The translations under genes were made by a program, and so were the position numbers. Under the pieces are notes generated by a model. That model searched no databases. It saw nothing but the letters and a program-made list of their open reading frames with translations, and was not told where the DNA came from. 64,000 nucleotides of DNA from a virus, in IMG/VR virus record IMGVR_UViG_3300030099_006944, positions 96,001-160,000 of that record. One strand, 5' to 3'. How positions within the stretch are numbered: the first letter of the stretch is position 1; every line of letters starts with the position of its first letter. Below, one piece after another: positions 1 through 64,000 of this stretch.

Positions 1-975
1 GATGCAGAAACATCTGATAATGATTTTCATCCAATAATTCTGCCATGGGATGTACATCCAGAACGTGATCAGCAATGGTTCACAAAAGAAACTAAAAATA
101 TGTCCCGGAGGCAAATTGCACAAGAGTTGGAATGTAATTTCAATACATCGGGAGATACCGTCATACATCCGGATGATATGCAATGGTTATTTGAAAATTT
201 AAAGGAACCTCTATACAAAACAGGATACGATCGTAATTTTTGGATTTGGGAAAAGTATATCGAAGGATGTTCATACGTATTGGTTGCTGATGTTGCGCGA
301 GGAGACGGAACAGATTTTTCTGTATTTCACGTTTTGAGACTGGATACAATGGCAGTAGTTGCCGAATATCAAGGTAAACCCAATTTAGATCTGTATTCGA
401 ACGTACTATATGATGCCGGCAAGGAATACGGATTTTGTCTTTTGGTCGTAGAAAATAATGGAATTGGTATCTCTGTTTTGGAAAAATTGATTTCTTTGGA
501 ATATCCAAAACTATATTATTCTATCAAGTCGACTCACGAATATGTCGAGGCCCACCTAGCAGAAGGTAACGATCGATCGGTACCCGGGTTTACTACTTCT
601 ACCAAAACAAGACCGCTAATCGTGGCGAAATTAGAGGAGTATGTTAGAAACAAACTAATTACATTGCATTCTAATCGTTTATTTCACGAAATGAAAACGT
701 TCATTTGGTATAATGGTAAACCACAAGCTATGCGTTCCTACAATGACGATTTGGTCATGGCTCTTGCTATTACCTGTTGGGTCAGGGACACAGCACTGGA
801 AGAGAACAAAAGAGAAATGGAGTACAAAAGGGCAATGTTGGACGGAATAAAAAAATCTACAACCACTATGAACACTCAGATAAAAGGACAGGACGGCTAC
901 TCTAAAACGTTTAATGAAAAATACGAAGAAGAAATAAAGAAAACAAAAGAATTTCTCTGGATTTATAAAGGATAA
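1..975 (+). CDS. terL: Terminase large subunit (T4 gp17-like), C-terminal nuclease region; the ORF is open from the window start
   Basis: Frame 1 is open from base 1 (DAETSDNDFHPIILPWDVHPERD...). RNase H-like motifs VADVARGDGTDFS, VVENNGIG and NDDLVMALA. Directly upstream of the portal. Confidence 0.92.
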   Translation, partial: DAETSDNDFHPIILPWDVHPERDQQWFTKETKNMSRRQIAQELECNFNTSGDTVIHPDDMQWLFENLKEPLYKTGYDRNFWIWEKYIEGCSYVLVADVARGDGTDFSVFHVLRLDTMAVVAEYQGKPNLDLYSNVLYDAGKEYGFCLLVVENNGIGISVLEKLISLEYPKLYYSIKSTHEYVEAHLAEGNDRSVPGFTTSTKTRPLIVAKLEEYVRNKLITLHSNRLFHEMKTFIWYNGKPQAMRSYNDDLVMALAITCWVRDTALEENKREMEYKRAMLDGIKKSTTTMNTQIKGQDGYSKTFNEKYEEEIKKTKEFLWIYKG

Positions 976-978
976 AAT

Positions 979-2913
979 ATGGCTCGCAACGATAGAAACC
1001 CAAACAACAATCAGTCTCAATTATTTAAAGCTTTAACTAGGCTTTTTTCTGGTCCGATTGTACAACGAAGAACTCAATCCGGAAGGGAATTGAGAAGAAG
1101 ACATTTGGATATGTACGCTAAAAGATTCAGATCTGCTAGTGGTCAACAATTCAAAAAGACAGAATACAACCCGATGAACATCACAACTCTGAATATGATA
1201 TCCAACAGGAATCGTGCAGAGAGATATATTGATTTTGACCAAATGGAGTACACACCAGAGATCGCATCAGCTTTGGATATATATGCAGACGAAATGACAA
1301 CCCACTCAGGGATCACTCCTATATTAAACATCAAGTGCCCGAATGATGAAATCAAATACATTCTCCATTCATTATATTATAATATAATGAATATTGAGCA
1401 TAATCTTTTTGGCTGGGCTCGAACGATGTGTAAATACGGAGATTTATTTTTATATTTGGATATCGATGAAGGATTGGGAATACGGAATTGTATTGGATTA
1501 CCTTGTGGCGAGATTGAAAGATTAGAGGGCGAAGACCCTACAAATCCAAATTATATTCAATACCAATGGAACAATGGAGGTTTAACTCTTGAAAACTGGC
1601 AGATAGCGCATTTTAGAATACTGGGGCACGATAAACATGCACCATACGGCACTAGTGCACTAGAACCCGCTAGAAGAATTTGGAGACAACTTACCCTTCT
1701 AGAAGATGCCATGATGGCTTATCGTATTGTTAGAGCATCAGAACGTCGAGTTTTTAAAATTGATGTTGGTGGCATCGCACCACAAGATGTTGAACAATAT
1801 ATGCAGAAAGTAATGACGCAAATGAAACGTCATCAAGTTACCGACCCTGCTTCCGGTCGCGTTGATTTACGGTACAATCCTCTTTCAATTGAAGAAGATT
1901 ATTTCATTCCAATACGAGGAGGGCAGTCCTCAACAGATATTAGTAACCTTGCTGGTGGGACTTTCACGGCTCAAATCGAGGACGTAAAGTATCTCCGCGA
2001 CAAACTTTTCTCGGCTCTAAAAGTACCCCAATCTTATTTAGCAATGGGTGAAGGTGCGGCTGAGGATAAGACAACTTTGGCCCAAAAGGATATTCGCTTC
2101 GCCAGAACAATTCAGAGACTACAAAGAGTTGTAGTAGCAGAACTTGAAAAAGTAGGAATCATCCACTTGTATACAATGGGATATCGCGATGATGATCTTT
2201 TAAGTTTCAAATTGTCTCTCAATAACCCGAGCAAGATTGCAGAAATGCAAGAATTAGAACATTGGAGCACAAAGTTTGATATTGCCGGTGCAGCTACTGA
2301 GGGATACTTCTCTCGACGATGGGTTGCTGAAAACCTCCTAGGACTTTCCGAAGATGAATTTATCCGGATGCAAAGAGAAATGTTCCACGATAAGAAATTC
2401 ATGGCGGCGCTCGAAGCAGCAGCCGAACCGGCTGGTGAAGGTGGCGGAGGTGACTTAGGTGGCGGAGGTGACTTAGGTGGTGACCTTGGTGGCGATGAAG
2501 GTGGTGATCTAGACTTAGGCGGTGACGAAGGAGGTGACCTAGACCTAGGAGGCGATGAAGGTGGTGGAGAAGATGCAGGAGGTGATGATGAAGATATCCT
2601 CTTGGCGGAACCACCAGCAAAGAGAGATGACGATGCTAAACCAAACCAGCGAGGTCCATACAAAAGACACAAAAGATCTTATAAAAAAGGTGGACTGAAA
2701 AAACAAATGATAAACACTGGAAATGGTGAAGTAGGCACAGCTAGAAAAACTTGGCCCGGTAAAGTTGGTTTTGGAGGATTAGACTCGCTCGTACGAGGGG
2801 TAACAGAGGGCGTGGATAATGATGCTTTAGAAGAAGACAAACTATTTAATACTGACTTTGAAGTAAAAGCATTAATCGAATCACTAAAAAAGGTAAATAA
2901 AAATGAAACATAA
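979..2913 (+). CDS. Portal protein (T4 gp20-like) with a Gly/Asp-rich C-terminal tail
   Basis: gp20-type motifs YGTSALEPARRIWRQLTLLEDAMMAYRIVRASERRVFKIDVG and EDYFIPIRGG; position after terminase. Confidence 0.93.
   Translation: MARNDRNPNNNQSQLFKALTRLFSGPIVQRRTQSGRELRRRHLDMYAKRFRSASGQQFKKTEYNPMNITTLNMISNRNRAERYIDFDQMEYTPEIASALDIYADEMTTHSGITPILNIKCPNDEIKYILHSLYYNIMNIEHNLFGWARTMCKYGDLFLYLDIDEGLGIRNCIGLPCGEIERLEGEDPTNPNYIQYQWNNGGLTLENWQIAHFRILGHDKHAPYGTSALEPARRIWRQLTLLEDAMMAYRIVRASERRVFKIDVGGIAPQDVEQYMQKVMTQMKRHQVTDPASGRVDLRYNPLSIEEDYFIPIRGGQSSTDISNLAGGTFTAQIEDVKYLRDKLFSALKVPQSYLAMGEGAAEDKTTLAQKDIRFARTIQRLQRVVVAELEKVGIIHLYTMGYRDDDLLSFKLSLNNPSKIAEMQELEHWSTKFDIAGAATEGYFSRRWVAENLLGLSEDEFIRMQREMFHDKKFMAALEAAAEPAGEGGGGDLGGGGDLGGDLGGDEGGDLDLGGDEGGDLDLGGDEGGGEDAGGDDEDILLAEPPAKRDDDAKPNQRGPYKRHKRSYKKGGLKKQMINTGNGEVGTARKTWPGKVGFGGLDSLVRGVTEGVDNDALEEDKLFNTDFEVKALIESLKKVNKNET
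2443..2590 (+). repeat. Tandem repeats encoding GGDLG / GGDEGGDLDL in the portal tail
   Basis: ggcggaggtgacttaggt occurs twice exactly (2443-2460, 2461-2478), followed by imperfect 30-nt units. Confidence 0.85.
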
Positions 2914-3724
2914 TAAGAAAAGAAATACCGCTTTTCTTTACGAATGCCTTATAAAAGAATTAACCAAAGCAATCGTACGAGAAAACAAAGAAAAACAAAC
3001 AATTACAAAAAATATTCTTAAAGAATTTTTTCACAAAGGAAGTATACTTAAAAAAGAATTGGTTTTATATAATTCTTTACTGGAAAGTAAAGGACTAGAA
3101 CCTGAATTTTCTAAGCGACTTCTCGTAGAAACAAAAAAGGATTTTGAGTCCCTCGACAGAAAAAAAGTTTTCAATCAACAGACTCAGCTAATAAATAAAA
3201 TAAACAAACAATTGGGCTTCGGAGCATATTCAAATTTTGTTCCAAACTATAAAGACTTAGCCACACTCGGACTTTTCTTTCAAAATTCAAACCTAAATGC
3301 CAAAAAAAGAATTATGCTGGAAAACAATTTAATTAAATTCCTAGGTAGATCTGATAAAATATTAACCGAAATGAAACATTTGGACAATTTGGAGTACAAA
3401 ACTTTTGTAAAAAAGTTCAACAATGCATATGAGAGAACCCTACAGAAAGAACAAAAAGATCTGTTAACCAATTATATTGTCTCTTTTTCTGACAATGGCC
3501 TAGGTTTGAAAAGTTTTTTAAATGAAGAGATTGGACGTCTCAAAAACGCCGTACAGCAGCAAATTGTAGAAGGGTCAACTACCCCAAATAACGAAAATTT
3601 TAAAAAAGTTAAGGTAAAGCTGGACGGTTACACAAAAAGACCAATAAATCAACAAATGGTTGAGGAGATTTTCTACATTCAAGACTTAATAGCGGAGGTA
3701 ACTAAAAATGAGCGTAAAAATTAA
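2903..3724 (+). CDS. Hypothetical protein of the head module
   Basis: 273-aa ORF coupled to the portal stop; no recognisable catalytic motif. Confidence 0.75.
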   Translation: MKHNKKRNTAFLYECLIKELTKAIVRENKEKQTITKNILKEFFHKGSILKKELVLYNSLLESKGLEPEFSKRLLVETKKDFESLDRKKVFNQQTQLINKINKQLGFGAYSNFVPNYKDLATLGLFFQNSNLNAKKRIMLENNLIKFLGRSDKILTEMKHLDNLEYKTFVKKFNNAYERTLQKEQKDLLTNYIVSFSDNGLGLKSFLNEEIGRLKNAVQQQIVEGSTTPNNENFKKVKVKLDGYTKRPINQQMVEEIFYIQDLIAEVTKNERKN

Positions 3725-4286
3725 CATCACCCCCGAAGAAGAAGCAACTCCGCAAGAACAAGAAAACTCAATTAAGATCGAAATCATCGAGAAAGATGAG
3801 TTGGAATTCAATCTTAACCTGAGGAGTGCCTTAAATGGGGATCTTATGATTTTAGATCACAAGGACATTGATATCGTTGTACAACCAACCTCTAAAAAAG
3901 TAGTCACTTTTGCAAAAGAGATAACATCAGACGCAGTGTATGGTGCCGAATCTAGACTTCTAGAATATTTGAGAAGACAAGGTGTTATAAATTATGATTC
4001 AATTCAAGGTGGAAACGTATATGGATCTTTGGAAGGTCAGATTATGGACTCCAAATCTCATGATCCAATAAAAGTGGCTCTGCTTAAAATTTCTGAATGG
4101 ATGGAAACAGAGAAACCTTATATTTCTGGTACCACGGCATATGACGATATGCAGGATGATGCTTTGATCGATCCGGACAACGAATATTCGACAGAATTAG
4201 GTCAAGTACCACACGCTGCCGAAAAGGGCTCCATTGTTCAGAACAACCTTTTCGCTCCATACCTATATGGAAGATACACTTACTGA
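3708..4286 (+). CDS. Hypothetical protein
   Basis: 192-aa ORF with a GGAGG RBS, overlapping its neighbours. Confidence 0.7.
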   Translation: MSVKINITPEEEATPQEQENSIKIEIIEKDELEFNLNLRSALNGDLMILDHKDIDIVVQPTSKKVVTFAKEITSDAVYGAESRLLEYLRRQGVINYDSIQGGNVYGSLEGQIMDSKSHDPIKVALLKISEWMETEKPYISGTTAYDDMQDDALIDPDNEYSTELGQVPHAAEKGSIVQNNLFAPYLYGRYTY

Positions 4287-4996
4287 TGAAAAAACTACTA
4301 GAAAATTTTAAGAGCTTTTTGTCTGAGGACGAAAAAGAACCAATACCTTTACCGGACACTTCTAACATTGGACTTTTTCATGATCCGGATATAGACAATC
4401 ATGAGTTAATATTATATTATCTGACTCCGCGCGGACCCTTTCCATTTGCCGCATGCGGTATAGATCGCCTCAGCGAAAACAAGAAAGGTGAACAATGTAT
4501 ACCTGAGACATGGCATATGTCTTGGATATATGTTCATGAAACCTTTCAAGGTTCGGGTTGGAGTAAAATTTTATACGGACTGTCATTTAATTTGGTTAAT
4601 AAAGAAGGCGCAGGGCTAACATCCGATCATTGGTCTTCCACGTCAGACGATGCAAAAAGCCGCGCTTGGGATAAAATGATATCTCGTAATCAACTGGTTC
4701 CCAGAAAAACTCCGGGTACTCCTCCGACCGGAGGCCACTCTGAATTCGATTATGGTAAGGCCGGATTTAAGAAGACCCCTTTGGATCCCATGGATGACTG
4801 TCGCGAACCCGGAGGCGGAAAAGCAGCAACATCAACTAGTTGGATAATGAAAGGACACAGCTACTTTGATTCGATTTATGATGATCTAACTGAAAATCAT
4901 GATCTGCTTATGTCAGCAGTACCCAATCGTGAACAAGTGGAACGAAGACTATCAGACGTTGCCGCTGATGAATTTGAAGTTGCTTATAGGGGGTAA
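4286..4996 (+). CDS. GNAT-like (acetyltransferase-fold) protein with a putative capsid-targeting leader
   Basis: MSWIYVHETFQGSGWSKILY resembles GNAT motif A (V-x-x-x-x-Q/R-G-x-G-x-x-x-x-L). N-terminus is MKKLLENFKSFLSE. Confidence 0.5.
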   Translation: MKKLLENFKSFLSEDEKEPIPLPDTSNIGLFHDPDIDNHELILYYLTPRGPFPFAACGIDRLSENKKGEQCIPETWHMSWIYVHETFQGSGWSKILYGLSFNLVNKEGAGLTSDHWSSTSDDAKSRAWDKMISRNQLVPRKTPGTPPTGGHSEFDYGKAGFKKTPLDPMDDCREPGGGKAATSTSWIMKGHSYFDSIYDDLTENHDLLMSAVPNREQVERRLSDVAADEFEVAYRG

Positions 4997-4998
4997 CA

Positions 4999-5328
4999 GT
5001 GGATATAATTAATTTCATCCTAGTTTCTTATGGGATGACCTTCATAGTTGTGTATGGCAAGATATTTGAGAACATAAGACCAACGAAGGATTATAGTAAA
5101 AAATGGAACACCCTTTTTCATTGTCCACTTTGTATGGGTTTTTGGTGTTCTTTATTTTTGTTCTGCATAAACGGTTATACAGAACTATTTACGTTTGAAT
5201 ATTCCCTAGGGAATGCTTTCTGCCTCTCTTGTTTGGGAGCCGGAACTAGTTATTTGCTCTCCATGGTCGTTAACGATTTTGGGTTAAGAGTATCATCAAG
5301 ATCAGGAGGTGATTATGTTGATGATTAA
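4999..5328 (+). CDS. Small membrane protein with a CPLCMGFW motif (DUF1360-like)
   Basis: GTG start; three hydrophobic segments; CxxC motif. Confidence 0.55.
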   Translation: MDIINFILVSYGMTFIVVYGKIFENIRPTKDYSKKWNTLFHCPLCMGFWCSLFLFCINGYTELFTFEYSLGNAFCLSCLGAGTSYLLSMVVNDFGLRVSSRSGGDYVDD

Positions 5329-5374
5329 ACGATGGATGCTTCAACCAGTCCGCCGTTGCTGTAGCGGATCATGA
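5315..5374 (+). CDS. 19-aa micro-ORF MLMIKRWMLQPVRRCCSGS (absent from the ORF track)
   Basis: AGGAGGT Shine-Dalgarno at 5304-5310, ATG at 5315, TGA at 5372-5374, then a GCCGG/CCGGC hairpin (5380-5394). Confidence 0.5.
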   Translation: MLMIKRWMLQPVRRCCSGS

Positions 5375-5417
5375 AGCGCGCCGGTGACGCCGGCAACAAT
5401 TTTTATTTGAGGAAAAT

Positions 5418-6026
5418 ATGTCTAAAACTTTATTAAGAGAATTCTATGCTTTATGTGAGGGTGGTATTTGTCAAGATCTTTTAACCGAAAGAGAAAAAAG
5501 GGAAATGGAAAATGGCGTTCTTTATTTATCAGGTCGTTTGCAAACTGCTGACAAGCAAAACGGAAATGGTCGGGTCTATCCTCACGAAGTCCTCAAAAGA
5601 GAGGTCAACAACTATATGAATGTAGTCAAAGACAATCGTGCTTGTGGTGAACTTGATCATCCGGATGATTCTGTTGTTAATCTTAAAAACGTTTCCCACA
5701 TCATAACTGATATATGGTGGGAAGGAAAGGATGTTATGGGCAAAATCAAAGTGCTCGATACCCCTTCCGGAAGGATCTTGAAAGATCTAGTGAATGCTGG
5801 TGTTAAACTCGGAATATCATCCAGAGGGTTAGGGTCAGTTAGAGAGAGTGCCGGGCAGACTGTTGTTGAAAATGATTTTCAATTAATTTGTTTTGATATG
5901 GTTTCCGAACCTTCAACTCCAAATGCTTATGTCTATCCAAAAGGGCAACAAAATGTATCTTCTAGGCTCAGAGAAGTTAAAGAAAATAGCATTAATGATC
6001 TATTTAAAAAGATCCTAGGAGATTAA
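5418..6026 (+). CDS. Prohead core protease (T4 gp21-like)
   Basis: Motifs QNGNGRVYP, GELDHP, GVKLGISSRGLGS (catalytic Ser) and FDMVSEPSTPNA. Confidence 0.93.
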   Translation: MSKTLLREFYALCEGGICQDLLTEREKREMENGVLYLSGRLQTADKQNGNGRVYPHEVLKREVNNYMNVVKDNRACGELDHPDDSVVNLKNVSHIITDIWWEGKDVMGKIKVLDTPSGRILKDLVNAGVKLGISSRGLGSVRESAGQTVVENDFQLICFDMVSEPSTPNAYVYPKGQQNVSSRLREVKENSINDLFKKILGD

Positions 6027-6030
6027 ATAA

Positions 6031-6270
6031 ATGAAAATAAAAAAAGACCGATTGGTACAAATTATCAAAGAGGAGCTTGATGATTATCAAATGTCAATGG
6101 CACAAGATGATCCGCAAGAATTCATGGCAGGAATGAAATCACAAGAAAGAATCAAGCAGATTGATATTCTAATCGCGGAACTACAAAGAGAAAAAGAAAT
6201 GTTGTTGATGAACATTGATTCTGGTGAGGTCACCTTTGATCAATCAAATACGCGGAGCCCAAATGAATAA
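6031..6270 (+). CDS. Small protein with leader MKIKKDRLVQIIKEE (putative internal head protein)
   Basis: GGAG RBS; leader pattern shared with 48242 and 57875. Confidence 0.55.
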   Translation: MKIKKDRLVQIIKEELDDYQMSMAQDDPQEFMAGMKSQERIKQIDILIAELQREKEMLLMNIDSGEVTFDQSNTRSPNE

Positions 6271-6688
6271 GAATGAATTGAAAAAAATCCTTAAACCTTT
6301 AATTAAAGAGTGTATTAAAGAAGTGATTTTTGAAGACGGAACTCTTTCGACTATTATATCTGAGGTTATGAAAGGAACTTCTTCTCAAAATGTCGTTTAT
6401 GAAGCAAAACAACCTAGGTTAGAAACTAAGCAAGAAGCCGATCAGCGACTGCAACGGAAACAGAAACAACTTCAAGAACAAAAACGAAAGATGTTAGACG
6501 CCATAGGAAAAGATTCCTACAATGGCGTTAATATATTTGAAGGAACTACACCAATGGCTGCTAGCAAAGAATCAACAATGTCACCACATGGAGCAAAAGC
6601 GCTGGATGGTGTTGCCCCAAATGATCCCGGAGTTGATATATCTTCGTTCGCATCAAGCGGTATTTGGAAAAAATTGGCAGGAAATTAA
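6263..6688 (+). CDS. Hypothetical head-module protein
   Basis: The more likely start is ATG 6263 (MNKNELKKILKPLIKECIKEVIFE), which has a GGAG RBS. Confidence 0.65.
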   Translation: MNKNELKKILKPLIKECIKEVIFEDGTLSTIISEVMKGTSSQNVVYEAKQPRLETKQEADQRLQRKQKQLQEQKRKMLDAIGKDSYNGVNIFEGTTPMAASKESTMSPHGAKALDGVAPNDPGVDISSFASSGIWKKLAGN

Positions 6689-6901
6689 ATGGCTACAAAT
6701 CATATAGAAAAACCTCGAAAGAATGAGGACCCAAATCGATTTATAAAAAGATTTATAAAAAAATGTAAGAAACTTGGCATAATTGACGAGGTTAAAGAGA
6801 GACGATATCACACTAAACCATCCGTAAAAAAACGACTCGCCAAGAAACGAGCGATCGCTAGACATAAGAAAGAACAGCGAAAAAGACAAAGAAGTAACTA
6901 G
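6689..6901 (+). CDS. rpsU: Ribosomal protein bS21 homologue
   Basis: 70 aa and highly basic; pattern KNE-x4-IKRFIKKCKKLGIIDEVKERRYHTKPSVKKR matches bS21 (LRRFKR...E.R.REFYEKP..KRK). Confidence 0.85.
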   Translation: MATNHIEKPRKNEDPNRFIKRFIKKCKKLGIIDEVKERRYHTKPSVKKRLAKKRAIARHKKEQRKRQRSN

Positions 6902-6924
6902 TTAGGGAAGAAGGAGATTTAGGT

Positions 6925-7395
6925 ATGTCATTTCACAAACATAATAGTTGGGGAAGAACTAGGAGCCCAAAGAATATTGCGGGACCTCCCGGTACCGAAG
7001 TTGTTGTTGAAGCCAACACGAATAGTCTATTATCCGGCGCTACTGATTACAAACTAGCTGGTTATGCTACGCAAAATCAAAGATATTTACATATTCTTAT
7101 AACAGACAAAAACCAAAGCGCCCCAGCCGCTGTTACAATTTTTGGATATTGTCATGCCTTTGAGAGATGGTTTGAGATAGAAGCGCAAACAACAGGGACT
7201 GCTGTTTCAGCAGCATCAGCCAACACTGCTCCCACTGCTGCTTCTATCACTGTGGCGGATTCCGGTCGAGCACCGGGTGCACAAGTACCTAGCGACACAG
7301 AATACCGAACTTACGAAATCGCCGGTATCGATCGAGTGGCTTTTGTTGGAGTAACTGCCAATGTTAGTGTTTTCGCAGCGTGTAGCACCTTCTAA
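6925..7395 (+). CDS. Hypothetical protein (likely virion-associated)
   Basis: 156-aa ORF with an AAGGAG RBS. Confidence 0.65.
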   Translation: MSFHKHNSWGRTRSPKNIAGPPGTEVVVEANTNSLLSGATDYKLAGYATQNQRYLHILITDKNQSAPAAVTIFGYCHAFERWFEIEAQTTGTAVSAASANTAPTAASITVADSGRAPGAQVPSDTEYRTYEIAGIDRVAFVGVTANVSVFAACSTF

Positions 7396-7414
7396 TTAAA
7401 CTAGGAGGTAGCCA

Positions 7415-10400
7415 ATGGCGGATGGCATAGATTATGGTTGGGCGTATGTAGCGCAGAACATTGTTACCGGAGCAGGTGGAAACCTAGGTTCAATTCAGTT
7501 TAAGTCAAATGATGTTGACATATCTGGGTCAAATGCTCTAACTTATGATTACGCTACAACTACTTTAATATTGTCCGGAACACTTCACGTTTCAGGTACA
7601 ATTAATGCTAACGCTCTCAATTTAGATGTTACAAACAAAACTGTCACCAACTTAACCGCTACGGGTTCAACAAAGTTCGGAGACTCTGCTGACGATACTC
7701 ACATACTAACTGGTAGTACTACTTTAACCGGTTCCAATCCGCTTACATTGTTGGGTTTGGCTTCGGGCTCATTAGCCGGAGCAGGAAGTTTTTTAGGCCT
7801 AAACGCCAATAATCAGTTAGTCTTAACAGCCTCTTCTGATGTCACATTGCCTGTAACAGCCTTAAACAACCAATCAGCTAATCGCTTGGTCTCAATAGGG
7901 TCTACCACCACCGAGTTAGATGGAGAGGCTAATTTGACCTTTGACGGCTCGAAACTGAGTGTTACCGGTGAACTTACATCCTCCATAGGAGTTTCAGCAT
8001 CTATTGGTCGCTATACCGAGCTTACATCCAGTAATATAAAAGCTACCGGAATTACTGCTACCACAATCGCCGGAACACTATCAACGGCTGCACAAACGAA
8101 CATAACATCTGTCGGAGACCTAACAGGACTAACTGTTGATACAACAACATTGGTGGTAAATGGTACCAGCAATAAGGTTGCCATTGGCCGCGCAGCCGCA
8201 GATAAAAAATTAGAGGTAGTCGACAGTTCAGATTCGCAACTAAGATTGACTCACACAACTTCACCAGCCAGATATACCGACTTTCGATCGACATCGGATG
8301 GTTATTTAAATATCTCTCCATCCGGAGGAAGAGTTGGTATTGGAACAACAACTCCAACGGCTGAACTGGCTATAACTGGTGCTGCTCATATTTCTGGTAA
8401 TCTTGGTGTCGGGACAACTTCTCCGGCTTACAAATTAGATGTCGGAGGAAATGCTAGAATAACTGGTAATCTTATTGTCAGCGGAACATTGAACGCCAGA
8501 GTCACAGATTTTCAGGTATCCGCTAATACCTTAACACTAGGGGATGCCTCTGGTGATGCCATCACCATCAACGCGGCAACTGTAGCAGCACCAAATGGTT
8601 TAAATTTTGATTCAAATACTTTTGTCATTGATGCCGGAAATAACAGGGTTGGAATTGGTATCGCAAATCCTACTTATGATCTGGAAGTAGCTGGTAACGC
8701 TGGTATTGATGAGTATATATATCACAATGACGATGCCGATACGTATTTGAGGTTTCAGGACGATGATCTAGAGTTTCAAGTTGGCGGCAAATCTATGATC
8801 AAAATAGACGAGGACACTAAATCTAAAATATTATTCAATAAGGATGGAGATAGTACGAGTGTCGGTATCGGAACAGACAATCCCGAAGCAGAATTACATG
8901 TATCAGGAACAATAATAGCAATTAAAAACGTAGCAGTCACCGGTAGTATTACAGGTAGTGCTTTAACTGATGGCACTGTTAAGGTTACCGGAGGAAACAT
9001 ATTAAGCGTTGGAACTCTGTCAGCCACCAATATAACTGGTACGCTGGGTACTGCGGCACAAACAAATATAACTTCCGTTGGTAACTTATCTGGTTTAACT
9101 GTTGATTCTACAACACTGGTTGTTAACGGAACATCTAACAAGGTCGCGATTGGAAGGGCAGCAGCAGATAAGAAGTTGGAAATTGTTGACTCCTCTGATG
9201 CACAATTAAGATTAACGCACACTACTTCTCCGGCAAAATATGTAGATTTCAGAGCCACTTCCGACGGGAACCTGTACTTGGCGCCGAACGGAAACAAAAT
9301 TGGTATCGGCACAGCTTTACCAACACAAACATTGTCTGTGTCTGGTACGTTTGATATATCAGCTAGTGCTAACCCAATGAAGATACACGGATTGCAATCA
9401 GCAACAGCGACAACTTCAAGCTTCTTAGCTTTGGATTCAAACAATAACTTGATCTTAACTAGTTCTGGAACTGTTGTGACTGAATATGTGTCTGCTTCTA
9501 TCTTGACGTATACTAATCCTGCCAACAATCGATTGGTTACTAGTGTCGATGCCACATCTGTTAACAGCGAGGCCAATCTAACATTCGATGGAACAGATTT
9601 GACAGTTGGTGGTGGTGGATCAATATATGTTGACAAAATCAGAAGATCATCAGATAGCGGAACTACTACAAAAATCCTTCTTGATGATGAACAATTAAAG
9701 TTTTATACCGGACATGCCTCAGATGAAGTTGTAAATGTTCAGAGTGGAGTAGTAACAATCGACGGTAGGATGACAGGACTTTCTTCGTTGACATCCTCTG
9801 TTATTAATAACGATCATTTGACATCTTCCTTTGGTAAGTTCACAACAGTTACCGCTACAAATCTAGCCGGCACCCTAACCACAGCCGCGCAAACTAACAT
9901 AACATCTGTTGGTAACTTAACATCTTTAACTGTCGATTCAACAACCTTGGTAGTAAAAGCTACAACCAGCAGAGTTGGTATTGGTCGTTCAGGTCCGGTT
10001 AAGAAACTTGAAGTCTCGGACAATTCTGCTGCTCAAATGAGATTAACTCACACCAACGATTCAAAGTTCACTGATTTTCACACCACCACGGACGGGTATT
10101 TAATAATTGATCCGAGCCATGACAGGATCGGTATTGGTACAACCACTCCTACTTCCACTCTTGCTCTAAGTGGCACCCTACACATATCAGCTTCAGCCAA
10201 CCCGGTGAAGCTTTTGGGGGTTCAATCCGGATCATTGGCCGGAGAAGGGAGTTATCTGGGCTTGGATGCATCCGGACAGTTAGTGATAACAGCATCCTCC
10301 GGAGGAACAGTCACAATTAACAATGATGCCGACAACCGAGTGGTAACTGCTGGTGGAGACAGTTCTATTAATGGTGAAGCAAATCTTTTATTTGACGGCA

Positions 10401-10717
10401 ACACACTAACAGTTAATGGCGGGGTAACATACAAGAGGAGAGCAGTCACTTCTGCAACTACTGCTTCATTGAATGATTATTATTTGGGTGTCTCTGCTAG
10501 TTCTACTTTGGAGATTAGATTGCCCGGAGCAGAAGGATTAACAGCCGGTCAGACATATACAATCAAAGATGAGGCCGGTAATGCTGGTGATAACAATATT
10601 AAAGTTCTGGCTAGTGGTTCACAAAAAATCGATGGCGGATCATTTATTACTTTGGAATCACCTTATGCTGCTGTCAACATATACACAAACGGTGTCGATA
10701 AATATTTTGTTTTCTAA
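7415..10717 (+). CDS. Long fibre-like virion protein with three internal repeat modules
   Basis: Gly/Thr/Ser-rich beta-type sequence; GTLxTAAQTNITSVG three times; repeated VGIGTxxP motifs. Confidence 0.75.
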   Translation: MADGIDYGWAYVAQNIVTGAGGNLGSIQFKSNDVDISGSNALTYDYATTTLILSGTLHVSGTINANALNLDVTNKTVTNLTATGSTKFGDSADDTHILTGSTTLTGSNPLTLLGLASGSLAGAGSFLGLNANNQLVLTASSDVTLPVTALNNQSANRLVSIGSTTTELDGEANLTFDGSKLSVTGELTSSIGVSASIGRYTELTSSNIKATGITATTIAGTLSTAAQTNITSVGDLTGLTVDTTTLVVNGTSNKVAIGRAAADKKLEVVDSSDSQLRLTHTTSPARYTDFRSTSDGYLNISPSGGRVGIGTTTPTAELAITGAAHISGNLGVGTTSPAYKLDVGGNARITGNLIVSGTLNARVTDFQVSANTLTLGDASGDAITINAATVAAPNGLNFDSNTFVIDAGNNRVGIGIANPTYDLEVAGNAGIDEYIYHNDDADTYLRFQDDDLEFQVGGKSMIKIDEDTKSKILFNKDGDSTSVGIGTDNPEAELHVSGTIIAIKNVAVTGSITGSALTDGTVKVTGGNILSVGTLSATNITGTLGTAAQTNITSVGNLSGLTVDSTTLVVNGTSNKVAIGRAAADKKLEIVDSSDAQLRLTHTTSPAKYVDFRATSDGNLYLAPNGNKIGIGTALPTQTLSVSGTFDISASANPMKIHGLQSATATTSSFLALDSNNNLILTSSGTVVTEYVSASILTYTNPANNRLVTSVDATSVNSEANLTFDGTDLTVGGGGSIYVDKIRRSSDSGTTTKILLDDEQLKFYTGHASDEVVNVQSGVVTIDGRMTGLSSLTSSVINNDHLTSSFGKFTTVTATNLAGTLTTAAQTNITSVGNLTSLTVDSTTLVVKATTSRVGIGRSGPVKKLEVSDNSAAQMRLTHTNDSKFTDFHTTTDGYLIIDPSHDRIGIGTTTPTSTLALSGTLHISASANPVKLLGVQSGSLAGEGSYLGLDASGQLVITASSGGTVTINNDADNRVVTAGGDSSINGEANLLFDGNTLTVNGGVTYKRRAVTSATTASLNDYYLGVSASSTLEIRLPGAEGLTAGQTYTIKDEAGNAGDNNIKVLASGSQKIDGGSFITLESPYAAVNIYTNGVDKYFVF

Positions 10718-10794
10718 AAACCCGGGTTCTCCGCGAGTTATTAATCGACTCCAAAAAAATATATTTTTTTTCATGACTTTTCGAAAATACTCAA

Positions 10795-10802
10795 ACTAAT
10801 TA
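10795..10802 (+). promoter_or_regulatory. Putative late promoter motif ACTAATTA
   Basis: Intergenic, upstream of a virion gene; recurs before other structural genes. Confidence 0.55.
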
Positions 10803-10808
10803 TACATC

Positions 10809-10835
10809 GAGGACCCCGAGTGTGTCGGGGTTCTT
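10809..10835 (+). other. 5' UTR hairpin directly after the putative late promoter
   Basis: gaggaccccga-gtgtg-tcggggttctt with G-U pairs. Confidence 0.55.
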
Positions 10836-10883
10836 GGCATTTTTATGCCTTTAAAAACCATAATTCTTAGGAGGAAATAAAAT

Positions 10884-13694
10884 ATGGCTTATAAATTTCA
10901 ATTAGGTGAATTCCGTGCTTCGGGTTCACTTATTCAAGAAGGATCGATTACTTCTGATGGTACATTGAAGTTGGATGGGGTTGCTGACGCTGCTGCTGAT
11001 GTTTCTGCCGACAGTTTGTACTTTTTAGATGGTGATGGTCTTGTAAAGCGTGAAAGTTTTGCTGATTACGCTGCTTCTGTTGCTGGTGCTGGTTTGGCTG
11101 CTTCGTCCGGTGTTCTTTCCGTAGACATCGATGAGTTGGCTGCTCTTGGTGGAGCTTCTCTTCACCAAACTGAAGACCATTTCATGGTTTCTGACAATGG
11201 TACCGAGAAAAAAGTTACTTTCTCTAACTTAGAAGATTCTATCTTCGCAAACGTTTCTGGTGATGCTACTATCGCTGCTGGTGGTGCTTTAACAATTGCT
11301 GCTGCTGCTGTTGAGCACGGTATGCTCAATGACAACATTATCTCTGGCCAAGATGAATTGGCTCACGCTGATATCGCTGATGCTGATGAGTTGATGATTT
11401 CTGACGCTGGTACAATCAAAAGAGTTGGTGTTGACAGTCTTCGTGATCACTTCTTCGGTGTTGTTAGTGGTGACGCTACAATTGCTGACGGCGGTGCTCT
11501 TACTATCGCTGCTAACGCCGTTGAAGACTCAATGGTTAACGATAACGTCGCAACAGGTCTTGCTGGTGACGGTCTTGCTGCGTCTTCTGGTGTTCTTGCT
11601 GTTCAAGTTTCTGGTGCTCTTAAAATCGAATCCGATAAAGTGGGTATCTCTGGTTCTTTCGCAGACAATGGTCTTAAATATATCGGCGGTGAAGACTCTA
11701 TCTTAGGTGTTGAGTTGGATATCGACGGTATCAAAGATGCTCTCGGCGGGACAGGTATCGCACAAGCTGATAAATTCGCATTTTCTGATGATGGTACTAC
11801 AAAAACTGTTACTTTCTCAAATCTTGAAGACGCAATCTTTGGAAACATTTCTGGTGATGCTACTGTGGCTGCTGGTGGTGCTTTAACAATCGCTGCAAAT
11901 GCTGTTGAAGGATCTATGATCAATTCAAACGCTGCTGGTAATGGTCTTGCTTATGGCTCAAACGCGCTTAACCTCGACCTTAATGAGTTGACTGCTGCTT
12001 CTATTGACGTTTCTGCTGATAGTATCGCTATAATTGATGCTGACGATTCTAACGCATCTAAAAAAGAATCAATTGCTGATCTTGCTACTGCTATGGCTGG
12101 TGGTGGTCTTGTTGCCTCTAACGGTGCTTTCCACCTCGACCACAACGAATTGGGCGCGGCTGCTGTTGATGTTGCTAATGACTCTTTTGCTTTTATCGCT
12201 TCTGGTGATTCTAACAAAACTCGTAAAGAATCAGTTGCAGATTTGATCACAGCAATTGCTGGTGGTGCTCTTTCTGCAACTTCTGGTGTACTTGCTGTTG
12301 CAGTTTCCGGTGCTATTAAGATTGATTCTGATAAGATTGGTCTTACTGGTTCTATTGCTGGTAATGGTCTTAAATATGATGGTGGAGTTAACTCTATCTC
12401 TCAACTAGCTCTTGATGCAAATCCAGACTCTTTTACTGTTGATTCAGATGGTCTTTCTTTGGCCGCTAACGTTGCTGGTGCTGGTATTAATTTAGCTGCT
12501 GGTGTTCTTTCGGTTGATATCGATGAGTTGAGTGCACTTGGTGGTGCTTCTATTGCACAAGGTGACAATCTTTTGGTTTCTGATGCAGGCACTGAAAAGA
12601 AAGTTACTTTCTCTAACTTAGAAGATTCTATCTTCGCAAACGTTTCTGGTGATGCTACTGTTGCTGCCGGTGGTGCTCTTACTATCGCTGCTAACGCTGT
12701 TGAAGGCTCTATGCTTAATACAGATGTTATCTCTGCTCAAACTGCTTTGGCTTCTGGTCTTGCAGCTACTGACGAGTTGATGGTTAGTGATGCTGGAACT
12801 CTTAAGAGAATGGATGTTTCTGTTCTTGGTGATTTCTTAGGTGGTGGTGCTGGTATCACTGTTAGTTCTGGTGAACTTTCAGTTTCTGCTGCTCAAACTT
12901 CAATCACTTCTATCATTAATTCTGGAATCGGTAAGATTGGTACTGCTGCTAATCAAGAGTATATTGATTTCGGTACAGCGGATGAAGTTCATCTTTGTGT
13001 GAACGACGCTCCGGCACTTGTTGCTACTGCAACTGGTGTTACTGTTGAAGGTGATCTTACAGTACTAGGTACTACCACTACTGTAAATTCTACTACAATC
13101 AATATTTCTAGCTCTTTCACGTTTGAAGGCCCAGCAGACGATCATGAGACTATTCTCACTTGTGCTACTCCTGTTGCTGATACTACAATCGAGCTTCCTC
13201 AATTGAGCGCCGGTACTTACTACTTGCCAGCATTGTCTGCTGATCCGGGCACTACTGCAATTGCTGCTACTGTTGCTGAATTAAACATCATGGATGGTGA
13301 TACTTCATTCGCAACTGGTATTACTATTTCTGATTCTGCTGATGGTTTCGTATTTAATGATGGCGGAGTTATGAAGCAACTCAGAGCTGATGAGGTAAAA
13401 GGATATGTTCAAGGTTTGGATATTCAAAACATTGATGATAGCGGTACTCTTAAAAGAGGATTTAACTACTTCTCATCTTTGGGTGGCGCTGAGTCTTGTA
13501 CTCTTCCAGCTAGTCCAGTTGTAGGTGATATTGTATACGTTAAAGCTCCTTCTAATTGTAGCTCGACTAACACTATTACAATCAACAAAGCAGGTTCTCA
13601 AACAATTGACGGTCAAACCGCTCTTGTATTAGAATCTCCTTATGCTGCTGTTTCCTTGTGTTACATCTCTGCTGATCTTTGGAGCATCTTCTAA
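10884..13694 (+). CDS. Long Ala/Asp/Gly-rich repetitive fibre or decoration protein
   Basis: Repeats of VSGDATIAAGGALTIAANAVE and KKVTFSNLEDSIF; own upstream late motif and a downstream terminator. Confidence 0.75.
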   Translation: MAYKFQLGEFRASGSLIQEGSITSDGTLKLDGVADAAADVSADSLYFLDGDGLVKRESFADYAASVAGAGLAASSGVLSVDIDELAALGGASLHQTEDHFMVSDNGTEKKVTFSNLEDSIFANVSGDATIAAGGALTIAAAAVEHGMLNDNIISGQDELAHADIADADELMISDAGTIKRVGVDSLRDHFFGVVSGDATIADGGALTIAANAVEDSMVNDNVATGLAGDGLAASSGVLAVQVSGALKIESDKVGISGSFADNGLKYIGGEDSILGVELDIDGIKDALGGTGIAQADKFAFSDDGTTKTVTFSNLEDAIFGNISGDATVAAGGALTIAANAVEGSMINSNAAGNGLAYGSNALNLDLNELTAASIDVSADSIAIIDADDSNASKKESIADLATAMAGGGLVASNGAFHLDHNELGAAAVDVANDSFAFIASGDSNKTRKESVADLITAIAGGALSATSGVLAVAVSGAIKIDSDKIGLTGSIAGNGLKYDGGVNSISQLALDANPDSFTVDSDGLSLAANVAGAGINLAAGVLSVDIDELSALGGASIAQGDNLLVSDAGTEKKVTFSNLEDSIFANVSGDATVAAGGALTIAANAVEGSMLNTDVISAQTALASGLAATDELMVSDAGTLKRMDVSVLGDFLGGGAGITVSSGELSVSAAQTSITSIINSGIGKIGTAANQEYIDFGTADEVHLCVNDAPALVATATGVTVEGDLTVLGTTTTVNSTTINISSSFTFEGPADDHETILTCATPVADTTIELPQLSAGTYYLPALSADPGTTAIAATVAELNIMDGDTSFATGITISDSADGFVFNDGGVMKQLRADEVKGYVQGLDIQNIDDSGTLKRGFNYFSSLGGAESCTLPASPVVGDIVYVKAPSNCSSTNTITINKAGSQTIDGQTALVLESPYAAVSLCYISADLWSIF

Positions 13695-13732
13695 TCTAAC
13701 GATTGGATTATTATCCTACAAGTTTTACTTGG

Positions 13733-13764
13733 ACGGTCGACCTTCGGGTCGGCCGTTTTCTTTT
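13733..13764 (+). terminator. Rho-independent terminator with a C(UUCG)G loop
   Basis: acggtcgacc-ttcg-ggtcggccgt followed by tttctttt. Confidence 0.85.
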
Positions 13765-13795
13765 ATGTTTGCTAATTATTGGGAGGAGAAATTGT

Positions 13796-14977
13796 ATGAG
13801 TTATTTATATTCGAAAGGTAAAAGAATCCTAGGAGACATTGTTGGAGCAGACGATGCAGACCGAGATACTAAGATTGATTTTGAAGACGATCAAATAAAA
13901 CTTGAAACAAGTGGATCAACAAGATTTAAAATATCTGGTTCAAACGGTGCTATAACATTTAACGAAGCATTTACATTCCCAACTACTGACGGAAGTGATA
14001 AGCAGGTTTTGTCGACAGATGGCGCCGGGGCCTTATCTTGGGTTGATCAATCTAGTGGTGGTTCGGGTGGCGGAGGAATGGAATACGCCGTGGGACATGT
14101 TGATCTAACAACCAACAACAAGCCGGTTAACTGGGTTAACGCCTCTTCTATATCTGCTGCGTCTGGTATTAAATCTTGGTTTGTTGTACCCAAAGCAACA
14201 AAGATAGATAAGGTCATCGTTTCAGTCAAGGGCAATAACTTTAGCACAGCAAATGATGGTAATGTAACTTTGAGTATCTACAAGAACCAACAAAATTACG
14301 GATCTACCATAGTCAATCAGACAGTTGGAGCAGATACCTTTACGGAGAAAGTATCAAATTTCTCTGATGGCACAACAGATTGTAATCAAAAGATCTTTTC
14401 TAATTTAAATCAGTCTGTTGCCGAAGGTGATGTAATTCATATCAAAGTTGGTAAATCCGCTGGTAGTGATAAAGAAGCCATAGTCACCTTAGTTTTTGAT
14501 AGTGGCGCAGCAGCAGCAACAGAGCCGCTTGTTTTAATGGCCCACATTTCTTCTGATTTTAATGTTACAACTAGTGACACAAATGAATACTTAACAGTCC
14601 CTTTTGATAGTGTATTGAAATCTACTTTTGCTGATAGTGATTATAACACATCCACTCATACTTTTACAGCGCCGGAGGAAGGTTATTATTTTATAAACTG
14701 TTCGCTTTATCACACTAGTATAAATGATACCCCAACTCAATACCAAGTAAGAATTTCTTCATCTGCTGGTTGGGCTTACGGTGGAGCGATTGCTTTTAGA
14801 AATTACTTTCCGGAAACATCTGTGACGTCCGTGAACACTCATCGACTTGATAGAGTCGCCCATTTAAGCGGTAGTGATCAGGTTAAAGTAACGATTCGAC
14901 CAATCGCCAGCGCGGGGAGTTACGGTAGAATAACCGGTTTACCTCATGTGTCTTATCTGACGATACAAAAACTCTAA
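13796..14977 (+). CDS. Fibre/adhesin with a C-terminal C1q/TNF-like domain
   Basis: Start reassigned to ATG 13796 (GGAGGAG RBS). VPFDSV...YNTSTHTFTAPEEGYYFINCSL is the C1q signature. Confidence 0.7.
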   Translation: MSYLYSKGKRILGDIVGADDADRDTKIDFEDDQIKLETSGSTRFKISGSNGAITFNEAFTFPTTDGSDKQVLSTDGAGALSWVDQSSGGSGGGGMEYAVGHVDLTTNNKPVNWVNASSISAASGIKSWFVVPKATKIDKVIVSVKGNNFSTANDGNVTLSIYKNQQNYGSTIVNQTVGADTFTEKVSNFSDGTTDCNQKIFSNLNQSVAEGDVIHIKVGKSAGSDKEAIVTLVFDSGAAAATEPLVLMAHISSDFNVTTSDTNEYLTVPFDSVLKSTFADSDYNTSTHTFTAPEEGYYFINCSLYHTSINDTPTQYQVRISSSAGWAYGGAIAFRNYFPETSVTSVNTHRLDRVAHLSGSDQVKVTIRPIASAGSYGRITGLPHVSYLTIQKL

Positions 14978-15008
14978 TATTTCATTTATTCCTTTTCTTG
15001 ACAACAAC

Positions 15009-15016
15009 ACTATTTA
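15009..15016 (+). promoter_or_regulatory. Putative late promoter motif ACTATTTA (scaffold-MCP operon)
   Basis: 40 nt upstream of the scaffold ATG. Confidence 0.6.
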
Positions 15017-15048
15017 ATAAGAATAATAGTCTATTAGGAGATGTGTTA

Positions 15049-16335
15049 ATGTCTAACATGTTAGAACAAGCAATTGTAGATGCTGCGGCTCTACGAGAGG
15101 CTGCTCTCAAAAATGCAGAACAATCAATTATTGAGAAGTATGCACCGCAAATTAAAGAGGCCGTAGAGGCAATGCTTGAAAACGAAGGTGCTCCCCGCAC
15201 CCATATGTATCAAGGGCGAACAGTTAGTGTGATTCACGAAGCGGACGAAGACGGCAATGTTACTGTCGCTGAGGCTGGTGGAAAACCTTTTGTCGTTAAA
15301 GAATCAGATTTGTCTGAGGCGACAGATGAAGAGGTGCTTCAAGAAGAAGAAATGGACGCTGCTGCTGACACAGCAACTGCTCCCCCTACCGAAATAGAAG
15401 CACCCCCTGCATGGGATTCGCGCTACGGAGACACGCAGTCTGTAACCCTTACCGCGATGCTAGACAACGTTGACGAAGATGGAAATATCGAAATCGACTT
15501 GGACGCCATTGAGTTGTCAATGGCCGATGCAGATCAGGGACTAGAAGACACACTTCCAGAAGAGCCCGTAGAGGACATTTCCTTGGCTCCTGAGGAAGAG
15601 GAAGGGGAAACACCCGCTGATGAAACTGGGGAGGAAATAGATGACCTTCTTGGCGATCTAGGAGGGGAAGAAGATACTGATATGCAACTCCAAGAGCTTT
15701 TGGACTTATTATCAGAATATGATGAAGGATTAATTGAAGAAGATATCGATGTCGATATGGGTGAGGCCAAAGATGGCTGGATAGATACCAACGAAGGTTC
15801 TCTGGAATATAAGAGAGACATGGAAGACGCTAAATATACTCATTCTGTTCTCGAAGAAGAGGAAGAAGAGGAAGAAGATTCCGATGAGGAAATACACCAC
15901 GATCGTCTCCATGAAGCCAAACAAGAGATAGACTTACTTCAACAAACATTTTTGGTACTCAAGCAACAAAATGAAAAGCTTGAATCCGTTGTTCATCAAT
16001 TGAACGAAAAACTTGAAGAGACTTTGCTTTCAAACGCAAAGCTTCTTTATCAAAACCGCACTTTAAATGATGCCTCCTTGAATGAGCGACAAAAATCTAA
16101 AATTGTCGAAGCCATCTCTAATGCGGAGTCTCCTAAGGAGGCAAAGAGTTTACATGAGACGTTAAGGGCAACAGTGGGAAGCCAAAAACAAAAGGCTCCA
16201 CAATCACTGAATGAAACCGTAAATCGACGATCGAATCTATCCTCTATGTTGAATTCGAGACAAAACATAAACGAAAGCAAGATTCCTGATGATTCTTTTG
16301 TAAAGAAAATGCAGAAACTTGCAGGCATTAAATAA
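15049..16335 (+). CDS. Prohead core scaffolding protein (gp22-like)
   Basis: Very acidic coiled-coil protein directly upstream of the major capsid gene; start at ATG 15049 with an AGGAG RBS. Confidence 0.75.
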   Translation: MSNMLEQAIVDAAALREAALKNAEQSIIEKYAPQIKEAVEAMLENEGAPRTHMYQGRTVSVIHEADEDGNVTVAEAGGKPFVVKESDLSEATDEEVLQEEEMDAAADTATAPPTEIEAPPAWDSRYGDTQSVTLTAMLDNVDEDGNIEIDLDAIELSMADADQGLEDTLPEEPVEDISLAPEEEEGETPADETGEEIDDLLGDLGGEEDTDMQLQELLDLLSEYDEGLIEEDIDVDMGEAKDGWIDTNEGSLEYKRDMEDAKYTHSVLEEEEEEEEDSDEEIHHDRLHEAKQEIDLLQQTFLVLKQQNEKLESVVHQLNEKLEETLLSNAKLLYQNRTLNDASLNERQKSKIVEAISNAESPKEAKSLHETLRATVGSQKQKAPQSLNETVNRRSNLSSMLNSRQNINESKIPDDSFVKKMQKLAGIK

Positions 16336-16358
16336 CAATATATAAGGAGGTTAATCTA

Positions 16359-18221
16359 ATGTCTATTGTAGAAAAATTAACCGAAGGTATCGTGAACCGC
16401 GATATGGCCCAAGAAGGCGCTGCTCTTCTTAACAAATGGGGTCAAACTGGTTTGCTTGAAGGCCTTCAAAATGATCACCAGAAGAGCACTATGGCTCGTC
16501 TTTTGGAAAACCAAGCGAAGGAACTTCTTCGTGAGGCTTCTTCATTGGGTGCTGGTGACGTAGAAGGTTTCGCTGCTGTTGCCTTCCCTATCGTTCGTCG
16601 TGTATTCGCCGGACTTATTGCTAACGATCTTGTTAGTGTTCAGCCGATGTCACTCCCTAGTGGACTGATCTTCTTCCTTGACTTCTCTTTTGGAGATCAA
16701 GAAGGTGGAAACGGTGTTTCTGGCTCTCGTATGGGTAACACACAAGGTGGTACTGAATCTATCTATGGTACTGATAAACTTGGTTCAGAAGTTATCACCG
16801 GTGTTGGACTTACAGATAGTCTCAAAGGTGATCTTTCTGGTCCCGGCCGAAGTGGTATGGTCGGATACGCTTACGCTTCTCCAAGTGGAAGTAACGTTGC
16901 TGCTTTTACTAACAGCGATCACATTAAAGTACGCTCTGCTTTCAAACTAGATGGAAGTGTATCTGAGACTCGTGCTAAGTACATTCAATATGATCCGGAT
17001 CTACTAGCATCAACTACTTTGGGTGTTGTCGTTGTCGACGTTAACCAAGCGGAGATTGAAAGTGTTGCAGACGCCGCTGACGCAGATTTTGACAACTTGT
17101 CTGCTTTTGTATTTGATAAAGCAGCACTTCTTACTTACTTAAATGGAGTAACTGGTGGTTCTGCAATTGGCACTATTACTGCTGTTGCTAATATATCTCA
17201 AGTACGTCGTCTAACTAGAAAAGTTGCTGCTGCTGATTCCGCTACTGGTGCCGCTGCTGTGCGTTTTGTCATCTCTTTGGACGAACCAGCACAAATCACA
17301 ACAGAATCTGATACAGCAACTAATGGTGCTGGTGACCTTGCTATTGGAAAACTAAGTTTCCCAATCGTAGACCACCTTCCTGCTGCTGGTACTGTTGGAG
17401 CCGTTGGTTCTTCTAGTAACAACTTTGCTTTGGAAGGCTCCGAGAATATTCCGGAAATCGACATCAAGGTAGATTCAACTGCCATCACAGCGCAAACCAA
17501 GAAGTTGAAAGCCAAGTGGACTCCTGAATTGGGTCAAGACTTGAACGCTTACCACAACTTGGATGCTGAGGTTGAGTTGACTTCTATTCTTTCTGAGCAA
17601 ATCGCTCTGGAAATCGATCGCGAAATTCTTTCTGACTTGGTACGTGGTGCTACCGCTGCTACTTATTACTGGTCTCGTTCTCCGGGTCTCTTCGTTAACC
17701 GTTCAACTGGTGCGGAATTGGGCGCTACTGCTGCTGCTCCTGACTTCACCGGTACTGTTAGTGAATGGTATGAGACTCTCATTGAAACTATCAATGATGT
17801 TTCTGCTCAGATCCACAGAAAGACTCTTCGTGGTGGTGCTAACTATGTTGTTGTGTCTCCTGAGGGCGCTAACATTCTCGAATTCACTTCTGGATTCCGT
17901 GCTAATGTTACTGCTGACGCTGACAAAGGCGACATCGGCGCTGTTAAGGCTGGTTCATTGAGTCGTAAGTTTGACGTTATCGTTGATCCTTACTTCCCAC
18001 GTAACCTTATATTGGTTGGTCGTAAAGGTTCTTCTTTCCTTGAAAGTGGATACGTTTATGCTCCATACGTGCCTCTGCAAACTACACCAACAATCTTCGG
18101 GCCTGAAGACTTCGTTCCTCGTAAAGGGGTAATGACTCGTTATGCCAAGAAGATGGTTCGTCCTGATATGTATGGCCTTGTCATCATTCGCGGATTGCTC
18201 GGTGAGTCCGGTGCTTCCTAA
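16359..18221 (+). CDS. Major capsid protein (T4 gp23-like)
   Basis: Motifs VSVQPMSLPSGLIF, KLKAKWTPELGQDLNAYHNLDAEVELTSILSEQIALEIDREI and YAPYVPLQ...GVMTRY. Confidence 0.96.
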   Translation: MSIVEKLTEGIVNRDMAQEGAALLNKWGQTGLLEGLQNDHQKSTMARLLENQAKELLREASSLGAGDVEGFAAVAFPIVRRVFAGLIANDLVSVQPMSLPSGLIFFLDFSFGDQEGGNGVSGSRMGNTQGGTESIYGTDKLGSEVITGVGLTDSLKGDLSGPGRSGMVGYAYASPSGSNVAAFTNSDHIKVRSAFKLDGSVSETRAKYIQYDPDLLASTTLGVVVVDVNQAEIESVADAADADFDNLSAFVFDKAALLTYLNGVTGGSAIGTITAVANISQVRRLTRKVAAADSATGAAAVRFVISLDEPAQITTESDTATNGAGDLAIGKLSFPIVDHLPAAGTVGAVGSSSNNFALEGSENIPEIDIKVDSTAITAQTKKLKAKWTPELGQDLNAYHNLDAEVELTSILSEQIALEIDREILSDLVRGATAATYYWSRSPGLFVNRSTGAELGATAAAPDFTGTVSEWYETLIETINDVSAQIHRKTLRGGANYVVVSPEGANILEFTSGFRANVTADADKGDIGAVKAGSLSRKFDVIVDPYFPRNLILVGRKGSSFLESGYVYAPYVPLQTTPTIFGPEDFVPRKGVMTRYAKKMVRPDMYGLVIIRGLLGESGAS

Positions 18222-18252
18222 TCTATAACTGATTAGAACACCAAAAAAGACG

Positions 18253-18282
18253 CCCTCGTTCTTCGGAACGGGGGTTTTCTTA
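18253..18282 (+). terminator. Rho-independent terminator with a C(UUCG)G loop
   Basis: ccctcgttc-ttcg-gaacggggg followed by ttttctt. Confidence 0.85.
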
Positions 18283-18290
18283 TTCTACGA

Positions 18291-18298
18291 ACTATTTA
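18291..18298 (+). promoter_or_regulatory. Putative late promoter motif ACTATTTA
   Basis: Directly after the MCP terminator. Confidence 0.6.
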
Positions 18299-18353
18299 CA
18301 TATGAATTGGGTGATACCCACATATTTATAATATTATTAAGGAGATTTATATT

Positions 18354-18785
18354 ATGGCTAAATCAGGAAGATACTCTGCTGATAGAAAAAAAGTTCAGTC
18401 AATTACTGCTTCTATTTCGCTGACAAAAGCGGATTGTGGCACTTTTATGATGCTCAATGCAGCGGCTGGCTGTACAGTAACTTTACCTTCAATTGCTGAC
18501 GCTGGTCAGGGATGGTGGTGTCGCTTTATTGTTGCAACAAACTGCTCGTCTAATGAATATATAATTCAAGAAAATGCTTCATACGATACGGATACAATTA
18601 TCGGTGGAATTAACGAACTTGAAGTAGATACCTCAGATGACGGTCCAAGTTCAACCGGTTGTACGTACATTACTATTGCTAACGGAACAGATACTGTTGG
18701 AGACTTCGTAGAAGTCATGACCGATGGAACCAAATGGTATATCGCTGGTCAAACCAAATTAGACGGCGGCATTGGTTTAACATAA
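18354..18785 (+). CDS. Putative capsid decoration protein related to the fibre C-terminal domain
   Basis: Follows the MCP and has its own late motif; CTVTLP and NCSS motifs are shared with the C-terminus of 10884..13694. Confidence 0.5.
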   Translation: MAKSGRYSADRKKVQSITASISLTKADCGTFMMLNAAAGCTVTLPSIADAGQGWWCRFIVATNCSSNEYIIQENASYDTDTIIGGINELEVDTSDDGPSSTGCTYITIANGTDTVGDFVEVMTDGTKWYIAGQTKLDGGIGLT

Positions 18786-18798
18786 TACGAGGTGATCA

Positions 18799-19155
18799 AT
18801 GGGAAAACGTAATAAACGAGCAAGAACAATTCTTAAGAAGGCTAGCATTTTGGGAGAGGAAATTTCTCCCGAAGTTGCTCGTCGTTATGGGATAGAAAAT
18901 TTGCTTCCACAAAAAACAAACACAGAAAAAATTGAAGAATTAAAAACTAAAAATCCTGAACCAATTATCGAAGAACCTGTTGTTCTCGAAGAACCAAAGT
19001 TTGTGACAGAAGCCGAACCGGTGAAAGTTGTGGCTGAGGAACCAAAGGTTGAGGTAAAGAAAACAACAAGAAAACGAGCGCCTCGTAAAACAACAACGAG
19101 GACAAGAAAAACAAATACAAAAGCCAGTTCAAAATCTATCTCCTCCAAGAAATAA
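18799..19155 (+). CDS. Hypothetical protein with a K/R/T-rich C-terminal tail
   Basis: 118 aa; ends KKTTRKRAPRKTTTRTRKTNTKASSKSISSKK. Confidence 0.65.
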   Translation: MGKRNKRARTILKKASILGEEISPEVARRYGIENLLPQKTNTEKIEELKTKNPEPIIEEPVVLEEPKFVTEAEPVKVVAEEPKVEVKKTTRKRAPRKTTTRTRKTNTKASSKSISSKK

Positions 19156-19177
19156 TAAATGTGTGTGTAATGCTTTG

Positions 19178-19210
19178 CCTCCGATGAATCGTCGTCGGAG
19201 GTTTTCCTTT
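19178..19210 (+). terminator. Rho-independent terminator
   Basis: cctccgatga-atcg-tcgtcggagg followed by ttttccttt. Confidence 0.8.
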
Positions 19211-19217
19211 TGTATTA

Positions 19218-19225
19218 ACTAATTA
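19218..19225 (+). promoter_or_regulatory. Putative late promoter motif ACTAATTA (neck operon)
   Basis: Directly after a terminator. Confidence 0.6.
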
Positions 19226-19246
19226 GGTGTAGCGGAGGATTCCTTA

Positions 19247-20494
19247 ATGTCATTTCCATCTTTAACACCGACATCTTCAACAAGTGCAATTGTTTTACCA
19301 TCAACTGGTTCGACTGACGACGTAGCTTCATCATTGGCTATTGGTTACTATACAGGCAGTGCTGCCTTTATATCCGGAGCGGCTTCACAAGTTGCTTATA
19401 CCTATAAAAGATTAGGAGGAGATGTTCTAGATATTGAAATAAAAGCTGTTAATGTTTACAATCATTATGAAGAAGCTGTTTTAGAATATTCTTATATCGT
19501 AAATCTTCATCAAGCTAGAAATGCTTTGGGAAGCGCTCTCGGTGGCACAACCGGGTCATTCAATAACAAGGGAGAATTGACCGACGGAACTGACGCGGCC
19601 CTGAAATATCCAAAATTTCAATTCGATTACGCATATCGTGTGGCGGATTCTTTTTCATCAGAGGCTGCTGTTGGAGGAACACAACCAATATATTCTGCTT
19701 CGATCGATAGAGTTTCTAATCAATCAGACTATGATTTACAAAATGCTGTGAGTGCCAGTTCAGTGGCAGGTGGAGTACCATACGCTGGCCTAGTTGGAAA
19801 TAAAAGAATCAAGATCAAAGAAATGTATTATAAGACTCCGGAACAAATGTGGAGATTTTATGGATACTATGGCGGGTTAAATGTTGTGGGAGATTTTCAC
19901 AATTATGGACAGTATGCCGACGATTCAACTTTCCAAGTCATTCCTGCTTGGCAAAATAAACTACAAGCCGTGGCATTTGAAGATCACTTGTATACAAGAA
20001 CATCTCACTATTCGTACGAGATTATTGACAACAAGCTAAGACTTTTTCCTACACCCAATGATGTATCTCCGGAGAAGTTCTGGTTTAAGTTTACAATCGA
20101 AGACAATGATGCTTTCGCCACAGGATCCTATGATAGTGGAGTGAACGGCATCAACAATATGAACAACTTGCCGTTTCAAAACCTTCCATTCGAGAGTATT
20201 AATTCCATGGGGCAACAGTGGATTCGTAGATTTTCATTGGCGCTTTCGAAGGAGACTTTGGGCCAAGTTCGAGGAAAATTTGGAGGATCAATTCCGATTC
20301 CGGGAGATAACGTTACCCTGAATGCCTCTGATTTGTTATCACAGGCACAAAATGAACAAACCGCTCTACGAGAAGAACTCAATAAACAATTGGACGAAAT
20401 GTTATATACAAAATTAGCTGAGAACGACAAGGCGTACGTCGACAACACAGATTCCATTGTAGGGAAGACACCTTTGAAGATATTTGTGGGGTAA
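19247..20494 (+). CDS. Neck / head-tail connector (gp13-like)
   Basis: Position after the capsid genes; motifs LGGDVLDIE and WIRRFSLALSKETLGQVRGKFGG..PG..VTLNA. Confidence 0.7.
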   Translation: MSFPSLTPTSSTSAIVLPSTGSTDDVASSLAIGYYTGSAAFISGAASQVAYTYKRLGGDVLDIEIKAVNVYNHYEEAVLEYSYIVNLHQARNALGSALGGTTGSFNNKGELTDGTDAALKYPKFQFDYAYRVADSFSSEAAVGGTQPIYSASIDRVSNQSDYDLQNAVSASSVAGGVPYAGLVGNKRIKIKEMYYKTPEQMWRFYGYYGGLNVVGDFHNYGQYADDSTFQVIPAWQNKLQAVAFEDHLYTRTSHYSYEIIDNKLRLFPTPNDVSPEKFWFKFTIEDNDAFATGSYDSGVNGINNMNNLPFQNLPFESINSMGQQWIRRFSLALSKETLGQVRGKFGGSIPIPGDNVTLNASDLLSQAQNEQTALREELNKQLDEMLYTKLAENDKAYVDNTDSIVGKTPLKIFVG

Positions 20495-20498
20495 ATAA

Positions 20499-20987
20499 AT
20501 GAGCAATAAATGGACAAGACCAGCACAGCCACCCTCACCGTTATTTGTTGGAGAAAAAGAGAAGAATCTTGTTAAACAAGTTAACGATGAGATCATCGAG
20601 CGCGTTGTTGGTCAACAAGTTTTGTATTTTGCAATAGATATGGAAACAACCAACTTCCATCCTCTTTATGGCGAGGCCATAGAAAAAAACTTTTTACACC
20701 CAATTAGGGTTTTTGCCCTAGTAGAGTACGGAGGTATTGAAACTAATTTCATGGATAGTGTTGGTATCGATAAAAAAACTACGATAACAGTGCATTTCCA
20801 CAAAAGAAGGCTAACCGAAGATCAAAATCTCTTCGTAAGGGAAGGTGACTTTGTTAGGTACGGTGATATCTATTATGAAATCACCAAACTCAATGAACCA
20901 AAGCAACTTTTTGGTCAAATTGAGACAAAATATGAAATTACAGCAGACTGCATAAGAGCAAGGGACGGATTATTCAATGGCGAATGA
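20499..20987 (+). CDS. Head completion / neck protein (gp14-like)
   Basis: Position; motifs NFHPLYGEA and VREGDFVRYGDIYYEI. Confidence 0.65.
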   Translation: MSNKWTRPAQPPSPLFVGEKEKNLVKQVNDEIIERVVGQQVLYFAIDMETTNFHPLYGEAIEKNFLHPIRVFALVEYGGIETNFMDSVGIDKKTTITVHFHKRRLTEDQNLFVREGDFVRYGDIYYEITKLNEPKQLFGQIETKYEITADCIRARDGLFNGE

Positions 20988-21816
20988 AGAAATAGTTATA
21001 AAAGCCTCATCCATAGAGACGATAGACTTGGCTCTATACGAACTTATTGATAACGGGTTTGATTTACATACTAAAACCAACGCTGGGTTTAAAAAAGTTC
21101 CTGTCTTGTGGATATCTCCGGAGAGAGCCTTTCACATCAAAGAAAAAGAGATCAGAGATAAAGTTGGGAAATTAAAGTTACCCCTGATAACGATAGAGAG
21201 GACTAGTTTTGCGAAGGATCCTACCTTCAAAGGCGCCTTTCAAGCAAATATCTTCCCAAACACAACTGGTCCGCGCGGATATAGAAAACATCAACAAAAA
21301 GTTGCAAAGAAACCCAGCAGTAAAGGTACTAGAAAATTTGCTTCGGCTGATGTGCATAGGGATGAAGGTCAGCACCATTACCCTTCCGAAAACAAGAAAG
21401 TTGTATATGAGGAGATATACACACCTATCCCAACTTGGATCACGGTGACTTACTCAATAACTTTAAGAACTGAGTATCAGCAACAGATGAATGATTTGAT
21501 GACACCATTTGCTACTCGTACAGGAAATATTAATGCTCTATTGATTCGTCAAGAGGGTCATCAGTACGAAGCATTTATTCAACAAGATTTTGCTCAGTCA
21601 AATAATATGTCAAGCCTAGGCGAAGATGAAAGGATGTTCCAAACTAAAATCGACATCAAAGTCCTAGGATACCTTCTAGGGGACGGGGAAAATGAAGAAG
21701 TCCCGAAGGTAATAAAGAAGGAAACAATCGTTGAATTAAAGATTGTCAGAGAAAGAAGCATTGTCGGAGATGAAAAACCGTGGGAAACCGACAACAAGAA
21801 ATATAGAGACATATAA
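20977..21816 (+). CDS. Tail terminator / sheath stabiliser (gp15-like)
   Basis: Position before the sheath; KVPV..ISPER, KLPLITIER and PTWITVTYSITL motifs. Confidence 0.65.
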   Translation: MANEEIVIKASSIETIDLALYELIDNGFDLHTKTNAGFKKVPVLWISPERAFHIKEKEIRDKVGKLKLPLITIERTSFAKDPTFKGAFQANIFPNTTGPRGYRKHQQKVAKKPSSKGTRKFASADVHRDEGQHHYPSENKKVVYEEIYTPIPTWITVTYSITLRTEYQQQMNDLMTPFATRTGNINALLIRQEGHQYEAFIQQDFAQSNNMSSLGEDERMFQTKIDIKVLGYLLGDGENEEVPKVIKKETIVELKIVRERSIVGDEKPWETDNKKYRDI

Positions 21817-21836
21817 TGATTTTAAGAAATTCCACG

Positions 21837-21844
21837 ACTATTTA
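21837..21844 (+). promoter_or_regulatory. Putative late promoter motif ACTATTTA (sheath)
   Basis: Intergenic, about 40 nt upstream of the ATG. Confidence 0.6.
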
Positions 21845-21877
21845 ATAAGAATTAGAATAAGAAAGGAGAATTAGTCC

Positions 21878-24800
21878 ATGGCTAAAAAATTTGATTTCCT
21901 ATCACCCGGAATTGAAATGCGGGAGATTGACCAAAGCGGGATTGCTACCCAAAGAGACGAAGAAGGACCGATCATTATCGGCCGTACTCGCAAAGGGCCA
22001 GCAAACAAGCCGGTTAAAATTAGAAACTTAGATGATTATATCGCTGTTTTCGGTGCACCAGTTGCTGGTGGTACCGGTGATCAAGGCGATATTTGGAGAG
22101 AAGGTAATACTACCGGTCCTACTTATGCTGCGTATGCTGCGCAAGCTTGGTTGGCATCAGAAGAATCACCAATCGTAATGGTTAGAGTTGCCGGCGAGCA
22201 ACACCCAAATGCTGCTGATGCTGGTAAAGCTGGATGGGCTCTTAGTGCATCTGTATCTTCTACTAACAGTACTAACAGTACAGCTTACGGGCTTTTTCTT
22301 TGTGATTCTGGATCCAAAGCAATGGGGACTGGTTCACTGGCTGCTGTAATATACTGTAACAGGGGCTATATGGGGTTGACAGGTAAAGCCGCGGCTGACC
22401 CGGGCGGTTCTGACGTGATTGAAGCAGGGACTTTGATCAAATCTAACGCCTCAAATTATGGATTCTCTCTTAAAGTTTATGATCAAGATGGAACCCTTAA
22501 AGAATCTCCATCGTTTAATTTCAGCAGAAACTCTTCACAATATATTAGAAGCGTCCTCAACACCAACCCTCAGTTGGTCAATGAGACTATGATAAGTAGT
22601 GCCGATAGAAAGACTTACTGGTTGGGTGAAACGTTCAATAGAGCGATCGAAGACAATCTAAGTAACTCTGCTTCCGGTGAAGTATATGGTATCTTGTTGC
22701 CACTAGTTAGTGGATCATTGTCGGGTAACAACTGGGCTGATAGAAAACAAGCAGCACAAGAAGCTAAGTCTGGGTGGGTTTTCTCTCAAAAAGAAACTAA
22801 CCAAGTTTACTTGTTCCGTCTTAAATGTCTGCATGTCGGAGACGACTTCCAAAAGAATCACATGATTGCAATTGAAAACATCAGAGAACCTAGTAACAGA
22901 AACGTTGATGCTTATGGTACTTTCTCTGTTGCGATTCTGGATCTAAACGGAACAGCAATTGAGAGATACAACAACCTTAACTTGAACCCTGCTTCTCCAA
23001 ACTATATTGCAAAAGTTATCGGAGATCAATATCAGTCTTGGGACAACACCAACCGTCGTTACAGAACATATGGTGACTACCCTAATCGCTCTGACTTGGT
23101 TTATGTCGAGGTTAATCAAAATATCGCTGACGGTGGTGGCGGTGGATTATTACCAGCCGGTTTCAAAGGACCAGTTCGTCCGAAAGGATTCACTATCATG
23201 GATGGTCGTGATGGAGCATTGACTTTGGGACACGCTGATCCCGGAAATCCTGCTACCTTACTTTTCATCTGGAACGGAACTGCCGAAGATGATGTAACTA
23301 GTGGAAGACAGGCCGCATTCACAGCTAATGGAACAGCCTATACTATCACCTTTACTGATGGTGCGACGGATGCCACATCTTTTTCTGGTGGCGCTGCTAC
23401 ATTGAAAGCAAACCATACTAGTCAAGCTTCAATCCGGACAGCCTTAACTACTCTTCTAGACTCTATCAGTGGCTATTCTGCCTATGAAGACGGAAACACT
23501 GTTGTTATGATTTCTGATGTTGTTGTCGCTTCGACATACGATTTCAGTTCAGTTAGTGAGAACATAAGTCCACTTTCTATATCAGCGATCGCTGGTTCAG
23601 ATGAAACAGTGGATGGAGGTGTTTTCGCGAAAGGTAACGATGTTACATTGATTACCGGTGGTACCGCCACTGAGTTTGCTGCTGGACCAGTTGGCTACAC
23701 GGCCTCCTTCAATTTCCCAGCAATTCCACTTCGATCTGGTGGTACTGATGGTGGCGCTGCTGATCCATATCGTTGTTACTGGGGGATCCGTCCAAAACTG
23801 TCGGCTACCTCTCCAACAAATGATGCGGACTACTGCGATTACCTTCGTGGGCTTAATGCAATATCTGATAGCTTTGCTCCCGGTAACGATGATTTTGAGC
23901 ACTCCATTTGCTTCTCGTTGGACGATATCCTAGTCAATACTGATGACAACACTGTACGTTACATTAGCGGCTCATATGAGCGCGCTGACAGCGCCAGCAC
24001 TGACCCATCATACACAAAGGGTACCGGATCATTTGGAGACCTTCTAGACCTAAATGTGCGCCAATTCTTGATGCCTATGTGGGGTGGATCTGACGGTCTT
24101 GATATTACTGAGAAAGAACCTCTTCGAAATGGATTGATTGGAACGTCTTGGTCTGAGACTACAAATCATGTACAATACTCTTTGAATAAAGCTATCGATG
24201 CTGTTAAGGATCCAGAAGTAGTACCAGCTAATCTTTTGTTAGCTCCCGGTATCCGCGCTCCTTTGATCACTAACAAATTGATCAGTACTGCTGAGTCTCG
24301 TAAAGATGTTTTGGCTATCATTGATATTGAAAATGATTACATGCCAACACACGAATCTACTGATAGTGCTTCTTCCAGACTAGGTTCTGTTACTAGTGCA
24401 GTATCAACATTGAAAGGTAGAAACCTTAATTCAAGTTATGCTTGTTGCTTCTACCCTTGGGTTCAAATCGCTGACAACCTGAGCGGCGGACATTATGTAT
24501 GGATTCCATCTTCTGTTGCTGGGCTTGGCGCTATGGCTAAATCCCAAGCAAAATCAGATGTTTGGTTTGCTCCCGCTGGTTTCAATCGCGGTGGACTTGG
24601 AAACCTCGGAGGTTCGAGAGGACCAGCCGTAGTACAAGCGCGTCAACGTCTAGACTCTAACGAAAGAGATAAATTGTATGAAGTCAACATCAACCCAATT
24701 GCAACATTCCCAGCAGAAGGGGTTGTAATCTTCGGACAGAAAACACTTCAAGCAGGTACATCTGCATTGGATAGAATCAATGTTCGTAGACTGCTGCTTC

Positions 24801-25084
24801 ATCTTAAATCTAAGGTTAGTACTGTTTCTAGAAACCTTCTGTTCGACCAGAATATAGATTCTACTTGGGCTAGATTTAAGTCACAAGTTAATCCAATCTT
24901 GGCTAACGTACAAGCTAGATTTGGACTTACTGATTACAAACTAATATTGGATGAAACCACTACTACTGCTGACTTGATCGATCGTAACATCATGTATGCT
25001 AAGATTTATATCAAGCCTGCTCGCGCAATTGAATACATTGTCGTAGACTTTGTAATCACCAAAACCGGCGCTGATTTTGTATAA
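21878..25084 (+). CDS. Tail sheath protein (gp18-like)
   Basis: FLSPGIEMREIDQS at the N-terminus; WFAPAGFNRG, NINPIATFP.EGVVIFGQKTL and ALDRINVRRLL motifs. Confidence 0.95.
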   Translation: MAKKFDFLSPGIEMREIDQSGIATQRDEEGPIIIGRTRKGPANKPVKIRNLDDYIAVFGAPVAGGTGDQGDIWREGNTTGPTYAAYAAQAWLASEESPIVMVRVAGEQHPNAADAGKAGWALSASVSSTNSTNSTAYGLFLCDSGSKAMGTGSLAAVIYCNRGYMGLTGKAAADPGGSDVIEAGTLIKSNASNYGFSLKVYDQDGTLKESPSFNFSRNSSQYIRSVLNTNPQLVNETMISSADRKTYWLGETFNRAIEDNLSNSASGEVYGILLPLVSGSLSGNNWADRKQAAQEAKSGWVFSQKETNQVYLFRLKCLHVGDDFQKNHMIAIENIREPSNRNVDAYGTFSVAILDLNGTAIERYNNLNLNPASPNYIAKVIGDQYQSWDNTNRRYRTYGDYPNRSDLVYVEVNQNIADGGGGGLLPAGFKGPVRPKGFTIMDGRDGALTLGHADPGNPATLLFIWNGTAEDDVTSGRQAAFTANGTAYTITFTDGATDATSFSGGAATLKANHTSQASIRTALTTLLDSISGYSAYEDGNTVVMISDVVVASTYDFSSVSENISPLSISAIAGSDETVDGGVFAKGNDVTLITGGTATEFAAGPVGYTASFNFPAIPLRSGGTDGGAADPYRCYWGIRPKLSATSPTNDADYCDYLRGLNAISDSFAPGNDDFEHSICFSLDDILVNTDDNTVRYISGSYERADSASTDPSYTKGTGSFGDLLDLNVRQFLMPMWGGSDGLDITEKEPLRNGLIGTSWSETTNHVQYSLNKAIDAVKDPEVVPANLLLAPGIRAPLITNKLISTAESRKDVLAIIDIENDYMPTHESTDSASSRLGSVTSAVSTLKGRNLNSSYACCFYPWVQIADNLSGGHYVWIPSSVAGLGAMAKSQAKSDVWFAPAGFNRGGLGNLGGSRGPAVVQARQRLDSNERDKLYEVNINPIATFPAEGVVIFGQKTLQAGTSALDRINVRRLLLHLKSKVSTVSRNLLFDQNIDSTWARFKSQVNPILANVQARFGLTDYKLILDETTTTADLIDRNIMYAKIYIKPARAIEYIVVDFVITKTGADFV

Positions 25085-25087
25085 GAC

Positions 25088-25095
25088 ACTATTTA
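25088..25095 (+). promoter_or_regulatory. Putative late promoter motif ACTATTTA (tube)
   Basis: In the 33-nt sheath-tube gap. Confidence 0.6.
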
Positions 25096-25117
25096 ATTTA
25101 AAAAGGAGAAACTTTAA

Positions 25118-25753
25118 ATGTCATTTTGGACCGCAACACACGGAATAGGAAACAAGGAGCCTAAAAGAGCCTTTAGATTCAAGATCATCTTCAATGGTCT
25201 TGCTGATGACTCTGGTTACGTCTGGTTTGCTAAATCCGTAAATAAACCAAAGTACGAAATTTCTGAGGCAGAACACACTTTTTTGACTCATAAGTTTTAT
25301 TATCCGGGACGTGTAACATGGCAACCGATTGACTTAGTTTTAGTTGATCCTGTCTCGCCCGGCGCAACCGCTCAATTGAACGCTATGCTTGATGCCCAAG
25401 GATATGCTATACCTTCTAGCCCAAATGGTTCATATGAAACCATGTCAAAAGGTAAAGGTGCAGCAGCCCTAGGTAACATTCAGATCGAACAATTGGATTC
25501 TACTGGTGCTACTGTTGAAAGATGGACTTTGAATAACCCATTCATTCAGGGAGTTCAATATGGCGACTTGAATTATGAATCAGAAGATCTCATTGAAATT
25601 ACTTTGACTCTTCGTTATGATTGGGCTCAGTGCGAAATCCTTCCGGGTGACACTAGTACTAACGTTGATCAAAACGTTGGCGCTGATACTGGAAAGATCG
25701 GTGCTGCTTCTCCTCCACAATCAACTGATTTCTTCAATCCAGAGGGATCGTAA
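25118..25753 (+). CDS. Tail tube protein (gp19-like)
   Basis: Follows the sheath; KSVNKP, YYPGRVTWQPI and GDLNYE...I.LTLRYDW motifs. Confidence 0.85.
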   Translation: MSFWTATHGIGNKEPKRAFRFKIIFNGLADDSGYVWFAKSVNKPKYEISEAEHTFLTHKFYYPGRVTWQPIDLVLVDPVSPGATAQLNAMLDAQGYAIPSSPNGSYETMSKGKGAAALGNIQIEQLDSTGATVERWTLNNPFIQGVQYGDLNYESEDLIEITLTLRYDWAQCEILPGDTSTNVDQNVGADTGKIGAASPPQSTDFFNPEGS

Positions 25754-25764
25754 GAGAGGTATAA

Positions 25765-26385
25765 ATGACGTTTTGGACATCCGCGGGAACTACTCCCAAG
25801 TTAAAAGATAGGTTTGTCGTGAAGATTGGTGGAGTATTAAATCTCTTCGTTAAATCTGTCGACAAACCTACTTTAACTTTTGATAACAAAGAATATAAAA
25901 TGATAAATCATCATTTTAAATATCCGGGTTTGCCAAAATGGAATACAATAAAAATGACCTTTGTCGACACAACTACGGTTGCTGGTAACAATCAGGATCA
26001 AGAAGGAGCACAGGTTAAAGAGTTTTTAGAAATACTTAACCAAGCCGGTTACTCTCTCCCTTCTGGTCAAGCCGTTGATGCTCGACTTGGTATGGCTGGT
26101 GCTGGTAGTGTTTCGAAGAATGAATCAACCGCTGCCTTAGGAGACGTTCAAATACAACAGATTGGACCTTTCACTCCCGGCGGTGGAGATGACAAAATAA
26201 AAGTTGTTGAAGAATGGAAATTAATCAACCCTATTATTAAATCCTTGTCCTTTGGTGCTCTCGCGTATGGCGAAGACGGCGTTGTTGAGTACACACTGGA
26301 ATTAGACTACGATTATGCAGAGTATTCTGCTGGTCACAGTATTCAAGGGAGTGCTCCGGTGATTGCCCCAAGCAGTCCCGAATAA
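25765..26385 (+). CDS. Second tail-tube-fold protein (paralogue of 25118)
   Basis: VKSVDKP, HHFKYPGLPKWNTI and FGALAY.....YTLELDYD align by eye with the preceding tube gene. Confidence 0.75.
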   Translation: MTFWTSAGTTPKLKDRFVVKIGGVLNLFVKSVDKPTLTFDNKEYKMINHHFKYPGLPKWNTIKMTFVDTTTVAGNNQDQEGAQVKEFLEILNQAGYSLPSGQAVDARLGMAGAGSVSKNESTAALGDVQIQQIGPFTPGGGDDKIKVVEEWKLINPIIKSLSFGALAYGEDGVVEYTLELDYDYAEYSAGHSIQGSAPVIAPSSPE

Positions 26386-26411
26386 CTTTCACACATTATT
26401 TAGAGGTATAA

Positions 26412-27245
26412 ATGAAAAGAAATAATCAAGATCGTATAATGGGCGGTCACAAACCACAGCCAACGGAGGATACTCCAAAGATGGCAAATCCATTAGATTT
26501 CGTGACTCCAACAGAATTCGTTGAGTTACCATCAAAGGGGAGATACCCCACCGGACACCCGCTTTGTGGTCAAGATACTATCGAGATCAAATATATGACT
26601 GCGAAAGACGAAGATATTCTTACGAACAGGTCTTTGTTAAAGAAAGGTTTGGCTATAAATCGTTTGATAACAAATTTAATTAAGAACGATTCAATCAGCG
26701 CAGAATCTTTGTATATCGGAGATAGAAATGCAATCTTGATTTATGCAAGAGCTTCTGCTTATGGAAACATATACAAAACAAAAGTTACTTGCCCAAGTTG
26801 TTCAACAGTCAGTAAGGCTAGTTTTGACTTAAATGATCATACAACTTATCATGGTGATGAGTTTGAGGAATTTGGAATTGAAATGACAGAAAATATGACA
26901 TTCAAAACCACTTTACCCTTGTCGACAATCGAGGCAGAAATTCGTCCACTGGTGGGTAGCGATGAGGTAGCCATGGTTAAGAAAAACAAGAACCTTAGCA
27001 ACATGACGAATCTCGTAACAGATCAGATGAGATACTTTGTTGTGTCTTTTAATGGTTATACAGACAAAAAAACAATTAACATGGTCATTGATAACATGAC
27101 GGCAATGGATTCTAAGCATCTTCGTAATGTTTTTAAAGCAGTTTCGCCGGACTTACAGATAAGAGACTTATTCGAATGCCCAGAGTGTGGCCACGAGGAG
27201 GATATGACCGTGCCATTTGGCACCGACTTTTTTTGGCCTGAGTGA
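26412..27245 (+). CDS. Baseplate hub assembly / tail assembly chaperone (gp26-like)
   Basis: VELPSKGRYP, IKYMTAKDEDILT, GDRNAILIYARASAYG; two CxxC motifs (CPSC, CPEC). Confidence 0.75.
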   Translation: MKRNNQDRIMGGHKPQPTEDTPKMANPLDFVTPTEFVELPSKGRYPTGHPLCGQDTIEIKYMTAKDEDILTNRSLLKKGLAINRLITNLIKNDSISAESLYIGDRNAILIYARASAYGNIYKTKVTCPSCSTVSKASFDLNDHTTYHGDEFEEFGIEMTENMTFKTTLPLSTIEAEIRPLVGSDEVAMVKKNKNLSNMTNLVTDQMRYFVVSFNGYTDKKTINMVIDNMTAMDSKHLRNVFKAVSPDLQIRDLFECPECGHEEDMTVPFGTDFFWPE

Positions 27246-27417
27246 TGAATATATGGAGAGCATCTATGAGTCGTTCTTCATATTAAAGCATTATGGTGGC
27301 TGGTCTCTTTTCGAATTGTACAATCTTCCTGTCGGTCTACGGCAGTGGTGGCTCAAAAGAACCATCGAGGAATACGAGAAAGAAAAGAAAGCAATGGATA
27401 AAGCTAAACGCAAATAG
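27217..27417 (+). CDS. Downstream tail-chaperone ORF (gp51-like or frameshift extension)
   Basis: Overlaps the 3' end of 26412..27245 at a T7 run; FFILKHYGGWSLFELYNLPVGLRQWWL; lies before the tape measure gene. Confidence 0.65.
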   Translation: MAPTFFGLSDEYMESIYESFFILKHYGGWSLFELYNLPVGLRQWWLKRTIEEYEKEKKAMDKAKRK

Positions 27418-27421
27418 AATG

Positions 27422-27446
27422 TGCCCATTAATTGGGCATTTTTTAT
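27422..27446 (+). terminator. Rho-independent terminator
   Basis: tgccca-ttaat-tgggca followed by ttttttatt. Confidence 0.7.
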
Positions 27447-27451
27447 TGTGA

Positions 27452-27459
27452 ACTAATTA
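27452..27459 (+). promoter_or_regulatory. Putative late promoter motif ACTAATTA (tape measure)
   Basis: Directly after a terminator. Confidence 0.6.
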
Positions 27460-27478
27460 AATGTAAAGAGGATTATAT

Positions 27479-30085
27479 ATGTTCGGACCAAAGATATTCA
27501 TGGATCCAACCGAAGGTGGTGGAGGTGGCCCCAACGAGGGAAACAAAAAACTTACCGGCGCCGAAAAAGATCTGGCGGAAGGGATAGCGAGACAAAAAGA
27601 GCTAAAAGACCTCGTTGAAAAAGCAAAAAAAACGCAACAAGAAATCTTGCAAGAAAAAAAAGCCGAACAAGTGATCATGTCGGATATGATCGCAGCTTCT
27701 CAAACCCAATTGGAAATTGACAAAATGCGAAGAGAAGATGCCACTAAAAAATTAATGGAAGAATTGGCAGGTCTGAGAGAGATCACTGACGAGAAAGAAC
27801 AACAAGAACACCTAGAAAAGAGGTTAAGTGAAATCGCTGGTAAACGTGTCGAATTAGGTGAGGATTTCATAGATATATTAAAGGACGATGAAAAGTTTAC
27901 TAAAAAAATAGCAGAATTAACAGAAGCTGCTGAAAAATCCGAGGAAAAAAGAAAGAAAACAATAGAAACCACAAGTCAACTTCACAACAAGATTGCTAAG
28001 AAATTGGGAATTAGCACCAAGTATAGCGATAATATGGTTGTGAGTCTACTAAAAGGGAATGTTAATTTAAGTGACATGTTAGGTACTGTTTTGAGTTTCA
28101 AGAATGTTTTGAATAATGTAGTTGGTACAGCAGCCAAAATGGCTCTCGAAATTGATGACACCGCAAAGGCTCTTGGTAAGGCCACCGGCATGGGAAATCA
28201 GTTTCAAGGTCAAATATTGGCCGTGCACAGCAACACAATAGCCATGGGCGCATCAATTCAAGATGCCAGTAATGCTACTAAAAGTTTAATCGAGAATTTC
28301 TCTGCTTTTAATCCAAATGCTGACGCCGCAAATGAACATATGGCAACGAACATTGTTTTGTTAGAAAAAATTGGTGTTAACGGTGCCGACGCGGCAAAAT
28401 CGATGGATTTTTTCACAAGATCAATGGGTATGTCTGCCAAAGCCGCAACAGACATGACCAGAAACATTGCCATGATGGGCAAGAACATGGGAGTGACTGC
28501 CTCTAAGATGATTTCTGATTTTCAATCTGTATCTGGTGACATTGCAATGTACGGAGCCAGAATGGAAGGTGTGTTCCAAAATTTAGCAGCCCAAGCAAAA
28601 GCAACCGGTATGTCCATGAGTTCTTTGGTTAACTTAGGTAAGCAATTTGATACATTTGACAAAGCAGCCGACACCACAGCAAAGTTAAATGCGGTCTTAG
28701 GCACTAGCTTATCGACGATTGATATGATGAATATGTCATATGACGAAAGAATAAAGTATCTCCAACAAGAACTTCGAAGTGTTGGGGCAAATATGGACTC
28801 TATGGATCCATATACAAAGATGTATATCGCACAATCTTTGGGAGTTAAAGATGTAGCAGAAGCGCAACGTCTACTAAACATGTCTCAAAAGGAAATGGAC
28901 CAAAACAGAAGATTACAAGAAGCAGCCAACACAAGACAAGAAAAATTAAAAGAATTGACAACAGAACTTGTTCCTGTTATGCAACAAATGAAAATTGCTT
29001 TCTCTCAAATTGCTGTTGCTGTATCTCCGGTGGTTGAATTATTCATTGGTTTACTTACAATGATCACTGACCTAAATACAGCGCTCGGTGGAGCACTTGT
29101 CCCAACCTTGATAGGCTTTGTGGCAGTCAAGAAAGCTTTGGCGGGAATTACAGCGCTGTATACTGGTTGGCAACAGTTATCTTTAATCGCAACAGGAGAA
29201 ACAACATTAGCAAAAATGGCAGAACAAGGAGTTACTGCATCCGCGATCACTACAAAATATGCCGATGCTGTTGCTTCACAAGCCCAAGCAGGATCCACGA
29301 CTCTTTTGGGGATAGCAACACGAAACGCTGGTCGAGCCATGGCGAAGTTTGCTCTCTTACTAATGGGGGTTGCTTTGGCTTTCCATTATTCTCAGAGTCC
29401 ACCTTTGTATTTAATTGCTGGTGTTATGGCCATTGGGGTGTTTCTCTTGGCAAGATCATTGAATACAATGGGGCCTGCTGCAATAAAAGGCGCGGCGGTA
29501 CTTATGTTGGTCGCTTTGGCAATGGGGATCATGTTTGGGTCAATGACCATGCTAATCCAATCGATCGTGCTTCTATTTGACACATTGGTCGGTAGTCTTT
29601 TTCAGATTCCGTTAGTGGTTGTTGGTATATACTCAATAGCCGGCGCAATTGCTGTTCTTGCTGCCACTTCGATCGCTGCTCTCGTTCCGATTTTGGCAAT
29701 TTTTTCTACTATGTCTGTAATGGGCGCGGCTCTCCTAGGAGTCACAGCGATGGCTGGTACCGCTGTTTTAGGTGGAATCGGTGAAAGTCTTATGGCCATG
29801 GGAACCGGAATGGAAAAGTTTTCAAATGGCTTGACTCAGGTGTCAAAATTAGCAACGCAAATGTCTGCTGCTGTGGGTGATGGATTCATGGCTATAACCA
29901 GCGATGGTGCTGGTGCCAGTGCTGTAATAGGTACCGGAGATATAATGAAAAACTTTGTTGATGGCAAGATAACTGTGGATGTCAATATACCAGAGATAAA
30001 GATGCCAGAAACCACGGTTAATGTTTATATCGATGGCAAGAAAATGGAAGGTATCATCAAGAAAGTTGTGTCGAGGGCTGGATAA
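27479..30085 (+). CDS. Tape measure protein
   Basis: 868 aa, Ala/Met-rich helical sequence with a long hydrophobic C-terminal half; follows the chaperone genes. Confidence 0.85.
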   Translation: MFGPKIFMDPTEGGGGGPNEGNKKLTGAEKDLAEGIARQKELKDLVEKAKKTQQEILQEKKAEQVIMSDMIAASQTQLEIDKMRREDATKKLMEELAGLREITDEKEQQEHLEKRLSEIAGKRVELGEDFIDILKDDEKFTKKIAELTEAAEKSEEKRKKTIETTSQLHNKIAKKLGISTKYSDNMVVSLLKGNVNLSDMLGTVLSFKNVLNNVVGTAAKMALEIDDTAKALGKATGMGNQFQGQILAVHSNTIAMGASIQDASNATKSLIENFSAFNPNADAANEHMATNIVLLEKIGVNGADAAKSMDFFTRSMGMSAKAATDMTRNIAMMGKNMGVTASKMISDFQSVSGDIAMYGARMEGVFQNLAAQAKATGMSMSSLVNLGKQFDTFDKAADTTAKLNAVLGTSLSTIDMMNMSYDERIKYLQQELRSVGANMDSMDPYTKMYIAQSLGVKDVAEAQRLLNMSQKEMDQNRRLQEAANTRQEKLKELTTELVPVMQQMKIAFSQIAVAVSPVVELFIGLLTMITDLNTALGGALVPTLIGFVAVKKALAGITALYTGWQQLSLIATGETTLAKMAEQGVTASAITTKYADAVASQAQAGSTTLLGIATRNAGRAMAKFALLLMGVALAFHYSQSPPLYLIAGVMAIGVFLLARSLNTMGPAAIKGAAVLMLVALAMGIMFGSMTMLIQSIVLLFDTLVGSLFQIPLVVVGIYSIAGAIAVLAATSIAALVPILAIFSTMSVMGAALLGVTAMAGTAVLGGIGESLMAMGTGMEKFSNGLTQVSKLATQMSAAVGDGFMAITSDGAGASAVIGTGDIMKNFVDGKITVDVNIPEIKMPETTVNVYIDGKKMEGIIKKVVSRAG

Positions 30086-31638
30086 TGACATTTTGGAACA
30101 CCTATAAGCCAACAGGCAACCAAGGTAGTGAAGCTATGTCTTATAATTATGCTAGCCGGATCTACATAGGCTCTGCTATATCAAAAAGATACATAGAGTT
30201 GCCGGCATTTATCCGAGACTTAAAATATGCATTAAACAAAAACATAGAGACAATTGACGAAAAGGACAAAACCGGAGCTAGGTACATAGAGAAGGCTAGT
30301 GCTGTATCTATGACCTTATCAATTGATGTTCCAGCCGCGAGTGCTCTTGAAGCGAAGTCAAACTTAGCTAGGGTTAGTGAAATAATGAGGATGATATCTC
30401 CCAGCGGAGGGTTTACCACGATTACTTCGGCAGAGGGTGTATCCGAAACTGTTTCACAGGCAGCGACGGCTCCAAAAATATATATACTTTGTTCAAATTT
30501 GATATCATTTGGAAGAAAAGATGTTGTTGACTTAATTAGTAATTTTTCCGAACTCAAAACAAATGGGCTACCCGGATATATAAAAGACTTCGATTACACT
30601 CCGGATATTGAAGCAGGATTTTTTATAGATGAAGATTTTCGAGCACCTAGAAACATAAAAGTCGACATAACCTTGTCAGTTGATGCCTTGCCGCGAGACA
30701 TAATCGACTCTGACGCATTAAAAGCCCTTCCGGCAGAGACTTCTGCTGTCGAGGACGAAGTGTATGTAATTAGAGGATTCTCGATCACCGGTGAATTTAT
30801 GCCCGGAGATGGTGGTGGGTGGCCTTTTGGTATATCTATCAAGGATTCTAGACAATCTGGTGCTGAATATAACTATAAGACTCTTAATAGTCATAAAACA
30901 GATTATGCAACCAATGCAAGTTCTTTTTTCATGATTGGAAACAATGAAAAGGAACAGCGAGGAAAATTCAACTCTAAATGGAGTAAAACTCAAATCGACC
31001 TGCAAACGAATGCCGTAGGATATGGCACACCAGTGTACTGTTTGTTCAAAATGTTCTTAGAGGACTTCAAATTCTCCAAAAAAACCTCACTAGAACCAAG
31101 AGAAGTGAACAATACTGACGTCGGGCAAGCATATTTTAATTACAGCGATAGTAATTCAGAGGTCGATATCAAATTTTCAATCATTGCAGACGATTTGGAA
31201 CAAGCGAAGAAAAATTGCGGGAAAATACAAATACTTTTTAGACTTTTATTAACCGAAAATGAACTTGATGGTGGAAATTGGTCTAACTATGCTGATATTT
31301 TTAGAGTTCTTTATTCTCCTAGTCTATTAGAGAGGCACGATTCAACCAAAGAGATAAATAATGATCCAAATACTTTATGGGAAAATGGAATAGGTTGCAA
31401 GGTCAATGGAATCTCTGTTGATAATCACAATGATTTAGGGTATTTTATAGAAAAAGATGGAGCAATTAAGAAATACTATCCCAAAGGATTTAAAATCTCC
31501 ATCACGGCTGCTATCACCGGTCGAGAAGCCTCTCCTCACTTGTACGCAGGTCGACCCGGAAACTATAAATCTGATGGTGCGACACTAATCAGAGATGATA
31601 TCACAGGGATTATAAATTTCCCGTTTAAATTTAAATAA
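30085..31638 (+). CDS. Baseplate / tube-initiator-like protein with two similar halves
   Basis: Follows the tape measure gene; internal similarity described in the findings. Confidence 0.5.
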   Translation: MTFWNTYKPTGNQGSEAMSYNYASRIYIGSAISKRYIELPAFIRDLKYALNKNIETIDEKDKTGARYIEKASAVSMTLSIDVPAASALEAKSNLARVSEIMRMISPSGGFTTITSAEGVSETVSQAATAPKIYILCSNLISFGRKDVVDLISNFSELKTNGLPGYIKDFDYTPDIEAGFFIDEDFRAPRNIKVDITLSVDALPRDIIDSDALKALPAETSAVEDEVYVIRGFSITGEFMPGDGGGWPFGISIKDSRQSGAEYNYKTLNSHKTDYATNASSFFMIGNNEKEQRGKFNSKWSKTQIDLQTNAVGYGTPVYCLFKMFLEDFKFSKKTSLEPREVNNTDVGQAYFNYSDSNSEVDIKFSIIADDLEQAKKNCGKIQILFRLLLTENELDGGNWSNYADIFRVLYSPSLLERHDSTKEINNDPNTLWENGIGCKVNGISVDNHNDLGYFIEKDGAIKKYYPKGFKISITAAITGREASPHLYAGRPGNYKSDGATLIRDDITGIINFPFKFK

Positions 31639-31651
31639 GGACAAAAAACAC

Positions 31652-31978
31652 ATGCCGATATTCAGAAACAACAGAACCGGAATCAATAAAAATCCACTAT
31701 ACGATGAACTATTGGAGAAAAGAGGGTTACCCAAGATAGAGCATTTCCGAACAATGCCTTTCTCTGGTTTGGATACAGACACTATAATGGTCAGTGAATA
31801 TATTTGGCGAGCAGGTGATTCGTTGCAAAAACTATCTAGAACCTTTTATAGAACCTATGAGTATTGGTGGGTGATCGGTTTTGTTAACAAGAAGCCCACC
31901 GATGCACATTATAAACTCGGAGACACAGTTTATATTCCCACCGATCCTTCTTATATTGCTGATAACATTGGGAGTTAA
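31652..31978 (+). CDS. LysM-like baseplate protein (gp53-like)
   Basis: YIWRAGDSLQKLSRTFY..YEYWWVIGFVN.KP....GDTVYIP. Confidence 0.75.
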   Translation: MPIFRNNRTGINKNPLYDELLEKRGLPKIEHFRTMPFSGLDTDTIMVSEYIWRAGDSLQKLSRTFYRTYEYWWVIGFVNKKPTDAHYKLGDTVYIPTDPSYIADNIGS

Positions 31979-31980
31979 AA

Positions 31981-34900
31981 ATGTCAACTAACGAAGAAAT
32001 AGTAAAAAAACTACTTGAGCTTTATTTTCAAAATAAGGAAGGGGAAAACACAAACACTTACATTGATCGCATTAAAAACCTTAAACCTGCTGATAGAACC
32101 GCCTTGTTTGACCGTGGGGTTGGCGTGATCGACCTTTCGGGATTGGGGGACTCTATCACTGAGCAAAGAAAAGCACGAGCAGAAATGCTTAGTCAATACT
32201 GGGAGAGTAGAGGGATTGAAGCCAGCGGTTGGCCATGGGATGTCGTGGTAAGTTTTATTCAAGACGGCGATCATGCACTGTATCCGAAGGGCTCAGGAAA
32301 GAAAGGTCAATTTACACAAGAGGAGTACGTTGCAGCAGCCCGGGCTGGTGTGTTAAAGGCATCGGAACAAGCAAGCAAGGATGGGGGCGCTCTGGATGTT
32401 TGGAACTTTTATGAGGTATGGAGAACCGAAGGAGGGGGTGGAAAGCAATCGGCTCACTTTCAGAGAAAAGTCAACAAGAAGAGTTTAGCTGGGCAGACCA
32501 CATCTACAACCACTACTGGTTCGGGTCCAAAAACGAAACTGTGGTCGTTATATCACAGAATTGTTGAAGGGGGTATACACTTCTTTAAGGATGAAACAAG
32601 TGATGGTGAGCCACTGTGGGGTTTCGATGGAAGAGATATGAGTGCCCGGACGGATATTAGTGGTATAAGAAGCAAGAACTGGGCCCCGGGGAAGCCCGGT
32701 CCATTCTTTCTGGCTCTCACAGAGGATAATGCAATCGGAGAGAAAGGTGATAATTTTTTGGGTTTCCAAACTGGAGAAAATCTATCGAGTATCGCTAGCA
32801 TTGATGGAGATGGGATTGAAGATAGCAAAGTCGAGGAAGGTGATTATTCTGACTATTCTCAATGCTTGATTTTGGCTTCTTATTTAAAATCTCCAAAGAT
32901 GGAGATTAATTATTTCGCAAAACAAGGATTACTAGCAAAACAAGGTGACCCAACAGCTTATTGGAGCGACAGGATTATACCTCTGTGGCTTGAAGATCCA
33001 GATAAGTTTATAAATTACAGTATTATGCCTCCAACTTATTCTGATTTTTTCAAGAACTTGCAAATCGATCCTCAAACGGGTAACTTCTTGAAGATCAATG
33101 AAGAATATAGACCCGCTATTGATCCAATGGCGTATTCCAAGATGGTGTTAAAGACGTCTTTGAAATATATATATACTGAATACAATTCTGATAATACTCC
33201 AACAATCATCGATGTCCCCATAAGAAACAACTCGGTTGAAACATTACAGGGTGATTATTTTAAATTAAGAATTGCGAATGATATTTCTTCACGGGTCGTT
33301 AGTGATGATGATGCCATGGTTATTAAAGAGTCCGGAGGCATATTCAATTCACTACAAGACATAAAAGACTTCATAAGTAGCGTGAAAAACGCAGCTAACA
33401 CCGGGGAAAACAATAATTTTTATCACCTAGAAAACGTGGATATTAAATTTGATGGTACCAATCCATCTACTGCTAGGAAAGATGTGCAGGTCTCGTTGAA
33501 ATTTATTTGCGATTCTTTTCACACTTTTAGTACATATGAGATTTCCGACAAGGGACTGCTGGGTAAAGATTTCAAAGGTAATTCAAAGAAAATTACATTA
33601 GCAGATCTGGTTTCTTTACCTACTACTGGTAAAACAATCAACGATTCTGAGCCCGGAGGGTTTATTAAAAATCAGTTTAGTCCCAACTACAATCGACTAC
33701 AATTATCGATAAGCCACTTCAACTTAGTACAAGAGAGAGTATCAAAAGAAGAATCAACAACAGAGAGTGATGATAACTTTGGAGGTAGAGGAGTAGGTAC
33801 ACAAGGTCATCGCGGTACCACAGGTAACAACAGTGCTGGTGGGGACACAATAAGTTTCAAAAAAGTTAGCGAAAATGAATGGATTAAAACATCAAAAGCT
33901 GACGGTAACGATATGATATTGGATCTTTCCGTTATTGATCACACGATTGAAAGAGATCCGGCAACCGGTTTTATCACTTTTACTGTAAATTATCGCGGTT
34001 ATTTTGATTCTATGTTAACCACTCCTGCTTGTGATGCTTTAGCTGACAAACGAATCAATGACAGGCGCAGCCAAAGAGATAAGCTATTAAGAAATGCAGC
34101 CAGAATAGGTTGCACCAGAAACGAAATAAAAGAAATAATGGACAAAAACCAAGCAACCGCTCAGTTGGAAAAAGATCGCGCCATGGCATCTATAATTGAG
34201 CGATTGGCAACAAGAGGGAGACTATATGTTACAGATATCCCAACTAGTCATTTAAAGAGTTTTGTGCAGACAGGTCACCTAAACAAAACTGCTAGGGAAT
34301 CTGTTGATATCATCATTGATATAGAATCACCCGTCGGTGGTGGTACTAGTATTGCGCAACTCCTAGGAGAAAGCGATATCGATCGAGCCGAATCAGAAGA
34401 CATAGAACTTCAAGATAGAAACTGGGGTGGTGATGTTGCGGCCGGATTTGATGCTGCTTGGGACAAATATGTCACGGGCGAAGGCTCAGAAGGCTTTTCC
34501 GATGCGTATGGCGCTAGTGATATATATCAAAAATACAGAGACGGTCGTTCTTGGAGGACATGGTCTTTTTTCTTAGGTGATCTTTTGGATGTTATTTCGG
34601 ATAGTATATACGAGGAAGGAACCAGCGTACACCACAAGCAATACAAAGCAATGAATTTGAAATTTATGGCTTCTACATTTGCGATACCGGATTTTTTTAG
34701 CGAAGTCGGCGAGGATCATGATGATATATTGAGAAACATTCTCTCGGTACCTATTTCTTTGGATTTTTTCAAAAAATGGTTTAATGAAAACGTAACCAAT
34801 AAAGATCTATTGTTTTACCCTATGGGCACCATGATTAAAGATTTAGTCGAACGCGTGATATCAGGTCTTCTATATGAAACATGTTTATCAAGCCCAACCG

Positions 34901-36426
34901 ATACTCCCCCTATATTTAGAATTGGGTATTTTACGGATTGTAGAAAACGATATAATCTAATGAGAACTTATAAGTTCCAAAGACGATCTACCGCAGTGGG
35001 TCAGTGGTCTCCATGGCTAGATTGGAAAACCGCTAGTCTTTTTAGTTACAACAGAGACAAAGCCTTGTTTCATATGGATTCAAGTGTGGAGACCAAAGAC
35101 AGAAAAAACTATTGTGTTATATATTGTATGAAATCAATGGTTATGAATCGAAAACTGACTCAGAACATTTACAACGATGAAGACAGTTTTGAGAACTTTG
35201 TACCAGTCATCTGTTATGGTACAAACAACATCGGGGCTAATTATCTATCAGATGTAAAATTTAGTAAAACTAGTACACCCGGTCTTCGCGAGGCCAGATA
35301 TTTTGGTAGTGCCAATGGTGGACTAAGTCTTTTGTCAAATGTTTATGATTTGTCTTTTAGTTTTAGTAAAATGGCTGCTAATACATTCTTTTATCCGGGC
35401 TCTGTTTTTGATTTTCGGCTGCTGGATAAGGGGATGGGTAGTCCTCATGACAAAAAGTCACTAGCATATCATATGGGCTTCGGAGGGTATCATATGGTCA
35501 AGTCAGTAAATTATAATTTAAATGTACATGCCAGTGACTATCAAATAACTGTCGATTCTAAATTTATTGGCACCAAACAACCAGAAGATCCTTGGAGAAA
35601 CTTTCCAAACGCCTCTGCTATTGAAGCCGCCGTCGATGCAAAATGCGATGATCTTATAATAAAATCAGAAAGGGTATTTGCACTTGAACAAGAACAAAGG
35701 AATGCAGATGAGGCATACAATTCAATAAGTTCTGATGGTGTTATCACCATCGAGGATATAGAAGACGATGCAGAAAGAGCCACACTGGCTAGTGAAGAAC
35801 AAGAACTGTTGGATAACCAAATTGAAGCTTGGTGGGCCGAGAACAAGGATTCGGTCATGGAAGCGGTTAAGGCGAGGATAGCCAGCAACAAGGAAACTGC
35901 TGTAAAGAACGCTTGGGCCAGGAAGGAAAACCTTCGTTGGGGTCTAGACGAGTATTCCGGAAAGGATCTGTTAAATTCGACGGATAAACCTTTTGCAAAG
36001 GATAACGGCCTAGATGATGACCCTGATTACTACTACTACACAGGGTATACCGATGCTGGTATAGAGGAGTGGTTAACTACCGGGACCTTAGGTGACCCGG
36101 ACGAAACCGGAACGAGAGCTTTTAATCCTCCGATAACGGACTTAACTTCAAATGATCCAAACAGCATTGGACAATACCTAATAAAATCAACCGCGATACT
36201 TTATTGTCATGATGATCATTATGTGCCTTTTGTGAGAGTTCAATACCGAAATGGTTTTAAATATTACACCTACAAGCCAACTGGTGCTAGCACCGCGGCT
36301 CAGGTTGCGTACAACATGAGTAGATACGGAGCTGATGCATCTAAGTATACGAGCGAAATCATAGAGTTCAAGCCATACATTGACAGTACCACTTACCGCT
36401 GGTCAACTGAGTTCGATTATGGATAA
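31981..36426 (+). CDS. Large putative baseplate hub protein
   Basis: 1481 aa after the LysM gene; hub-like NTFFYPG..F and GFGGYHMVKSV segments near residue 1140. Confidence 0.5.
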   Translation: MSTNEEIVKKLLELYFQNKEGENTNTYIDRIKNLKPADRTALFDRGVGVIDLSGLGDSITEQRKARAEMLSQYWESRGIEASGWPWDVVVSFIQDGDHALYPKGSGKKGQFTQEEYVAAARAGVLKASEQASKDGGALDVWNFYEVWRTEGGGGKQSAHFQRKVNKKSLAGQTTSTTTTGSGPKTKLWSLYHRIVEGGIHFFKDETSDGEPLWGFDGRDMSARTDISGIRSKNWAPGKPGPFFLALTEDNAIGEKGDNFLGFQTGENLSSIASIDGDGIEDSKVEEGDYSDYSQCLILASYLKSPKMEINYFAKQGLLAKQGDPTAYWSDRIIPLWLEDPDKFINYSIMPPTYSDFFKNLQIDPQTGNFLKINEEYRPAIDPMAYSKMVLKTSLKYIYTEYNSDNTPTIIDVPIRNNSVETLQGDYFKLRIANDISSRVVSDDDAMVIKESGGIFNSLQDIKDFISSVKNAANTGENNNFYHLENVDIKFDGTNPSTARKDVQVSLKFICDSFHTFSTYEISDKGLLGKDFKGNSKKITLADLVSLPTTGKTINDSEPGGFIKNQFSPNYNRLQLSISHFNLVQERVSKEESTTESDDNFGGRGVGTQGHRGTTGNNSAGGDTISFKKVSENEWIKTSKADGNDMILDLSVIDHTIERDPATGFITFTVNYRGYFDSMLTTPACDALADKRINDRRSQRDKLLRNAARIGCTRNEIKEIMDKNQATAQLEKDRAMASIIERLATRGRLYVTDIPTSHLKSFVQTGHLNKTARESVDIIIDIESPVGGGTSIAQLLGESDIDRAESEDIELQDRNWGGDVAAGFDAAWDKYVTGEGSEGFSDAYGASDIYQKYRDGRSWRTWSFFLGDLLDVISDSIYEEGTSVHHKQYKAMNLKFMASTFAIPDFFSEVGEDHDDILRNILSVPISLDFFKKWFNENVTNKDLLFYPMGTMIKDLVERVISGLLYETCLSSPTDTPPIFRIGYFTDCRKRYNLMRTYKFQRRSTAVGQWSPWLDWKTASLFSYNRDKALFHMDSSVETKDRKNYCVIYCMKSMVMNRKLTQNIYNDEDSFENFVPVICYGTNNIGANYLSDVKFSKTSTPGLREARYFGSANGGLSLLSNVYDLSFSFSKMAANTFFYPGSVFDFRLLDKGMGSPHDKKSLAYHMGFGGYHMVKSVNYNLNVHASDYQITVDSKFIGTKQPEDPWRNFPNASAIEAAVDAKCDDLIIKSERVFALEQEQRNADEAYNSISSDGVITIEDIEDDAERATLASEEQELLDNQIEAWWAENKDSVMEAVKARIASNKETAVKNAWARKENLRWGLDEYSGKDLLNSTDKPFAKDNGLDDDPDYYYYTGYTDAGIEEWLTTGTLGDPDETGTRAFNPPITDLTSNDPNSIGQYLIKSTAILYCHDDHYVPFVRVQYRNGFKYYTYKPTGASTAAQVAYNMSRYGADASKYTSEIIEFKPYIDSTTYRWSTEFDYG

Positions 36427-36437
36427 GGAGAAAAATT

Positions 36438-37676
36438 GTGTTTAAATCCCAAAATGAAATCACATCTACTAAACGAAAGATGCAACAAACAGCACGATGG
36501 AAATTGTATTCTCAAAAACCCTCGGTTGCTACAAAAGATCTAAACCTCATCGAATATCAATATTACGGATTAATAGATACAGAAAATTATTCAGTAGTTC
36601 CAGATGAAATAATGATGAGAGAAATAAAATCTCATGCACCAGAATCTCGTAATTTGGTTTTTAACTTCGTAGCAGACGCCTTTGAGGCTCTACAAAATCA
36701 TTTATCAAAAGCAGTTCTTCGAGGCCAAATAGATCAGGAAGGTCCGTTTGGCAACTTAAAAGCCTTCAAAGCATATACACCCCCTAAAAACAGATACGAA
36801 AAACATATCTCAAATATATTATACAAATTGAATACCACACAAATTCCAAAAGTAACCGGCATTAATAATATAACATCTTATAATGACTATGTCAATTGTT
36901 TTTTTGATATAATTAACAAAAGCGAAAAGGATAGTGCAATAACACTAAGCAAGTTTAATAAATCATACTATTCCAGTATTTTAGACACCGGGCTGGCTAT
37001 CAGTTACCATGATGTGCCGATGAATGATAAAAAACAAAAGTTCAATAAAATTTTAACCAAATCTAGATTTAACTATTTCAGAGATATATGTAAAAACTTT
37101 GGGTTTTCTACGGTCTTTGATAACCCAAACATATTAGTTTTTGACGTTGCCAGTCCAGCAGCAAAGAAATATTTGGAAGCATATAGTATTTTTAATATAC
37201 CATCTATATTTGCAAATTACTATATCAAGACTTATATATATGATATAGAATATATTAATAATTATATTAATTTATATTATAATAAATATGTTAGCATGTA
37301 TCCTTTAACTATAGAAACAGAAGTACACTGTAATAAAACATTTCAAAAAAGAATTACTAGACAAAAGATAGATCTATCATACAAGATACCAATAGATATC
37401 ATGATAGAAAAATATGTCATGATTCGCAACAGAGAAGAAGGCTCCCCATTCAGCGAAGGAAAAACAAAAAGGATTGTAAAAAAGGCAATTTATTTTCAAA
37501 AATCATTTGACAAAACCAAAGCACTAAGTTATATTAGTAGAGAGTTCAAAGATCAGGTATGGAACAAAAATTTTGGATATCATGATCGCCTTGAAAAAGA
37601 GCGTCAAAATAATTCCTTTGAGTCTGCCGCATTTGAACCAGATACAACACCCTCATCAGGAGGGTCAGGATACTAG
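36438..37676 (+). CDS. Hypothetical protein
   Basis: 412-aa ORF (GTG start, AAGGAG RBS); last gene of the structural block. Confidence 0.65.
   Translation: MFKSQNEITSTKRKMQQTARWKLYSQKPSVATKDLNLIEYQYYGLIDTENYSVVPDEIMMREIKSHAPESRNLVFNFVADAFEALQNHLSKAVLRGQIDQEGPFGNLKAFKAYTPPKNRYEKHISNILYKLNTTQIPKVTGINNITSYNDYVNCFFDIINKSEKDSAITLSKFNKSYYSSILDTGLAISYHDVPMNDKKQKFNKILTKSRFNYFRDICKNFGFSTVFDNPNILVFDVASPAAKKYLEAYSIFNIPSIFANYYIKTYIYDIEYINNYINLYYNKYVSMYPLTIETEVHCNKTFQKRITRQKIDLSYKIPIDIMIEKYVMIRNREEGSPFSEGKTKRIVKKAIYFQKSFDKTKALSYISREFKDQVWNKNFGYHDRLEKERQNNSFESAAFEPDTTPSSGGSGY
37507..37535 (+). promoter_or_regulatory. Sigma70-like promoter embedded in a CDS, upstream of the polymerase
   Basis: TTGACA-N17-TATATT. 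Confidence 0.6.
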
Positions 37677-37684
37677 GAGGACAC

Positions 37685-38887
37685 ATGGTATTCCAATTAA
37701 TGGACGACAAAAAAGACTGCATAGGAGTATATACAAATGGACAATTTATTTACGATCGGATCCCCACAAACTTGGATAGCACTTGGGCTTATTCTGAACA
37801 CCTTAGAGATCGTCACGTTCAGTATGCTTATTTATGGACTCAGGGATCTAAGATATCAGATATCTGCCCTGAACACTTGCTTGCAAGATGGACAGCAGCA
37901 GACAAAAAAATAAAATCTCACTTCAAATCACTGTATGTTTCGAAGATAAATTTGGGAGATATATGCTTTTTCGACATTGTTCCAAACAAGCAATTAGAGC
38001 ATTATTTCCAGACTAAGAATGAAATCTGCGATTGGGTTTTTGCAAATGTTGACAAGCCAACACACTACGGGTTGCTCCACGACAGTTATATAACAATACA
38101 AAATATTTCAAAACACGTATTGAACATCAATAAGCACAAACTTTTTAAATATTCTAATTATGATGCCAAAGCAAAGAGTTTATGGAAGTGGATACAAGAT
38201 AATCCACGACCAATTGTGAATTATGACTTGTTTGGTTCAAAAACCGGTCGACTTACAACGAAAGTAGGAAGTTTCCCCATCATGAATCTTAAAACAGAAA
38301 TAAAAGATGTTGTTGAACCCAATTGGGATTGCTTTTTGGAATTAGATTTCAATGCAGCAGAGATAAGAACTATGATATCCCTAATGGGACAAAAACAACC
38401 ACAGGAGGATATACATGAGTGGAACATCAAAAACATATTTAAAGAAGATATCAGCAGAGCACAAGCAAAACAAAAGTTTTTCGCATGGCTCTACAACTCG
38501 GAAAACAAAACTATCGATTCTGAATTCTATAGCAAAGACGCTCTCGTCGAAAAGTTTTATTGCGAAGAACAAGAAGAAATACAGACCCCGTTTGGTAGAA
38601 GGACAGCTTGTGATAGATTTCACGCTCTCAACTATCTCCTTCAATCCGCTTCCTCCGATAACTGTCTGGACCGGGTCAACAAAATCGAAAAATTCTTAAC
38701 AGACAGGAGAAGTTATGTCGCCTTTACTATACACGATTGCGTTATTATTGACCTTCACAGGGATGATCGCCATCTTATTCCTCAACTAAAACAAATTTTC
38801 GAAGATACGAAGCTAGGTTCTTTCCCGTCTTCATGTCATATTGGCAAAAACTTAGGCAATATGAAGGAATTTGTATGGAAAAATTAG
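37685..38887 (+). CDS. Short family-A DNA polymerase (polymerase domain only)
   Basis: KTGRLTT; motif A LELDFNAAEIR; motif B RAQAKQKFFAWLY; TPFGRR; ALNYLLQSASSD; motif C FTIHDCV. Confidence 0.82.
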   Translation: MVFQLMDDKKDCIGVYTNGQFIYDRIPTNLDSTWAYSEHLRDRHVQYAYLWTQGSKISDICPEHLLARWTAADKKIKSHFKSLYVSKINLGDICFFDIVPNKQLEHYFQTKNEICDWVFANVDKPTHYGLLHDSYITIQNISKHVLNINKHKLFKYSNYDAKAKSLWKWIQDNPRPIVNYDLFGSKTGRLTTKVGSFPIMNLKTEIKDVVEPNWDCFLELDFNAAEIRTMISLMGQKQPQEDIHEWNIKNIFKEDISRAQAKQKFFAWLYNSENKTIDSEFYSKDALVEKFYCEEQEEIQTPFGRRTACDRFHALNYLLQSASSDNCLDRVNKIEKFLTDRRSYVAFTIHDCVIIDLHRDDRHLIPQLKQIFEDTKLGSFPSSCHIGKNLGNMKEFVWKN

Positions 38888-39084
38888 AAGAAGGTGATAT
38901 AATCGTAACACTACCGAAGGTTGAAAGAATTCAGGCAATCATAGGCAGACTTGAAAGAGGAATGATTGGTGTTGTAGTTGAGACGAACCCTAGATTCAAT
39001 AATGTACAGGTTTATGGAGTACTAGTAAATGGGGAAATATATTATCTTTTTGCAGATGAAATTCAAAAAGTGGAGGAGACATGA
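38875..39084 (+). CDS. Small KOW/SH3-like hypothetical protein
   Basis: LEEGDIIV...GVVV pattern; start reassigned to ATG 38875. Confidence 0.55.
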   Translation: MEKLEEGDIIVTLPKVERIQAIIGRLERGMIGVVVETNPRFNNVQVYGVLVNGEIYYLFADEIQKVEET

Positions 39085-39278
39085 AAGTTGGAGACTTGGT
39101 CATGACCAAGCAGTGTGTTTGGTATTACGGATCGGAGGCTAGGACAAAGCGTATGGGAATAGTTTTAGAAATTATTAGATCACCCTTAACAGGAACCATA
39201 GTACATTGCTGGTTTTCAGAAATTGGATACTACCAGATTAATGTTGAGGGAATTGAACTATTGGAGGAAAATTGTTAA
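39081..39278 (+). CDS. Small KOW/SH3-like hypothetical protein
   Basis: MKVGDLV...GIVLEI pattern; GGAGG RBS. Confidence 0.6.
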   Translation: MKVGDLVMTKQCVWYYGSEARTKRMGIVLEIIRSPLTGTIVHCWFSEIGYYQINVEGIELLEENC

Positions 39279-40084
39279 TAGTAGGACTTGGAGAAGCAGG
39301 AACGAATATTGCTTCGTTATTTAAACAACATGAACAGTATCATGTAGAGATCTTAGATGAGGGAAAGGGCATTAAAAAATGCGCAACAGTTGAAGAGTAT
39401 GATTCAATCAATTATAAACCTCGCAAGAAAGCTATCAAATCGGCCTCTGAGGGCATTCTGTTCGTCTGTGGTAGTGGTAAGGTGTCTGCTGCTGCGTTGC
39501 GCGTTCTAGAAGGTCTTAGGCACGTTGATATGAAGGTTGTTTATGTTGTTCCGGATTTAGAATACTCATCACGTGATGAAAAAATAAGACATCGTGTACA
39601 CTACAATATTTTACAAGAGTTTTGTAGGTCTGGATTGATATCTGAAATGATAATATTTGAAAACAAATGCTTGTTGGAAATTGCTGGCCATGGAACGATA
39701 TACAAATATTACGAGAAAGCAAATTATTTAATTTATTCTGCAATTCATACCTTAAATTATTGCGCGCATACGAAGCCTGAGTTTGGTTCACTTCACACTC
39801 CAAAACAAATCAGTCGAATTTGTACCCTAGGTTATGGCGAAATAGAAGAAAATGATGAAAAAATGTTTTTTTCCCTTGACAACATAACGGAAACAAGTTA
39901 TATTATTAATATAAATGAGGATGATTTAGCTAACGACATTGATCTCCTACCAAACATTAAAGCAATGGTTGGAGAAAACAAACAACTTGAACGCGAAACT
40001 TCATTTGCGATTTGGTCCACAACTGAGGATACAAATTATTATTACACAAAACATTACACACACTTTATTCAAGAAAAAACTTGA
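39272..40084 (+). CDS. Divergent tubulin/FtsZ (PhuZ-like) family protein
   Basis: N-terminal IVGLGEAGTNIA nucleotide-binding loop; degenerate signature FVCGSGKVSAAAL; YVVPD, IFEN and ANYLI echo the FtsZ/tubulin core. Confidence 0.7.
   Translation: MLIVGLGEAGTNIASLFKQHEQYHVEILDEGKGIKKCATVEEYDSINYKPRKKAIKSASEGILFVCGSGKVSAAALRVLEGLRHVDMKVVYVVPDLEYSSRDEKIRHRVHYNILQEFCRSGLISEMIIFENKCLLEIAGHGTIYKYYEKANYLIYSAIHTLNYCAHTKPEFGSLHTPKQISRICTLGYGEIEENDEKMFFSLDNITETSYIININEDDLANDIDLLPNIKAMVGENKQLERETSFAIWSTTEDTNYYYTKHYTHFIQEKT
39876..39904 (+). promoter_or_regulatory. Sigma70-like promoter embedded in the tubulin-like CDS
   Basis: ttgacaacataacggaaacaagttatatt, close to the 36-bp repeat. Confidence 0.6.
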
Positions 40085-40116
40085 CAACATAACCATAACA
40101 GGTTATATTATTATAT
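40081..40116 (+). repeat. 36-bp perfect direct repeat, copy 1 (contains a sigma70-like promoter)
   Basis: ttgacaacataaccataacaggttatattattatat, identical to 40247-40282. Confidence 0.92.
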
Positions 40117-40137
40117 AATACAAAGCAAGGAGATAAA

Positions 40138-40230
40138 ATGCTTAGTTTAATGTTGCTCACCATTATTGGTTGCGGCGAAAAAGAAGATGATACAGCAGAG
40201 GCTGTCGTCGAAAACTCTTCCGAGAGTTAA
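40138..40230 (+). CDS. 30-aa micro-lipoprotein MLSLMLLTIIGCGEKEDDTAEAVVENSSES (absent from the ORF track)
   Basis: AAGGAG RBS; hydrophobic stretch ending in the lipobox-like IIG-C; own promoter. Confidence 0.65.
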   Translation: MLSLMLLTIIGCGEKEDDTAEAVVENSSES

Positions 40231-40246
40231 AAAATAAAAAAAATAT

Positions 40247-40282
40247 TTGACAACATAACCATAACAGGTTATATTATTATAT
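40247..40282 (+). repeat. 36-bp perfect direct repeat, copy 2 (contains a sigma70-like promoter)
   Basis: Identical to 40081-40116. Confidence 0.92.
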
Positions 40283-40303
40283 GTTCAACAAAAAGGAGTT
40301 ATT

Positions 40304-40552
40304 ATGAGCATTACACAACAATTTCCAGTATATACTGGCACATTCACCACACAAAAAGGTGAAAAACGTACGATGAACTTTATCAAAGTTTCAGATCTTC
40401 CGACATCCTTCACTAGTGTTTCTAGTCGTGCACGAAAATTGCAACCGGGTTTTGAAACAGTCTATGATGTAGATAAAAGTCAGTATAGAACTTTCAATTA
40501 TAACTCATTGATTGGGTCTGTACAGATGTCACATCGTACAATTACAATTTAA
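40304..40552 (+). CDS. Small SH3-fold protein (WYL_2/DUF2693-like)
   Basis: F-TT.KGEKRTM....YDVDKS.YRTF pattern. Confidence 0.55.
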   Translation: MSITQQFPVYTGTFTTQKGEKRTMNFIKVSDLPTSFTSVSSRARKLQPGFETVYDVDKSQYRTFNYNSLIGSVQMSHRTITI

Positions 40553-40610
40553 GGGTAGTCCCTTGGGTTTTTTGTCTGTTTTTTTCCTCAAAAAAACTTT
40601 CACTTTTTTC

Positions 40611-40639
40611 TTGACAAAGTTTAAAATATATGTTATATT
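40611..40639 (+). promoter_or_regulatory. Sigma70-like promoter (SSB gene)
   Basis: TTGACA-N17-TATATT. Confidence 0.8.
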
Positions 40640-40729
40640 ATAAATATAAGCTAAGTCTTAAAACACAAAAAATCTAACGGTAAGGTTGAAACCCTGCCGT
40701 ATATGATAGCAACAAAAGGAGAACTAATC

Positions 40730-41500
40730 ATGGCTATTAATATCGAAGCGATGCGAGCCAAACTTAACGCATCTAAAAATGGCAACAAAGGTCAAACAAA
40801 CAATACGAAATGGCGACCAACTCAAGGAGACCAAACCATTCGTATACTTCCTACAGAAGATGGTGACCCGTTTAAGGAATTTCACTTTCATTATAATGTA
40901 GGCAAAAATCCCGGAATTCTATGCCCAAAGAAAAACCACGGAGAGGATTGTCCAATCTGTGAGTTCGCATCTACATTGTGGAGACAAGGTGTTGAAAATG
41001 ACGACACAGCTCTTAAGAATGAAGCTAAAAAACTTTTTGTTCGTAAGCGTTATTACTCTCCAATCATTGTACGTGGCAAAGAATCCGAAGGAGTAAAAGT
41101 TTGGTCTTATGGAAAGCAAGCCTATGAAACCCTTCTAGGGTATGTTCTGGATCCCGATTATGGTGATATCACAGATTCCGAAACCGGTACTGATATTGTT
41201 CTTAATTATGATGTTCCGGGTACCCCCGGCTCTTTCCCTAAGACTACCCTAAAACCCCGTCGACGTCCGAGCGTTTTGTGTGATGATGCTATTAGCGATT
41301 GTGATGCATTGCTCGACTCAGTCCCAGATATTGGTGGTCTTTTTGATAGAAAAACTACTGAGGATATTCAAGCTCTGCTAGATGATTTCCTGTCTACCGA
41401 CACGTCCTCCGAAAGTAGATCTAGTGAAACTACAAAGTATAATACATCATCCACCTCGGACGTCGATAAGGAGTTCCAAAAATTCATGAACGATGAGTAA
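40730..41500 (+). CDS. Single-stranded DNA-binding protein (T4 gp32-like)
   Basis: TIRILP...PFKEFHFHY, CPK...CPICE zinc motif, GVKVWSYGK, GDITD.ETGTDI, acidic C-terminal tail; start at ATG 40730. Confidence 0.85.
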   Translation: MAINIEAMRAKLNASKNGNKGQTNNTKWRPTQGDQTIRILPTEDGDPFKEFHFHYNVGKNPGILCPKKNHGEDCPICEFASTLWRQGVENDDTALKNEAKKLFVRKRYYSPIIVRGKESEGVKVWSYGKQAYETLLGYVLDPDYGDITDSETGTDIVLNYDVPGTPGSFPKTTLKPRRRPSVLCDDAISDCDALLDSVPDIGGLFDRKTTEDIQALLDDFLSTDTSSESRSSETTKYNTSSTSDVDKEFQKFMNDE

Positions 41501-41521
41501 GTCGTAGTCCTCCTGTGTTGA

Positions 41522-41564
41522 AGGGTTTACCGCCCACCCTAGAATAAAAGTGGCGGTTTCTTTT
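41522..41564 (+). terminator. Terminator-like hairpin with an alternative pseudoknot fold after the SSB gene
   Basis: accgcc(c)ac...gtggcggt followed by ttctttt; agggt/accct can also pair. Confidence 0.55.
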
Positions 41565-41619
41565 AAACAAAGCAGCGGGGGAAGGCTTAAAGATCCCCCT
41601 TATATAAAAGGAGAGTGAA

Positions 41620-42111
41620 ATGACTTATAATTATAATCCCAAGCCCAAAAATATTGTCACTGTACACTATGTTGGTACCTTGGATGATGGTCAAGAGTTT
41701 GATAATTCTCACAAAAGAGGTGAGCCGTTAACATTCACGATAGGTAGTGGACAAATGATCCCGGGTTTCGAAGCGAATGTTATAGGAATGAAAAAAGGAG
41801 AGAGTAAAAATTTTACGCTATCTCCGGATGAAGCATATGGACAAGTCAGAGAAAACCTATTTCAGACTTTTCAGAGAACTCAGTTTCCACCAGATTTTGA
41901 GATACAAGTGGGGTCGATGATAAACGTCCCAACCAACGATGGCCAAATATTTCCTGCAACCATTAATTTTGCTGATGAAGAAAATGTGGTATTGGATTTT
42001 AATCACCCAATGGCTGGAAAAAACTTGAACTTCGATATTGAAGTTATTAATATTATAAACGAAAAAGGAGAAACACTTGGGGAAGTTGATACAAATGAAG
42101 AAACCGGGTAA
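41620..42111 (+). CDS. FKBP-type peptidyl-prolyl isomerase (SlyD/FkpB-like, with insert-in-flap)
   Basis: VTVHYVGTLDDGQEFDNS...PLTFTIGSGQMIPGFE...SPDEAYG...LDFNHPMAGKNLNFDIEV. Confidence 0.93.
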   Translation: MTYNYNPKPKNIVTVHYVGTLDDGQEFDNSHKRGEPLTFTIGSGQMIPGFEANVIGMKKGESKNFTLSPDEAYGQVRENLFQTFQRTQFPPDFEIQVGSMINVPTNDGQIFPATINFADEENVVLDFNHPMAGKNLNFDIEVINIINEKGETLGEVDTNEETG

Positions 42112-43189
42112 AATTGACATTTCAGCGATGAAAAAATTTGTTAACAAACAAGTTGGAATAGATATCGCACACGATCTCCGTCAGGATAATCCTACGGAAG
42201 TTAAAACTTGGATCCCTACTGGATCTAGGTGGCTTGACTCTATAACTTGTAGAGGAAGGTATGGTGGTATTCCCGTTGGGAAGATTACCGAGATTGCTGG
42301 TTTAAGCTCAGCCGGCAAATCTTTTATGGCTGTTCAGATAGCCGCCAATGCTCAGAAGATGGGTCACACTGTGGTCTACTTCGATGCTGAAAGCGCTATC
42401 GATCCACAGTTTCTTACAACTGCGGGAGTCAATACGGATGAACTTCTGTATATTCAGGCTCTTTCTGTGGAGAAAGTTCTCGAAACAATTGAGGACTTAA
42501 TGGGAGAATATCCTGAAACTCAATTCCTTTTCATTTGGGATAGCATTGCTGCTACTTCTTCTGAAAAAGAAATAGAATCAGACTTCAACCCTCAATCCAC
42601 TATGGCAGTCAAGCCTCGCATTTTTGCTAAGGCTTTTCCGAAACTTACAATCCCTCTTGCCAATCAACAGTGTACGTTGATCTTGATTAATCAATTAAAG
42701 ACCAACATCACTAGTAATGTAGCCGAAGCAATGACAACCCCATTTATTGCTCCCGGTGGTAAGGCGATTGAATATTTCTGCTCCCAGCGTATTTGGTTAA
42801 CAAAGCGAAAGGCAAAAGCAGGATATGTCACAGACCAATCTGGTTTGCGAATTGGTTCGGAAGTAAAGGTCAAGATTGAAAAATCTAGATTTGGAACGGA
42901 AGGAAGAACTTGTGGGTTCAAAATCCTGTGGGGTGGCGAGGCACGAATTCAAGATGAAGAATCGTGGCTTGAAGCCCTGCGTTTATCCCAATCAGACCGT
43001 TTTCGGGTAGGAGGTGGATGGTACTACCTTACCGACTCTAAGGGTAAGGAGATAAAATTCCGATCCTCCTCTTGGTTGGATAAACTAAAAGATCAAAAAT
43101 TTAAGTCTCTGGTCTTTGAAATTATGGATGAAGAGATAATTAAGAAGTTCGATACTGAAGGCAAGAATTTCAATGTCGACAAAGAATAG
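42077..43189 (+). CDS. recA: RecA/UvsX recombinase
   Basis: Walker A GLSSAGKS, YFDAE, Walker B FIWDSIA, LINQL, PGGKAIEY, KIEKSR. Confidence 0.93.
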   Translation: MGKLIQMKKPGKIDISAMKKFVNKQVGIDIAHDLRQDNPTEVKTWIPTGSRWLDSITCRGRYGGIPVGKITEIAGLSSAGKSFMAVQIAANAQKMGHTVVYFDAESAIDPQFLTTAGVNTDELLYIQALSVEKVLETIEDLMGEYPETQFLFIWDSIAATSSEKEIESDFNPQSTMAVKPRIFAKAFPKLTIPLANQQCTLILINQLKTNITSNVAEAMTTPFIAPGGKAIEYFCSQRIWLTKRKAKAGYVTDQSGLRIGSEVKVKIEKSRFGTEGRTCGFKILWGGEARIQDEESWLEALRLSQSDRFRVGGGWYYLTDSKGKEIKFRSSSWLDKLKDQKFKSLVFEIMDEEIIKKFDTEGKNFNVDKE

Positions 43190-43222
43190 TGATTTGATAC
43201 ATCATTGTTTTTCTCCATGTAG

Positions 43223-43256
43223 CCCTCACCTTGTAATACAGGTGAGGGTTTTTTAT
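43223..43256 (+). terminator. Rho-independent terminator
   Basis: ccctcacct...aggtgaggg followed by tttttt. Confidence 0.85.
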
Positions 43257-43264
43257 TTATTTAC

Positions 43265-43293
43265 TTGACAAACTAAACACAACAGGTTATATT
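43265..43293 (+). promoter_or_regulatory. Sigma70-like promoter
   Basis: TTGACA-N17-TATATT. Confidence 0.8.
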
Positions 43294-43316
43294 ATTAATA
43301 TAATACGGAGGACAGT

Positions 43317-43469
43317 ATGAAAAAAATATTAATTAAACACGAAGGTATTCAATTTTACGGATATCTAGTCGAGGACAAGAAAACAAAGTTTATTGCTCTC
43401 AATGAATCAAAAGTAGTAACTTGGCATTACCCTAAGGTAGCGTACTCGTACACAATCGTGGAGGGGTAA
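43317..43469 (+). CDS. 50-aa hypothetical protein (absent from the ORF track)
   Basis: GGAGG RBS, own promoter at 43265; its TAA overlaps the next ATG. Confidence 0.6.
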   Translation: MKKILIKHEGIQFYGYLVEDKKTKFIALNESKVVTWHYPKVAYSYTIVEG

Positions 43470-44419
43470 TGAATAAAGTTATGTTTATCGATGGACTGAA
43501 TATGTTTATCCGCAGCTACATCGTAAACCCAACTTTGGATAAGCATGGCAACCCCATAGGCGGTTGTATAGGTTTCTTAAAATCCTTGCAAAAGGTTACT
43601 AGGAAATTTCAACCTGACGAAGTAATAGTTGCTTGGGATGGTCACGAAGGTTCACAGCGCAAAAGAGCTTTGAACAAACAGTATAAAGAGGGTCGAGGCC
43701 CGATAAGGTTTAACCGTAGGTTAATTGAGTTGTCACCAGAAGAACAAACAAAAAACAAAGCCTATCAACTTATTAGGCTGATGGAGTACTTAAATGAATT
43801 ACCAGTCATTCAAATCACTATCGACTTTGTTGAGGCCGATGATGTTATCGCTTATGGAGCACGGCACCCTTATTACGGAGGGTGGAATAAAATCATTGTT
43901 TCTTCCGATAAAGACTTCTTTCAACTCTGCGATAAGCAGACATCTATCTATCGACCTATCCAAGATAAAGTGGTTACACAGCAAAGCATTCTTGATGAGT
44001 TTAAAATTCATCCCAATAATTTTGCCGTTGCTCGTGCAATTGCAGGAGACACGAGCGATAACCTTCCCGGTGTGCCTGGGGTTGGGCTTAAAACAATTGC
44101 AAAGCGCTTTCCTTTCTTGGCTTTCGAAGAAGAATCAGACTGCCAAAAGATTGTTACAAATTGTGCAATGCAAACAAAAAAGCTTAAATTACACGAAAAC
44201 ATTATCAAGTCTGCTGATTTGGTAAAAAACAATTATAGAATCATGCAACTGTATTCACCAAACATCAGACCGGTGAATAGAATTTTTATTGACAATACGA
44301 TAATCCAGTTTGAACCTGAGTTTTCAAAACTAAATTTTACGAAAATGCTGTTTGAAGATGACTGCGGCTATATCAAATTTGATGAACTAACTATGGTCAT
44401 GAAAAAAATAAAAAGATAA
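43469..44419 (+). CDS. 5'-3' exonuclease / RNase H (T4 rnh, FEN family)
   Basis: MFIDGLN, AWDG, YKEGR, EADDVI, SSDKDFFQL, AIAGDTSDNLPGVPGVGLKT. Confidence 0.93.
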   Translation: MNKVMFIDGLNMFIRSYIVNPTLDKHGNPIGGCIGFLKSLQKVTRKFQPDEVIVAWDGHEGSQRKRALNKQYKEGRGPIRFNRRLIELSPEEQTKNKAYQLIRLMEYLNELPVIQITIDFVEADDVIAYGARHPYYGGWNKIIVSSDKDFFQLCDKQTSIYRPIQDKVVTQQSILDEFKIHPNNFAVARAIAGDTSDNLPGVPGVGLKTIAKRFPFLAFEEESDCQKIVTNCAMQTKKLKLHENIIKSADLVKNNYRIMQLYSPNIRPVNRIFIDNTIIQFEPEFSKLNFTKMLFEDDCGYIKFDELTMVMKKIKR

Positions 44420-44428
44420 AAAACAAAA

Positions 44429-44456
44429 TTGACAAATGAAAATTATATGTTATAAT
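44429..44456 (+). promoter_or_regulatory. Sigma70-like promoter (dnaB)
   Basis: TTGACA-N16-TATAAT with TG upstream of the -10 element. Confidence 0.7.
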
Positions 44457-44477
44457 TAATAACACATTGGAGGACAA

Positions 44478-45833
44478 ATGTATAATAATGATCAAGACAC
44501 TTTCTCACGTTTTGGGAAAAAATTTCAAGAAAATATGTGCCAACTTATGTTGGAAGACCGGCCATTTTATGACCAAATCTCAGAAGTTATAGATATCAAT
44601 TTCTTTGAAAAAAAATATCTGCAAATATTTATAGAAACACTGATGAAGCATAGAGAGAAATACTCTACTCATCCAAATTTTGAGGTAATGATGTCTCTAT
44701 TGAGAACTGAATTGAACCACCATGATAGAGCAACCGCCAAAGCAGTAAGGGATTTTTTTGCTAGAATAAAATCTTCGGATGGTATCGAAGAAGCCGCTTG
44801 GATAAAAGATAAGGCTATCGATTTCTGTCGAAAACAAGTGCTCAAAGCAGCAATGCTCAAATCAGTTAAATTATTGAAGTCCTCCTCGTTTGACGAGATT
44901 GAAAAAGTTATTCAGGACGCTTTGAAGCTAGGTACAGATAATAATTTCGGACACGAGTATCACAAGGATGCCCTTGCAAGATTCGAGATCGTCAATCGTA
45001 ACCCAATCACAACTGGTTGGGATCGTATGGATGAAATATGCAAAGGAGGCCTAGGAAAAAATGAACTTGGCGTTGTTATTGCTCCTACTGGCGCTGGAAA
45101 GTCAATGGTTCTTGTCCACCTCGCCACAGAAGCACTCAAAAAAGGAAAAACAGTAGTGTATTACACACTGGAACTTAAAGACACGGTAGTAGGAAGTAGG
45201 TTTGACTCTTGCTTGACCGGAATTCCTCTCAATGAACTGAGGGATCGAAAAGAAGAGGTCTTGGATAAGATTGAAAACGTCGACGGCTCTTTGATAATCA
45301 AAGAATATCCAACCAAGTCCGCTTCGGTTCAGACAATCAAAAATCACATTGAGAAATTGAAAAAGAGAGGCATAGAACCAGATATTGTGTTGGTTGATTA
45401 TGCTGATCTACTTAGACCACCTCGCGTTTCTGGTGAAAAACGTCATGAGTTAGAGGAAATTTATGAAAACCTCAGAGCCATTGCTCAGATTTATGAAATA
45501 CCAGTCTGGACCGCCTCACAAACAAACCGCGGAGGCTTGAATGCTGAGGTCATAACAATGGAAGCTATCTCGGAGGCATTCAACAAATGTTTTGTAGCCG
45601 ATTTTATCTTTTCGTTGTCAAGAACTGTCCAAGACAAACAGGCGAACAAAGGAAGAGTCTTTATCGCCAAAAATAGAAATGGCCCTGACGGCATGGTGTT
45701 CCAATCGTTCGTAGATTGGTCAGATGTCACAATTAAAATATTAGATAGGGATGAAGATGTCGATGCTATGCAATCTACCGCGGAAGCTCTGACTCTTCTT
45801 AAAAAGAAATATCAAGAAATATCAGCGAAATAG
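44478..45833 (+). CDS. dnaB: Replicative DnaB-like helicase (gp41-like)
   Basis: Walker A APTGAGKS, YTLEL, VLVDYADL, WTASQTNR, AKNRNGP. Confidence 0.92.
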   Translation: MYNNDQDTFSRFGKKFQENMCQLMLEDRPFYDQISEVIDINFFEKKYLQIFIETLMKHREKYSTHPNFEVMMSLLRTELNHHDRATAKAVRDFFARIKSSDGIEEAAWIKDKAIDFCRKQVLKAAMLKSVKLLKSSSFDEIEKVIQDALKLGTDNNFGHEYHKDALARFEIVNRNPITTGWDRMDEICKGGLGKNELGVVIAPTGAGKSMVLVHLATEALKKGKTVVYYTLELKDTVVGSRFDSCLTGIPLNELRDRKEEVLDKIENVDGSLIIKEYPTKSASVQTIKNHIEKLKKRGIEPDIVLVDYADLLRPPRVSGEKRHELEEIYENLRAIAQIYEIPVWTASQTNRGGLNAEVITMEAISEAFNKCFVADFIFSLSRTVQDKQANKGRVFIAKNRNGPDGMVFQSFVDWSDVTIKILDRDEDVDAMQSTAEALTLLKKKYQEISAK

Positions 45834-45843
45834 GAGAGCAAGT

Positions 45844-47697
45844 ATGGAACTAGAAAAAAAAATCTTGTCGGACATAACTGTGCATATGAAATATGCTCGG
45901 TACTTGGAAGACGAAAACCGTAGAGAAAACTGGAACGAATTAGTAACGAGGAACATGAATATGCACCTCAAAAAATTCCCTAGTTTAGAAAGAGAAATAA
46001 AAAATGCTTATCAATATGTTTTTGATAAGAAAGTGCTACCTTCAATGAGAAGCATGCAATTTGGAGGAAAACCTATCGAGGTCTCCCCAAATCGTATATT
46101 CAATTGTGCTTTCGCTCCTGTCGATAATTATCATGTTTTTTCTGAAATCATGTTTCTCCTCCTAGGAGGCACAGGCGTAGGGTTTTCAGTACAAAAACAT
46201 CACGTCAATAAACTACCAGAGATCAGAAGACCTTCAAATAGAAGCCGTAGGTTTTTAGTTGGAGATTCAATTGAAGGTTGGGCAGATTCTGTAAAAGCAT
46301 TAATCCAATCCTACTTCAAAGGCACTTCAAAGTTGCGTTTTGATTTTAGCGACATCCGTCCAAAGGGCGCAAGACTAGTTACATCAGGTGGAAAAGCTCC
46401 CGGACCACAACCACTCAAAGAGTGTTTAGTAAAAATAGAAGGAATATTAGATGAAAAAGACGACGGAGAACAACTTACACCCATTGAAGTTCATGATATC
46501 ATCTGCTATATTGCGGATGCAGTTCTTGCGGGAGGTATTCGTAGGGCTGCCCTTATATCTTTATTCTCTGCTGACGACGAAGAAATGCTGTCAGCAAAAA
46601 CTGGAAACTGGTGGGAACTCAATCCACAACGTGGCCGTGCTAACAATTCTGCTGTCCTTATGCGGCATCGTATTGACCGTAGCACTTTTATGTCTATATG
46701 GGATCGAGTACGTGAATCAGGTAGTGGAGAGCCGGGATTCTATTTCTCCAACGACAAAGATTGGGGAACAAATCCCTGTTGTGAAATAGGTTTAAGACCA
46801 TATCAGTTTTGTAATTTAACAGAAGTAAATGTCAGTGACGTTTCAACCCAAGAACAACTAGAAGAAAGAGTTCGCGCTGCGACCTTCATAGGTACCCTTC
46901 AAGCGTCTTACACGGACTTCCACTACCTAAGACCTATCTGGAAGCGAAACACGGAAAAGGATGCCCTTATCGGCGTTTCTATGACCGGTATTGCATCCGG
47001 CGGTGTTCTCAAACTGGATATGCAAGAGGCCTCCTTGATTGTCAAAAGAGAAAACAGAAGAATAGCCTTTCAGATTGGGATAAAACCAGCAGCCAGAACC
47101 ACATGTGTTAAGCCGGCTGGTACAACATCGCTAACCCTAGGTACATCCAGTGGTATTCATGCATGGCACAACGACTATTATATACGTAGAATTCGTGTGG
47201 GAAAAAACGAATCAATATATTCATACTTGGTTAATAACATTCCAGAATTAGTGGAAGATGATAAGTTCCGCCCTCATGATACAGCAATCATCATGATACC
47301 TCAGAAAGCACCACAAGGCTCCATAACGCGTCATGAAAGCGCTTTGGATTTATTAAGAAGGGTAAAGACCATAAGTGATACTTGGATCCAAGGAGGGCAC
47401 CAAAATGGACACAATACTCATAATGTTTCGGCCACTGTTACTATAAAACCTGACGAATGGAAATGTGTTGGAGAGTGGATGTGGTTGAATCGTAAATGCT
47501 ATAACGGATTATCTGTCTTACCTCACTCAGATCACACTTATGTACAGGCGCCTTTCGAGGATTGCACCCGAGAAGAGTACGAAAATTTACTTCCAAAGCT
47601 AAAAAGTATTAACTTGGATCTAATTATAGAAGAGCAGGACGAAACAAATTTATCCGGTGAACTAGCATGTGCCGGTGGATCTTGCGAACTATTTTAG
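45844..47697 (+). CDS. nrdJ: Class II (adenosylcobalamin-dependent) ribonucleotide reductase, monomeric type
   Basis: LPSMRSMQFGG, NCAF, GGIRRAALI, GTNPCCEI, FCNLTEVN, CVKPAGTTS, C-terminal ELACAGGSCE. Confidence 0.93.
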   Translation: MELEKKILSDITVHMKYARYLEDENRRENWNELVTRNMNMHLKKFPSLEREIKNAYQYVFDKKVLPSMRSMQFGGKPIEVSPNRIFNCAFAPVDNYHVFSEIMFLLLGGTGVGFSVQKHHVNKLPEIRRPSNRSRRFLVGDSIEGWADSVKALIQSYFKGTSKLRFDFSDIRPKGARLVTSGGKAPGPQPLKECLVKIEGILDEKDDGEQLTPIEVHDIICYIADAVLAGGIRRAALISLFSADDEEMLSAKTGNWWELNPQRGRANNSAVLMRHRIDRSTFMSIWDRVRESGSGEPGFYFSNDKDWGTNPCCEIGLRPYQFCNLTEVNVSDVSTQEQLEERVRAATFIGTLQASYTDFHYLRPIWKRNTEKDALIGVSMTGIASGGVLKLDMQEASLIVKRENRRIAFQIGIKPAARTTCVKPAGTTSLTLGTSSGIHAWHNDYYIRRIRVGKNESIYSYLVNNIPELVEDDKFRPHDTAIIMIPQKAPQGSITRHESALDLLRRVKTISDTWIQGGHQNGHNTHNVSATVTIKPDEWKCVGEWMWLNRKCYNGLSVLPHSDHTYVQAPFEDCTREEYENLLPKLKSINLDLIIEEQDETNLSGELACAGGSCELF

Positions 47698-47706
47698 GAG
47701 AATAAA

Positions 47707-47895
47707 ATGAGAGAACGTTTGGAAATAATTATAGAAGAACTCCGTGCTGCAATGGCCGATGTTGATAAAGTCGAATCTGGAACCTATGGGTACAAAGCGG
47801 CTGCACCTAGGGCTCGCAAAGCAGCTCTTACGGCTATTAAAGAACTTAAAGAGTTGAGAGTTGAAATCCAAGAAAAAAAGAATTCTCACAATTAA
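47707..47895 (+). CDS. Hc1-like (histone H1-like N-terminal domain) small protein
   Basis: D..K...G.KAAAPRARKA.L...KELKELR matches the Hc1 core pattern (GNKAAGTRARKASL). Confidence 0.7.
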   Translation: MRERLEIIIEELRAAMADVDKVESGTYGYKAAAPRARKAALTAIKELKELRVEIQEKKNSHN

Positions 47896-47898
47896 TAC

Positions 47899-47927
47899 TT
47901 GACAAACGCCTTTTAATGTGTTATATT
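47899..47927 (+). promoter_or_regulatory. Sigma70-like promoter (groES)
   Basis: TTGACA-N17-TATATT. Confidence 0.8.
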
Positions 47928-47973
47928 ATTTAATATGTTAAAAGGCGTTTGCTATATTTACAGCGGAGGTAAT

Positions 47974-48249
47974 ATGTATTTAGAGCCACATAATCGTCAC
48001 CTTTTGGTGCACCCCTTAGATGATAAGGAAGAGAAAAAAGGCTTTGTCCTTCCGGAGGGTTACAAGACTCCCCAAACACCACATGTTATATGTGACGTTC
48101 TAGGAAAAGCAGAAGATTGCAAGGTAACAGTGAACATAGGAGATCGAATTGTAGTAGAAAGAACTATGTTGCACGAGATAAAAGCAATGGGAGAAACTAA
48201 TTATCTAGTGCTAGAAAATTATGTTTATGGGAGACTACAAGATGAATAA
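47974..48249 (+). CDS. groES: GroES/Cpn10-like co-chaperonin
   Basis: LEPHNRHLLV, GFVLP mobile loop, VNIGDRIVV, LVLENYVYGRL; start at ATG 47974 with a GGAGGT RBS. Confidence 0.8.
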   Translation: MYLEPHNRHLLVHPLDDKEEKKGFVLPEGYKTPQTPHVICDVLGKAEDCKVTVNIGDRIVVERTMLHEIKAMGETNYLVLENYVYGRLQDE

Positions 48250-49069
48250 GAAACAACTAAAAGAAATGATCAAACAGGTTATACTTGAAAACAGAAAGAA
48301 ATCTGTTCTCTTGGAGACCCCTCAATTACATGAAGCAACTTTTGCAAAAGCAGCAGATTATATAGACAACAAGAAACTACCATTCTTTATTGTGTCTGCT
48401 TTTCGTGGAGAACGCGGAACAAAATACAGTAGAAAAAACATATCAGCCGCTGGTGATGTTAAAGATTTCTTAAAATCTAAGGGATTGTCATATACCATAG
48501 TGGATGGTGGCTATACTGAGAAAAAGAGAGACAAAATAACGAAAGAACCACTTAAAAACCCTGAAACAGGTGATCCGGTTTACAGTGTTGAGGAAGAAGA
48601 GAGTTATTTGGTGTTTGGGGATGTACCTCATTACGGAGACACATCAGCAGCAGTTACCGATGTACAAGAACTTTTTGAGATTGCCAAAGAAGCCTGTCTT
48701 ATTGATCCTGAGAATCCCCAAGAAACTTTCAGTTTCGGATATCCAGTCGATATAATAGAACCGGGTTCAAAAGAACCTGTTCGCGAAATGCGCATAGCTT
48801 TATATGAAAACGATGCTCCGAGTTATGCACGGGAACATATGTTTACCGAATGGGGTGGTCCTTGGAATTCTTTCGCAAAGATGATGAGTGATGTTGGAGC
48901 TTACACTAAGATCAGAGGCACAAAAGGTGCTTTCGCTGAAGAAAAACTTGAAGAAGCTAGGAACATGAAAGTCAACAGTGTCATGGATGGATACAAAAAA
49001 CAACATTATGTTGATTACTGGACAAAAATGAAGGCCCGATGGGATCACGAAAACAAAAAGAGGTCTTAA
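48242..49069 (+). CDS. Hypothetical protein with a capsid-targeting-like leader; possibly DUF3293-like core
   Basis: Leader MNKKQLKEMIKQVILE; FFIVSAFRG...N...L...G..Y..V.G...EESYLV. Confidence 0.55.
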   Translation: MNKKQLKEMIKQVILENRKKSVLLETPQLHEATFAKAADYIDNKKLPFFIVSAFRGERGTKYSRKNISAAGDVKDFLKSKGLSYTIVDGGYTEKKRDKITKEPLKNPETGDPVYSVEEEESYLVFGDVPHYGDTSAAVTDVQELFEIAKEACLIDPENPQETFSFGYPVDIIEPGSKEPVREMRIALYENDAPSYAREHMFTEWGGPWNSFAKMMSDVGAYTKIRGTKGAFAEEKLEEARNMKVNSVMDGYKKQHYVDYWTKMKARWDHENKKRS

Positions 49070-49783
49070 ATGTCGTACGAGAATTCAATTAATCTATACG
49101 GAGATGGTATAGGTAAAGTTCAATATATTGACCATATGGGCACTGATCTCACAATCGTGAACAGTGCTCGTGTTTCATTTGGAGTAGAAAAGGAGGAACT
49201 AGATGATAGAGATAAGAAGCTTGTTAATTACCTTGTTAAACACAGACACACGAGTACGTTCGAGCACAATGTGGTTACCTTTAAGTTTGTCGTTCCTCTT
49301 TTTGTGCGCTCTCAACATATGCGACACAGGACTTGGAGTTACAACGAGATTTCCAGAAGATATACAGATAAAGATCTTGCTTTTTATTGCCCAATGTCAT
49401 TCCGTACTCAGCATAAGTCCAACAGGCAGTCTTCTAACAAGGATAGAATAGACCCAATACTATTTCCGGACTTATCTGATCCTAAATTTGGATTGACTTG
49501 TTCGGACTACCTCAGGCAACACACAAAAAGATCAGTGGAATTATTTAATCATTTGATGACTGCGGGAGTGTGCAGAGAACAAGCACGAATGGTGTTGCCA
49601 CAAAATATGTATACAGAATATTATGGTACCTGTAACTTAAACAACCTATTGAAGTTCATAGACCTCAGAACCCATGAGGGTGCTCAACAAGAGATACAGA
49701 ACGTGGCGAAAGCATGCTTGATGATAGCATCAGATCTTTGGCCGGAAGCTGTTGGGGCGTATAGGAACCTAAGATGTGTTTAA
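49070..49783 (+). CDS. thyX: Flavin-dependent thymidylate synthase
   Basis: IVNSARVSF, HTSTFEH, RSQHMRHRTWSYNEISRRY, REQARMVLP, AQQEIQ. Confidence 0.95.
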   Translation: MSYENSINLYGDGIGKVQYIDHMGTDLTIVNSARVSFGVEKEELDDRDKKLVNYLVKHRHTSTFEHNVVTFKFVVPLFVRSQHMRHRTWSYNEISRRYTDKDLAFYCPMSFRTQHKSNRQSSNKDRIDPILFPDLSDPKFGLTCSDYLRQHTKRSVELFNHLMTAGVCREQARMVLPQNMYTEYYGTCNLNNLLKFIDLRTHEGAQQEIQNVAKACLMIASDLWPEAVGAYRNLRCV

Positions 49784-50021
49784 GAAAGGGGACCTGTTCA
49801 AGTTCAACCAGTGCGGAACAGATTTGTTCTGTCATATATCGGGTTCCGTAGCCCTGATTGTTACTGATCCCGTGAAGATGTATGAATATGATTTTCATGA
49901 AATACCTGAGAAAAGAGAATATTATGTATACGATATAATAGTTTGTGGGCAACTATTTATGGAGATCCCGGAAGAGTTTTTAAAAAGGATAGCGTTAAAT
50001 GATGAAGAAGATACTAAATGA
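49776..50021 (+). CDS. Small KOW/SH3-like hypothetical protein
   Basis: MFKKGDLF pattern. Confidence 0.5.
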   Translation: MFKKGDLFKFNQCGTDLFCHISGSVALIVTDPVKMYEYDFHEIPEKREYYVYDIIVCGQLFMEIPEEFLKRIALNDEEDTK

Positions 50022-50520
50022 ATGGAAAAAATATTTGAAAGAAGGAACAGAATTTAATTACGAAGCCTTCATTAAAGAGTTTAATGAAATAATTGGTAAT
50101 TCCGTTTCTTATGATTCGTCCTTTTTCCGACTAGTACAAAAGAAGTACAATCCGTCTTCTCTAGAATCACTATCAGGACTGAAGCCTAGGAAAAAAAATA
50201 AAATCATCGGCCAACTTAATGCTGGCATGACTTACACTTGGCTGGAATATGTTGGTATACAAGGGGTGAAATTTGTAATTGAATACAAAGTCTCCAAATA
50301 TCTGAGTGAAGCGAAACCTGAAAATGTTGAATACCTGAAAAATAATTTTGAACAATTTTTCGAGATTTTGGCCCAATCATCTGCAACAAGACCAGATATA
50401 GAGTTTAACACTAGACATGTGGCTCTTGCTGGCCAATTAGGAGATTGGTGGATAGCCAATGATGGCTTGGAAATGTTTAAAGATGTGTTCGCAGCAAAAC
50501 TAAACATATCAGAGGTGTAA
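49999..50520 (+). CDS. Hypothetical protein with a capsid-targeting-like leader
   Basis: Leader MKKILNEWKKYLKE; late motif at 49952. Confidence 0.6.
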   Translation: MMKKILNEWKKYLKEGTEFNYEAFIKEFNEIIGNSVSYDSSFFRLVQKKYNPSSLESLSGLKPRKKNKIIGQLNAGMTYTWLEYVGIQGVKFVIEYKVSKYLSEAKPENVEYLKNNFEQFFEILAQSSATRPDIEFNTRHVALAGQLGDWWIANDGLEMFKDVFAAKLNISEV

Positions 50521-51318
50521 GTGCAGGAAATAAATTTATATTATAATAATTTAAACATCGGAAGAACTCTAACTTGCCTTCTGCATTCTTTTAAAACAGA
50601 GACTCCTTGTATATTAACGCGGCCAACCCCACCATTTAAGTTTGACGAACATATATCACAATACGATTTTACTTTTCTAGGTATTGAGGGGTCAAACCCA
50701 CAGCAGGCTTGGGACAGGTTGTGTTTTTTGTTAAGCATGTCTGGACTCTTGTTGTTCCCAAATAATATTTCTAATGCACGAATGAACGAGAACATAGTTG
50801 ATATTGTGACCAACAACAACCAGAGAATAAAAATTGAATGTGAAAATATTAATGTATTTGATAATGACGAAACCGGCTGGTATTATGTATATGATTATTT
50901 TGATTGGAAATCAGGGTCCCTACATGATCTTGAATTGATCAATGATAATGACGATAATTTTATAAAAAAAATTATTTTCTACTCCTCTGAGAGAGAACGT
51001 GTTAACAATAATGTCAAAGATTTAGTCGGTGTTTCATATTTAAGGGAGGACGAACTTGAAAATCTTGAATCGTCATCTGTCTATTCTAGGCTTAAAGTTT
51101 TAAGAATGATGAAGGAAGCCGGAATAAAAGGTAGAATAACTGGCTATAACAAAAAGGGCATTGGCTCCTATACCGCTCCTGTTATTGAATTTAACAGAAG
51201 AATTGTAAAGCCGGATTTCAAGCCAACGATATCACTGAAAGAAGTATATGATATGCCAACAGAACAAGGGTACACATGGAAGTTACTAGAGAAGATAATA
51301 CAAAGTACTTCCATTTAG
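50521..51318 (+). CDS. Hypothetical protein
   Basis: GTG start with a GAGGT RBS; 265 aa. Confidence 0.6.
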   Translation: MQEINLYYNNLNIGRTLTCLLHSFKTETPCILTRPTPPFKFDEHISQYDFTFLGIEGSNPQQAWDRLCFLLSMSGLLLFPNNISNARMNENIVDIVTNNNQRIKIECENINVFDNDETGWYYVYDYFDWKSGSLHDLELINDNDDNFIKKIIFYSSERERVNNNVKDLVGVSYLREDELENLESSSVYSRLKVLRMMKEAGIKGRITGYNKKGIGSYTAPVIEFNRRIVKPDFKPTISLKEVYDMPTEQGYTWKLLEKIIQSTSI

Positions 51319-52193
51319 CTGGCATCGTTCCAGTTGCGGGACAATCTCTGGACTTTGATCAACCTTGGCCTGACTGCATGATGCCAATTGCTCCTGATTT
51401 TAGTTTGTTGGAAGCCGCTGTTGCTGAGTGTGCTTGGGCCGGCTGTGATACAATTTGGATAATTTGCAACGATAATATAGCAGCTCTAATAAAAAAGAAA
51501 ATTGGAGATTTCGTCGGTGATCCCGTGTGGGCTTATCGTAAATTCGATAAGTATCCCAACGAAAGTAAGCGTCAAATACCTGTTTATTATGTTCCGGTGC
51601 ATCCAAAAGACAGAGACAAGAGGGATTGCCTAGCTTGGAGTGTCTTGCATGGGTCTTTAACAGCATTCAAAGTATCAGACGAGTTGTCTAAGTGGGTTAT
51701 ACCAAACAAATATTATGTTAGCTTCCCTTATGGTTATTTTCCAGCCTATCAACTTCGAGAATATAGAAAAATTATTTCGTCCTCAAAGAACGTGTATATA
51801 ACATCTGACGACAAGTCAATGAAAGATAATTATTATTGCTCTTTTTCTTTTGGAAAGGACGAATTTATAGAATTTAGAAGGATAATCAGATCTGGTACAG
51901 GCCGTTGGAGACCCGGAGTTGACTATAAAGAGTATGACGCTTTACCAATTGAAGAAAGATGGTCAGCTAGGTTTTTTGAATTAGAACAAGTGTTTGAGCC
52001 ATTTGACACCGATCGAGCACAAAAAATACCAGTTGAAAATTTTTATAATATTGGCTCTTGGAAACAGTATAAACTCTTTATGTCCGAGAATCTCGATAAT
52101 GAAATAAAAAGGCCATCAAAAACAATTTTGTTAAATCAAGCTTACAAACCGATTGGGAAAAACTACTTAGAGGGTGATGCGGAAGAAACTTAA
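51276..52193 (+). CDS. Nucleotidyltransferase-like protein (GT-A / NTP-transferase fold, degenerate)
   Basis: AGIVPVAG....P..MMPI....LLEAAVAECAWAGCDTIWII mirrors the RmlA/GalU N-terminus. Confidence 0.6.
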   Translation: MEVTREDNTKYFHLAGIVPVAGQSLDFDQPWPDCMMPIAPDFSLLEAAVAECAWAGCDTIWIICNDNIAALIKKKIGDFVGDPVWAYRKFDKYPNESKRQIPVYYVPVHPKDRDKRDCLAWSVLHGSLTAFKVSDELSKWVIPNKYYVSFPYGYFPAYQLREYRKIISSSKNVYITSDDKSMKDNYYCSFSFGKDEFIEFRRIIRSGTGRWRPGVDYKEYDALPIEERWSARFFELEQVFEPFDTDRAQKIPVENFYNIGSWKQYKLFMSENLDNEIKRPSKTILLNQAYKPIGKNYLEGDAEET

Positions 52194-52782
52194 ATTTAAA
52201 AAATTATTAAATCATTATCGATCTCTCCAATATGAAGAAGAATACGTCAAAGAGGTTCTAAAAGAAGCTCATATTGAATTTGACGAATATTATAGGGAAT
52301 TTTGTAGAATATATCTTGTCAACATAGAGAGGTTGGAAAAAAAGAAAAATGATAGACTCAAAGCAGCCTACGAACAGAGTGAAAAACCATCCATGAAAGG
52401 CGTTGACGAAAAATTGAGAGCAAAAGATTATGATCATAAAAATGTTTTCAAGCAAATAGCCAGAAAACTCCATCCAGACAAATTAAGTGAGGACGATCCG
52501 AGACTTAAGGAATTTGAAGATGATTTCAAAACTGCTGCCGCCGGCATCAATGACGGAAACTGGGGTGACTTGTTTAATATTGCAGAGAAACACGATATTG
52601 ACATCAAGGATTATGACACAGTTAATGAATCAATTAAGGATTCAATCAAAGTTCTAGTTAAAAAAATAACAGAATTAAAAAATCAATATTCTTACATGTT
52701 TTACGAGTGTGAAGATGACAAGAACTGTAAAGATAATATAATAAAAAACTTTTTAAGACAAGTATTTGGACATAATTTATAA
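52174..52782 (+). CDS. J-domain-like protein
   Basis: KNVFKQIARKLHPDK (HPD motif) followed by the helix EFEDDFKTAAA. Confidence 0.7.
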   Translation: MMRKKLKFKKLLNHYRSLQYEEEYVKEVLKEAHIEFDEYYREFCRIYLVNIERLEKKKNDRLKAAYEQSEKPSMKGVDEKLRAKDYDHKNVFKQIARKLHPDKLSEDDPRLKEFEDDFKTAAAGINDGNWGDLFNIAEKHDIDIKDYDTVNESIKDSIKVLVKKITELKNQYSYMFYECEDDKNCKDNIIKNFLRQVFGHNL

Positions 52783-52838
52783 TTTATACTTGACAAATGA
52801 TACTAATTAGGTTATCTTATATATGTGAGGATAAAAAT

Positions 52839-53789
52839 ATGAAAGAAGTTATGAATCATTGGCGAGGCTTTATCAACCCAGATTTGAGCCCAATTATAAA
52901 AAAGAGACTGGAAGAGGCTCTCACCCGACGTCAGTTTTTAGCCGGCACTGCTGCTGTTGCTTTACTTTATGCGATCATGAATAGTGATTATTTTAAGGCA
53001 TTAACTGATCAACAGCAAGATGAATTAATTCAGGCTTCACCAGAGGAGTTAGCCTCATTGGGCCTTGAAGACCCTGCTTATATTAAAGCTGTTCGTGAAT
53101 ACGAGAGGGAAGAGACTGAATCCCCACGTGATAAGTATGAAGGTCTAAGTTCACGGGAAATTAAAGATCTGCAATTCTCTACGATTGGAAAGCTAATGAT
53201 AGCACCAACAAAACTACCAGATGATAGAGAATGGCGCCTAGCACCCACATCACAAAGCCAAGTCAGTGGTTATTATGCTTATGCAACAGAGTTGGATTTG
53301 GATCTTATAGCAGAAACAAACCCAGAGATAACAAAAGCCATGGATCTCGCATACGATTTTTATAAGGGGTTTGGTCTAACTAGATTGATGAAGTATGTAT
53401 ATGGACAACCGGAGTTTTTTAGCTATACTACAATGGAAAAAGCGAACGAAGGTCAGTTGTTTGACACCATTGAAACCGAGGCTACACAAACCAACTACTT
53501 GACCGGCAAGACAGAAAACATAAAAGTTAGGAAACTTCCATTAGCTTGGACAGTAGCTAATCGAGTGCTTATAGACCAAGTTTCTTTTTTAGAATCGGAA
53601 CTGCAAGAAGCAAAGACAGATGAAGAGATCGATGCTGTTCTAGAAAGGTATGGCGTAGGTACAGAATATGGTAGTGGTTATTCAAAAACATCGAAATATG
53701 ATGTGGTTAAAAAATTAAAAAGAATTGCCGGCAATTCTTTGAGTAGAATTGAAGATGACAGCAGGGTTGTTGGAAAACATAGTAATTAA
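52839..53789 (+). CDS. Hypothetical protein with a leader followed by a twin-arginine-like signal
   Basis: MKEVMNHWRGFIN...LEE-ALTRRQFLAGTAAVALL; start at ATG 52839. Confidence 0.65.
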   Translation: MKEVMNHWRGFINPDLSPIIKKRLEEALTRRQFLAGTAAVALLYAIMNSDYFKALTDQQQDELIQASPEELASLGLEDPAYIKAVREYEREETESPRDKYEGLSSREIKDLQFSTIGKLMIAPTKLPDDREWRLAPTSQSQVSGYYAYATELDLDLIAETNPEITKAMDLAYDFYKGFGLTRLMKYVYGQPEFFSYTTMEKANEGQLFDTIETEATQTNYLTGKTENIKVRKLPLAWTVANRVLIDQVSFLESELQEAKTDEEIDAVLERYGVGTEYGSGYSKTSKYDVVKKLKRIAGNSLSRIEDDSRVVGKHSN

Positions 53790-53800
53790 TTGGAGGAAAA

Positions 53801-53980
53801 ATGTTAAGAATTGTGAACGTTATTTTATTTATATCAGTGGTCTTGGGTATATATCTCACCACAGAGGTTGATGATAAATCAGAAAAACAAGAAGTGGTTG
53901 AAATCTATCCGGGTGATACCGCTGATGAGTATGAAAAAATAAAGGAGATTTTAGGGTCCGAAAAGGCTTCGACGGAGTAG
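53801..53980 (+). CDS. 59-aa single-pass membrane protein overlapping the tmRNA 5' end (absent from the ORF track)
   Basis: GGAGG RBS; hydrophobic residues 4-19, then an acidic tail; TAG at 53978-53980. Confidence 0.6.
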   Translation: MLRIVNVILFISVVLGIYLTTEVDDKSEKQEVVEIYPGDTADEYEKIKEILGSEKASTE

Positions 53981-54285
53981 AATCAAGGGGAGAGTGCATG
54001 CAGGGAAGATACGCCCTTAACAGTTCAAGTTTTATAAACGCAAACAATAATTTGTATTTCGAAGAAGCCCTAGCGGCTTAATCGGGTGGCTGCTCCGAGC
54101 CATCTATCCAAGAGGAGCAAAACAACAGGACAGTTGTAAAAATCAAAACAACTCAACGCAACAGGACGGTAAGCGTTGTTTTATGACCGTCTATCTTTCT
54201 GGTTGGAGAAATAATCAGATAAGCATGTGAACGACTCAAACTAAGACTATTGCGGACGCGGGTTCAACTCCCGCCGGATCCACCA
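53954..54285 (+). ncRNA. ssrA: tmRNA encoding the tag ANNNLYFEEALAA
   Basis: Acceptor stem GGGTCCG/CGGATCC-ACCA with G3:U70; 5' GGCTTCGAC; T-arm GCGGGTTCAACTCCCGC; tag ORF 54040-54081. Confidence 0.93.
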
Positions 54286-54291
54286 AACATT

Positions 54292-54363
54292 GCGGGTGTG
54301 GCTCAGTGGTAGAGCATCGCGTTGCCAACGCGAGGGTCGTGGGTTCGAATCCCATCACCCGCT
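54292..54363 (+). tRNA. tRNA-Gly(GCC), CCA not encoded
   Basis: Acceptor GCGGGTG/CACCCGC; D-arm GCTC/GAGC; anticodon stem TCGCG/CGCGA with GCC at 54324-54326; TTCGAAT T-loop; U73 discriminator. Confidence 0.95.
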
Positions 54364-54385
54364 TATTTTTAACTTGGAGGAAAAA

Positions 54386-54550
54386 ATGAAATATTTAAAC
54401 AGTAAATGGTTTACATTCTTTTGTGTATGCCTTAATTTTTATTTTGCCGTGCAATCCTTTTTCTTAGGAAATTGGCTTGTGTTTGGCATATGCAGCTTGT
54501 TTGCAGCAATCTGTGGTTATAGTTTTTGGTACCAAATGGAGGAAAAATGA
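54386..54550 (+). CDS. 54-aa two-helix membrane protein
   Basis: True start is ATG 54386 (GGAGG RBS); the longer track ORF runs through the tRNA. Confidence 0.6.
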   Translation: MKYLNSKWFTFFCVCLNFYFAVQSFFLGNWLVFGICSLFAAICGYSFWYQMEEK

Positions 54551-55428
54551 AATATCTATTACCTTTTTTATTAGCTTGCACGGAAGTGTCTATTAACAAA
54601 ATACCAACAGATCCTGTTGATACATCGAAACCCATAGCGGATACCACAGAACCTTCACAGCCGGCCTCTGAGCCCTCTGTGGAGCCTATGGAAGGTATCG
54701 GAGGGTATGTACACTACTATCTTCGTCAAGTGGCTTGTCCGGCTTGTATGGGCGAATCAAATGAGATTACGGTTGAGTTTGATGCAAGGTTTCACGATAG
54801 AACTTTTGATACCTACACAAGGCACATTCCCGAACAAGGTCAGTGCACCCAAAGTATAACTCAGATATGGCCAAACTTACCCCTAATAGATATGGGATCA
54901 GAAATAAAAGCCAGAGCTAACAATTCGACTATTCATGCGTACCGAACAAGCCAAAATAATTATTTTTATGCTTGGTATACAGATGCCTCTTATATAAGAG
55001 ACACTGTACACTCTATATCTCGCGAGGATAACTATGAATTTGCAGAGTTCACATCGTTTCATGGTTTCGATTACATTGAGCCTTATGAGTTACGCTTTGT
55101 AGATCCTTCGTATGCTTTTGCTGCTCCGATATACCGTTCTGGTGCGACTTTCTGGTGGGCTCCCTATGGTACCAACACTACCTTTACAATAACGCTAGCA
55201 GTATATACTCCTGACGGCTCATCGTTGTTAGGTTATGTTGCCTGTTCAGGTGGTGACTCTGGCATGATGACCGTTCCCGGACAATATTTGTCCTCTTATC
55301 CCTATGGGGCTCTTGTCGCTGTGCATATGGCTCGGCACAAAGTTGAGCTAGTACCATGGGAAGAACAAAACACTTTCCTTGAAACACATATGGAGTGGGA
55401 AGTAATAGGAACAGGACATATAGAATGA
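54547..55428 (+). CDS. Putative lipoprotein
   Basis: MKYLLPFLLA-C lipobox followed by a Pro/Ser/Glu/Thr linker (EPSQPASEPSVEP). Confidence 0.7.
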   Translation: MKYLLPFLLACTEVSINKIPTDPVDTSKPIADTTEPSQPASEPSVEPMEGIGGYVHYYLRQVACPACMGESNEITVEFDARFHDRTFDTYTRHIPEQGQCTQSITQIWPNLPLIDMGSEIKARANNSTIHAYRTSQNNYFYAWYTDASYIRDTVHSISREDNYEFAEFTSFHGFDYIEPYELRFVDPSYAFAAPIYRSGATFWWAPYGTNTTFTITLAVYTPDGSSLLGYVACSGGDSGMMTVPGQYLSSYPYGALVAVHMARHKVELVPWEEQNTFLETHMEWEVIGTGHIE

Positions 55429-55727
55429 CAAAGAAGCAAAAAGACATATTAATAAAAGATAGACAGAAGATCGGAAGACCAAAGAAATACAAAGTTGTTT
55501 TCTACAATGACGACTATACTCCTATGTTCTTGGTCACTTCGATATTGATAGAAGTATTTAATAAAGGATTACCCGAAGCACAATCGATTATGATGAGGGT
55601 ACACAAACAAGGAAAAGGAGTAGCAGGTGTCTATTCAAAAGAAATCGCACAAACAAAAGTTGAAACAACAAAAATGTATGCAAGAGAAGCAGGATACCCG
55701 CTCCACGCCGAAGCAGAACCAGAGTAG
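55425..55727 (+). CDS. clpS: ClpS N-degron adaptor
   Basis: YKVVFYNDDYTPM, VF.K...A..IMMRVH.QGKGVAGVY..EIAQTKV...AR..GYPL. Confidence 0.93.
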   Translation: MTKKQKDILIKDRQKIGRPKKYKVVFYNDDYTPMFLVTSILIEVFNKGLPEAQSIMMRVHKQGKGVAGVYSKEIAQTKVETTKMYAREAGYPLHAEAEPE

Positions 55728-55779
55728 TTGCCCCTGTTGTGAATGTGATCCATGTGATTGCGGTTGGGGGTCTTATTAG
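55678..55779 (+). CDS. 33-aa Cys-rich micro-ORF ending CPCCECDPCDCGWGSY
   Basis: +1 frame overlapping the clpS 3' end; six Cys in 11 residues; no clear RBS. Confidence 0.4.
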   Translation: MQEKQDTRSTPKQNQSSCPCCECDPCDCGWGSY

Positions 55780-56028
55780 TTGTTATCTTCTTACCCTTTT
55801 GACGTTGACTATGAGGTTGGTGACCTAGTGATGCTAGCCCACCCAGTTGAATTCATGGGGGACTTCGTCGACCGAGGCGAGGTAGGAATAATAGTTAAAT
55901 TATACGATCGTACATATGGATCACATATCATATATGATTGTAGAATTCTTCTGGGCTGCGGGAGCCATTTGGACTGTTGGTTTTCTGAGTTGATCAATGT
56001 AACAAGGTTGTCAAATGGCAATCTTTAA
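55780..56028 (+). CDS. Small KOW/SH3-like hypothetical protein
   Basis: YEVGDLVML...VGIIVKL. Confidence 0.55.
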   Translation: MLSSYPFDVDYEVGDLVMLAHPVEFMGDFVDRGEVGIIVKLYDRTYGSHIIYDCRILLGCGSHLDCWFSELINVTRLSNGNL

Positions 56029-56242
56029 AGAAAAATTTGATGTAGGAGACTTAGTTATACTTAACACCTCATTCCCTAGTGTTTTGAAAAATCAACTGGG
56101 GATTATTATTCAAATCGGAGTAAACACGGTATATCAGTTAGAAGAAAACATACAGGAAAATTGGTATGTCGCGCAGTTTGGCTCAATCAGATTAATAGTT
56201 AGTGTTGATATGATTATAAAAGTTGAAACAAAAAATGAGTGA
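56015..56242 (+). CDS. Small KOW/SH3-like hypothetical protein
   Basis: FDVGDLVIL...LGIIIQI. Confidence 0.6.
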   Translation: MAIFKEKFDVGDLVILNTSFPSVLKNQLGIIIQIGVNTVYQLEENIQENWYVAQFGSIRLIVSVDMIIKVETKNE

Positions 56243-56462
56243 CATAAACATCGGCGATTTGGTTCGCTTAAAGAAGGAGCATGACCCAGAGGGCAAGATA
56301 GGAATAGTCACAGACATTAGCCCAAGATATTCTCACCTAGTTTCACATGGAAAGACAAAGGTTATAAGAATATATTGGCCAACCATCGATACAATCGATT
56401 GGGAATATGATTTTTTTCTAGAAAAAATTGACCCAAAGGACTTGACAGAAGATAAAGAATAG
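56235..56462 (+). CDS. Small KOW/SH3-like hypothetical protein
   Basis: INIGDLVRL...IGIVTDI. Confidence 0.6.
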   Translation: MSDINIGDLVRLKKEHDPEGKIGIVTDISPRYSHLVSHGKTKVIRIYWPTIDTIDWEYDFFLEKIDPKDLTEDKE

Positions 56463-56470
56463 GTTATATT
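56442..56470 (+). promoter_or_regulatory. Sigma70-like promoter (SprT-MTase)
   Basis: TTGACA-N17-TATATT. Confidence 0.8.
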
Positions 56471-56489
56471 ATATAAAATTGGAGGATAA

Positions 56490-57572
56490 ATGATTTTTAT
56501 ATGGAACTATGCCTTTAGGCATTTAATGAAAAAATATTGGGGAAACAGGTACAGATCGATACCAGTTTTCCATATGGAACTGGCAGGAGATATGCTGGGT
56601 AATTTTAGACATGATAAGAATGGTTTCAACACTATTTGTTTAGCCAACAACCAAGGACTTACAGATAGGCAATTGATGGGTGTTCTATTGCACGAAATGT
56701 GCCACCACGTTGCTTATGAGAAGCATGGAATGGATATTGATGCTCATGGGGCCGAATGGGAAACCGAGATGAAATTTGTAGGGTTTGAATATCCCATAGA
56801 CCAAGACACAGATGGCACAGAATTCTTTTCCGAAGAAGAGTATCAAGAGATACTTCGGTTATTACCCGGAGAACAAGAGACCTTTGAGTGGACTGACTCT
56901 TTGACTTTTATGAAAAAAATGGAAAAGAATTGTGTTGACTTAGTTTTAACCGACCCGCCATATATCATAAGTAAACCTTCGGGATTCAAAAGTGTTAAAG
57001 AAGGAGTGGAGCGTTTTGCTGTGTCGACCGAACATGGAGAATGGGACAAAGAGGAAAATTTTTCTCTGAAAGATTTGCGAGATTCCGTAAAAGAGTATTA
57101 TCGTGTATTAAAGAAGCACGGTACTGCTATTGTCTTTTGCGATCTCTGGAAGATCACAGACGTAAAGCGTATAATGGAAGAAGTAGGCTTTAAGCAAATT
57201 CGCTTCATAGAGTGGCTCAAAACAAATCCGGTCCCTCTCAATTCGAGCAGGAACTATCTTACAAACGCCAGAGAGGTCGCTCTCCTAGGCGTAAAGGTCA
57301 GCAAGCCCACGTTTCATTCGAGCTATGATAATGGGATTTATCAATTACCGATTTGCCACGAGAAAGGTAGGTTTCACCCAACACAAAAGCCTCTTATGCT
57401 GATGCAACTGTTAATAGAAAAACATAGTAACCCGGGAGACGTGGTATTGGACACATTCGCCGGAGCAGCGACCACGCTGCTCGCCGCCAAAAATTTAGGC
57501 CGTGGATTCCTTGGTTGTGAACTTGACGAAGAATTCTTTGTTAAAGCAGAGAAACGACTCTTCGATCTCTAA
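56490..57572 (+). CDS. SprT-like metalloprotease fused to a beta-class amino-DNA methyltransferase
   Basis: N-terminal LLHEMCHH...HGAEW (HExxH zincin); C-terminal LTDPPY, HPTQKP, VLDTFAGAATT, GCEL. Confidence 0.8.
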   Translation: MIFIWNYAFRHLMKKYWGNRYRSIPVFHMELAGDMLGNFRHDKNGFNTICLANNQGLTDRQLMGVLLHEMCHHVAYEKHGMDIDAHGAEWETEMKFVGFEYPIDQDTDGTEFFSEEEYQEILRLLPGEQETFEWTDSLTFMKKMEKNCVDLVLTDPPYIISKPSGFKSVKEGVERFAVSTEHGEWDKEENFSLKDLRDSVKEYYRVLKKHGTAIVFCDLWKITDVKRIMEEVGFKQIRFIEWLKTNPVPLNSSRNYLTNAREVALLGVKVSKPTFHSSYDNGIYQLPICHEKGRFHPTQKPLMLMQLLIEKHSNPGDVVLDTFAGAATTLLAAKNLGRGFLGCELDEEFFVKAEKRLFDL

Positions 57573-57602
57573 TTATTAAAGCAATATTAGGAGGGATTAT
57601 GA

Positions 57603-57878
57603 ATGGAGGCGATAATTGAGGGCTTGGCCCAATATGGACCATTGGGTCTTTGGACTGCATCTTTGCTTTGGATGAACTGGCAGCAACGCAAAGATCAAAA
57701 AGAAGATGAAGAAAGAGCAGCCGATCGATTGCGGTATTACCAAGAAAACATCATAACAAGACTTGAAAATCAAGAAAAAATGCTCGAAAGGGCACTAATT
57801 AAGTTGGACGACGGTCTTAGTGCTATGCGTGAAAAATATGCCGAAGATCGTATAATGCGAATGAAGGGTGACAAATGA
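57603..57878 (+). CDS. Small membrane-anchored coiled-coil protein (holin-like)
   Basis: LAQYGPLGLWTASLLWM hydrophobic N-terminus followed by a charged coiled coil. Confidence 0.45.
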   Translation: MEAIIEGLAQYGPLGLWTASLLWMNWQQRKDQKEDEERAADRLRYYQENIITRLENQEKMLERALIKLDDGLSAMREKYAEDRIMRMKGDK

Positions 57879-59452
57879 AAAAAAAGACATTATATAAATT
57901 AATCGAACAAGTCTTAAATGAGGCTGAAATTAAAGAACTAATGGCATCGGCAGACCCAGATTATATTGCGCAAGCTGTCGACATTGCCGTTATGCTTGGA
58001 GACGAAGAAAAACAACAAGTCATTGATGGATTTTTGCAGTTAAAGGCAGAAGATTTTTTATACAGTGCACACACCTTAATGGAAGAAGACGATGAATTCT
58101 CAGTAAGGCAGATGATGCCGATTTACGATACAGTCAAATACACACTCCTTAGTGTCTTTAGAAAACGCAGAATGCCTACTATCACTAGAAACCAAGACGC
58201 GTCACCATGGCTGTTGGAGCAAGCTTATTTGTTTCTGAATAGACTACATCAGAAAAAAGCGGCAGACAGAGACATGCTGTATTTAGCAAAAAACCCAGCA
58301 ACACCAGTTAAAGTATTGAATAGATTGAAAACATACTGGATGGCCGAGGTTAGAAAATCTGCCGAGAATAACTTATCATCACGTGATCCATTAGAAGAAA
58401 AAAAGAAGCGCAAGAAGAAAGAAAAGACCAAGAAGGATGCTTGCTATCATAAGGTGAAGTCGCGTTATGATGTTTGGCCGTCTGCTTATGCTTCCGGCGC
58501 TCTTGTTAAATGTCGCAAAGTCGGAGCAAAGAATTGGGGTAACTCAAAGAAAGAATCTTTGGGCGAAGCAGAAATTACCGACGACGAAAAAGAAGAACTG
58601 AAAGATATTTCAAAGCAACTAAAAGGCGCCGTTAAGGCTCACGGTAAGCAGGCAAAGACAATTGACAAAGCAATTAAAAAAGAAGGCAAGAAAAACTGCG
58701 GCTGCGGTCAAGATCCCTGTAAGACATATGGTATTCAAGAACAAAAAACTGAGGAACTTGAAGAGCGATGCCAAAAGGGATATAAGACCCACGACACGCA
58801 AAAAACAAAAGAAATGTTTGGAAGAACATATCGTAATTGTGTAAAAGCCGAAGAGGGCCAACTAGACGAAGAGGGATTGAAGGCTTGGTTTGATGATGCC
58901 GATGGTGATGGACAAAGCGGCTGGGAGCAAATTGGCGGTAAATACGATGGTAAACCGTGTGCCAAGCAGCCCGGACAAAAAACCAAGCCAAAATGTGCAT
59001 CCCCAGAAAAAGCAGCATCAATGACCAAAAAAGAAAGAGATAGTGCTGCTAGAAGAAAAAGAAAAAAAGATCCGAATCCAAATCGCAAAGGTAAAGCAAA
59101 AAACGTTAACACAGACCCAAAGAAAGAATCTCTATATAGAATCATCGAAGCGGTCATCGAAGAAATGAATAACGAACTTGCCGAGGCGGAACTGGAAGAA
59201 AAGAAAAATTCAAAGTGCACCAAGGCTACAAAGAAAGCATCATCCACCCGCAAAGGAAAGAAGTGGATGAAGTGTGTAAAGAGCGACAGTGGTGGATACA
59301 AAAGAATTCACTGGGGACAAAAGGGCGTAAGAGTTACCGGTAAATCTGGTAACACAAAAAGAAAGAAATCATTTAAGGCTAGACACAATTGTTCCAAGGC
59401 AAAATCGAATACACCACAAGGCCAAGCGTGTAAAGATTGGGCGGAAGAATAA
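57875..59452 (+). CDS. Modular basic, Cys-containing protein with a capsid-targeting-like leader
   Basis: Short K/C-rich modules separated by LEE/LGE/IQE/LDE; see findings. Confidence 0.7.
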   Translation: MKKKTLYKLIEQVLNEAEIKELMASADPDYIAQAVDIAVMLGDEEKQQVIDGFLQLKAEDFLYSAHTLMEEDDEFSVRQMMPIYDTVKYTLLSVFRKRRMPTITRNQDASPWLLEQAYLFLNRLHQKKAADRDMLYLAKNPATPVKVLNRLKTYWMAEVRKSAENNLSSRDPLEEKKKRKKKEKTKKDACYHKVKSRYDVWPSAYASGALVKCRKVGAKNWGNSKKESLGEAEITDDEKEELKDISKQLKGAVKAHGKQAKTIDKAIKKEGKKNCGCGQDPCKTYGIQEQKTEELEERCQKGYKTHDTQKTKEMFGRTYRNCVKAEEGQLDEEGLKAWFDDADGDGQSGWEQIGGKYDGKPCAKQPGQKTKPKCASPEKAASMTKKERDSAARRKRKKDPNPNRKGKAKNVNTDPKKESLYRIIEAVIEEMNNELAEAELEEKKNSKCTKATKKASSTRKGKKWMKCVKSDSGGYKRIHWGQKGVRVTGKSGNTKRKKSFKARHNCSKAKSNTPQGQACKDWAEE

Positions 59453-59470
59453 AAAACTTCACCAAAAAAC

Positions 59471-59499
59471 TTGACAAACATCCTCCAACCAGTTATATT
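59471..59499 (+). promoter_or_regulatory. Sigma70-like promoter (uvsE)
   Basis: TTGACA-N17-TATATT. Confidence 0.8.
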
Positions 59500-59531
59500 A
59501 TATACATAACACAAACACATTGGAGGACACA

Positions 59532-60473
59532 ATGACTAACTATCGACTAGGCTATGCCTGTATAAACATGACGCTTGGTGCGCAAAAGCCCAAGGTTACA
59601 ACTAACCGCTCTATGATCAAGCGAACTTTCAAAGAGAAAGGTATCGCTTATGCTTCTGAGCTAGCTCTGCAAAATGTCAAGGACTTGAAGTCAATCCTTG
59701 AATGGAATTTGAAGAATGACATCACGTTCTTTCGCATGTCATCAGATATCTTCCCATGGGCTTCCGAGTATCAACTCGAAGACCTACCTGACTTTACTGA
59801 GATCGAAGAGATTTTATTTGAATGTGGTCTGTTTGCCGAAGAACACAACATGCGCCTCACAACGCATCCCGGCCCATTCAACAAACTTTGCTCACCAAAC
59901 GAGCAAGTGGTGCTAAACACCATCCGTGATCTAGAAATTCACGGTAAACTAATGGACTTGTTGTGCCAACCACGCACACCAAAAGCCAAAATCAACATTC
60001 ACGTTGGAGGTGCATACAATGATAAACCTATGGCCCTTGGCAATTTTTGCCGGAACTTCGCTAAGTTATCAGATGCTGTACGGTCTCGACTGACTGTAGA
60101 GAACGACGACAAAGAGTCGCTATATTCAACCCAAGAGTTGTACGATGGTATATTCAAAAAGATAGGCATCCCCATTGTACATGACTACCACCATCATCAT
60201 TTTTGTACTGGTGGTTTGTCTCAACTGGATGCCGTTGAATTGGCTCTCTCTACGTGGGGTGATGTTCGCCCTGTTGTTCATTACAGTCAGTCACGTTCCG
60301 TGGAGCACAACGACCCCAAGATCAGAGCCAATGCTCACTCAGACTCTTACTGGACTCCGATTGATACCTTTGGTTTTGATATGGACGTGATGCTAGAATG
60401 TAAACACAAGGAGCTAGGTCTATTCAAAATGCGAGAATTAATGGCGGAAAATTTACAATTAGCAGCGAAATAA
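59532..60473 (+). CDS. uvsE: UV-damage endonuclease (UVDE)
   Basis: LGYACIN, FFRMSSDIFP, RLTTHPGPF, RLTVENDDK, VHDYHHH, HYS..R...HSD, DVMLECKHKE. Confidence 0.95.
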   Translation: MTNYRLGYACINMTLGAQKPKVTTNRSMIKRTFKEKGIAYASELALQNVKDLKSILEWNLKNDITFFRMSSDIFPWASEYQLEDLPDFTEIEEILFECGLFAEEHNMRLTTHPGPFNKLCSPNEQVVLNTIRDLEIHGKLMDLLCQPRTPKAKINIHVGGAYNDKPMALGNFCRNFAKLSDAVRSRLTVENDDKESLYSTQELYDGIFKKIGIPIVHDYHHHHFCTGGLSQLDAVELALSTWGDVRPVVHYSQSRSVEHNDPKIRANAHSDSYWTPIDTFGFDMDVMLECKHKELGLFKMRELMAENLQLAAK

Positions 60474-60475
60474 AC

Positions 60476-60504
60476 TTGACAAACTAAGCATAACAGGTTA
60501 TGTT
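60476..60504 (+). promoter_or_regulatory. Sigma70-like promoter (R-M pair)
   Basis: TTGACA-N17-TATGTT. Confidence 0.75.
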
Positions 60505-60531
60505 ATATATAACACAAACATGGAGGACAAC

Positions 60532-61125
60532 ATGGATTATATAAAACCATTTAAAGAAGCACGTAAAGTGGAACTGCAATTAAACGAAGAAGGTAAGTCT
60601 GGGAACCGCTCTTCACAAAGGACAGATGTTCTCAATGATTATACCATTGAGCTAATCAAAAAACACATCCCAGAGAACAACTTGAATCAGTGGAGATTTG
60701 AAACCGAGGAAAACATAGATTGTTCTCGCGGTGACACTTTTTCAATTGACGTCCTGTGCTATCACAACGATCAATTGAAGTGTTTGCTTCTGTTGAAGGC
60801 TATCGGCAGTTCCTATAATAAAAATAGGCACAACTACGCAAACACTGTTGAAGGTGAGTGTGCACGAATCTTTGATTACGAAGAGAGAGAAGATGGTTTA
60901 TCTGTTATTTTCATCGACTGGATTCCCAACAAGGTCCCAGCAGGAACCAAAATGGAAACTCCAAATATTCCCGATTTAACAAAATCAGAGAAAAGGTGGA
61001 ATAGTTTTTTAGCCGACAGAGATTCGTCTGTTTCTTTCTGCAAAGTTAGATTTGATTTGGGGACATACAAAAACATATCCGGTGCTGATAAGTTAAAAGA
61101 ATCTTTGGTTAGGAGTTTTTCATGA
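60532..61125 (+). CDS. Putative PD-(D/E)xK restriction endonuclease
   Basis: E...IDV....LLLKA pattern; translationally coupled (ATGA overlap) to a methyltransferase. Confidence 0.45.
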   Translation: MDYIKPFKEARKVELQLNEEGKSGNRSSQRTDVLNDYTIELIKKHIPENNLNQWRFETEENIDCSRGDTFSIDVLCYHNDQLKCLLLLKAIGSSYNKNRHNYANTVEGECARIFDYEEREDGLSVIFIDWIPNKVPAGTKMETPNIPDLTKSEKRWNSFLADRDSSVSFCKVRFDLGTYKNISGADKLKESLVRSFS

Positions 61126-62543
61126 AAGAATTATATGAATATGAAGATCTTTTAGACAAAGACAAAAAGAAGAAGATGGGAATCACTTATACTCCCGAAA
61201 AAATTGTGCATTATATTAATGAAGCATGCTTAAAAGCGTGGACCGGCAAAAATCCCCCAAAAGTTGTTGATTTTAGCGCCGGAACAGGCGTTTTTTTGGT
61301 AGATATGGCTAAAAAGATAAGCGAGAGATACAACATTTCTCTTGGTGAAGTGTATAGGCAATATATATTTGCAAATGATTTGGACGTAGAAGCAGTAAAT
61401 CTGTTTAGTTCTACCACTGGCTGTAAAAACATAACCACCGTTGATGGACTAGGTTTCGATTTATCAGAATATGATATAATCATTGGTAACCCACCATATG
61501 TAAAGATACAGAATCTTTCCAAAGAAGATCAGACAAGAATAAGAAATTTTTCTTGGTGCAAAACTGGAAATACCGATCTTTATATTGCTTTTTGCGAAAT
61601 GATGTGTACGTCTGGTAAGATTTTTGGTTTTATTTGCCCGAACAGTTGGCAAAAGACCGCAACAGGACAAGAAATGCGTAATTGGTTCTTGAATTCAAAA
61701 ATTATTTCTACATTTGTTGACTTCCGACACAAGAAAGTCTTCGATGTCTCAGCGTACACTAGTATACTGTTGTCCGATTCTATCAAAAAGGAATCTTATG
61801 TGTTTCAAACGGATTTGGACTCTGACACGGAAACAAAAAAATTTGATGAAGTAACAGCAGATGACTTCTTTTTGTATACAACCGAGAACACCTTTATAAA
61901 ACAGAACAAAGAGAAGAGTAATTTATTGTTCGATAAGTGCTCAATGAAAGTGGGTATAGCAACACTGGCTGATGGTGTGTATTTCCTCAAAGATTGTAAA
62001 ATTTCCGGGAAACTTGTGTTGTTCGGCGAAGAGAAGATAGAAAAAGCCGTGGTTAAACATTGCTATAAGGCTTCTAAATTAGTCAGATATGATGATGACA
62101 CTCATGACATGATTATATATCCATATGACAACAAGAAGAGTCTTATACCTGAAAGAACCATGAAGAAAAAATACCCATTAGCGTATAAATATCTAGAAAA
62201 ACACAAGGAAAAACTATTACAACGTGATGCAGGAAAGTTCAAAAAGAAGTGCAACGAAGGTAAAGCGGTCTGGTATGAATACGGAAGAACACAGGGCTTG
62301 GGATTGAAATCCAAAAAGATTTTGATATCTCCCATAATGTGTAAAAAATATTTTATGTCGATTGATGATGGTCTCTTTATGTCTGGTTATTGCTTAGAGG
62401 TCAAAAAAGACTCTGATTATGAAGATGTACTAGCTGCAATTCAGCAAGAAGATTTTAAAAAATGGGTGCACCTATTTGGATCCCCAAAGAGCGGCGGATA
62501 TTATTCCTTGAACAAAGCCGCATTGAAAAAATATCGTTATTAA
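61122..62543 (+). CDS. Gamma-class N6-adenine DNA methyltransferase (Eco57I/TaqI-like)
   Basis: YTP, VVDFSAGTGVFL, ANDLD, IIGNPPY, DLYIAF, C-terminal WYEYGR target-recognition segment. Confidence 0.9.
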   Translation: MKELYEYEDLLDKDKKKKMGITYTPEKIVHYINEACLKAWTGKNPPKVVDFSAGTGVFLVDMAKKISERYNISLGEVYRQYIFANDLDVEAVNLFSSTTGCKNITTVDGLGFDLSEYDIIIGNPPYVKIQNLSKEDQTRIRNFSWCKTGNTDLYIAFCEMMCTSGKIFGFICPNSWQKTATGQEMRNWFLNSKIISTFVDFRHKKVFDVSAYTSILLSDSIKKESYVFQTDLDSDTETKKFDEVTADDFFLYTTENTFIKQNKEKSNLLFDKCSMKVGIATLADGVYFLKDCKISGKLVLFGEEKIEKAVVKHCYKASKLVRYDDDTHDMIIYPYDNKKSLIPERTMKKKYPLAYKYLEKHKEKLLQRDAGKFKKKCNEGKAVWYEYGRTQGLGLKSKKILISPIMCKKYFMSIDDGLFMSGYCLEVKKDSDYEDVLAAIQQEDFKKWVHLFGSPKSGGYYSLNKAALKKYRY

Positions 62544-62544
62544 C

Positions 62545-62573
62545 TTGACAAACTAAACATAACACGTTATATT
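62545..62573 (+). promoter_or_regulatory. Sigma70-like promoter (GHKL ATPase)
   Basis: TTGACA-N17-TATATT. Confidence 0.8.
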
Positions 62574-62608
62574 ATAGATATAAAATAAAAAAGACATTGG
62601 AGGAAAAT

Positions 62609-64000
62609 ATGTCAAAAGGATATAAAATACAAATGAACGATGCTGCAGCAGTGTCACAAGTGATCAATCACCTTAGCACAGGTATACCAAAAGAAATGGC
62701 CCTGAGGGAACTTGTGATCAATGGAATTGAAGCATGTGGTAGAAATACGGCAGAATCTGACCAACATTGTGTCTTGGTTGTTAAAGATCATCAGCTCAAC
62801 AACAAACTATCTGTTATAAACACTGGCGGTGACTTTTTGAGCCAAAAAGTTTTTCAAGATAATTTAGCAACTTTAGGTAAAACTGGAAATTTAGTTGGCG
62901 AAGACTATGTTTTGGATAATAATAAGGGAATCGGTGCGAAAATTTCATATTTACCAAAGGCAAGACTTGGACTACTTTATAGATCAGTCGAGAAGGGTGA
63001 AGAAGAAGGTATATTTGCGCGAATGTGCGATAATGGTAATGGAATTTATCACCTACCAACTTTTGAATGTGAATACACTGGAGACCAAACTTCTTGGCCA
63101 ATATGCGACTCTTTTTCTGAATATAGAAGCAACTCAACCACCACAGAAGTTGTAACAATGGGAGACAATATAGATCAGGACACTTGGTTAGATTTTGACC
63201 AAACTTGTTCCCTAAGAAAGGCAAGTACAGATGGTGGTACTGGATACGGTGTCTTCAGGTATTTAACCCATAGATTATGGACTCAACCGCAAGCACCAGT
63301 TAAAGTTGGCATATATGAAAAGTCCACCGGCGATTTATCTAGATTGGCAACAGTGAACGGTCTTAAATCGTTTATGATCAAAAAGGGTTGTAAACAATAT
63401 GGCACAGTCAATTTTAAATACAATGATAAGATAGATATCGTAGCACACTGGAGTATTATTAAAGATGCAAAAGATTCGGGATATTCATCTAATTGGTCAG
63501 CGTCTGGCTATACTGGAATTGCTTGGAAAGGAGAGGTTTACTCTGACTTTAAACAACATCATTTATCAGTCAAGAAAGATTTAAATGATTGTGGTGTTAT
63601 AATAAAATATAACAAAGTTCTTATTATTTTTGAAATAAGAGATGATGTTCAATTAAACACCAATTCCGGTAGAACCGAACTTTTTGATGGTGATAGCAAA
63701 ATAGACAAAACTTTGTTGCATGATTTGTTTAGAGAAAACTTTCCACAAAAATTGAGAGAATGGCAAGAAGAAAATCAACTGAAAGATGAAAACTCCGAAG
63801 ATCTAATGAAGCAAATCGCTAAAGATATGAAAGGGCTTGGTTTTGGTTCGTCTAAAAAAGGGACTGTCTCCACGCAAAGTCCACTGAAGATTGCCAGGAC
63901 ATCTAATCACAAAAGTATTCCTGCTTTAAAATCAGCCGCAGTAAAAAGCAAATCAATGAAAAAAATAAATTCTGCTACGAATTTAAGAAACTATAAGCCA
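62609..64000 (+). CDS. GHKL (MORC/Hsp90-like) ATPase, truncated by the window end (absent from the ORF track)
   Basis: Open frame for 464 codons; ALRELVINGIEA (motif I), INTGG (motif II), NKGIGAK (motif III); GGAGG RBS. Confidence 0.8.
   Translation, partial: MSKGYKIQMNDAAAVSQVINHLSTGIPKEMALRELVINGIEACGRNTAESDQHCVLVVKDHQLNNKLSVINTGGDFLSQKVFQDNLATLGKTGNLVGEDYVLDNNKGIGAKISYLPKARLGLLYRSVEKGEEEGIFARMCDNGNGIYHLPTFECEYTGDQTSWPICDSFSEYRSNSTTTEVVTMGDNIDQDTWLDFDQTCSLRKASTDGGTGYGVFRYLTHRLWTQPQAPVKVGIYEKSTGDLSRLATVNGLKSFMIKKGCKQYGTVNFKYNDKIDIVAHWSIIKDAKDSGYSSNWSASGYTGIAWKGEVYSDFKQHHLSVKKDLNDCGVIIKYNKVLIIFEIRDDVQLNTNSGRTELFDGDSKIDKTLLHDLFRENFPQKLREWQEENQLKDENSEDLMKQIAKDMKGLGFGSSKKGTVSTQSPLKIARTSNHKSIPALKSAAVKSKSMKKINSATNLRNYKP

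Follow-up and report, generated by a model that had tools for sequence, protein, structure and literature searches.

Exchangeable N-terminal leaders as candidate capsid-targeting propeptides in an uncultured marine T4-type phage

Several unrelated proteins encoded in the window, a stretch of 64,000 nucleotides from an uncultured 187-kb marine T4-type phage, begin with similar short N-terminal leaders, raising the question of whether these are portable addresses that load diverse cargo into the phage head. A first-pass annotation proposed this for seven genes by analogy with the T4 capsid-targeting sequence (CTS) MKTYQEFIAE, which the T4 record indeed carries on both IPII and IPIII (MKTYQEFIAE/A). 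In T4, diverse internal proteins have only the conserved CTS in common (PMC3012670), and propeptides of 10–20 residues have a T4 precedent (PMC5694885). All seven leader peptides were found at the genes named, and the start codons are plausible, with a Shine–Dalgarno site or a stop/start overlap.

The window encodes a prohead protease of the T4 gp21 family (Peptidase_S77; 5418..6026, + strand; Pfam PF03420, E 1.9e-34; phrog_207, E 3e-61). It is 39% identical to T4 gp21 over 146 amino acids (BLASTP, E 3e-29), and the GELxHP and SSRGLGS blocks are kept between the two. The major capsid protein (MCP), of the gp23 family, lies at 16359..18221 (+; phrog_138, E 3e-71). Its predicted maturation site LLRE/A at residues 56–60, already pointed out in the first pass, aligns by BLASTP with FLTE/A at residues 62–66 of T4 gp23 and, as judged from this alignment, is homologous to gp23 E65/A66. 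The corresponding position, as read in N-terminal sequences, is IVSE/A in immuto and LISE/A in Mel-JY01. Between protease and MCP lies a putative acidic scaffold protein (15049..16335, +), assigned by position and composition only and with no family match.

Scanning the 187-kb genome, we identified 18 strong and four weak members of the leader families among about 218 proteins, that is, carriers make up about one protein in ten. The family is bigger than first claimed, and six of the seven listed N-termini lie far beyond chance, the gene at 52839 being the exception. Type 2a (consensus MK[IL]TKxQLKxIIKEEL) occurs on 12 proteins of the genome, including 6031; these carriers are mostly small and acidic (pI 4.1–4.8). 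With a leave-one-out PSSM, type 2a leaders score 19–41 bits and the next best of 217 N-termini scores 9 bits; I12 and E14 are invariant among 29 leaders. A six-frame scan placed all strong type 2a matches at start codons and returned few internal copies, all inside leader proteins. Across the genome as a whole, members of the leader families sit essentially at start codons only and are commoner at N-termini than internally. The top matches of a profile built from relatives only were nine N-termini of this genome's own proteins. At the invariant leader columns every synonymous codon is in use, and the upstream DNA is not conserved; the comparison supports selection on the leaders at the amino-acid level. 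The protein at 9853 has a second, internal duplicate of its own leader.

The original division into two types was only partly sustained. Within 'type 2', 48242 and 57875 do group, sharing with the gene at genome position 167911 the type 2b consensus L-x-K-[LMI]-I-x-Q-V-[IL]-x-E, but 6031 belongs to type 2a and 6263 starts with a separate conserved block of 40 residues. Within 'type 1', 4286 (E 8.6e-6) and 49999, read from its second Met at 50002 (E 8e-5), are significant with the relatives-only profile, and 52839 is not (8.4 bits, E 0.6). The proposed [ILV]-x-E ending holds except for 52839: the leaders finish in a T4-type (L/I)-x-Glu, a site of the kind also seen in the MCP. Leader genes are grouped around the terminase-portal-protease module.

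The cargos behind the leaders are as unrelated as first described. BLASTP finds no mutual relationship among the 22 cargos of this genome, and the 261 leader ORFs of the genome taken together with 80 related head-module loci fall into 109 cargo clusters. Cargo sizes range from 79 to 724 amino acids and the folds differ. Nearly all are orphans, with next to no family match in Pfam, PHROGs and PDB sequence searches, in keeping with the earlier remark that the cargo is largely unannotated. At fixed loci the cargo is hypervariable and the leader is retained. The 48242 cargo family carries leader type 1, 2a or 2b, depending on the relative, and the same leader also precedes a different cargo, DUF3293, at the same locus. 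Since three leader types are found on one cargo and two unrelated cargos behind one leader, exchange is required rather than divergence, and the proposal of portable modules is upheld. AF2 models of 4286 and 48242 have a low-confidence leader helix apart from the fold, and the folded domain follows a disordered linker.

The gene at 4286..4996 (+), between portal and protease, encodes a type-1 leader (residues 1–14, ending FLSE) that is present in all 21 aligned orthologues. Its AF2 model has a mean pLDDT of 85.5 (about 47 in the leader), and the top 50 Foldseek matches in the PDB are mostly GNAT/MYST with a few other acetyl-/acyl-transferases (best E 5e-4, TM 0.3/0.45). A Pfam search gave no match; orthologues keep an RG-x-G-x-GK block that fits the CoA-binding motif R/Q-x-x-G-x-G/A of GNAT enzymes. 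As modelled, the cargo has a GNAT acetyltransferase fold, and an enzyme role is predicted.

The product of 48242..49069 (+) has a type-2b leader (residues 1–16), a disordered linker (21–31) with LLE and LHE sites, the cut being predicted after LHE, and a cargo domain from residue 32. An [ILVM]-x-E junction precedes the conserved domain in 28/28 homologues, its end coinciding with the cargo start in 25 and lying one residue earlier in three, against a background rate of 0.02 per position. Because the tripeptide [ILV]-x-E is frequent (2% per position), finding one counts for little by itself, and in this family the L-x-E-A-T-F block could be no more than a conserved first turn of the domain. The AF2 model (pLDDT 82, linker 37) gave no clear fold for the cargo in Foldseek (probability 0.57–0.72, E ~0.05). 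Comparisons with 7ock_L (VIA Z 8.6, rmsd 3.2, 126 residues aligned) and 6zm9 (VIA Z 6.8) are near the tool's stated noise level; the model hints faintly at a likeness to the phage SAM lyase (T3-type or Svi3-3) fold.

At 49999..50520 (+) the type-1 leader, ending YLKE, precedes an orphan 158-residue cargo, and orthologues retain the leader with cargo identity down to 34–36%. The type-2b leader at 57875..59452 (+), ending VLNE/A, belongs to a modular protein that is very basic (pI 9.5) and has an internal leader-like copy at residues 414–430; in relatives its N- and C-terminal parts recombine separately, and the leader is always present. The start of 52839..53789 (+) is a doubtful type-1-like sequence that lacks the terminal Glu and scores no better than non-start matches. 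It is followed by a Tat-like RRQFLAG and a hydrophobic stretch, with a weak Pfam TAT_signal match. Just one close relative was found in IMG/VR, and nothing in five long related contigs. Its membership of the leader family is unsupported. A weak type-1-like motif from residue 7 of the product of 52177..52782 (+) reaches 17 bits with a matrix from three sequences only and is not supported independently as a type-1 member.

Directly after the protease, 6031..6270 (+) encodes a type-2a leader (PSSM 28–36 bits; profile E 4.8e-8) on a 79-residue acidic protein with a mature pI of 4.2. It is followed by 6263..6688 (+), encoding a conserved 141-residue protein whose first 35 residues contain four [ILV]-x-E sites in succession. 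This is a syntenic core gene, for which the 80 related loci yield 69 orthologues, always preceded by the protease; hhalign detected no homology of the family with T4 gp68 (probability below 1%). The first-pass annotation had counted both products as effector cargo. Given their position beside the protease gene and the richness of 6263 in [ILV]-x-E sites, we consider prohead-core or scaffold parts more likely.

The heptamer CTATTTA is a candidate late-promoter motif. It occurs at 6000..6006 (+), 31 nt upstream of 6031, with further copies in the window at 2842, 5185, 15010, 18292, 21838, 25089 and 49953. The genome has 26 copies on the + strand versus four on the − strand, and 1 Mb of related loci has 344 versus 14; there it ranks first of 105 same-letter permutations. 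It lies upstream of scaffold (39 nt before 15049), sheath and tube genes and of several leader genes, among them 49999 (46 nt), and is found 26–27 nt upstream of the 6263 orthologue in 32 of 69 relatives. The gene at 48242 has a near-match only, the 57875 operon carries a −10 element of the sigma70 type and lacks the late motif, and 52839 has its own sigma70-type promoter instead of the late motif. This genome does not use the T4 late promoter TATAAATA.

Taken together, we suggest that the leaders are probably propeptides that target proteins to the capsid and are clipped off by the prohead protease. A 14–20-residue amphipathic N-terminal helix would dock each protein onto the assembling prohead core. 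Once the shell has closed, the gp21-type protease would cut after [ILVM]-x-Glu, either at the leader end or where a short disordered linker finishes, releasing the leader and leaving the mature protein in the capsid interior. In this scheme at least three leader classes would be functionally equivalent. The products of 6031, 6263 and many small acidic carriers would probably be core parts that are degraded, and GNAT-fold 4286, basic 57875, 48242 and 49999 may remain with the DNA and pass with it into the host. What survives of the head-packaged system first proposed is thus the portable modules, the gp21-type site and protease homologue, the MCP site and the late motif shared with several leader genes; the membership of 52839 and the effector role of 6031 and 6263 do not. 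As the leaders resemble a longer version of the T4 load-then-clip tag, the phage probably packs a large and fast-changing protein set into its capsid. A bolder and more tentative reading is that three interchangeable classes load about 20 proteins (some 10% of the proteome), including enzymes ready for use (a GNAT acetyltransferase, a kinase and possibly an anti-restriction protein resembling SAM lyase) and a basic, histone-like protein, as a pre-packed, rapidly reshuffled kit for host takeover and anti-defence that is readable from the sequence. The order and copy number of loading, or the position within the core, might then depend on the leader class.

Several observations run counter to the capsid reading: most type-2a carriers are small and acidic, unlike the basic T4 internal proteins; the leaders lack sequence homology to the T4 CTS outside the type-1 end; [ILV]-x-E is frequent anyway; 48242 and the 57875 operon lack the late motif itself; and cultured distant relatives are poor in such leaders. 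The carriers might instead all be prohead-core or scaffold-associated assembly parts, degraded by the protease and expelled, with no delivered effector arsenal. Type-2a carriers are mostly short and acidic like T4 gp67 and gp68, 6263 has many [ILV]-x-E sites, and 6031 and 6263 directly follow the protease gene, as T4 keeps small core genes beside gene 21. We nevertheless think this unlikely for the set as a whole: some cargos are folded enzymes or DNA-binding-like (the GNAT fold of 4286, basic 57875), the genome ORF at 14912 has a Pkinase match behind the late motif (but no leader matrix or profile score), and hypervariable cargo at fixed loci suits accessory functions better than essential assembly parts. 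It is somewhat more doubtful still that the helix is an interaction or localisation tag for a non-capsid partner such as a membrane, a chaperonin or a proteolytic adaptor, for example the phage's own ClpS. The phage encodes ClpS and tmRNA, two leader genes appear to stand beside GroES-like and GroEL-like genes (protein N-termini read only), some leader genes have early-type promoters, and a cut after the second Glu of type 2a would expose Leu. Nothing ties the tag to these partners, however, and the leader ends and cargo junctions match the specificity of the encoded protease family and the MCP site; the clustering around the terminase-portal-protease module and the structural-gene promoter motif on several leader genes also speak against it.

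Common descent of one old paralogue family, the C-terminal parts having diverged beyond recognition and the shared N-terminus being a remnant, is very improbable. Small fast-evolving proteins are often missed by BLASTP, and 9853 duplicates its leader internally, but cargos of such different size and fold, one family with three leader types and one leader with two unrelated cargos argue against it. Chance or codon bias at translation starts (Lys/Asn-rich, in an AT-rich genome) can scarcely account for the leaders, even if proteins of AT-rich genomes often start with MKK or MNK. Scores of 19–44 bits compare with at most 9 for other N-termini, residues 8–16 are conserved too with all synonymous codons used, and the same families recur in 80 relatives; PSSM scores, codon usage and the relatives-only profile refute this source.

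Cultured distant relatives have at most a few such leaders. In five (immuto, Mel-JY01, RM378, Syn9 and HTVC008M) the sole good match to the leader profiles was immuto gp080, and the type-1 profile matched none, with a prefilter that may miss matches so short; judged by eye, head-module proteins of immuto and Mel-JY01 have related starts. In immuto, a phage of Flavobacterium sp. LMO8, gp069, gp072, gp080 and gp084 begin in this way. Megablast found no close relative of this phage among GenBank phages, and among the papers searched none dealt with capsid-targeting tags in cyanophages or far-T4 marine phages or gave a virion proteome for immuto or Mel-JY01. Should the leaders prove to be capsid addresses, sequence alone could predict the protein cargo packaged by a widespread uncultured marine T4-type group, with about 600 related head modules in IMG/VR. 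Many orphan proteins would become candidate injected anti-defence or takeover factors, and new, longer tags would be available for loading foreign proteins into capsids. Three leader classes interchangeable on one cargo offer a clean experimental handle on loading and cutting.

Encapsulin cargo-loading peptides are also short and portable and direct unrelated cargo into an HK97-fold shell. They are usually C-terminal, are not removed and bind to the shell protein, not to a scaffold core, unlike the proposed N-terminal, clipped, core-docking leaders. The T4 core proteins gp67, gp68 and gp22 resemble 6031 and 6263 as products of small protease-adjacent genes, rich in [LI]-x-E and likely degraded at maturation, but the T4 genes lie upstream of the protease and these downstream, with no detectable homology. 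In the giant phages phiKZ and SPN3US a gp21-type protease processes many of the head proteins, some paralogues have identical N-termini, and an ejection protein with a transmembrane helix after its propeptide is a precedent for 52839 (PMC5694885, PMC7411985). Their propeptides, unlike the leaders here, are mostly longer than 100 residues and cut at [S/A/G]-x-E, and a portable short consensus leader on unrelated proteins is not described there (PMC5694885, PMC7411985). The closest parallel remains the T4 CTS of IPI–III and Alt. The leaders here are 14–20 residues rather than 10, resemble MKTYQEFIAE in sequence only through the aromatic-[IL]-x-E end of type 1, fall into at least three interchangeable classes and have about 20 carriers per genome rather than about five, many of them acidic and often with a second site after a disordered linker. 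In both, however, a short N-terminal leader with a hydrophobic-x-Glu end, removed by gp21 in T4, stands on unrelated, fast-changing proteins, the S77 protease and the MCP maturation site are homologous, and cargo is exchanged at fixed loci with the leader kept.

The leaders, short N-terminal peptides that head otherwise unlike proteins (the remainder being termed the cargo), are real, N-terminal, modular and exchangeable. All seven peptides listed by the first-pass annotation were found in place with credible starts (ORFs are named by their window starts unless genome coordinates are stated); the window covers only part of the leader set, and genes were called anew over the whole genome. The type-2a consensus MK[IL]TKxQLKxIIKEEL begins 12 proteins of the genome, 6031 among them, at 19–41 bits with a leave-one-out matrix; among the other 205 N-termini the highest score is 9 bits. 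In a six-frame scan a start codon lay under every strong match, and the weaker internal copies were few and all within leader proteins (at residue 381 in a 724-aa protein, at residue 414 in 57875 and C-terminally in genome ORF 9383). When profiles built only from relatives were run against the genome, the top matches for type 2a were nine of its own N-termini; for type 1, 4286 (E 8.6e-6) and 50002 (E 8e-5; the second Met of ORF 49999) were significant. Across 80 related head-module loci taken from IMG/VR, 266 leader matches lay virtually all at the start or no more than 3 codons away. All synonymous codons are in use at invariant columns (Leu at position 8 is encoded by all six of its codons, Ile at position 12 by all three), and upstream of the leaders the DNA yielded a ribosome-binding site only. 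The leaders are selected at the protein level and are not DNA repeats.

The 724-aa protein (genome 9853–12027, outside the window), in which the repeated element is its own leader, suggests by its layout a tandem duplication of a leader–cargo unit; ORF 9383, with a leader-like helix at its C-terminal end, lies just upstream. Also outside the window, a 15-codon ORF at genome 92250 with a type-2a-like start, then two stops, immediately before gene 92297, seems to be what is left of a leader gene since lost.

The single type 2 proposed earlier mixed three things. The placing of 6031 stands, as class 2a; 48242 and 57875 share a looser class, 2b, with genome ORF 167911; and the N-terminus of 6263 is the beginning of a 40-residue block kept across its own orthologues, which profiles of the other leader classes did not pick up. 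Assignment of 52839 (52839–53789) to type 1 did not hold up. Since it scores 8.4 bits (E 0.6), level with out-of-frame noise, lacks the terminal Glu and carries a Tat-like RRQFLAG and hydrophobic segment 27 residues from its start, we regard it as a doubtful member. Its product may have a long N-region and be exported or membrane-bound; the IMG/VR search gave one close relative only.

After removal of the first 22 residues, BLASTP sorted 261 leader ORFs into 109 clusters, and this genome's 22 leader proteins showed no mutual cargo similarity. The leaders had been proposed to be portable, and the strongest new result is the exchange of leader type on the 48242 family. Its 46 database homologues form one cargo family, alignable down to 33% identity, and depending on the relative this same cargo stands behind a 2b, type-1 or 2a leader. 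In two related contigs the identical 2b leader and ~10 further residues are fused to a different cargo, Pfam DUF3293, at the same locus, with a GroES-like gene on one side and thyX on the other. By similar comparisons 57875 is modular: in one relative the last 346 residues are 90% identical and the N-domain is replaced, in another the first 181 residues are 75% identical and the C-part is replaced, and both still have a 2b leader at the start. Orthologues of 49999 keep the leader at cargo identities down to 34–36%. Chaperonin-looking genes adjoin 48242 (GroES-like, 47974–48249) and genome ORF 167911 (GroEL-like, genome 169774), as read from their N-termini only; the GroES-like gene had no Pfam match.

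The phage genome is a single contig of 187,355 bp, nearly all of whose genes lie on the same strand; the window covers bases 96,001–160,000 of it. Its T4-type head module lies within the window and comprises the large terminase end, portal (phrog_213), gp21-type prohead protease (Peptidase_S77, 5418–6026) and gp23-type major capsid protein (16359–18221). Capsid protein identity to the closest database phages (an uncultured huge phage, Flavobacterium phage immuto, Microcystis phage Mel-JY01 and Rhodothermus phage RM378) is only ~48%, and ~600 IMG/VR contigs bear a protease 74–93% identical. A pair of very large genes (7415–13694, products of 1100 and 936 aa), one with a weak tail-fibre PHROG match, splits the module, with core-protein genes on one side and scaffold and capsid protein genes on the other. 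Also inside it is a ribosomal protein S21 homologue (6689–6901; phrog_21469, E 1.7e-11), likewise present at the matching position in Mel-JY01.

The protease shares 39% identity with T4 gp21 (E 3e-29), and the sequence blocks that surround the active-site His and Ser are conserved. The maturation cut of T4 gp23 is E65/A66, and the suggested likeness of the capsid protein's LLRE/A to this site was upheld by BLASTP, which aligned LLRE (56–59) to FLTE (62–65); IVSE/A in immuto and LISE/A in Mel-JY01 were read by eye at the corresponding position in the N-terminal sequences. As the first-pass annotation had stated, the T4 record has MKTYQEFIAE/A on internal proteins IPII and IPIII. Type-1 leaders share with this tag the ending aromatic-[LI]-x-E, and in type 2a I12 and E14 are invariant. 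Of 28 homologues in the 48242 family, 25 have [ILVM]-x-E directly before the conserved domain and the remaining 3 have it one residue further towards the N-terminus, independently of leader type, against a background of 0.02 per position. AF2 models detach the leader helix from the fold, and in 48242 a disordered linker (residues 21–31, pLDDT 37) would place the site just ahead of it. The leader ends match the specificity that the phage's own protease would be expected to have.

Capsid targeting with later removal of the leader is the likeliest function, and we consider it reasonably likely. From loaded protein to ejected effector is a weaker step, and for small core-like carriers the ejection reading is probably wrong. 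Both 6031, a 79-aa acidic protein, and 6263, a conserved one in which several [ILV]-x-E sites come in succession, are encoded after the protease gene, and prohead-core parts are the better reading of both; homology of 6263 to T4 gp68 was undetectable. The best analogue of the DNA-bound T4 internal proteins is 57875, a very basic protein (pI 9.5) with a match to phrog_727. The cargo of 4286, whose position between portal and protease is conserved in relatives, always with a type-1 leader, is predicted to adopt a GNAT acetyltransferase fold (pLDDT 85.5; top Foldseek matches mostly GNAT/MYST; conserved RG-x-G-x-GK block). The alpha/beta core of 48242 resembles phage SAM lyase at a borderline level only (VIA Z 8.6; probability ~0.7 in Foldseek), which makes this a lead and not a finding. 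The cargos had been called largely unannotated, and beyond those read in the window almost all carriers are indeed orphans.

T4's TATAAATA is not in use in this genome. A candidate late promoter unlike it is the heptamer CTATTTA, with 26 copies on the coding strand versus 4 on the other. It lies 23–62 nt upstream of scaffold-like, sheath, tube and baseplate genes; 6031 and 49999 also have it upstream, as do two operons beyond the window that together contain six leader genes; copies in the window include 6000, 15010, 21838, 25089 and 49953. In the related loci (1 Mb) it is split 344 versus 14 by strand, first of 105 permutations of the same letters, and it precedes the 6263-type gene by 26–27 nt in 32 of 69 relatives. 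A full sigma70-type promoter (TTGACA...TATATT) precedes 52839, and the 57875 operon has a sigma70-type −10 element (the reading covered the −10 only); these promoters are compatible with head loading yet give it no support. The first gene of that operon (56490–57572) encodes a SprT-like domain fused to an N6/N4 DNA methylase (PF10263 + PF01555).

A tmRNA (53954–54285; Rfam RF00023, 103 bits; ARAGORN tag peptide ending ALAA) is followed immediately by tRNA-Gly(GCC) (54292–54363) and, ~1 kb away, by a ClpS adaptor (55425–55727; PF02617, E 5.9e-28). Together, ClpS and tmRNA suggest interference by the phage with Clp-dependent proteolysis in the host. More speculatively, if type-2a leaders were cut after their second Glu, Leu would become N-terminal and form a ClpS-type N-degron.

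Capsid targeting as a principle dates back to the T4 work; new here are the length of the leaders, their three equivalent classes (1, 2a and 2b), their scale, with ~10% of the proteome involved, and the lineage in which they occur.

Follow-up and report, generated by a model that had tools for sequence, protein, structure and literature searches.

Can a protein of a T4-type phage carry two addresses in series at its N-terminus, one for the head of the virion and a second, uncovered when the first is removed, for the envelope of the next host? The question is raised by an ORF of 316 aa (52839..53789, + strand; start ATG at 52839, stop TAA at 53787-53789) in a stretch of viral DNA of 64,000 nucleotides (positions 96,001 to 160,000 of record IMGVR_UViG_3300030099_006944), called here the window, to whose first letter all coordinates refer. 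A preliminary description of the window had proposed that this protein is packaged into the head, trimmed by the prohead protease and, after ejection, routed by a Tat signal to the host Tat translocase, which it might also jam; what it had said of the ORF, its leader and the T-R-R-Q-F-L motif was all correct when the sequence was read again. In T4, the prohead protease gp21 cuts after L/I-x-E, capsid-targeting sequences (CTS) comprise 10-19 residues, with an N-terminal part that targets and P3 and P1 positions that govern processing, and the CTS cargo is ejected with the DNA and is able to refold in the new cell (PMC9026906; PMC3012670).

The genome holding the window is a virus record of 187,355 bp, 100% complete according to CheckV, with nearly all its genes on the + strand, and belongs to a marine T4-type myovirus. 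The proposed trimming takes for granted a gp21-type protease, and the gene for one could be identified at 5418..6026 (+): its product is a gp21-like S77 prohead protease (PF03420 Peptidase_S77, E 1.9e-34; phrog_207, head maturation protease, E 3.1e-61). The window also contains genes for a T4-type portal (979-2913; Portal_T4, E 3.8e-75), a Gp23-type capsid protein (16359-18221; Gp23 match, E 4.7e-72) and a tail sheath (21878-25084), and 3' of the head and tail genes lie UvsX-like, DnaB, RNR, ThyX, UvdE and further non-structural genes. The capsid protein shares only ~32% identity with its counterparts in cultured T4-like phages. When its N-terminus is aligned with T4 gp23, which is cleaved at LTE|A after residue 65, the phage sequence LRE|A occupies the matching position, and L57-R58-E59|A60 (16527..16538, +) is a candidate propeptide cleavage site of the major capsid protein.

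Upstream of the 316-aa ORF, a ribosome-binding site, GAGGA (52827..52831, +), lies 7 nt 5' of the ATG, and its GAGG is invariant in an alignment of five homologous loci. Since 21/21 close homologues begin with a Met identical to that at 52839, the in-frame ATG at 52797 is not the start. Upstream of the gene, a single element is invariant throughout the five loci, CTTGACA-N15-GTTAnnTTATA. It corresponds to a sigma70-like promoter (52790..52818, +; TTGACA at 52790-52795, 17 nt, TATCTT at 52813-52818) of the early type used across the genome, and at least 12 non-structural phage genes are preceded by this consensus. The preliminary description had seen a late motif at 52802. The sequence there, ACTAATTAGG (52802..52811, +), is indeed a copy of a real and strand-biased motif of this genome, ACTA[AT]TTA[GA], which is found genome-wide 18 times on the forward strand and twice on the reverse; 12 copies have a gene start no more than 80 nt downstream, 9 of them no more than 60 nt, and many of the genes behind the motif are structural (tail, sheath, baseplate-side), the copies standing 12-62 nt upstream. 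The copy at 52802 is placed inside the spacer of the sigma70-like promoter, and of the five loci only two keep it, those of the window and of contig L006. The T4 late box, TATAAATA, is a different sequence.

The gene is part of a syntenic block found in four related contigs, in which RNR, an Hc1-like gene, ThyX and a J-domain-like gene are followed by UvdE and PolIII-alpha. Promoter and synteny favour, as far as sequence can tell, an early synthesis of the protein in the infected cell. That the element conserved in five out of five loci reads as an early sigma70-type promoter counts against the two-address route and, together with the block of nucleotide-metabolism and repair genes in the four related contigs, speaks for an ordinary Tat substrate, made from an early promoter and exported or signal-anchored by the host Tat system within the same infected cell. 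The protein would then be an early periplasmic factor like Spackle or Imm that the head protease never meets, and its leader would be a long n-region or serve an unrelated role (chaperone binding, stability, translation). This is the most economical reading, and we consider it a possibility of some substance, nearly as likely as the two-address route. Gene position is no objection to packaging, because the T4 ip genes likewise sit among non-structural genes, adjoining denV and e (NC_000866).

The 316-aa protein belongs to a phage-only family of an uncultured clade, and tblastn against GenBank phages gave no match. Its subfamily A consists of 21 close homologue clusters (46-100% identity), all of them metagenomic and none with a Pfam domain. 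Subfamily B is distant, with ~22% identity to A; it was found by a profile search of 1.84 billion representatives and amounts to 52 clusters after further search. Only 7 columns are invariant across both subfamilies: E26, R31, A135, P136, G189, P234 and W237. Every member of the family falls within one phage clade, so that conservation is partly shared ancestry.

Residues 1-26 (52839..52916, +; MKEVMNHWRGFINPDLSPIIKKRLEE) constitute the leader, in which a block MKxhhxxWRxF is followed by a variable spacer and by R-L-x-E, the end reading L-E-E|A. In the 21 subfamily A leaders, M1, W8, R9, R23, L24 and E26 are invariant, residues 12-22 are variable and include an indel, and neither a Met nor any other usable start is present between residues 5 and 47 from which translation could begin with the RR at the N-terminus. 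A leader of the form MKxhhxxW(R/K)xF is found in subfamily A and in two members of subfamily B, and the remaining members of B, which are the majority, have MKLxSKxLKxLIxEVxxE instead; judged from these alignments, the leader type has been exchanged between subfamilies and the junction behind it retained.

Similar leaders head other genes of the phage. A type-1 leader, MKLTKxQLKxIIxEEL, begins 12/231 phage ORFs and has only 4 weaker matches outside ORF starts among 56,587 positions scanned, and a type-2 leader begins at least 5 ORFs; altogether, at least 17 other phage ORFs are headed by one or the other type. Two of these are inside the head-gene block: a 79-aa ORF (6031..6270, +) with type-1 leader MKIKKDRLVQIIKEEL, directly 3' of the protease gene, and a 236-aa ORF (4286..4996, +) with type-2 leader MKKLLENFKSFLSE, between the portal and protease genes. 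The ORFs at 4286-4996 and 49999-50520 begin with the leader class of the 316-aa protein. By these sequence matches, the leaders are independent modules common to otherwise unrelated proteins, and the premise of the preliminary description that the leader is of the capsid-targeting kind is strengthened by this sharing and by a construction like that of T4 capsid-targeting leaders. For a protein that is exported in the producing cell and nothing more, the presence of the same leaders on many proteins that have no signal peptide is left unexplained.

Annotation by Pfam and PHROG of the leader-bearing ORFs returned nothing, save a NUDIX/PNK3P match in one doubtful type-2 candidate, and no cultured relative was found by tblastn with one of the leader proteins. 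Basic modules of ORF 57875 have homologues in cyanophages S-E7 and S-P4 that are annotated 'structural protein', a support that is only indirect, since those cyanophage proteins have no leader at their start. A different meaning, that of a recognition tag for a radical-SAM enzyme, was rejected: PF04055 has no match in the 100%-complete genome (CheckV), and such a tag is inapplicable where the radical-SAM/SPASM enzyme itself is missing. The leader-bearing proteins as a class have no depletion of the cleavage motif [LI]-x-E (ratio 1.18, as against 1.17 for the genome), which counts against the two-address route. To the reading of the leader as a capsid-targeting sequence, removed through a cut by the S77 protease, we give about an even chance.

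The junction L24-E25-E26|A27 (52908..52919, +) is predicted, from its conservation and from the gp21 rule, to be a prohead-protease (L/I-x-E) site. All full-length members, 21/21 in subfamily A and 52/52 in subfamily B, have (L/I/M)-x-E followed by 1-2 residues and then by (S/T/K)-(R/K)-R, so that the junction is separated from the RR by 2-3 residues throughout; the occurrence of L-x-E directly before RRxFL in relatives, on which the preliminary proposal turned, is thus general in the family. Subfamily A keeps R23, L24, E26 and A27 without variation, and (I/L/M)-(D/E/S)-E stands immediately ahead of A-T-R-R in 52/52 members of subfamily B, with Ala at P1' in 43/52. The junction is also the only [LIM]-x-E that all members keep (A 21/21; B 51/51), none of the sites in the cargo part being kept in more than 65% of members of either subfamily. 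E26 thus counts among the 7 invariant columns in spite of the ~22% identity between A and B. The strongest points against an exclusively in-cell role, which explains neither, are that Glu26 matches the fold core in conservation and that the h-x-E-A junction has outlasted a change of leader type.

As a control, 120 cellular TRRDFLKGA sites from bacterial and archaeal genomes were inspected. An [LIM]-x-E just before the motif is present in 2 of them, the M being the start codon in both, and the nearest ATG lies at a median of 6.5 aa from the TRR; junction and long leader are therefore not general to Tat signals, and the absence of the junction from cellular Tat signals with the same core is again something that export in the producing cell leaves unexplained. 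Within the cargo part of the family, [LI]-x-E was observed 27 times against 42.9 expected (ratio 0.63, compared with 1.17 genome-wide), a depletion that favours the two-address route only weakly, given the relatedness of the sequences and the lack of significance in any single protein. Four subfamily B clusters read E-M-K-R-R, which is compatible with cleavage or with internal initiation. A search for longer forms of the leader-plus-Tat segment, of polyprotein type, gave none that scored, which is weak evidence.

Behind the leader, and separated from it by A-L, stands the twin-arginine motif T-R-R-Q-F-L (52923..52940, +), of which the 21 subfamily A sequences keep R30, R31 and Q32 without exception and F33 and L34 almost without exception. 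It runs into an uncharged, weakly hydrophobic h-region, Q32-S49 (52932..52985, +; QFLAGTAAVALLYAIMNS), with 18 residues, a mean Kyte-Doolittle value of 1.31, invariant G36, A38 and L43 and a nearly invariant A45. The motif is retained in 73/73 homologue clusters, with a few K-R variants, as (S/T)RRQF(L/M) in subfamily A and as (T/K)-(R/K)-R-(D/E)-F-L-K in every full-length member of subfamily B; a loss of RRxFL in homologues would have spoken against the preliminary description, and it is kept in all of them. The h-regions of both subfamilies are rich in Gly and Ala, with 13-25 uncharged residues (16-25, mostly 18, in A; 13-21 in B) and mean Kyte-Doolittle values of 0.6-1.6, and the c-region often includes a basic residue; features of this kind are classic for Tat signals. 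In subfamily A, L43-Y-A45 is a possible signal-peptidase site, and the c-region of subfamily B varies (A-F-A, L-Y-A, G-L-A, or none).

TAT_signal (PF10518) and TIGR01409 are the only families matched consistently by members, in 14/15 and 12/15 of them, respectively, at E<1 (best 4.5e-5 and 1.5e-5), and a precomputed PF10518 match exists for 15 subfamily B clusters. The protein of the window itself scores below the curated cut-offs (16.8 against 22.7 for PF10518 and 15.0 against 16.7 for TIGR01409; 20.4 in six-frame translation). When all 187 kb of the genome are scanned in six frames, it is the only TAT_signal match (20.4 bits, E 1.7e-4), and its motif is the only RR followed by an uncharged stretch near a real gene start. 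The motif is not of chance origin, and the Tat signal is probably real. The genome encodes no TatA/B/E, and TAT_signal has no match in LR756508, a 484-kb record that gave the best capsid-protein match in the phage collection. Pattern scans of IMG/VR found EATRRDFLK at 1 locus and TRRDFLKGA at 2 loci. A possible further case is an ORF of IMG/VR contig L035, with gp32-like and UvsX-like neighbours, which reads ...EELDE-L-TRRDFLKG, the motif being 27 residues downstream of a possible TTG start or, in a longer frame that has no other start, at least 51 residues in.

It is conceivable, but improbable, that neither address works and that the segment is a lineage-specific helix with a Sec/YidC anchor, which has come to resemble a Tat signal and a protease site by convergence or incidentally. 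The HMM scores under the cut-off and the origin of all members in one phage clade would fit such an explanation, which has to contend with a motif conserved down to 22% pairwise identity, with two independent HMMs that match most members, with the single TAT_signal match in the genome and with the cellular control. Another explanation, also unlikely if slightly less so, accepts packaging and the whole of the leader evidence and differs in what follows: the RR-hydrophobic stretch would not be used by Tat, and would insert alone or via YidC/Sec as an anchor, or would block TatBC, a jamming for which the sequences offer no separate support. The 16-25 uncharged residues of the stretch in subfamily A, with no clear A-x-A, could indeed allow it to stay as an anchor; the h-regions of subfamily B, however, are rich in Gly and Ala and not hydrophobic enough to form a stable transmembrane helix, and the full S/T-R-R-x-F-L-K consensus is kept, beyond the positive charge, which is needless for an anchor.

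The signal need not be cryptic, as the preliminary description had called it. The RR lies at residues 15-31 across members (30 in the 316-aa protein, 20-21 in subfamily B), and positions 15-31 are the usual range under TATFIND-type rules. Since residue 30 is thus inside the normal range of a Tat n-region, no unmasking is needed, and this is a further point in favour of export in the producing cell.

Residues 100-316 (53136..53786, +) are modelled by AF2 as a compact alpha/beta cargo domain (pLDDT 88.4, pTM 0.86). Compared with the PDB, the domain-only model is without a match (best Z 3.9), the full-length model gave no significant match by Foldseek in the PDB and BFVD, and VIA-wide it produced helical matches to residues 1-94 only, with Z up to 5.0; a search of the ESM Atlas yielded no usable match. 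Pfam and PHROGs recognize nothing in the protein besides TAT_signal, which is its sole domain. The cargo columns invariant across subfamilies (A135, P136, G189, P234, W237) include no catalytic-type residue, and a binding or structural role seems more likely for the domain than an enzymatic one.

These elements can be joined in a two-part N-terminal address, in which residues 1-26 would be a modular leader of T4-type prohead-core loading, its L-x-E|A end cut by the S77 protease of the phage, and residues 27-49 a genuine Tat signal. The leader would take some or all of the precursor into proheads, where the protease would cut after Glu26 and leave a new N-terminus, Ala-Leu-Thr-Arg-Arg-Gln-Phe-Leu. 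The trimmed protein would then be ejected with the DNA into the next cell, where it would refold. Alone among the general export routes, Tat takes proteins that are already finished and folded, and for this reason host TatABC could carry the refolded cargo to the periplasmic face of the inner membrane. The non-enzymatic alpha/beta domain might finally act on the envelope, for instance in superinfection exclusion or envelope protection, which is a guess. Early-made precursor may also be exported in the producing cell.

We infer the packaging, the cut, the ejection, the Tat export and the function of the 316-aa protein from its gene and its relatives, and for the whole route, from capsid loading to export, we would claim somewhat less than an even chance. 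Tat and packaging would be rivals for the protein in the producing cell, and Tat could use the uncut precursor, given the RR at residue 30; the tight spacing between junction and motif could simply keep the n-region short; and we know of no precedent for a hydrophobic signal inside a DNA-filled head. That T4-type phages use a general two-step code of this kind, in which removal of a head leader uncovers a Tat signal for the periplasm of the next host, is put forward with more reserve still, as a possibility.

Should the two-address route hold, the reach of injected cargo would extend to the periplasm and envelope without phage gene expression, which would be the first route of a virion-delivered protein to the periplasm from the cytoplasmic side and would equip the phage at once for superinfection exclusion, for the repair of the envelope or for the evasion of defences; to our knowledge, the sole site of action of capsid-targeted cargo (the T4 internal proteins, Alt) is the cytoplasm of the cell just infected. 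The bacterial world would then also offer a natural counterpart to the bipartite transit peptides known from chloroplasts. The open-literature searches brought up neither a virion protein or ejected protein of a phage with a Tat signal nor a CTS in cyanophages, and what is new here is, as the sequences suggest, the combination of a T4 CTS-type cargo with a Tat signal. Even if the ordinary reading alone holds, there would remain a large family of Tat substrates, confined to phages, so far undescribed and novel in its fold, phage-encoded Tat substrates being hardly described in the open literature searched.

Known systems resemble the protein in different parts. Among the T4 leaders (NC_000866), those of ipII and ipIII read MKTYQEFIAE|A, that of gp22 MLKEQLIAE|A and that of gp67 MEGLIE|A, and the ipI leader has MKTFKEF, a 12-residue spacer and ITE|A. 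IPI and the leader of the 316-aa protein have in common the MK, aromatics three apart, a variable spacer and h-x-E|A; the i/i+3 aromatics, W8/F11 here and Y4/F7 in T4, belong to a stretch too short for statistics or an E-value. As in IPI, IPII, IPIII and Alt, a short leader stands at the extreme N-terminus of unrelated proteins, an S77 protease is present and Ala occupies P1', and the genes of T4 CTS cargo lie outside the head cluster, as does the 316-aa ORF. The T4 cargo differs in acting in the cytoplasm and in having no export signal behind the cut site, and the leaders described here, putative as capsid-targeting sequences, have a greater length, 12-27 aa, and come in two sequence types. 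Bacterial Tat signals (PF10518, TIGR01409), including the uncleaved Rieske-type anchors, share the S/T-R-R-x-F-L-K core, the weak h-region rich in Gly and Ala and the frequent basic residue of the c-region; cellular signals with the same core differ in that they have no h-x-E junction and a median of 6.5 residues to the TRR.

For action in the producing cell, the functional model is found in Spackle (Sp) and Imm of T4, non-enzyme superinfection-exclusion proteins that are made from early promoters and reside at the inner membrane or in the periplasm. The likeness is one of early action at the envelope: Spackle and Imm have Sec-type signals or membrane helices, no likeness in sequence or fold to the cargo domain, and no leader. 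In mechanism, the nearest parallel, by analogy, is offered by proteins of the thylakoid lumen such as OE23 and OE17, which have bipartite transit peptides and use the chloroplast Tat (delta-pH) pathway. In them, too, two signals stand in series, and removal of the first by a protease leaves a twin-arginine signal at the N-terminus. The setting differs, being the chloroplast stroma and its stromal processing peptidase in the one case, and what would be a phage capsid, a prohead protease and a passage from cell to cell in the other, and the likeness is to be read as analogy, not homology.

The Tat-signal gene (52839-53789) is preceded by a J-domain-like gene (52174-52782) that contains an HPDK motif (...KLHPDKLSEDDP...) and matches DnaJ weakly, with an E-value of 0.17 that falls under the cut-off. 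Its homologue in a related locus (L030) was also flagged as a faint DnaJ, and the synteny between this gene and the Tat-signal gene is kept. Tat signals are reportedly bound by DnaK, so that a possible phage J-domain co-chaperone placed beside a putative Tat substrate may be of interest.

Directly downstream lie a 59-residue membrane-protein ORF that has its 3' end inside a phage tmRNA (53954-54285, tag ANNNLYFEEALAA), the tmRNA itself and, after it, a tRNA-Gly (54292-54363), the three together spanning 53801-54363. A phage gene for the N-degron adaptor ClpS (55395-55727, Pfam E 7.6e-28) is found 1.6 kb downstream of the Tat-signal gene, and its presence together with the tmRNA suggests that the phage manipulates Clp-dependent proteolysis in its host. 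The ORF at 54547-55428 (293 aa), for which a family match was sought and none was found, probably codes for a lipoprotein, judging from its N-terminus (MKYLLPFLLAC) with a lipobox-like L-L-A-C. Further along, the product of 56490-57572 is a fusion between a SprT-like protease domain (Pfam E 1.8e-8) and an N6/N4 DNA methylase (Pfam E 8.5e-36). Elsewhere in the window, a ribosomal protein S21 homologue (6689-6901, Pfam E 6.4e-12) sits within the head-gene block, with the protease gene on one side and the capsid genes on the other.

Across the whole genome, an early promoter of highly regular form, CTTGACAAAC-N-GTTATATTAT, is located directly 5' of at least 12 non-structural genes (for example, at window positions 43317, 44478, 47935, 59520, 60520 and 62597), and it often overlaps the stop codon of the preceding gene.

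Among the leader-bearing ORFs, two look like protease-jointed polyproteins: a 724-residue protein encoded outside the window (G000:C1:9853-12027), in which a leader-like motif recurs internally (QKLNKDYLFHMINEVLRE, residue 381) and [LI]-x-E sites number 19 where 11 would be expected, and the product of the ORF at 57875-59452, with 11 such sites where 4 would be expected.

An ORF unrelated to the Tat-signal protein, on the minus strand of an IMG/VR contig that also carries gp32-like and UvsX-like genes (L035:4319-4990), contains ...YEEELSEEELDE-L-TRRDFLKGAGAALGG, in which L-D-E has a Tat motif right behind it, and may represent a second family that shares the arrangement of the Tat-signal protein. 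Counted from a possible TTG start, this motif lies 27 residues downstream; otherwise it is at least 51 residues into a longer frame that has no other start and extends off the contig end.

In subfamily B, the distant homologues of the Tat-signal protein, four clusters (P0031, P0046, P0064 and P0065) have E-M-K-R-R in place of E-A-T-R-R, KRRDFLK being immediately preceded by Met. These variants are compatible either with cleavage or with an internal start, and initiation at this Met would give a classic MKRRDFLK Tat N-terminus.

What the first reader, a model, noticed from the sequence alone, without database searches (positions are those of the whole stretch)
57875..59452. Beads-on-a-string polyprotein of basic Cys-containing modules separated by protease-like L/I-x-E sites
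Seen: leader ...VLNE; a helical domain ending PLEE; module KKDACYHKVKSRYDVWPSAYASGALVKCRKVGAKNWGN ending SLGE; a helix plus NCGCGQDPCKTYG ending IQE; ELEE; RCQKGYK...YRNCVK ending QLDE; GLKAWF...KPCAK...KPKCA...RRKRK ending in a second leader-like YRIIEAVIEE; ELEE; and KCTK...WMKCVK...HWGQKG...RKKSFKARHNC...ACKDW. Each module is small, very basic and has paired Cys; acidic L/I-x-E sites mark the borders. A late motif lies at 57568. Known: gp21-type proteases cut after (I/L)-x-E. Inference: a head-packaged polyprotein processed into several cationic peptides that condense DNA or act as injected effectors, and that evolves by module shuffling.
Basis: partly seen in the sequence, partly recalled or inferred. 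Interest (0 to 1): 0.85.

Follow-up and report, generated by a model that had tools for sequence, protein, structure and literature searches.

The report
Shuffled basic-module head-cargo polyprotein
A marine T4-type phage encodes a 525-residue chain of small, lysine-rich, cysteine-paired modules, each preceded by the cutting motif of the phage's own head protease and led by a T4-like "load me into the capsid" peptide, so it is probably cut into several DNA-associated peptides inside the head, although no cut has been measured.

Summary
ORF 57875-59452 (+) encodes the stated sequence. It has 14 (L/I)-x-E sites, against 4.4 +/- 1.9 in shuffles, and none lies inside a conserved module.

The protein belongs to phrog_727, the cyanomyovirus T4-GC119 "structural protein" family. 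Members were found by mass spectrometry in S-SM1 and S-SCSM1 virions.

- **Shuffling:** among 382 relatives the same modules occur in 69 different orders.
- **Conserved sites:** an L/I-x-E, with variable x, sits directly before the module start. It lies one residue before the first Cys of module D in 58 of 78 contexts, and within 3-5 residues of module F in 41 of 46.
- **Stand-alone forms:** each carries its own leader ending in L-x-E. The target's internal "second leader" is a relic of such a fusion.
- **Protease and leaders:** the genome encodes a Peptidase_S77 (T4 gp21) protease. About nine unrelated ORFs share N-terminal leaders resembling T4's MKTYQEFIAE.

Best reading, about 0.6: a capsid-targeted polyprotein precursor of basic internal head peptides. 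Packaging, cleavage and function are inferred, not shown. The first readers and follow-up agents of this scan noted similar polyproteins in other genomes. I found no published description.

The parts
57569..57575 (+). CTAATTA promoter-like motif 34 nt before the first gene of the two-gene unit
   Evidence: The same heptamer lies 23-45 nt before the starts at 7415, 13796, 19247, 27479, 48221/48242 and 52839. The neighbours 56490, 59520 and 60520 instead have TTGACA-N17-TATATT-type promoters. That it is a late promoter is inferred.
57603..57878 (+). 91-aa upstream ORF with one hydrophobic stretch and a coiled coil; its stop overlaps the target's ATG (ATGA)
   Evidence: No Pfam family. It is absent from the closest relative, L020. 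Function unknown.
57875..57922 (+). N-terminal leader MKKKTLYKLIEQVLNE (aa 1-16), a candidate capsid-targeting sequence ending in L-N-E
   Evidence: Predicted helix, pLDDT about 86. A near-identical leader, MKQSDLDKLIEQVIAE, starts a 602-aa ORF elsewhere in the genome. T4 IPII and IPIII start MKTYQEFIAE|A.
57923..58399 (+). Helical, non-basic N domain (aa 17-175), ending PLEE
   Evidence: All-helical in the model, pLDDT 35-76. Among the 240 homologues then in hand, found only in P0022, joined there to module F. No Pfam or PHROG family. The Atlas gave only weak helical-repeat leads below 0.9.
58400..58567 (+). Module A precursor (aa 176-231): poly-Lys tail, then DACYHKVKSRYDVWPSAYASGALVKCRK..., ending SLGE
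   Evidence: phrog_727 E 4e-22. pLDDT 85-94, three short helices. Both Cys are invariant, 256/256 and 253/254. In 108 of 120 contexts an L/I-x-E lies upstream, separated by residues that are 71% Lys.
58568..58741 (+). Module B+C (aa 232-289): a long helix, then NCGCGQDPCKTYG, ending IQE
   Evidence: B and C usually lie next to each other, in the order B-C, in relatives. Helix pLDDT about 80. The three Cys are invariant, 96/96.
58742..58765 (+). Acidic spacer QKTEELEE (aa 290-297)
   Evidence: net charge -3, bounded by IQE and LEE.
58766..58870 (+). Module D (aa 298-332): RCQKGYKTH...YRNCVK, ending QLDE
   Evidence: In 58 of 78 distinct contexts an L/I-x-E ends one residue before the first Cys.
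58871..59149 (+). Module E (aa 333-425): EGLKAWF...GKPCAKQPGQKTKPKCA...RRKRK..., with a tail ending RIIE
   Evidence: phrog_727 E 1e-32. Core pLDDT 72-82. Cys are invariant, 318/319 and 318/318. In the 39-sequence alignment, L and E of the preceding L-x-E are conserved at 90% or more. 1849 cluster representatives match the D+E profile.
59150..59200 (+). End of the internal second leader (the leader is aa 417-442; this part is aa 426-442, AVIEE MNNELAE AELEE, with three stacked sites; its start lies in the tail of module E)
   Evidence: The same helix is the N-terminal leader of stand-alone D+E, F and A+B+C proteins, for example MNNELAEAELEE|KKNSKC in P0171. pLDDT 76-85.
59201..59449 (+). Module F (aa 443-525): KKNSKCTK...WMKCVK...HWGQKG...RHNC...ACKDW
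   Evidence: Weak DUF5754 match, 20.3 bits, below the 27.4 cut-off. phrog_7595 E 1.4e-6. Three strands plus helices. An L/I-x-E lies 3-5 residues upstream in 41 of 46 contexts.
5418..6026 (+). Prohead protease, T4 gp21 family, the presumed processing enzyme
   Evidence: phrog_207 E 3e-61, Pfam Peptidase_S77 E 1.9e-34, PDB 5JBL E 7e-21. Its own N-terminus reads MSKTLLREFYALCE.
16359..18221 (+). Major capsid protein with ELLRE|ASS near residue 59, comparable with T4 gp23 LTE|AE
   Evidence: phrog_138 E 3e-71. Sequence. The T4 site is from my own knowledge.
4286..4996 (+). Unrelated 236-aa ORF with the leader MKKLLENFKSFLSE
   Evidence: No family.
50002..50520 (+). Unrelated 172-aa ORF with the leader MKKILNEWKKYLKE
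   Evidence: No family.
48242..49069 (+). Unrelated 275-aa ORF with the leader MNKKQLKEMIKQVILE, preceded by CTAATTA at 48197
   Evidence: No family.
6031..6270 (+). 79-aa ORF next to the protease with the leader MKIKKDRLVQIIKEELDD

Best explanation
The gene encodes a polyprotein precursor of internal head proteins of a distant T4-type marine myovirus (187 kb, 39.6% GC).

**Proposed mechanism**
1. The gene is transcribed with the structural genes from a CTAATTA-type promoter.
2. The N-terminal amphipathic leader, ending L-N-E, works like the T4 capsid-targeting sequence and carries the precursor into the scaffolding core of the prohead.
3. At maturation the gp21-type protease (5418) cuts after Glu of the (L/I)-x-E sites, which sit directly before each module.
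4. The acidic leader and spacer pieces are lost.
5. Five small, strongly basic modules stay with the packaged DNA. Together they carry about +50 net charge, and each has one or two nearly invariant Cys pairs that probably form disulfide staples. They offset a share of the DNA phosphate charge and probably leave the head with the DNA.
6. New precursors arise when leader-plus-module genes fuse and their order is shuffled.

**Shown here**
- The module anatomy.
- Conservation and position of the sites.
- Module shuffling.
- The shared leaders.
- The identity of the protease.
- Virion mass spectrometry of homologues, taken from papers.

**Inferred**
- Packaging.
- Cleavage.
- DNA binding.
- Ejection.
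For: **Sites in the target**
- 14 L/I-x-E sites, against 4.4 expected. None lies inside a module.

**Sites in relatives**
- An L/I-x-E ends exactly one residue before the first Cys of module D in 58 of 78 distinct contexts.
- It ends two residues before LxxWF of module E in 65 of 128 contexts.
- It lies 3-5 residues before module F in 41 of 46 contexts.
- Before module A it is found in 108 of 120 contexts, separated only by a poly-Lys run.
- P2 takes more than ten different residues, while P3 and P1 are kept.
- 233 of 250 distinct inter-module linkers carry a site. The total is 513, against 237 in shuffles.

**Sites travel with modules**
- The site stays with its module through 69 different architectures.
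- Stand-alone module genes start with a leader that ends L-x-E right at the module start. The target's internal leader is that same leader.
- When the cyanophage-type E module lies at a protein's N-terminus, the protein begins at the very boundary that elsewhere follows hydrophobic-x-E. P3 and P1 therefore belong to the joint, not to the fold.

**Leaders**
- Nine ORFs of this genome share such leaders, against 0 in the reversed genome and 0 in five codon-shuffled genomes.
- A related 192-kb contig has three consecutive leader-bearing ORFs.
- T4 IPII and IPIII start MKTYQEFIAE|A and are Lys-rich with pI 9.3-9.5.
- The T4 capsid-targeting sequence and gp21 rules are in PMC9026906 and PMC3012670.

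**Protease**
- Peptidase_S77, matching PDB 5JBL.
- The capsid protein carries LRE|A.
- The scaffold-like ORF at 14998 has 20 sites.

**Structure**
- pTM is 0.26, with confident modules and linkers below pLDDT 50.

**Virion evidence for the family**
- T4-GC119 was detected in S-SM1 virions with 13 peptide counts (PMC3037559 Table S8).
- S-SCSM1_29, which has modules A and E, is labelled 'virion protein' in a record whose paper identified virion proteins by mass spectrometry (PMC9602691).
Against: - No cleavage, packaging or DNA binding has been measured for this protein or any relative.
- The reversed pattern E-x-(L/I) is also enriched in linkers (z 13.5 against 20.6). Part of the excess therefore reflects acidic amphipathic helices rather than a protease motif.
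- The cultured cyanomyovirus homologues examined (S-E7, P-SSM2, S-SSM5) have no leader and only 1-2 strict sites. A leader is not annotated for the virion-detected members either, so a leader is probably not needed for virion association in that lineage.
- The virion mass spectrometry does not say that the protein is inside the head.
- The gene lies far from the head genes, among early-type genes (MTase, UvdE, RM).
- The leader patterns were written after seeing the data.
- The related sequences are not independent samples.
- The structural models are only moderately confident (pLDDT 60-66), and no fold match gives a function.
Confidence: 0.6

Rival explanations
1. The protein is packaged and cut as above, but the released modules are injected effectors, for example inhibitors of host nucleases or other defences as T4 IPI* is. 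They would not be general DNA-charge neutralisers.
For: - T4 internal proteins are a hypervariable anti-restriction set that shares only the capsid-targeting sequence (PMC3012670, PMC9026906).
- Module content here is hypervariable too, with 69 architectures.
- The closest relative has a different N-terminal part at the same locus.
- Other leader-bearing ORFs of the genome are acidic and unrelated, so the leader marks cargo in general.
Against: - Individual modules are highly conserved across very distant phages, 70-95% identity for A and E. Arms-race effectors are usually not this conserved.
- Extreme Lys content and poly-Lys tails suit non-specific nucleic-acid binding.
Confidence: 0.15
2. 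The protein is not cut. It is a single multi-domain virion or DNA-associated protein whose modules are joined by acidic helical linkers. The L-x-E pattern would be a by-product of E- and L-rich amphipathic helices.
For: - E-x-(L/I) is enriched too.
- Leader-like linkers are predicted as confident helices.
- The cultured cyanophage homologues examined have few strict sites and no leader, and members of that lineage are found in virions.
Against: - Exact placement of the site at the module start, with conserved P3 and P1 and free P2, is not expected of a mere helix.
- The joint residues are absent when a module starts a protein.
- Stand-alone modules carry a removable-looking leader.
Confidence: 0.15
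3. The protein is not a virion component. It would be a late-expressed intracellular protein set that coats or compacts phage or host DNA, or works with the neighbouring SprT-methyltransferase, and is processed by some other protease or not at all.
For: - The gene lies beside DNA-metabolism genes. SprT-MTase is the upstream neighbour in both the window and L020.
- UvdE and an RM pair lie downstream.
Against: - The leader is shared with ORFs next to the portal and protease (4286, 6031).
- A structural-gene-type promoter motif precedes the unit.
- Family members are in purified virions.
- SprT is not adjacent in other relatives.
Confidence: 0.07
4. The gene encodes a multi-core precursor of ribosomally made, modified or secreted Cys peptides (RiPP-like): a leader followed by repeated cores.
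For: A leader, repeated Cys-containing units and recognisable flanking motifs resemble cyanobactin or lanthipeptide precursors (general knowledge).
Against: - The modules are 27-80 residues long, Lys-rich, conserved and partly folded.
- No modifying enzyme or export gene is nearby.
- The flanking motif is that of the phage's own head protease.
Confidence: 0.02

Closest known systems
Phage T4 internal proteins IPI, IPII, IPIII (and Alt): capsid-targeting sequence cargo processed by gp21
   Same: - A short N-terminal leader ends in (L/I)-x-E. It is shared by otherwise unrelated proteins of one phage.
- The phage has a gp21-family protease.
- The products are basic and Lys-rich (T4 IPII/IPIII have 13.5-15% Lys and pI 9.3-9.5; the target has 17% Lys and pI 9.5).
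- Gene content is hypervariable, and leader-bearing genes lie in tandem in a relative (PMC9026906, PMC3012670).
   Different: - There is no sequence similarity to the T4 proteins.
- The T4 IPs are single proteins with one leader. Here five or more unrelated small modules are chained in one precursor with a site before each.
- The modules carry invariant Cys pairs. IPII and IPIII have no Cys.
- The leaders are longer (14-16 residues) and come in two types.
- Packaging and cleavage are untested.
Cyanomyovirus T4-GC119 'structural protein' (phrog_727; e.g. S-SM1, S-E7 AYR02000, P-SSM2 PSSM2_123, S-SCSM1_29)
   Same: - Homologous modules A, D and E (phrog_727 E 6e-52).
- Members were detected in purified virions (PMC3037559 Table S8; PMC9602691).
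- Size and module content vary.
   Different: - Module order is reversed (E before A in the phrog_727 profile).
- The cultured cyanophage forms examined end in a DUF6321 module that the target lacks.
- They have no N-terminal leader and few strict L/I-x-E sites.
- They lie next to gp16, or in a mobile cassette with petE and PTOX.
- No function has been published for them.
Inner-body and ejection proteins of phiKZ-like giant phages (phiKZ, 201phi2-1, SPN3US), processed by a gp21-related protease
   Same: Many head-internal proteins are cut after Glu at short motifs, with redundant sites in the propeptide regions (PMC9026906, PMC5694885, PMC7411985). This resembles the stacked IIE/IEE/LAE/LEE sites at residues 423-442.
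   Different: - The motif differs (S/A/G-x-E, from my own knowledge).
- The proteins are large and are not chains of small basic Cys modules.
- They are not homologous to this protein.
DUF5754 / Tlr6F, a small conserved protein of polinton-like viruses, giant viruses and phages
   Same: Module F aligns to positions 6-49 of the 49-position profile (E 6e-4). Tlr6F is described as ubiquitous and uncharacterised (PMC12220804).
   Different: The score of 20.3 bits is below Pfam's cut-off of 27.4, so membership is not established. No function is known for either.

Membership tests
T4-type capsid-targeted, gp21-processed internal head proteins (a functional class) | Short N-terminal propeptide ending in (L/I)-x-E | tested here: met
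   MKKKTLYKLIEQVLNE|AE, against T4 MKTYQEFIAE|A.
T4-type capsid-targeted, gp21-processed internal head proteins (a functional class) | The same leader on several unrelated proteins of the phage | tested here: met
   Nine ORFs in the 187-kb genome, against 0 in reversed and codon-shuffled controls. The patterns were defined after seeing the data.
T4-type capsid-targeted, gp21-processed internal head proteins (a functional class) | The phage encodes a gp21-family prohead protease | tested here: met
   Peptidase_S77 E 1.9e-34 and 5JBL E 7e-21.
T4-type capsid-targeted, gp21-processed internal head proteins (a functional class) | Physical presence in the head and removal of the propeptide | not testable with these tools
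   Needs virion proteomics or a cleavage assay.
T4-type capsid-targeted, gp21-processed internal head proteins (a functional class) | Sequence homology to IPI, IPII, IPIII or Alt | tested here: not met
   No such family appeared in Pfam, PHROGs or PDB sequence searches.
Cyanomyovirus T4-GC119 / phrog_727 | Significant profile match and shared modules | tested here: met
   phrog_727 E 6.1e-52. tblastn to 365 phage records. Modules A, D and E are seen in S-E7, P-SSM2 and S-SSM5.
Cyanomyovirus T4-GC119 / phrog_727 | C-terminal DUF6321 module | tested here: not met
   DUF6321 scores 81-84 bits in S-E7, P-SSM2 and P0093, but gives no hit in the target.
Cyanomyovirus T4-GC119 / phrog_727 | Location beside gp15/gp16 or in the petE-PTOX cassette | tested here: not met
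   Here the gene lies between the SprT-MTase and UvdE genes. Compare.
Cyanomyovirus T4-GC119 / phrog_727 | Detected in purified virions | not testable with these tools
   Shown for S-SM1 and S-SCSM1 only.
Pfam DUF5754 (Tlr6F) | Score at or above the gathering threshold of 27.4 bits | tested here: not met
   20.3 bits for module F alone and 17 bits for the whole protein. P0171 scores 20.8 bits.
Pfam DUF5872 | Score at or above the gathering threshold of 27.5 bits | tested here: not met
   12.2 bits for module A.
RiPP multi-core precursor | Short cores plus neighbouring modification or export enzymes | tested here: not met
   The modules are 27-80 residues long and conserved. The neighbours are MTase, UvdE and RM genes.

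The most novel reading that the evidence does not exclude
The basic Cys-pair modules (A, B/C, D, E, F, and DUF6321) would be a pan-viral kit of tiny, disulfide-stapled genome-associated proteins. The kit would be shared by far-T4 marine phages and cyanomyoviruses (T4-GC119). Through the Tlr6F/DUF5754 and DUF5872 resemblance, it might also reach polinton-like and giant viruses. One large phage lineage would deliver the kit as capsid-targeted polyproteins that the head protease cuts apart. That would make this the first polyprotein strategy described for phage internal proteins, and would give a function to one of the commonest unknown virion genes of the ocean.
Probability: 0.2. Interest if true: 0.8.

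Novelty: new variant of a known kind. Interest (0 to 1): 0.62.

Why it matters
- **Abundance.** The family is abundant in marine viromes. More than 7,500 clusters at 90% identity turned up in each of two capped searches. 1,849 clusters at 50% identity match the D+E profile. 365 cultured phage records carry a member.
- **A testable function.** T4-GC119 has been an unexplained virion protein since 2010. This reading gives a concrete, testable function and maturation route for it.
- **A wider paradigm.** It extends the T4 model of capsid-targeted internal proteins from single proteins to shuffled polyproteins.
- **Site prediction.** Conserved cut sites can predict mature virion peptides directly from sequence.
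- **Possible tools.** The leaders and joints could serve for loading foreign proteins into heads of non-model phages.

Tried and rejected
- **Whole-protein Pfam.** Only sub-threshold DUF5754 and Mod_r hits. Per-module Pfam scans gave nothing above cut-off.
- **One global MAFFT alignment of 138 colinear homologues (A1).** It misaligned modules D and E, so I dropped it. I used per-region alignments A2 and A3 instead.
- **Fold searches of the full-length model.** BFVD returned only relatives of the same family. PDB gave nothing at E <= 0.001. The PDB sequence search gave nothing either.
- **Atlas feature search of the N domain.** Only weak leads below 0.9, to helical repeats (LRV/HEAT).
- **The canonical T4 late promoter TATAAATA.** It is not enriched (6 copies against 4.6 expected) and is absent upstream.
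- **CTAATTA total count.** It is not above chance (17 against 13.3). Only its placement before start codons is telling.
- **Protease search in the contigs of relatives.** I could not look for the protease in those contigs because the records are not held.
- **SSCSM1_92.** I first suspected it was the S-SCSM1 homologue. It has none of the modules. The true homologue is SSCSM1_29.
- **Site density across the genome.** Ranking ORFs by [LI]xE density puts the target only 19th of 146, so density alone is not distinctive.
- **Other leader-bearing ORFs.** They have no Pfam or PHROG family.
- **Jobs not spent.** I did not run a complex prediction of protease with substrate.
Full report
**Observation**

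It has 17% Lys, pI 9.5 and 13 Cys.

(L/I)-x-E occurs 14 times. Shuffles of the protein give 4.4 +/- 1.9, and none of 5000 shuffles reached 14. In residues 176-525 there are 8 sites, against 1.9 expected.

Cutting after every such Glu would give five basic pieces:
- 176-231, net +14
- 232-289, net +2
- 298-332, net +2
- 333-425, net +10
- 443-525, net +22

Each piece has 2-4 Cys. The cuts would also release short acidic pieces such as QKTEELEE, AVIEE, MNNELAE and AELEE.

**The phage**

The window lies at 96001-160000 of a single 187,355-bp contig with 39.6% GC. It carries these head genes:
- A T4-type portal at 979.
- A gp21-family prohead protease at 5418: phrog_207 E 3e-61, Pfam Peptidase_S77 E 1.9e-34, PDB 5JBL E 7e-21.
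- An E-rich, scaffold-like ORF at 14998 with 20 sites.
- A 620-aa major capsid protein at 16359.

The nearest cultured relatives of the capsid protein and protease are Flavobacterium phage immuto, Microcystis phage Mel-JY01 and Rhodothermus phage RM378, at 40-49% identity. This is therefore a far-T4 marine myovirus, not a cyanomyovirus.

The capsid protein has ELLRE|ASS near residue 59. This is comparable with LTE|AE of T4 gp23 (my own knowledge) and ILSE|T of S-SSM5 gp23.

**The family**

The protein matches phrog_727 (E 6e-52), a family of unknown function. By tblastn it matches 365 phage records, nearly all cyanomyoviruses. There the gene is Sullivan's cluster T4-GC119.

Two experimental points about the family come from papers:
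- T4-GC119 was detected in purified S-SM1 virions with 13 peptide counts. It is absent from S-PM2 and was not detected in Syn9 (PMC3037559 Table S8).
- The S-SCSM1 homologue SSCSM1_29 carries modules A and E. It is labelled 'virion protein' in a record whose paper identified virion proteins by mass spectrometry (PMC9602691).

No function has been published for the family. I found no paper that describes it as a processed polyprotein.

**Modules and shuffling**

I cut the target into these parts:
- N domain (residues 17-175)
- A (186-224)
- B+C (232-286)
- D (298-324)
- E (333-412)
- an internal leader-like helix (417-442)
- F (446-522)

I then located these parts in homologues by BLAST. Among 382 proteins from three searches there are 69 different orders. 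Examples are E-A-D-B-C, B-C-A-E-F, D-A-E-F, E-D-C-B-A, D-E, A-B-C and F alone.

In the phrog_727 profile, E precedes A. In the target, A precedes E.

B and C usually lie next to each other, in the order B-C. Among the first 240 homologues the N domain recurs only in P0022, fused there to F.

The closest relative, P0002, is 90% identical over the shared part and sits at the same locus after the SprT-methyltransferase gene. It has a different N-terminal part and lacks the 91-aa upstream ORF.

A profile of D+E finds 1849 cluster representatives at 50% identity. The module sits anywhere from residue 3 to residue 560 in proteins of 90-850 residues.

Module shuffling is therefore shown.

**The sites**

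Sites are almost never found inside modules A, C, D, E and F: 0-0.002 per residue. In the 15 residues upstream of a module they occur at 0.04-0.10 per residue.

Measured from sequence anchors in distinct contexts:

| Module | Position of the nearest upstream L/I-x-E | Contexts |
|---|---|---|
| D | ends one residue before the first Cys | 58 of 78 |
| E | ends two residues before LxxWF | 65 of 128 |
| F (KCTK form) | 3-5 residues before the anchor | 41 of 46 |
| F (AEYQGRKV form) | two residues before the anchor | 15 of 23 |
| A | present upstream; the residues between are 71% Lys | 108 of 120 |

In the 39-sequence alignment of D+E proteins, the L and E of both joints are conserved at 90% or more. 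The middle residue takes many values.

233 of 250 distinct linkers hold a site. The total is 513, against 237 in shuffles, z 20.6. One caution applies: E-x-(L/I) is also enriched (z 13.5). Part of the excess comes from acidic amphipathic helices, so exact placement is the stronger argument.

Cultured cyanomyovirus proteins have only 1-2 strict sites and no leader. Their E module begins ..KSGDsSLhDWF. In 66 internal contexts, the residue just before it is Glu in 54, and P3 is V/I/L/F/M in 50. Seven proteins start exactly at that boundary.

The joint residues therefore lie outside the fold. This is what a protease site predicts, here with a looser P3.

**Leaders**

Stand-alone forms each begin with a leader such as MEITREQLQQIIKEELEAVLDE| that ends right at the module. 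These forms are D+E of about 150 aa, F of 95-100 aa and A+B+C of about 130 aa. P0171 starts MNNELAEAELEE|KKNSKC, which is the internal segment 431-447 of the target.

A second leader type, MK.lFENW..yL.E, starts many relatives.

In this genome, nine ORFs with no detectable similarity to one another or to known families begin with one of the two types:
- 4286: MKKLLENFKSFLSE
- 50002: MKKILNEWKKYLKE
- 48242
- 6031
- the target
- four outside the window, one of which starts MKQSDLDKLIEQVIAE

The reversed genome and five codon-shuffled genomes give none. None of the nine has a known family.

A related 192-kb contig has three leader-bearing ORFs in a row. T4 IPII and IPIII begin MKTYQEFIAE|A. The first ten residues of IPIII suffice for head targeting, and residues 8 and 10 govern cleavage (PMC9026906).

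**Structure**

AlphaFold on the whole protein gives pTM 0.26, so there is no global fold. Local elements are confident:
- leader helix, pLDDT about 86
- module A, 85-94, three short helices
- B helix, about 80
- internal leader, about 80
- F, 59-85, three strands plus helices

Linkers fall below 50. The E core reaches 72-82 in a separate model. No match in BFVD or PDB gives a function.

Cys pairs are nearly invariant in A, C, D and E. The first pair of F is Cys at both positions in about 60 aligned copies and non-Cys in about 20-35. This pattern fits disulfide staples.

**Expression**

The target's ATG overlaps the stop of a 91-aa ORF, and CTAATTA lies 34 nt before that ORF. Seven or eight of the 12 plus-strand copies of this heptamer lie 23-45 nt before start codons. 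Three of these starts (7415, 19247, 27479) lie in the block that also holds the portal and capsid genes. Two precede other leader-bearing ORFs (48242, 52839).

The flanking methyltransferase, UvdE and RM genes have TTGACA-N17-TATATT promoters. That CTAATTA is the late promoter is an inference.

**Reading**

The best explanation, at about 0.6, is a capsid-targeted polyprotein precursor. The gp21-type protease would cut it into basic, Cys-stapled internal head peptides, with acidic leaders and spacers discarded. Its closest analogue is the T4 system of capsid-targeting sequence, internal proteins and gp21. It is not homologous to the T4 proteins.

Rivals:
- The products are injected effectors (0.15).
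- The protein is an uncut multi-domain virion protein (0.15).
- It is a non-virion DNA-coating protein (0.07).
- It is a RiPP-like precursor (0.02).

**Relation to other notes of this scan**

First readers and follow-up agents have noted the same kind of thing in other genomes. Examples are basic Cys-module polyproteins (e1-5659589, e1-5772490), shared leaders of the same two types (e1-5751987) and cargo polyproteins of jumbo T4-like phages (e1-5339015 and others). These are AI notes, not independent evidence. They suggest the phenomenon is widespread among uncultured T4-type phages.

**Verdict**

I class it as a new variant of a known kind, with interest 0.62.

Noticed in passing
window 57603-57878: A 91-aa ORF with one hydrophobic stretch (GPLGLWTASLLWMNW) and a coiled coil. 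It is translationally coupled to the polyprotein gene through an ATGA overlap. It is absent from the closest relative (L020). It has no family.
   Followed up: partly
window 56490-57572; L020 1890-2972: A SprT-like protease fused to an N6/N4 DNA methyltransferase is the immediate upstream neighbour of the polyprotein gene, both here and in the closest relative. It is not adjacent in more distant relatives.
   Followed up: partly
window 4286-4996, 6031-6270, 48242-49069, 50002-50520; genome 9853-12027, 85306-86598, 93439-93774, 167911-169719: Eight further ORFs with capsid-targeting-like leaders ending in L/I-x-E (or, at 6031, Asp). They share no detectable similarity and have no Pfam or PHROG family. 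They are candidate head cargo.
   Followed up: partly
L009 10001-12507: In a related 192-kb metagenomic contig, the polyprotein homologue P0030 is followed by two more ORFs that start MKHLFENWRGYLQE and MKHLLENWREFLNE. This tandem cluster recalls the T4 ipIII-ipII locus.
   Followed up: partly
proteins P0102, P0104, P0110, P0116, P0117: Some relatives carry a DUF192 (PF02643) domain between the basic modules. Non-basic folded domains can therefore also be strung into these chains.
   Followed up: no
window 14998-16335: A 445-aa ORF with 15.7% Glu and 20 L/I-x-E sites lies directly upstream of the major capsid protein. It is a likely gp22-type scaffold, although it has no PHROG hit.
   Followed up: no
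window 16359-18221: The major capsid protein has 620 residues, and the PHROG match covers mainly residues 354-598. It may carry a large insertion compared with T4 gp23.
   Followed up: no
window 40304, 43317, 44478, 47935, 56490, 59520, 60520 (upstream regions): A very regular TTGACAA-N17-TATATTAT promoter precedes the replication, repair and RM genes. This contrasts with the CTAATTA motif before genes of the structural block.
   Followed up: partly
window 55395-55727, 59520-60473, 60520-62543: A phage-borne ClpS adaptor (Pfam E 8e-28) and a UvdE UV endonuclease (E 1e-60).
   Followed up: no
L015 6627-6836 (S-SCSM1_93): A 69-aa S-SCSM1 'virion protein' shows weak similarity to module E (28% identity over 50 residues, E 0.001).
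   Followed up: no
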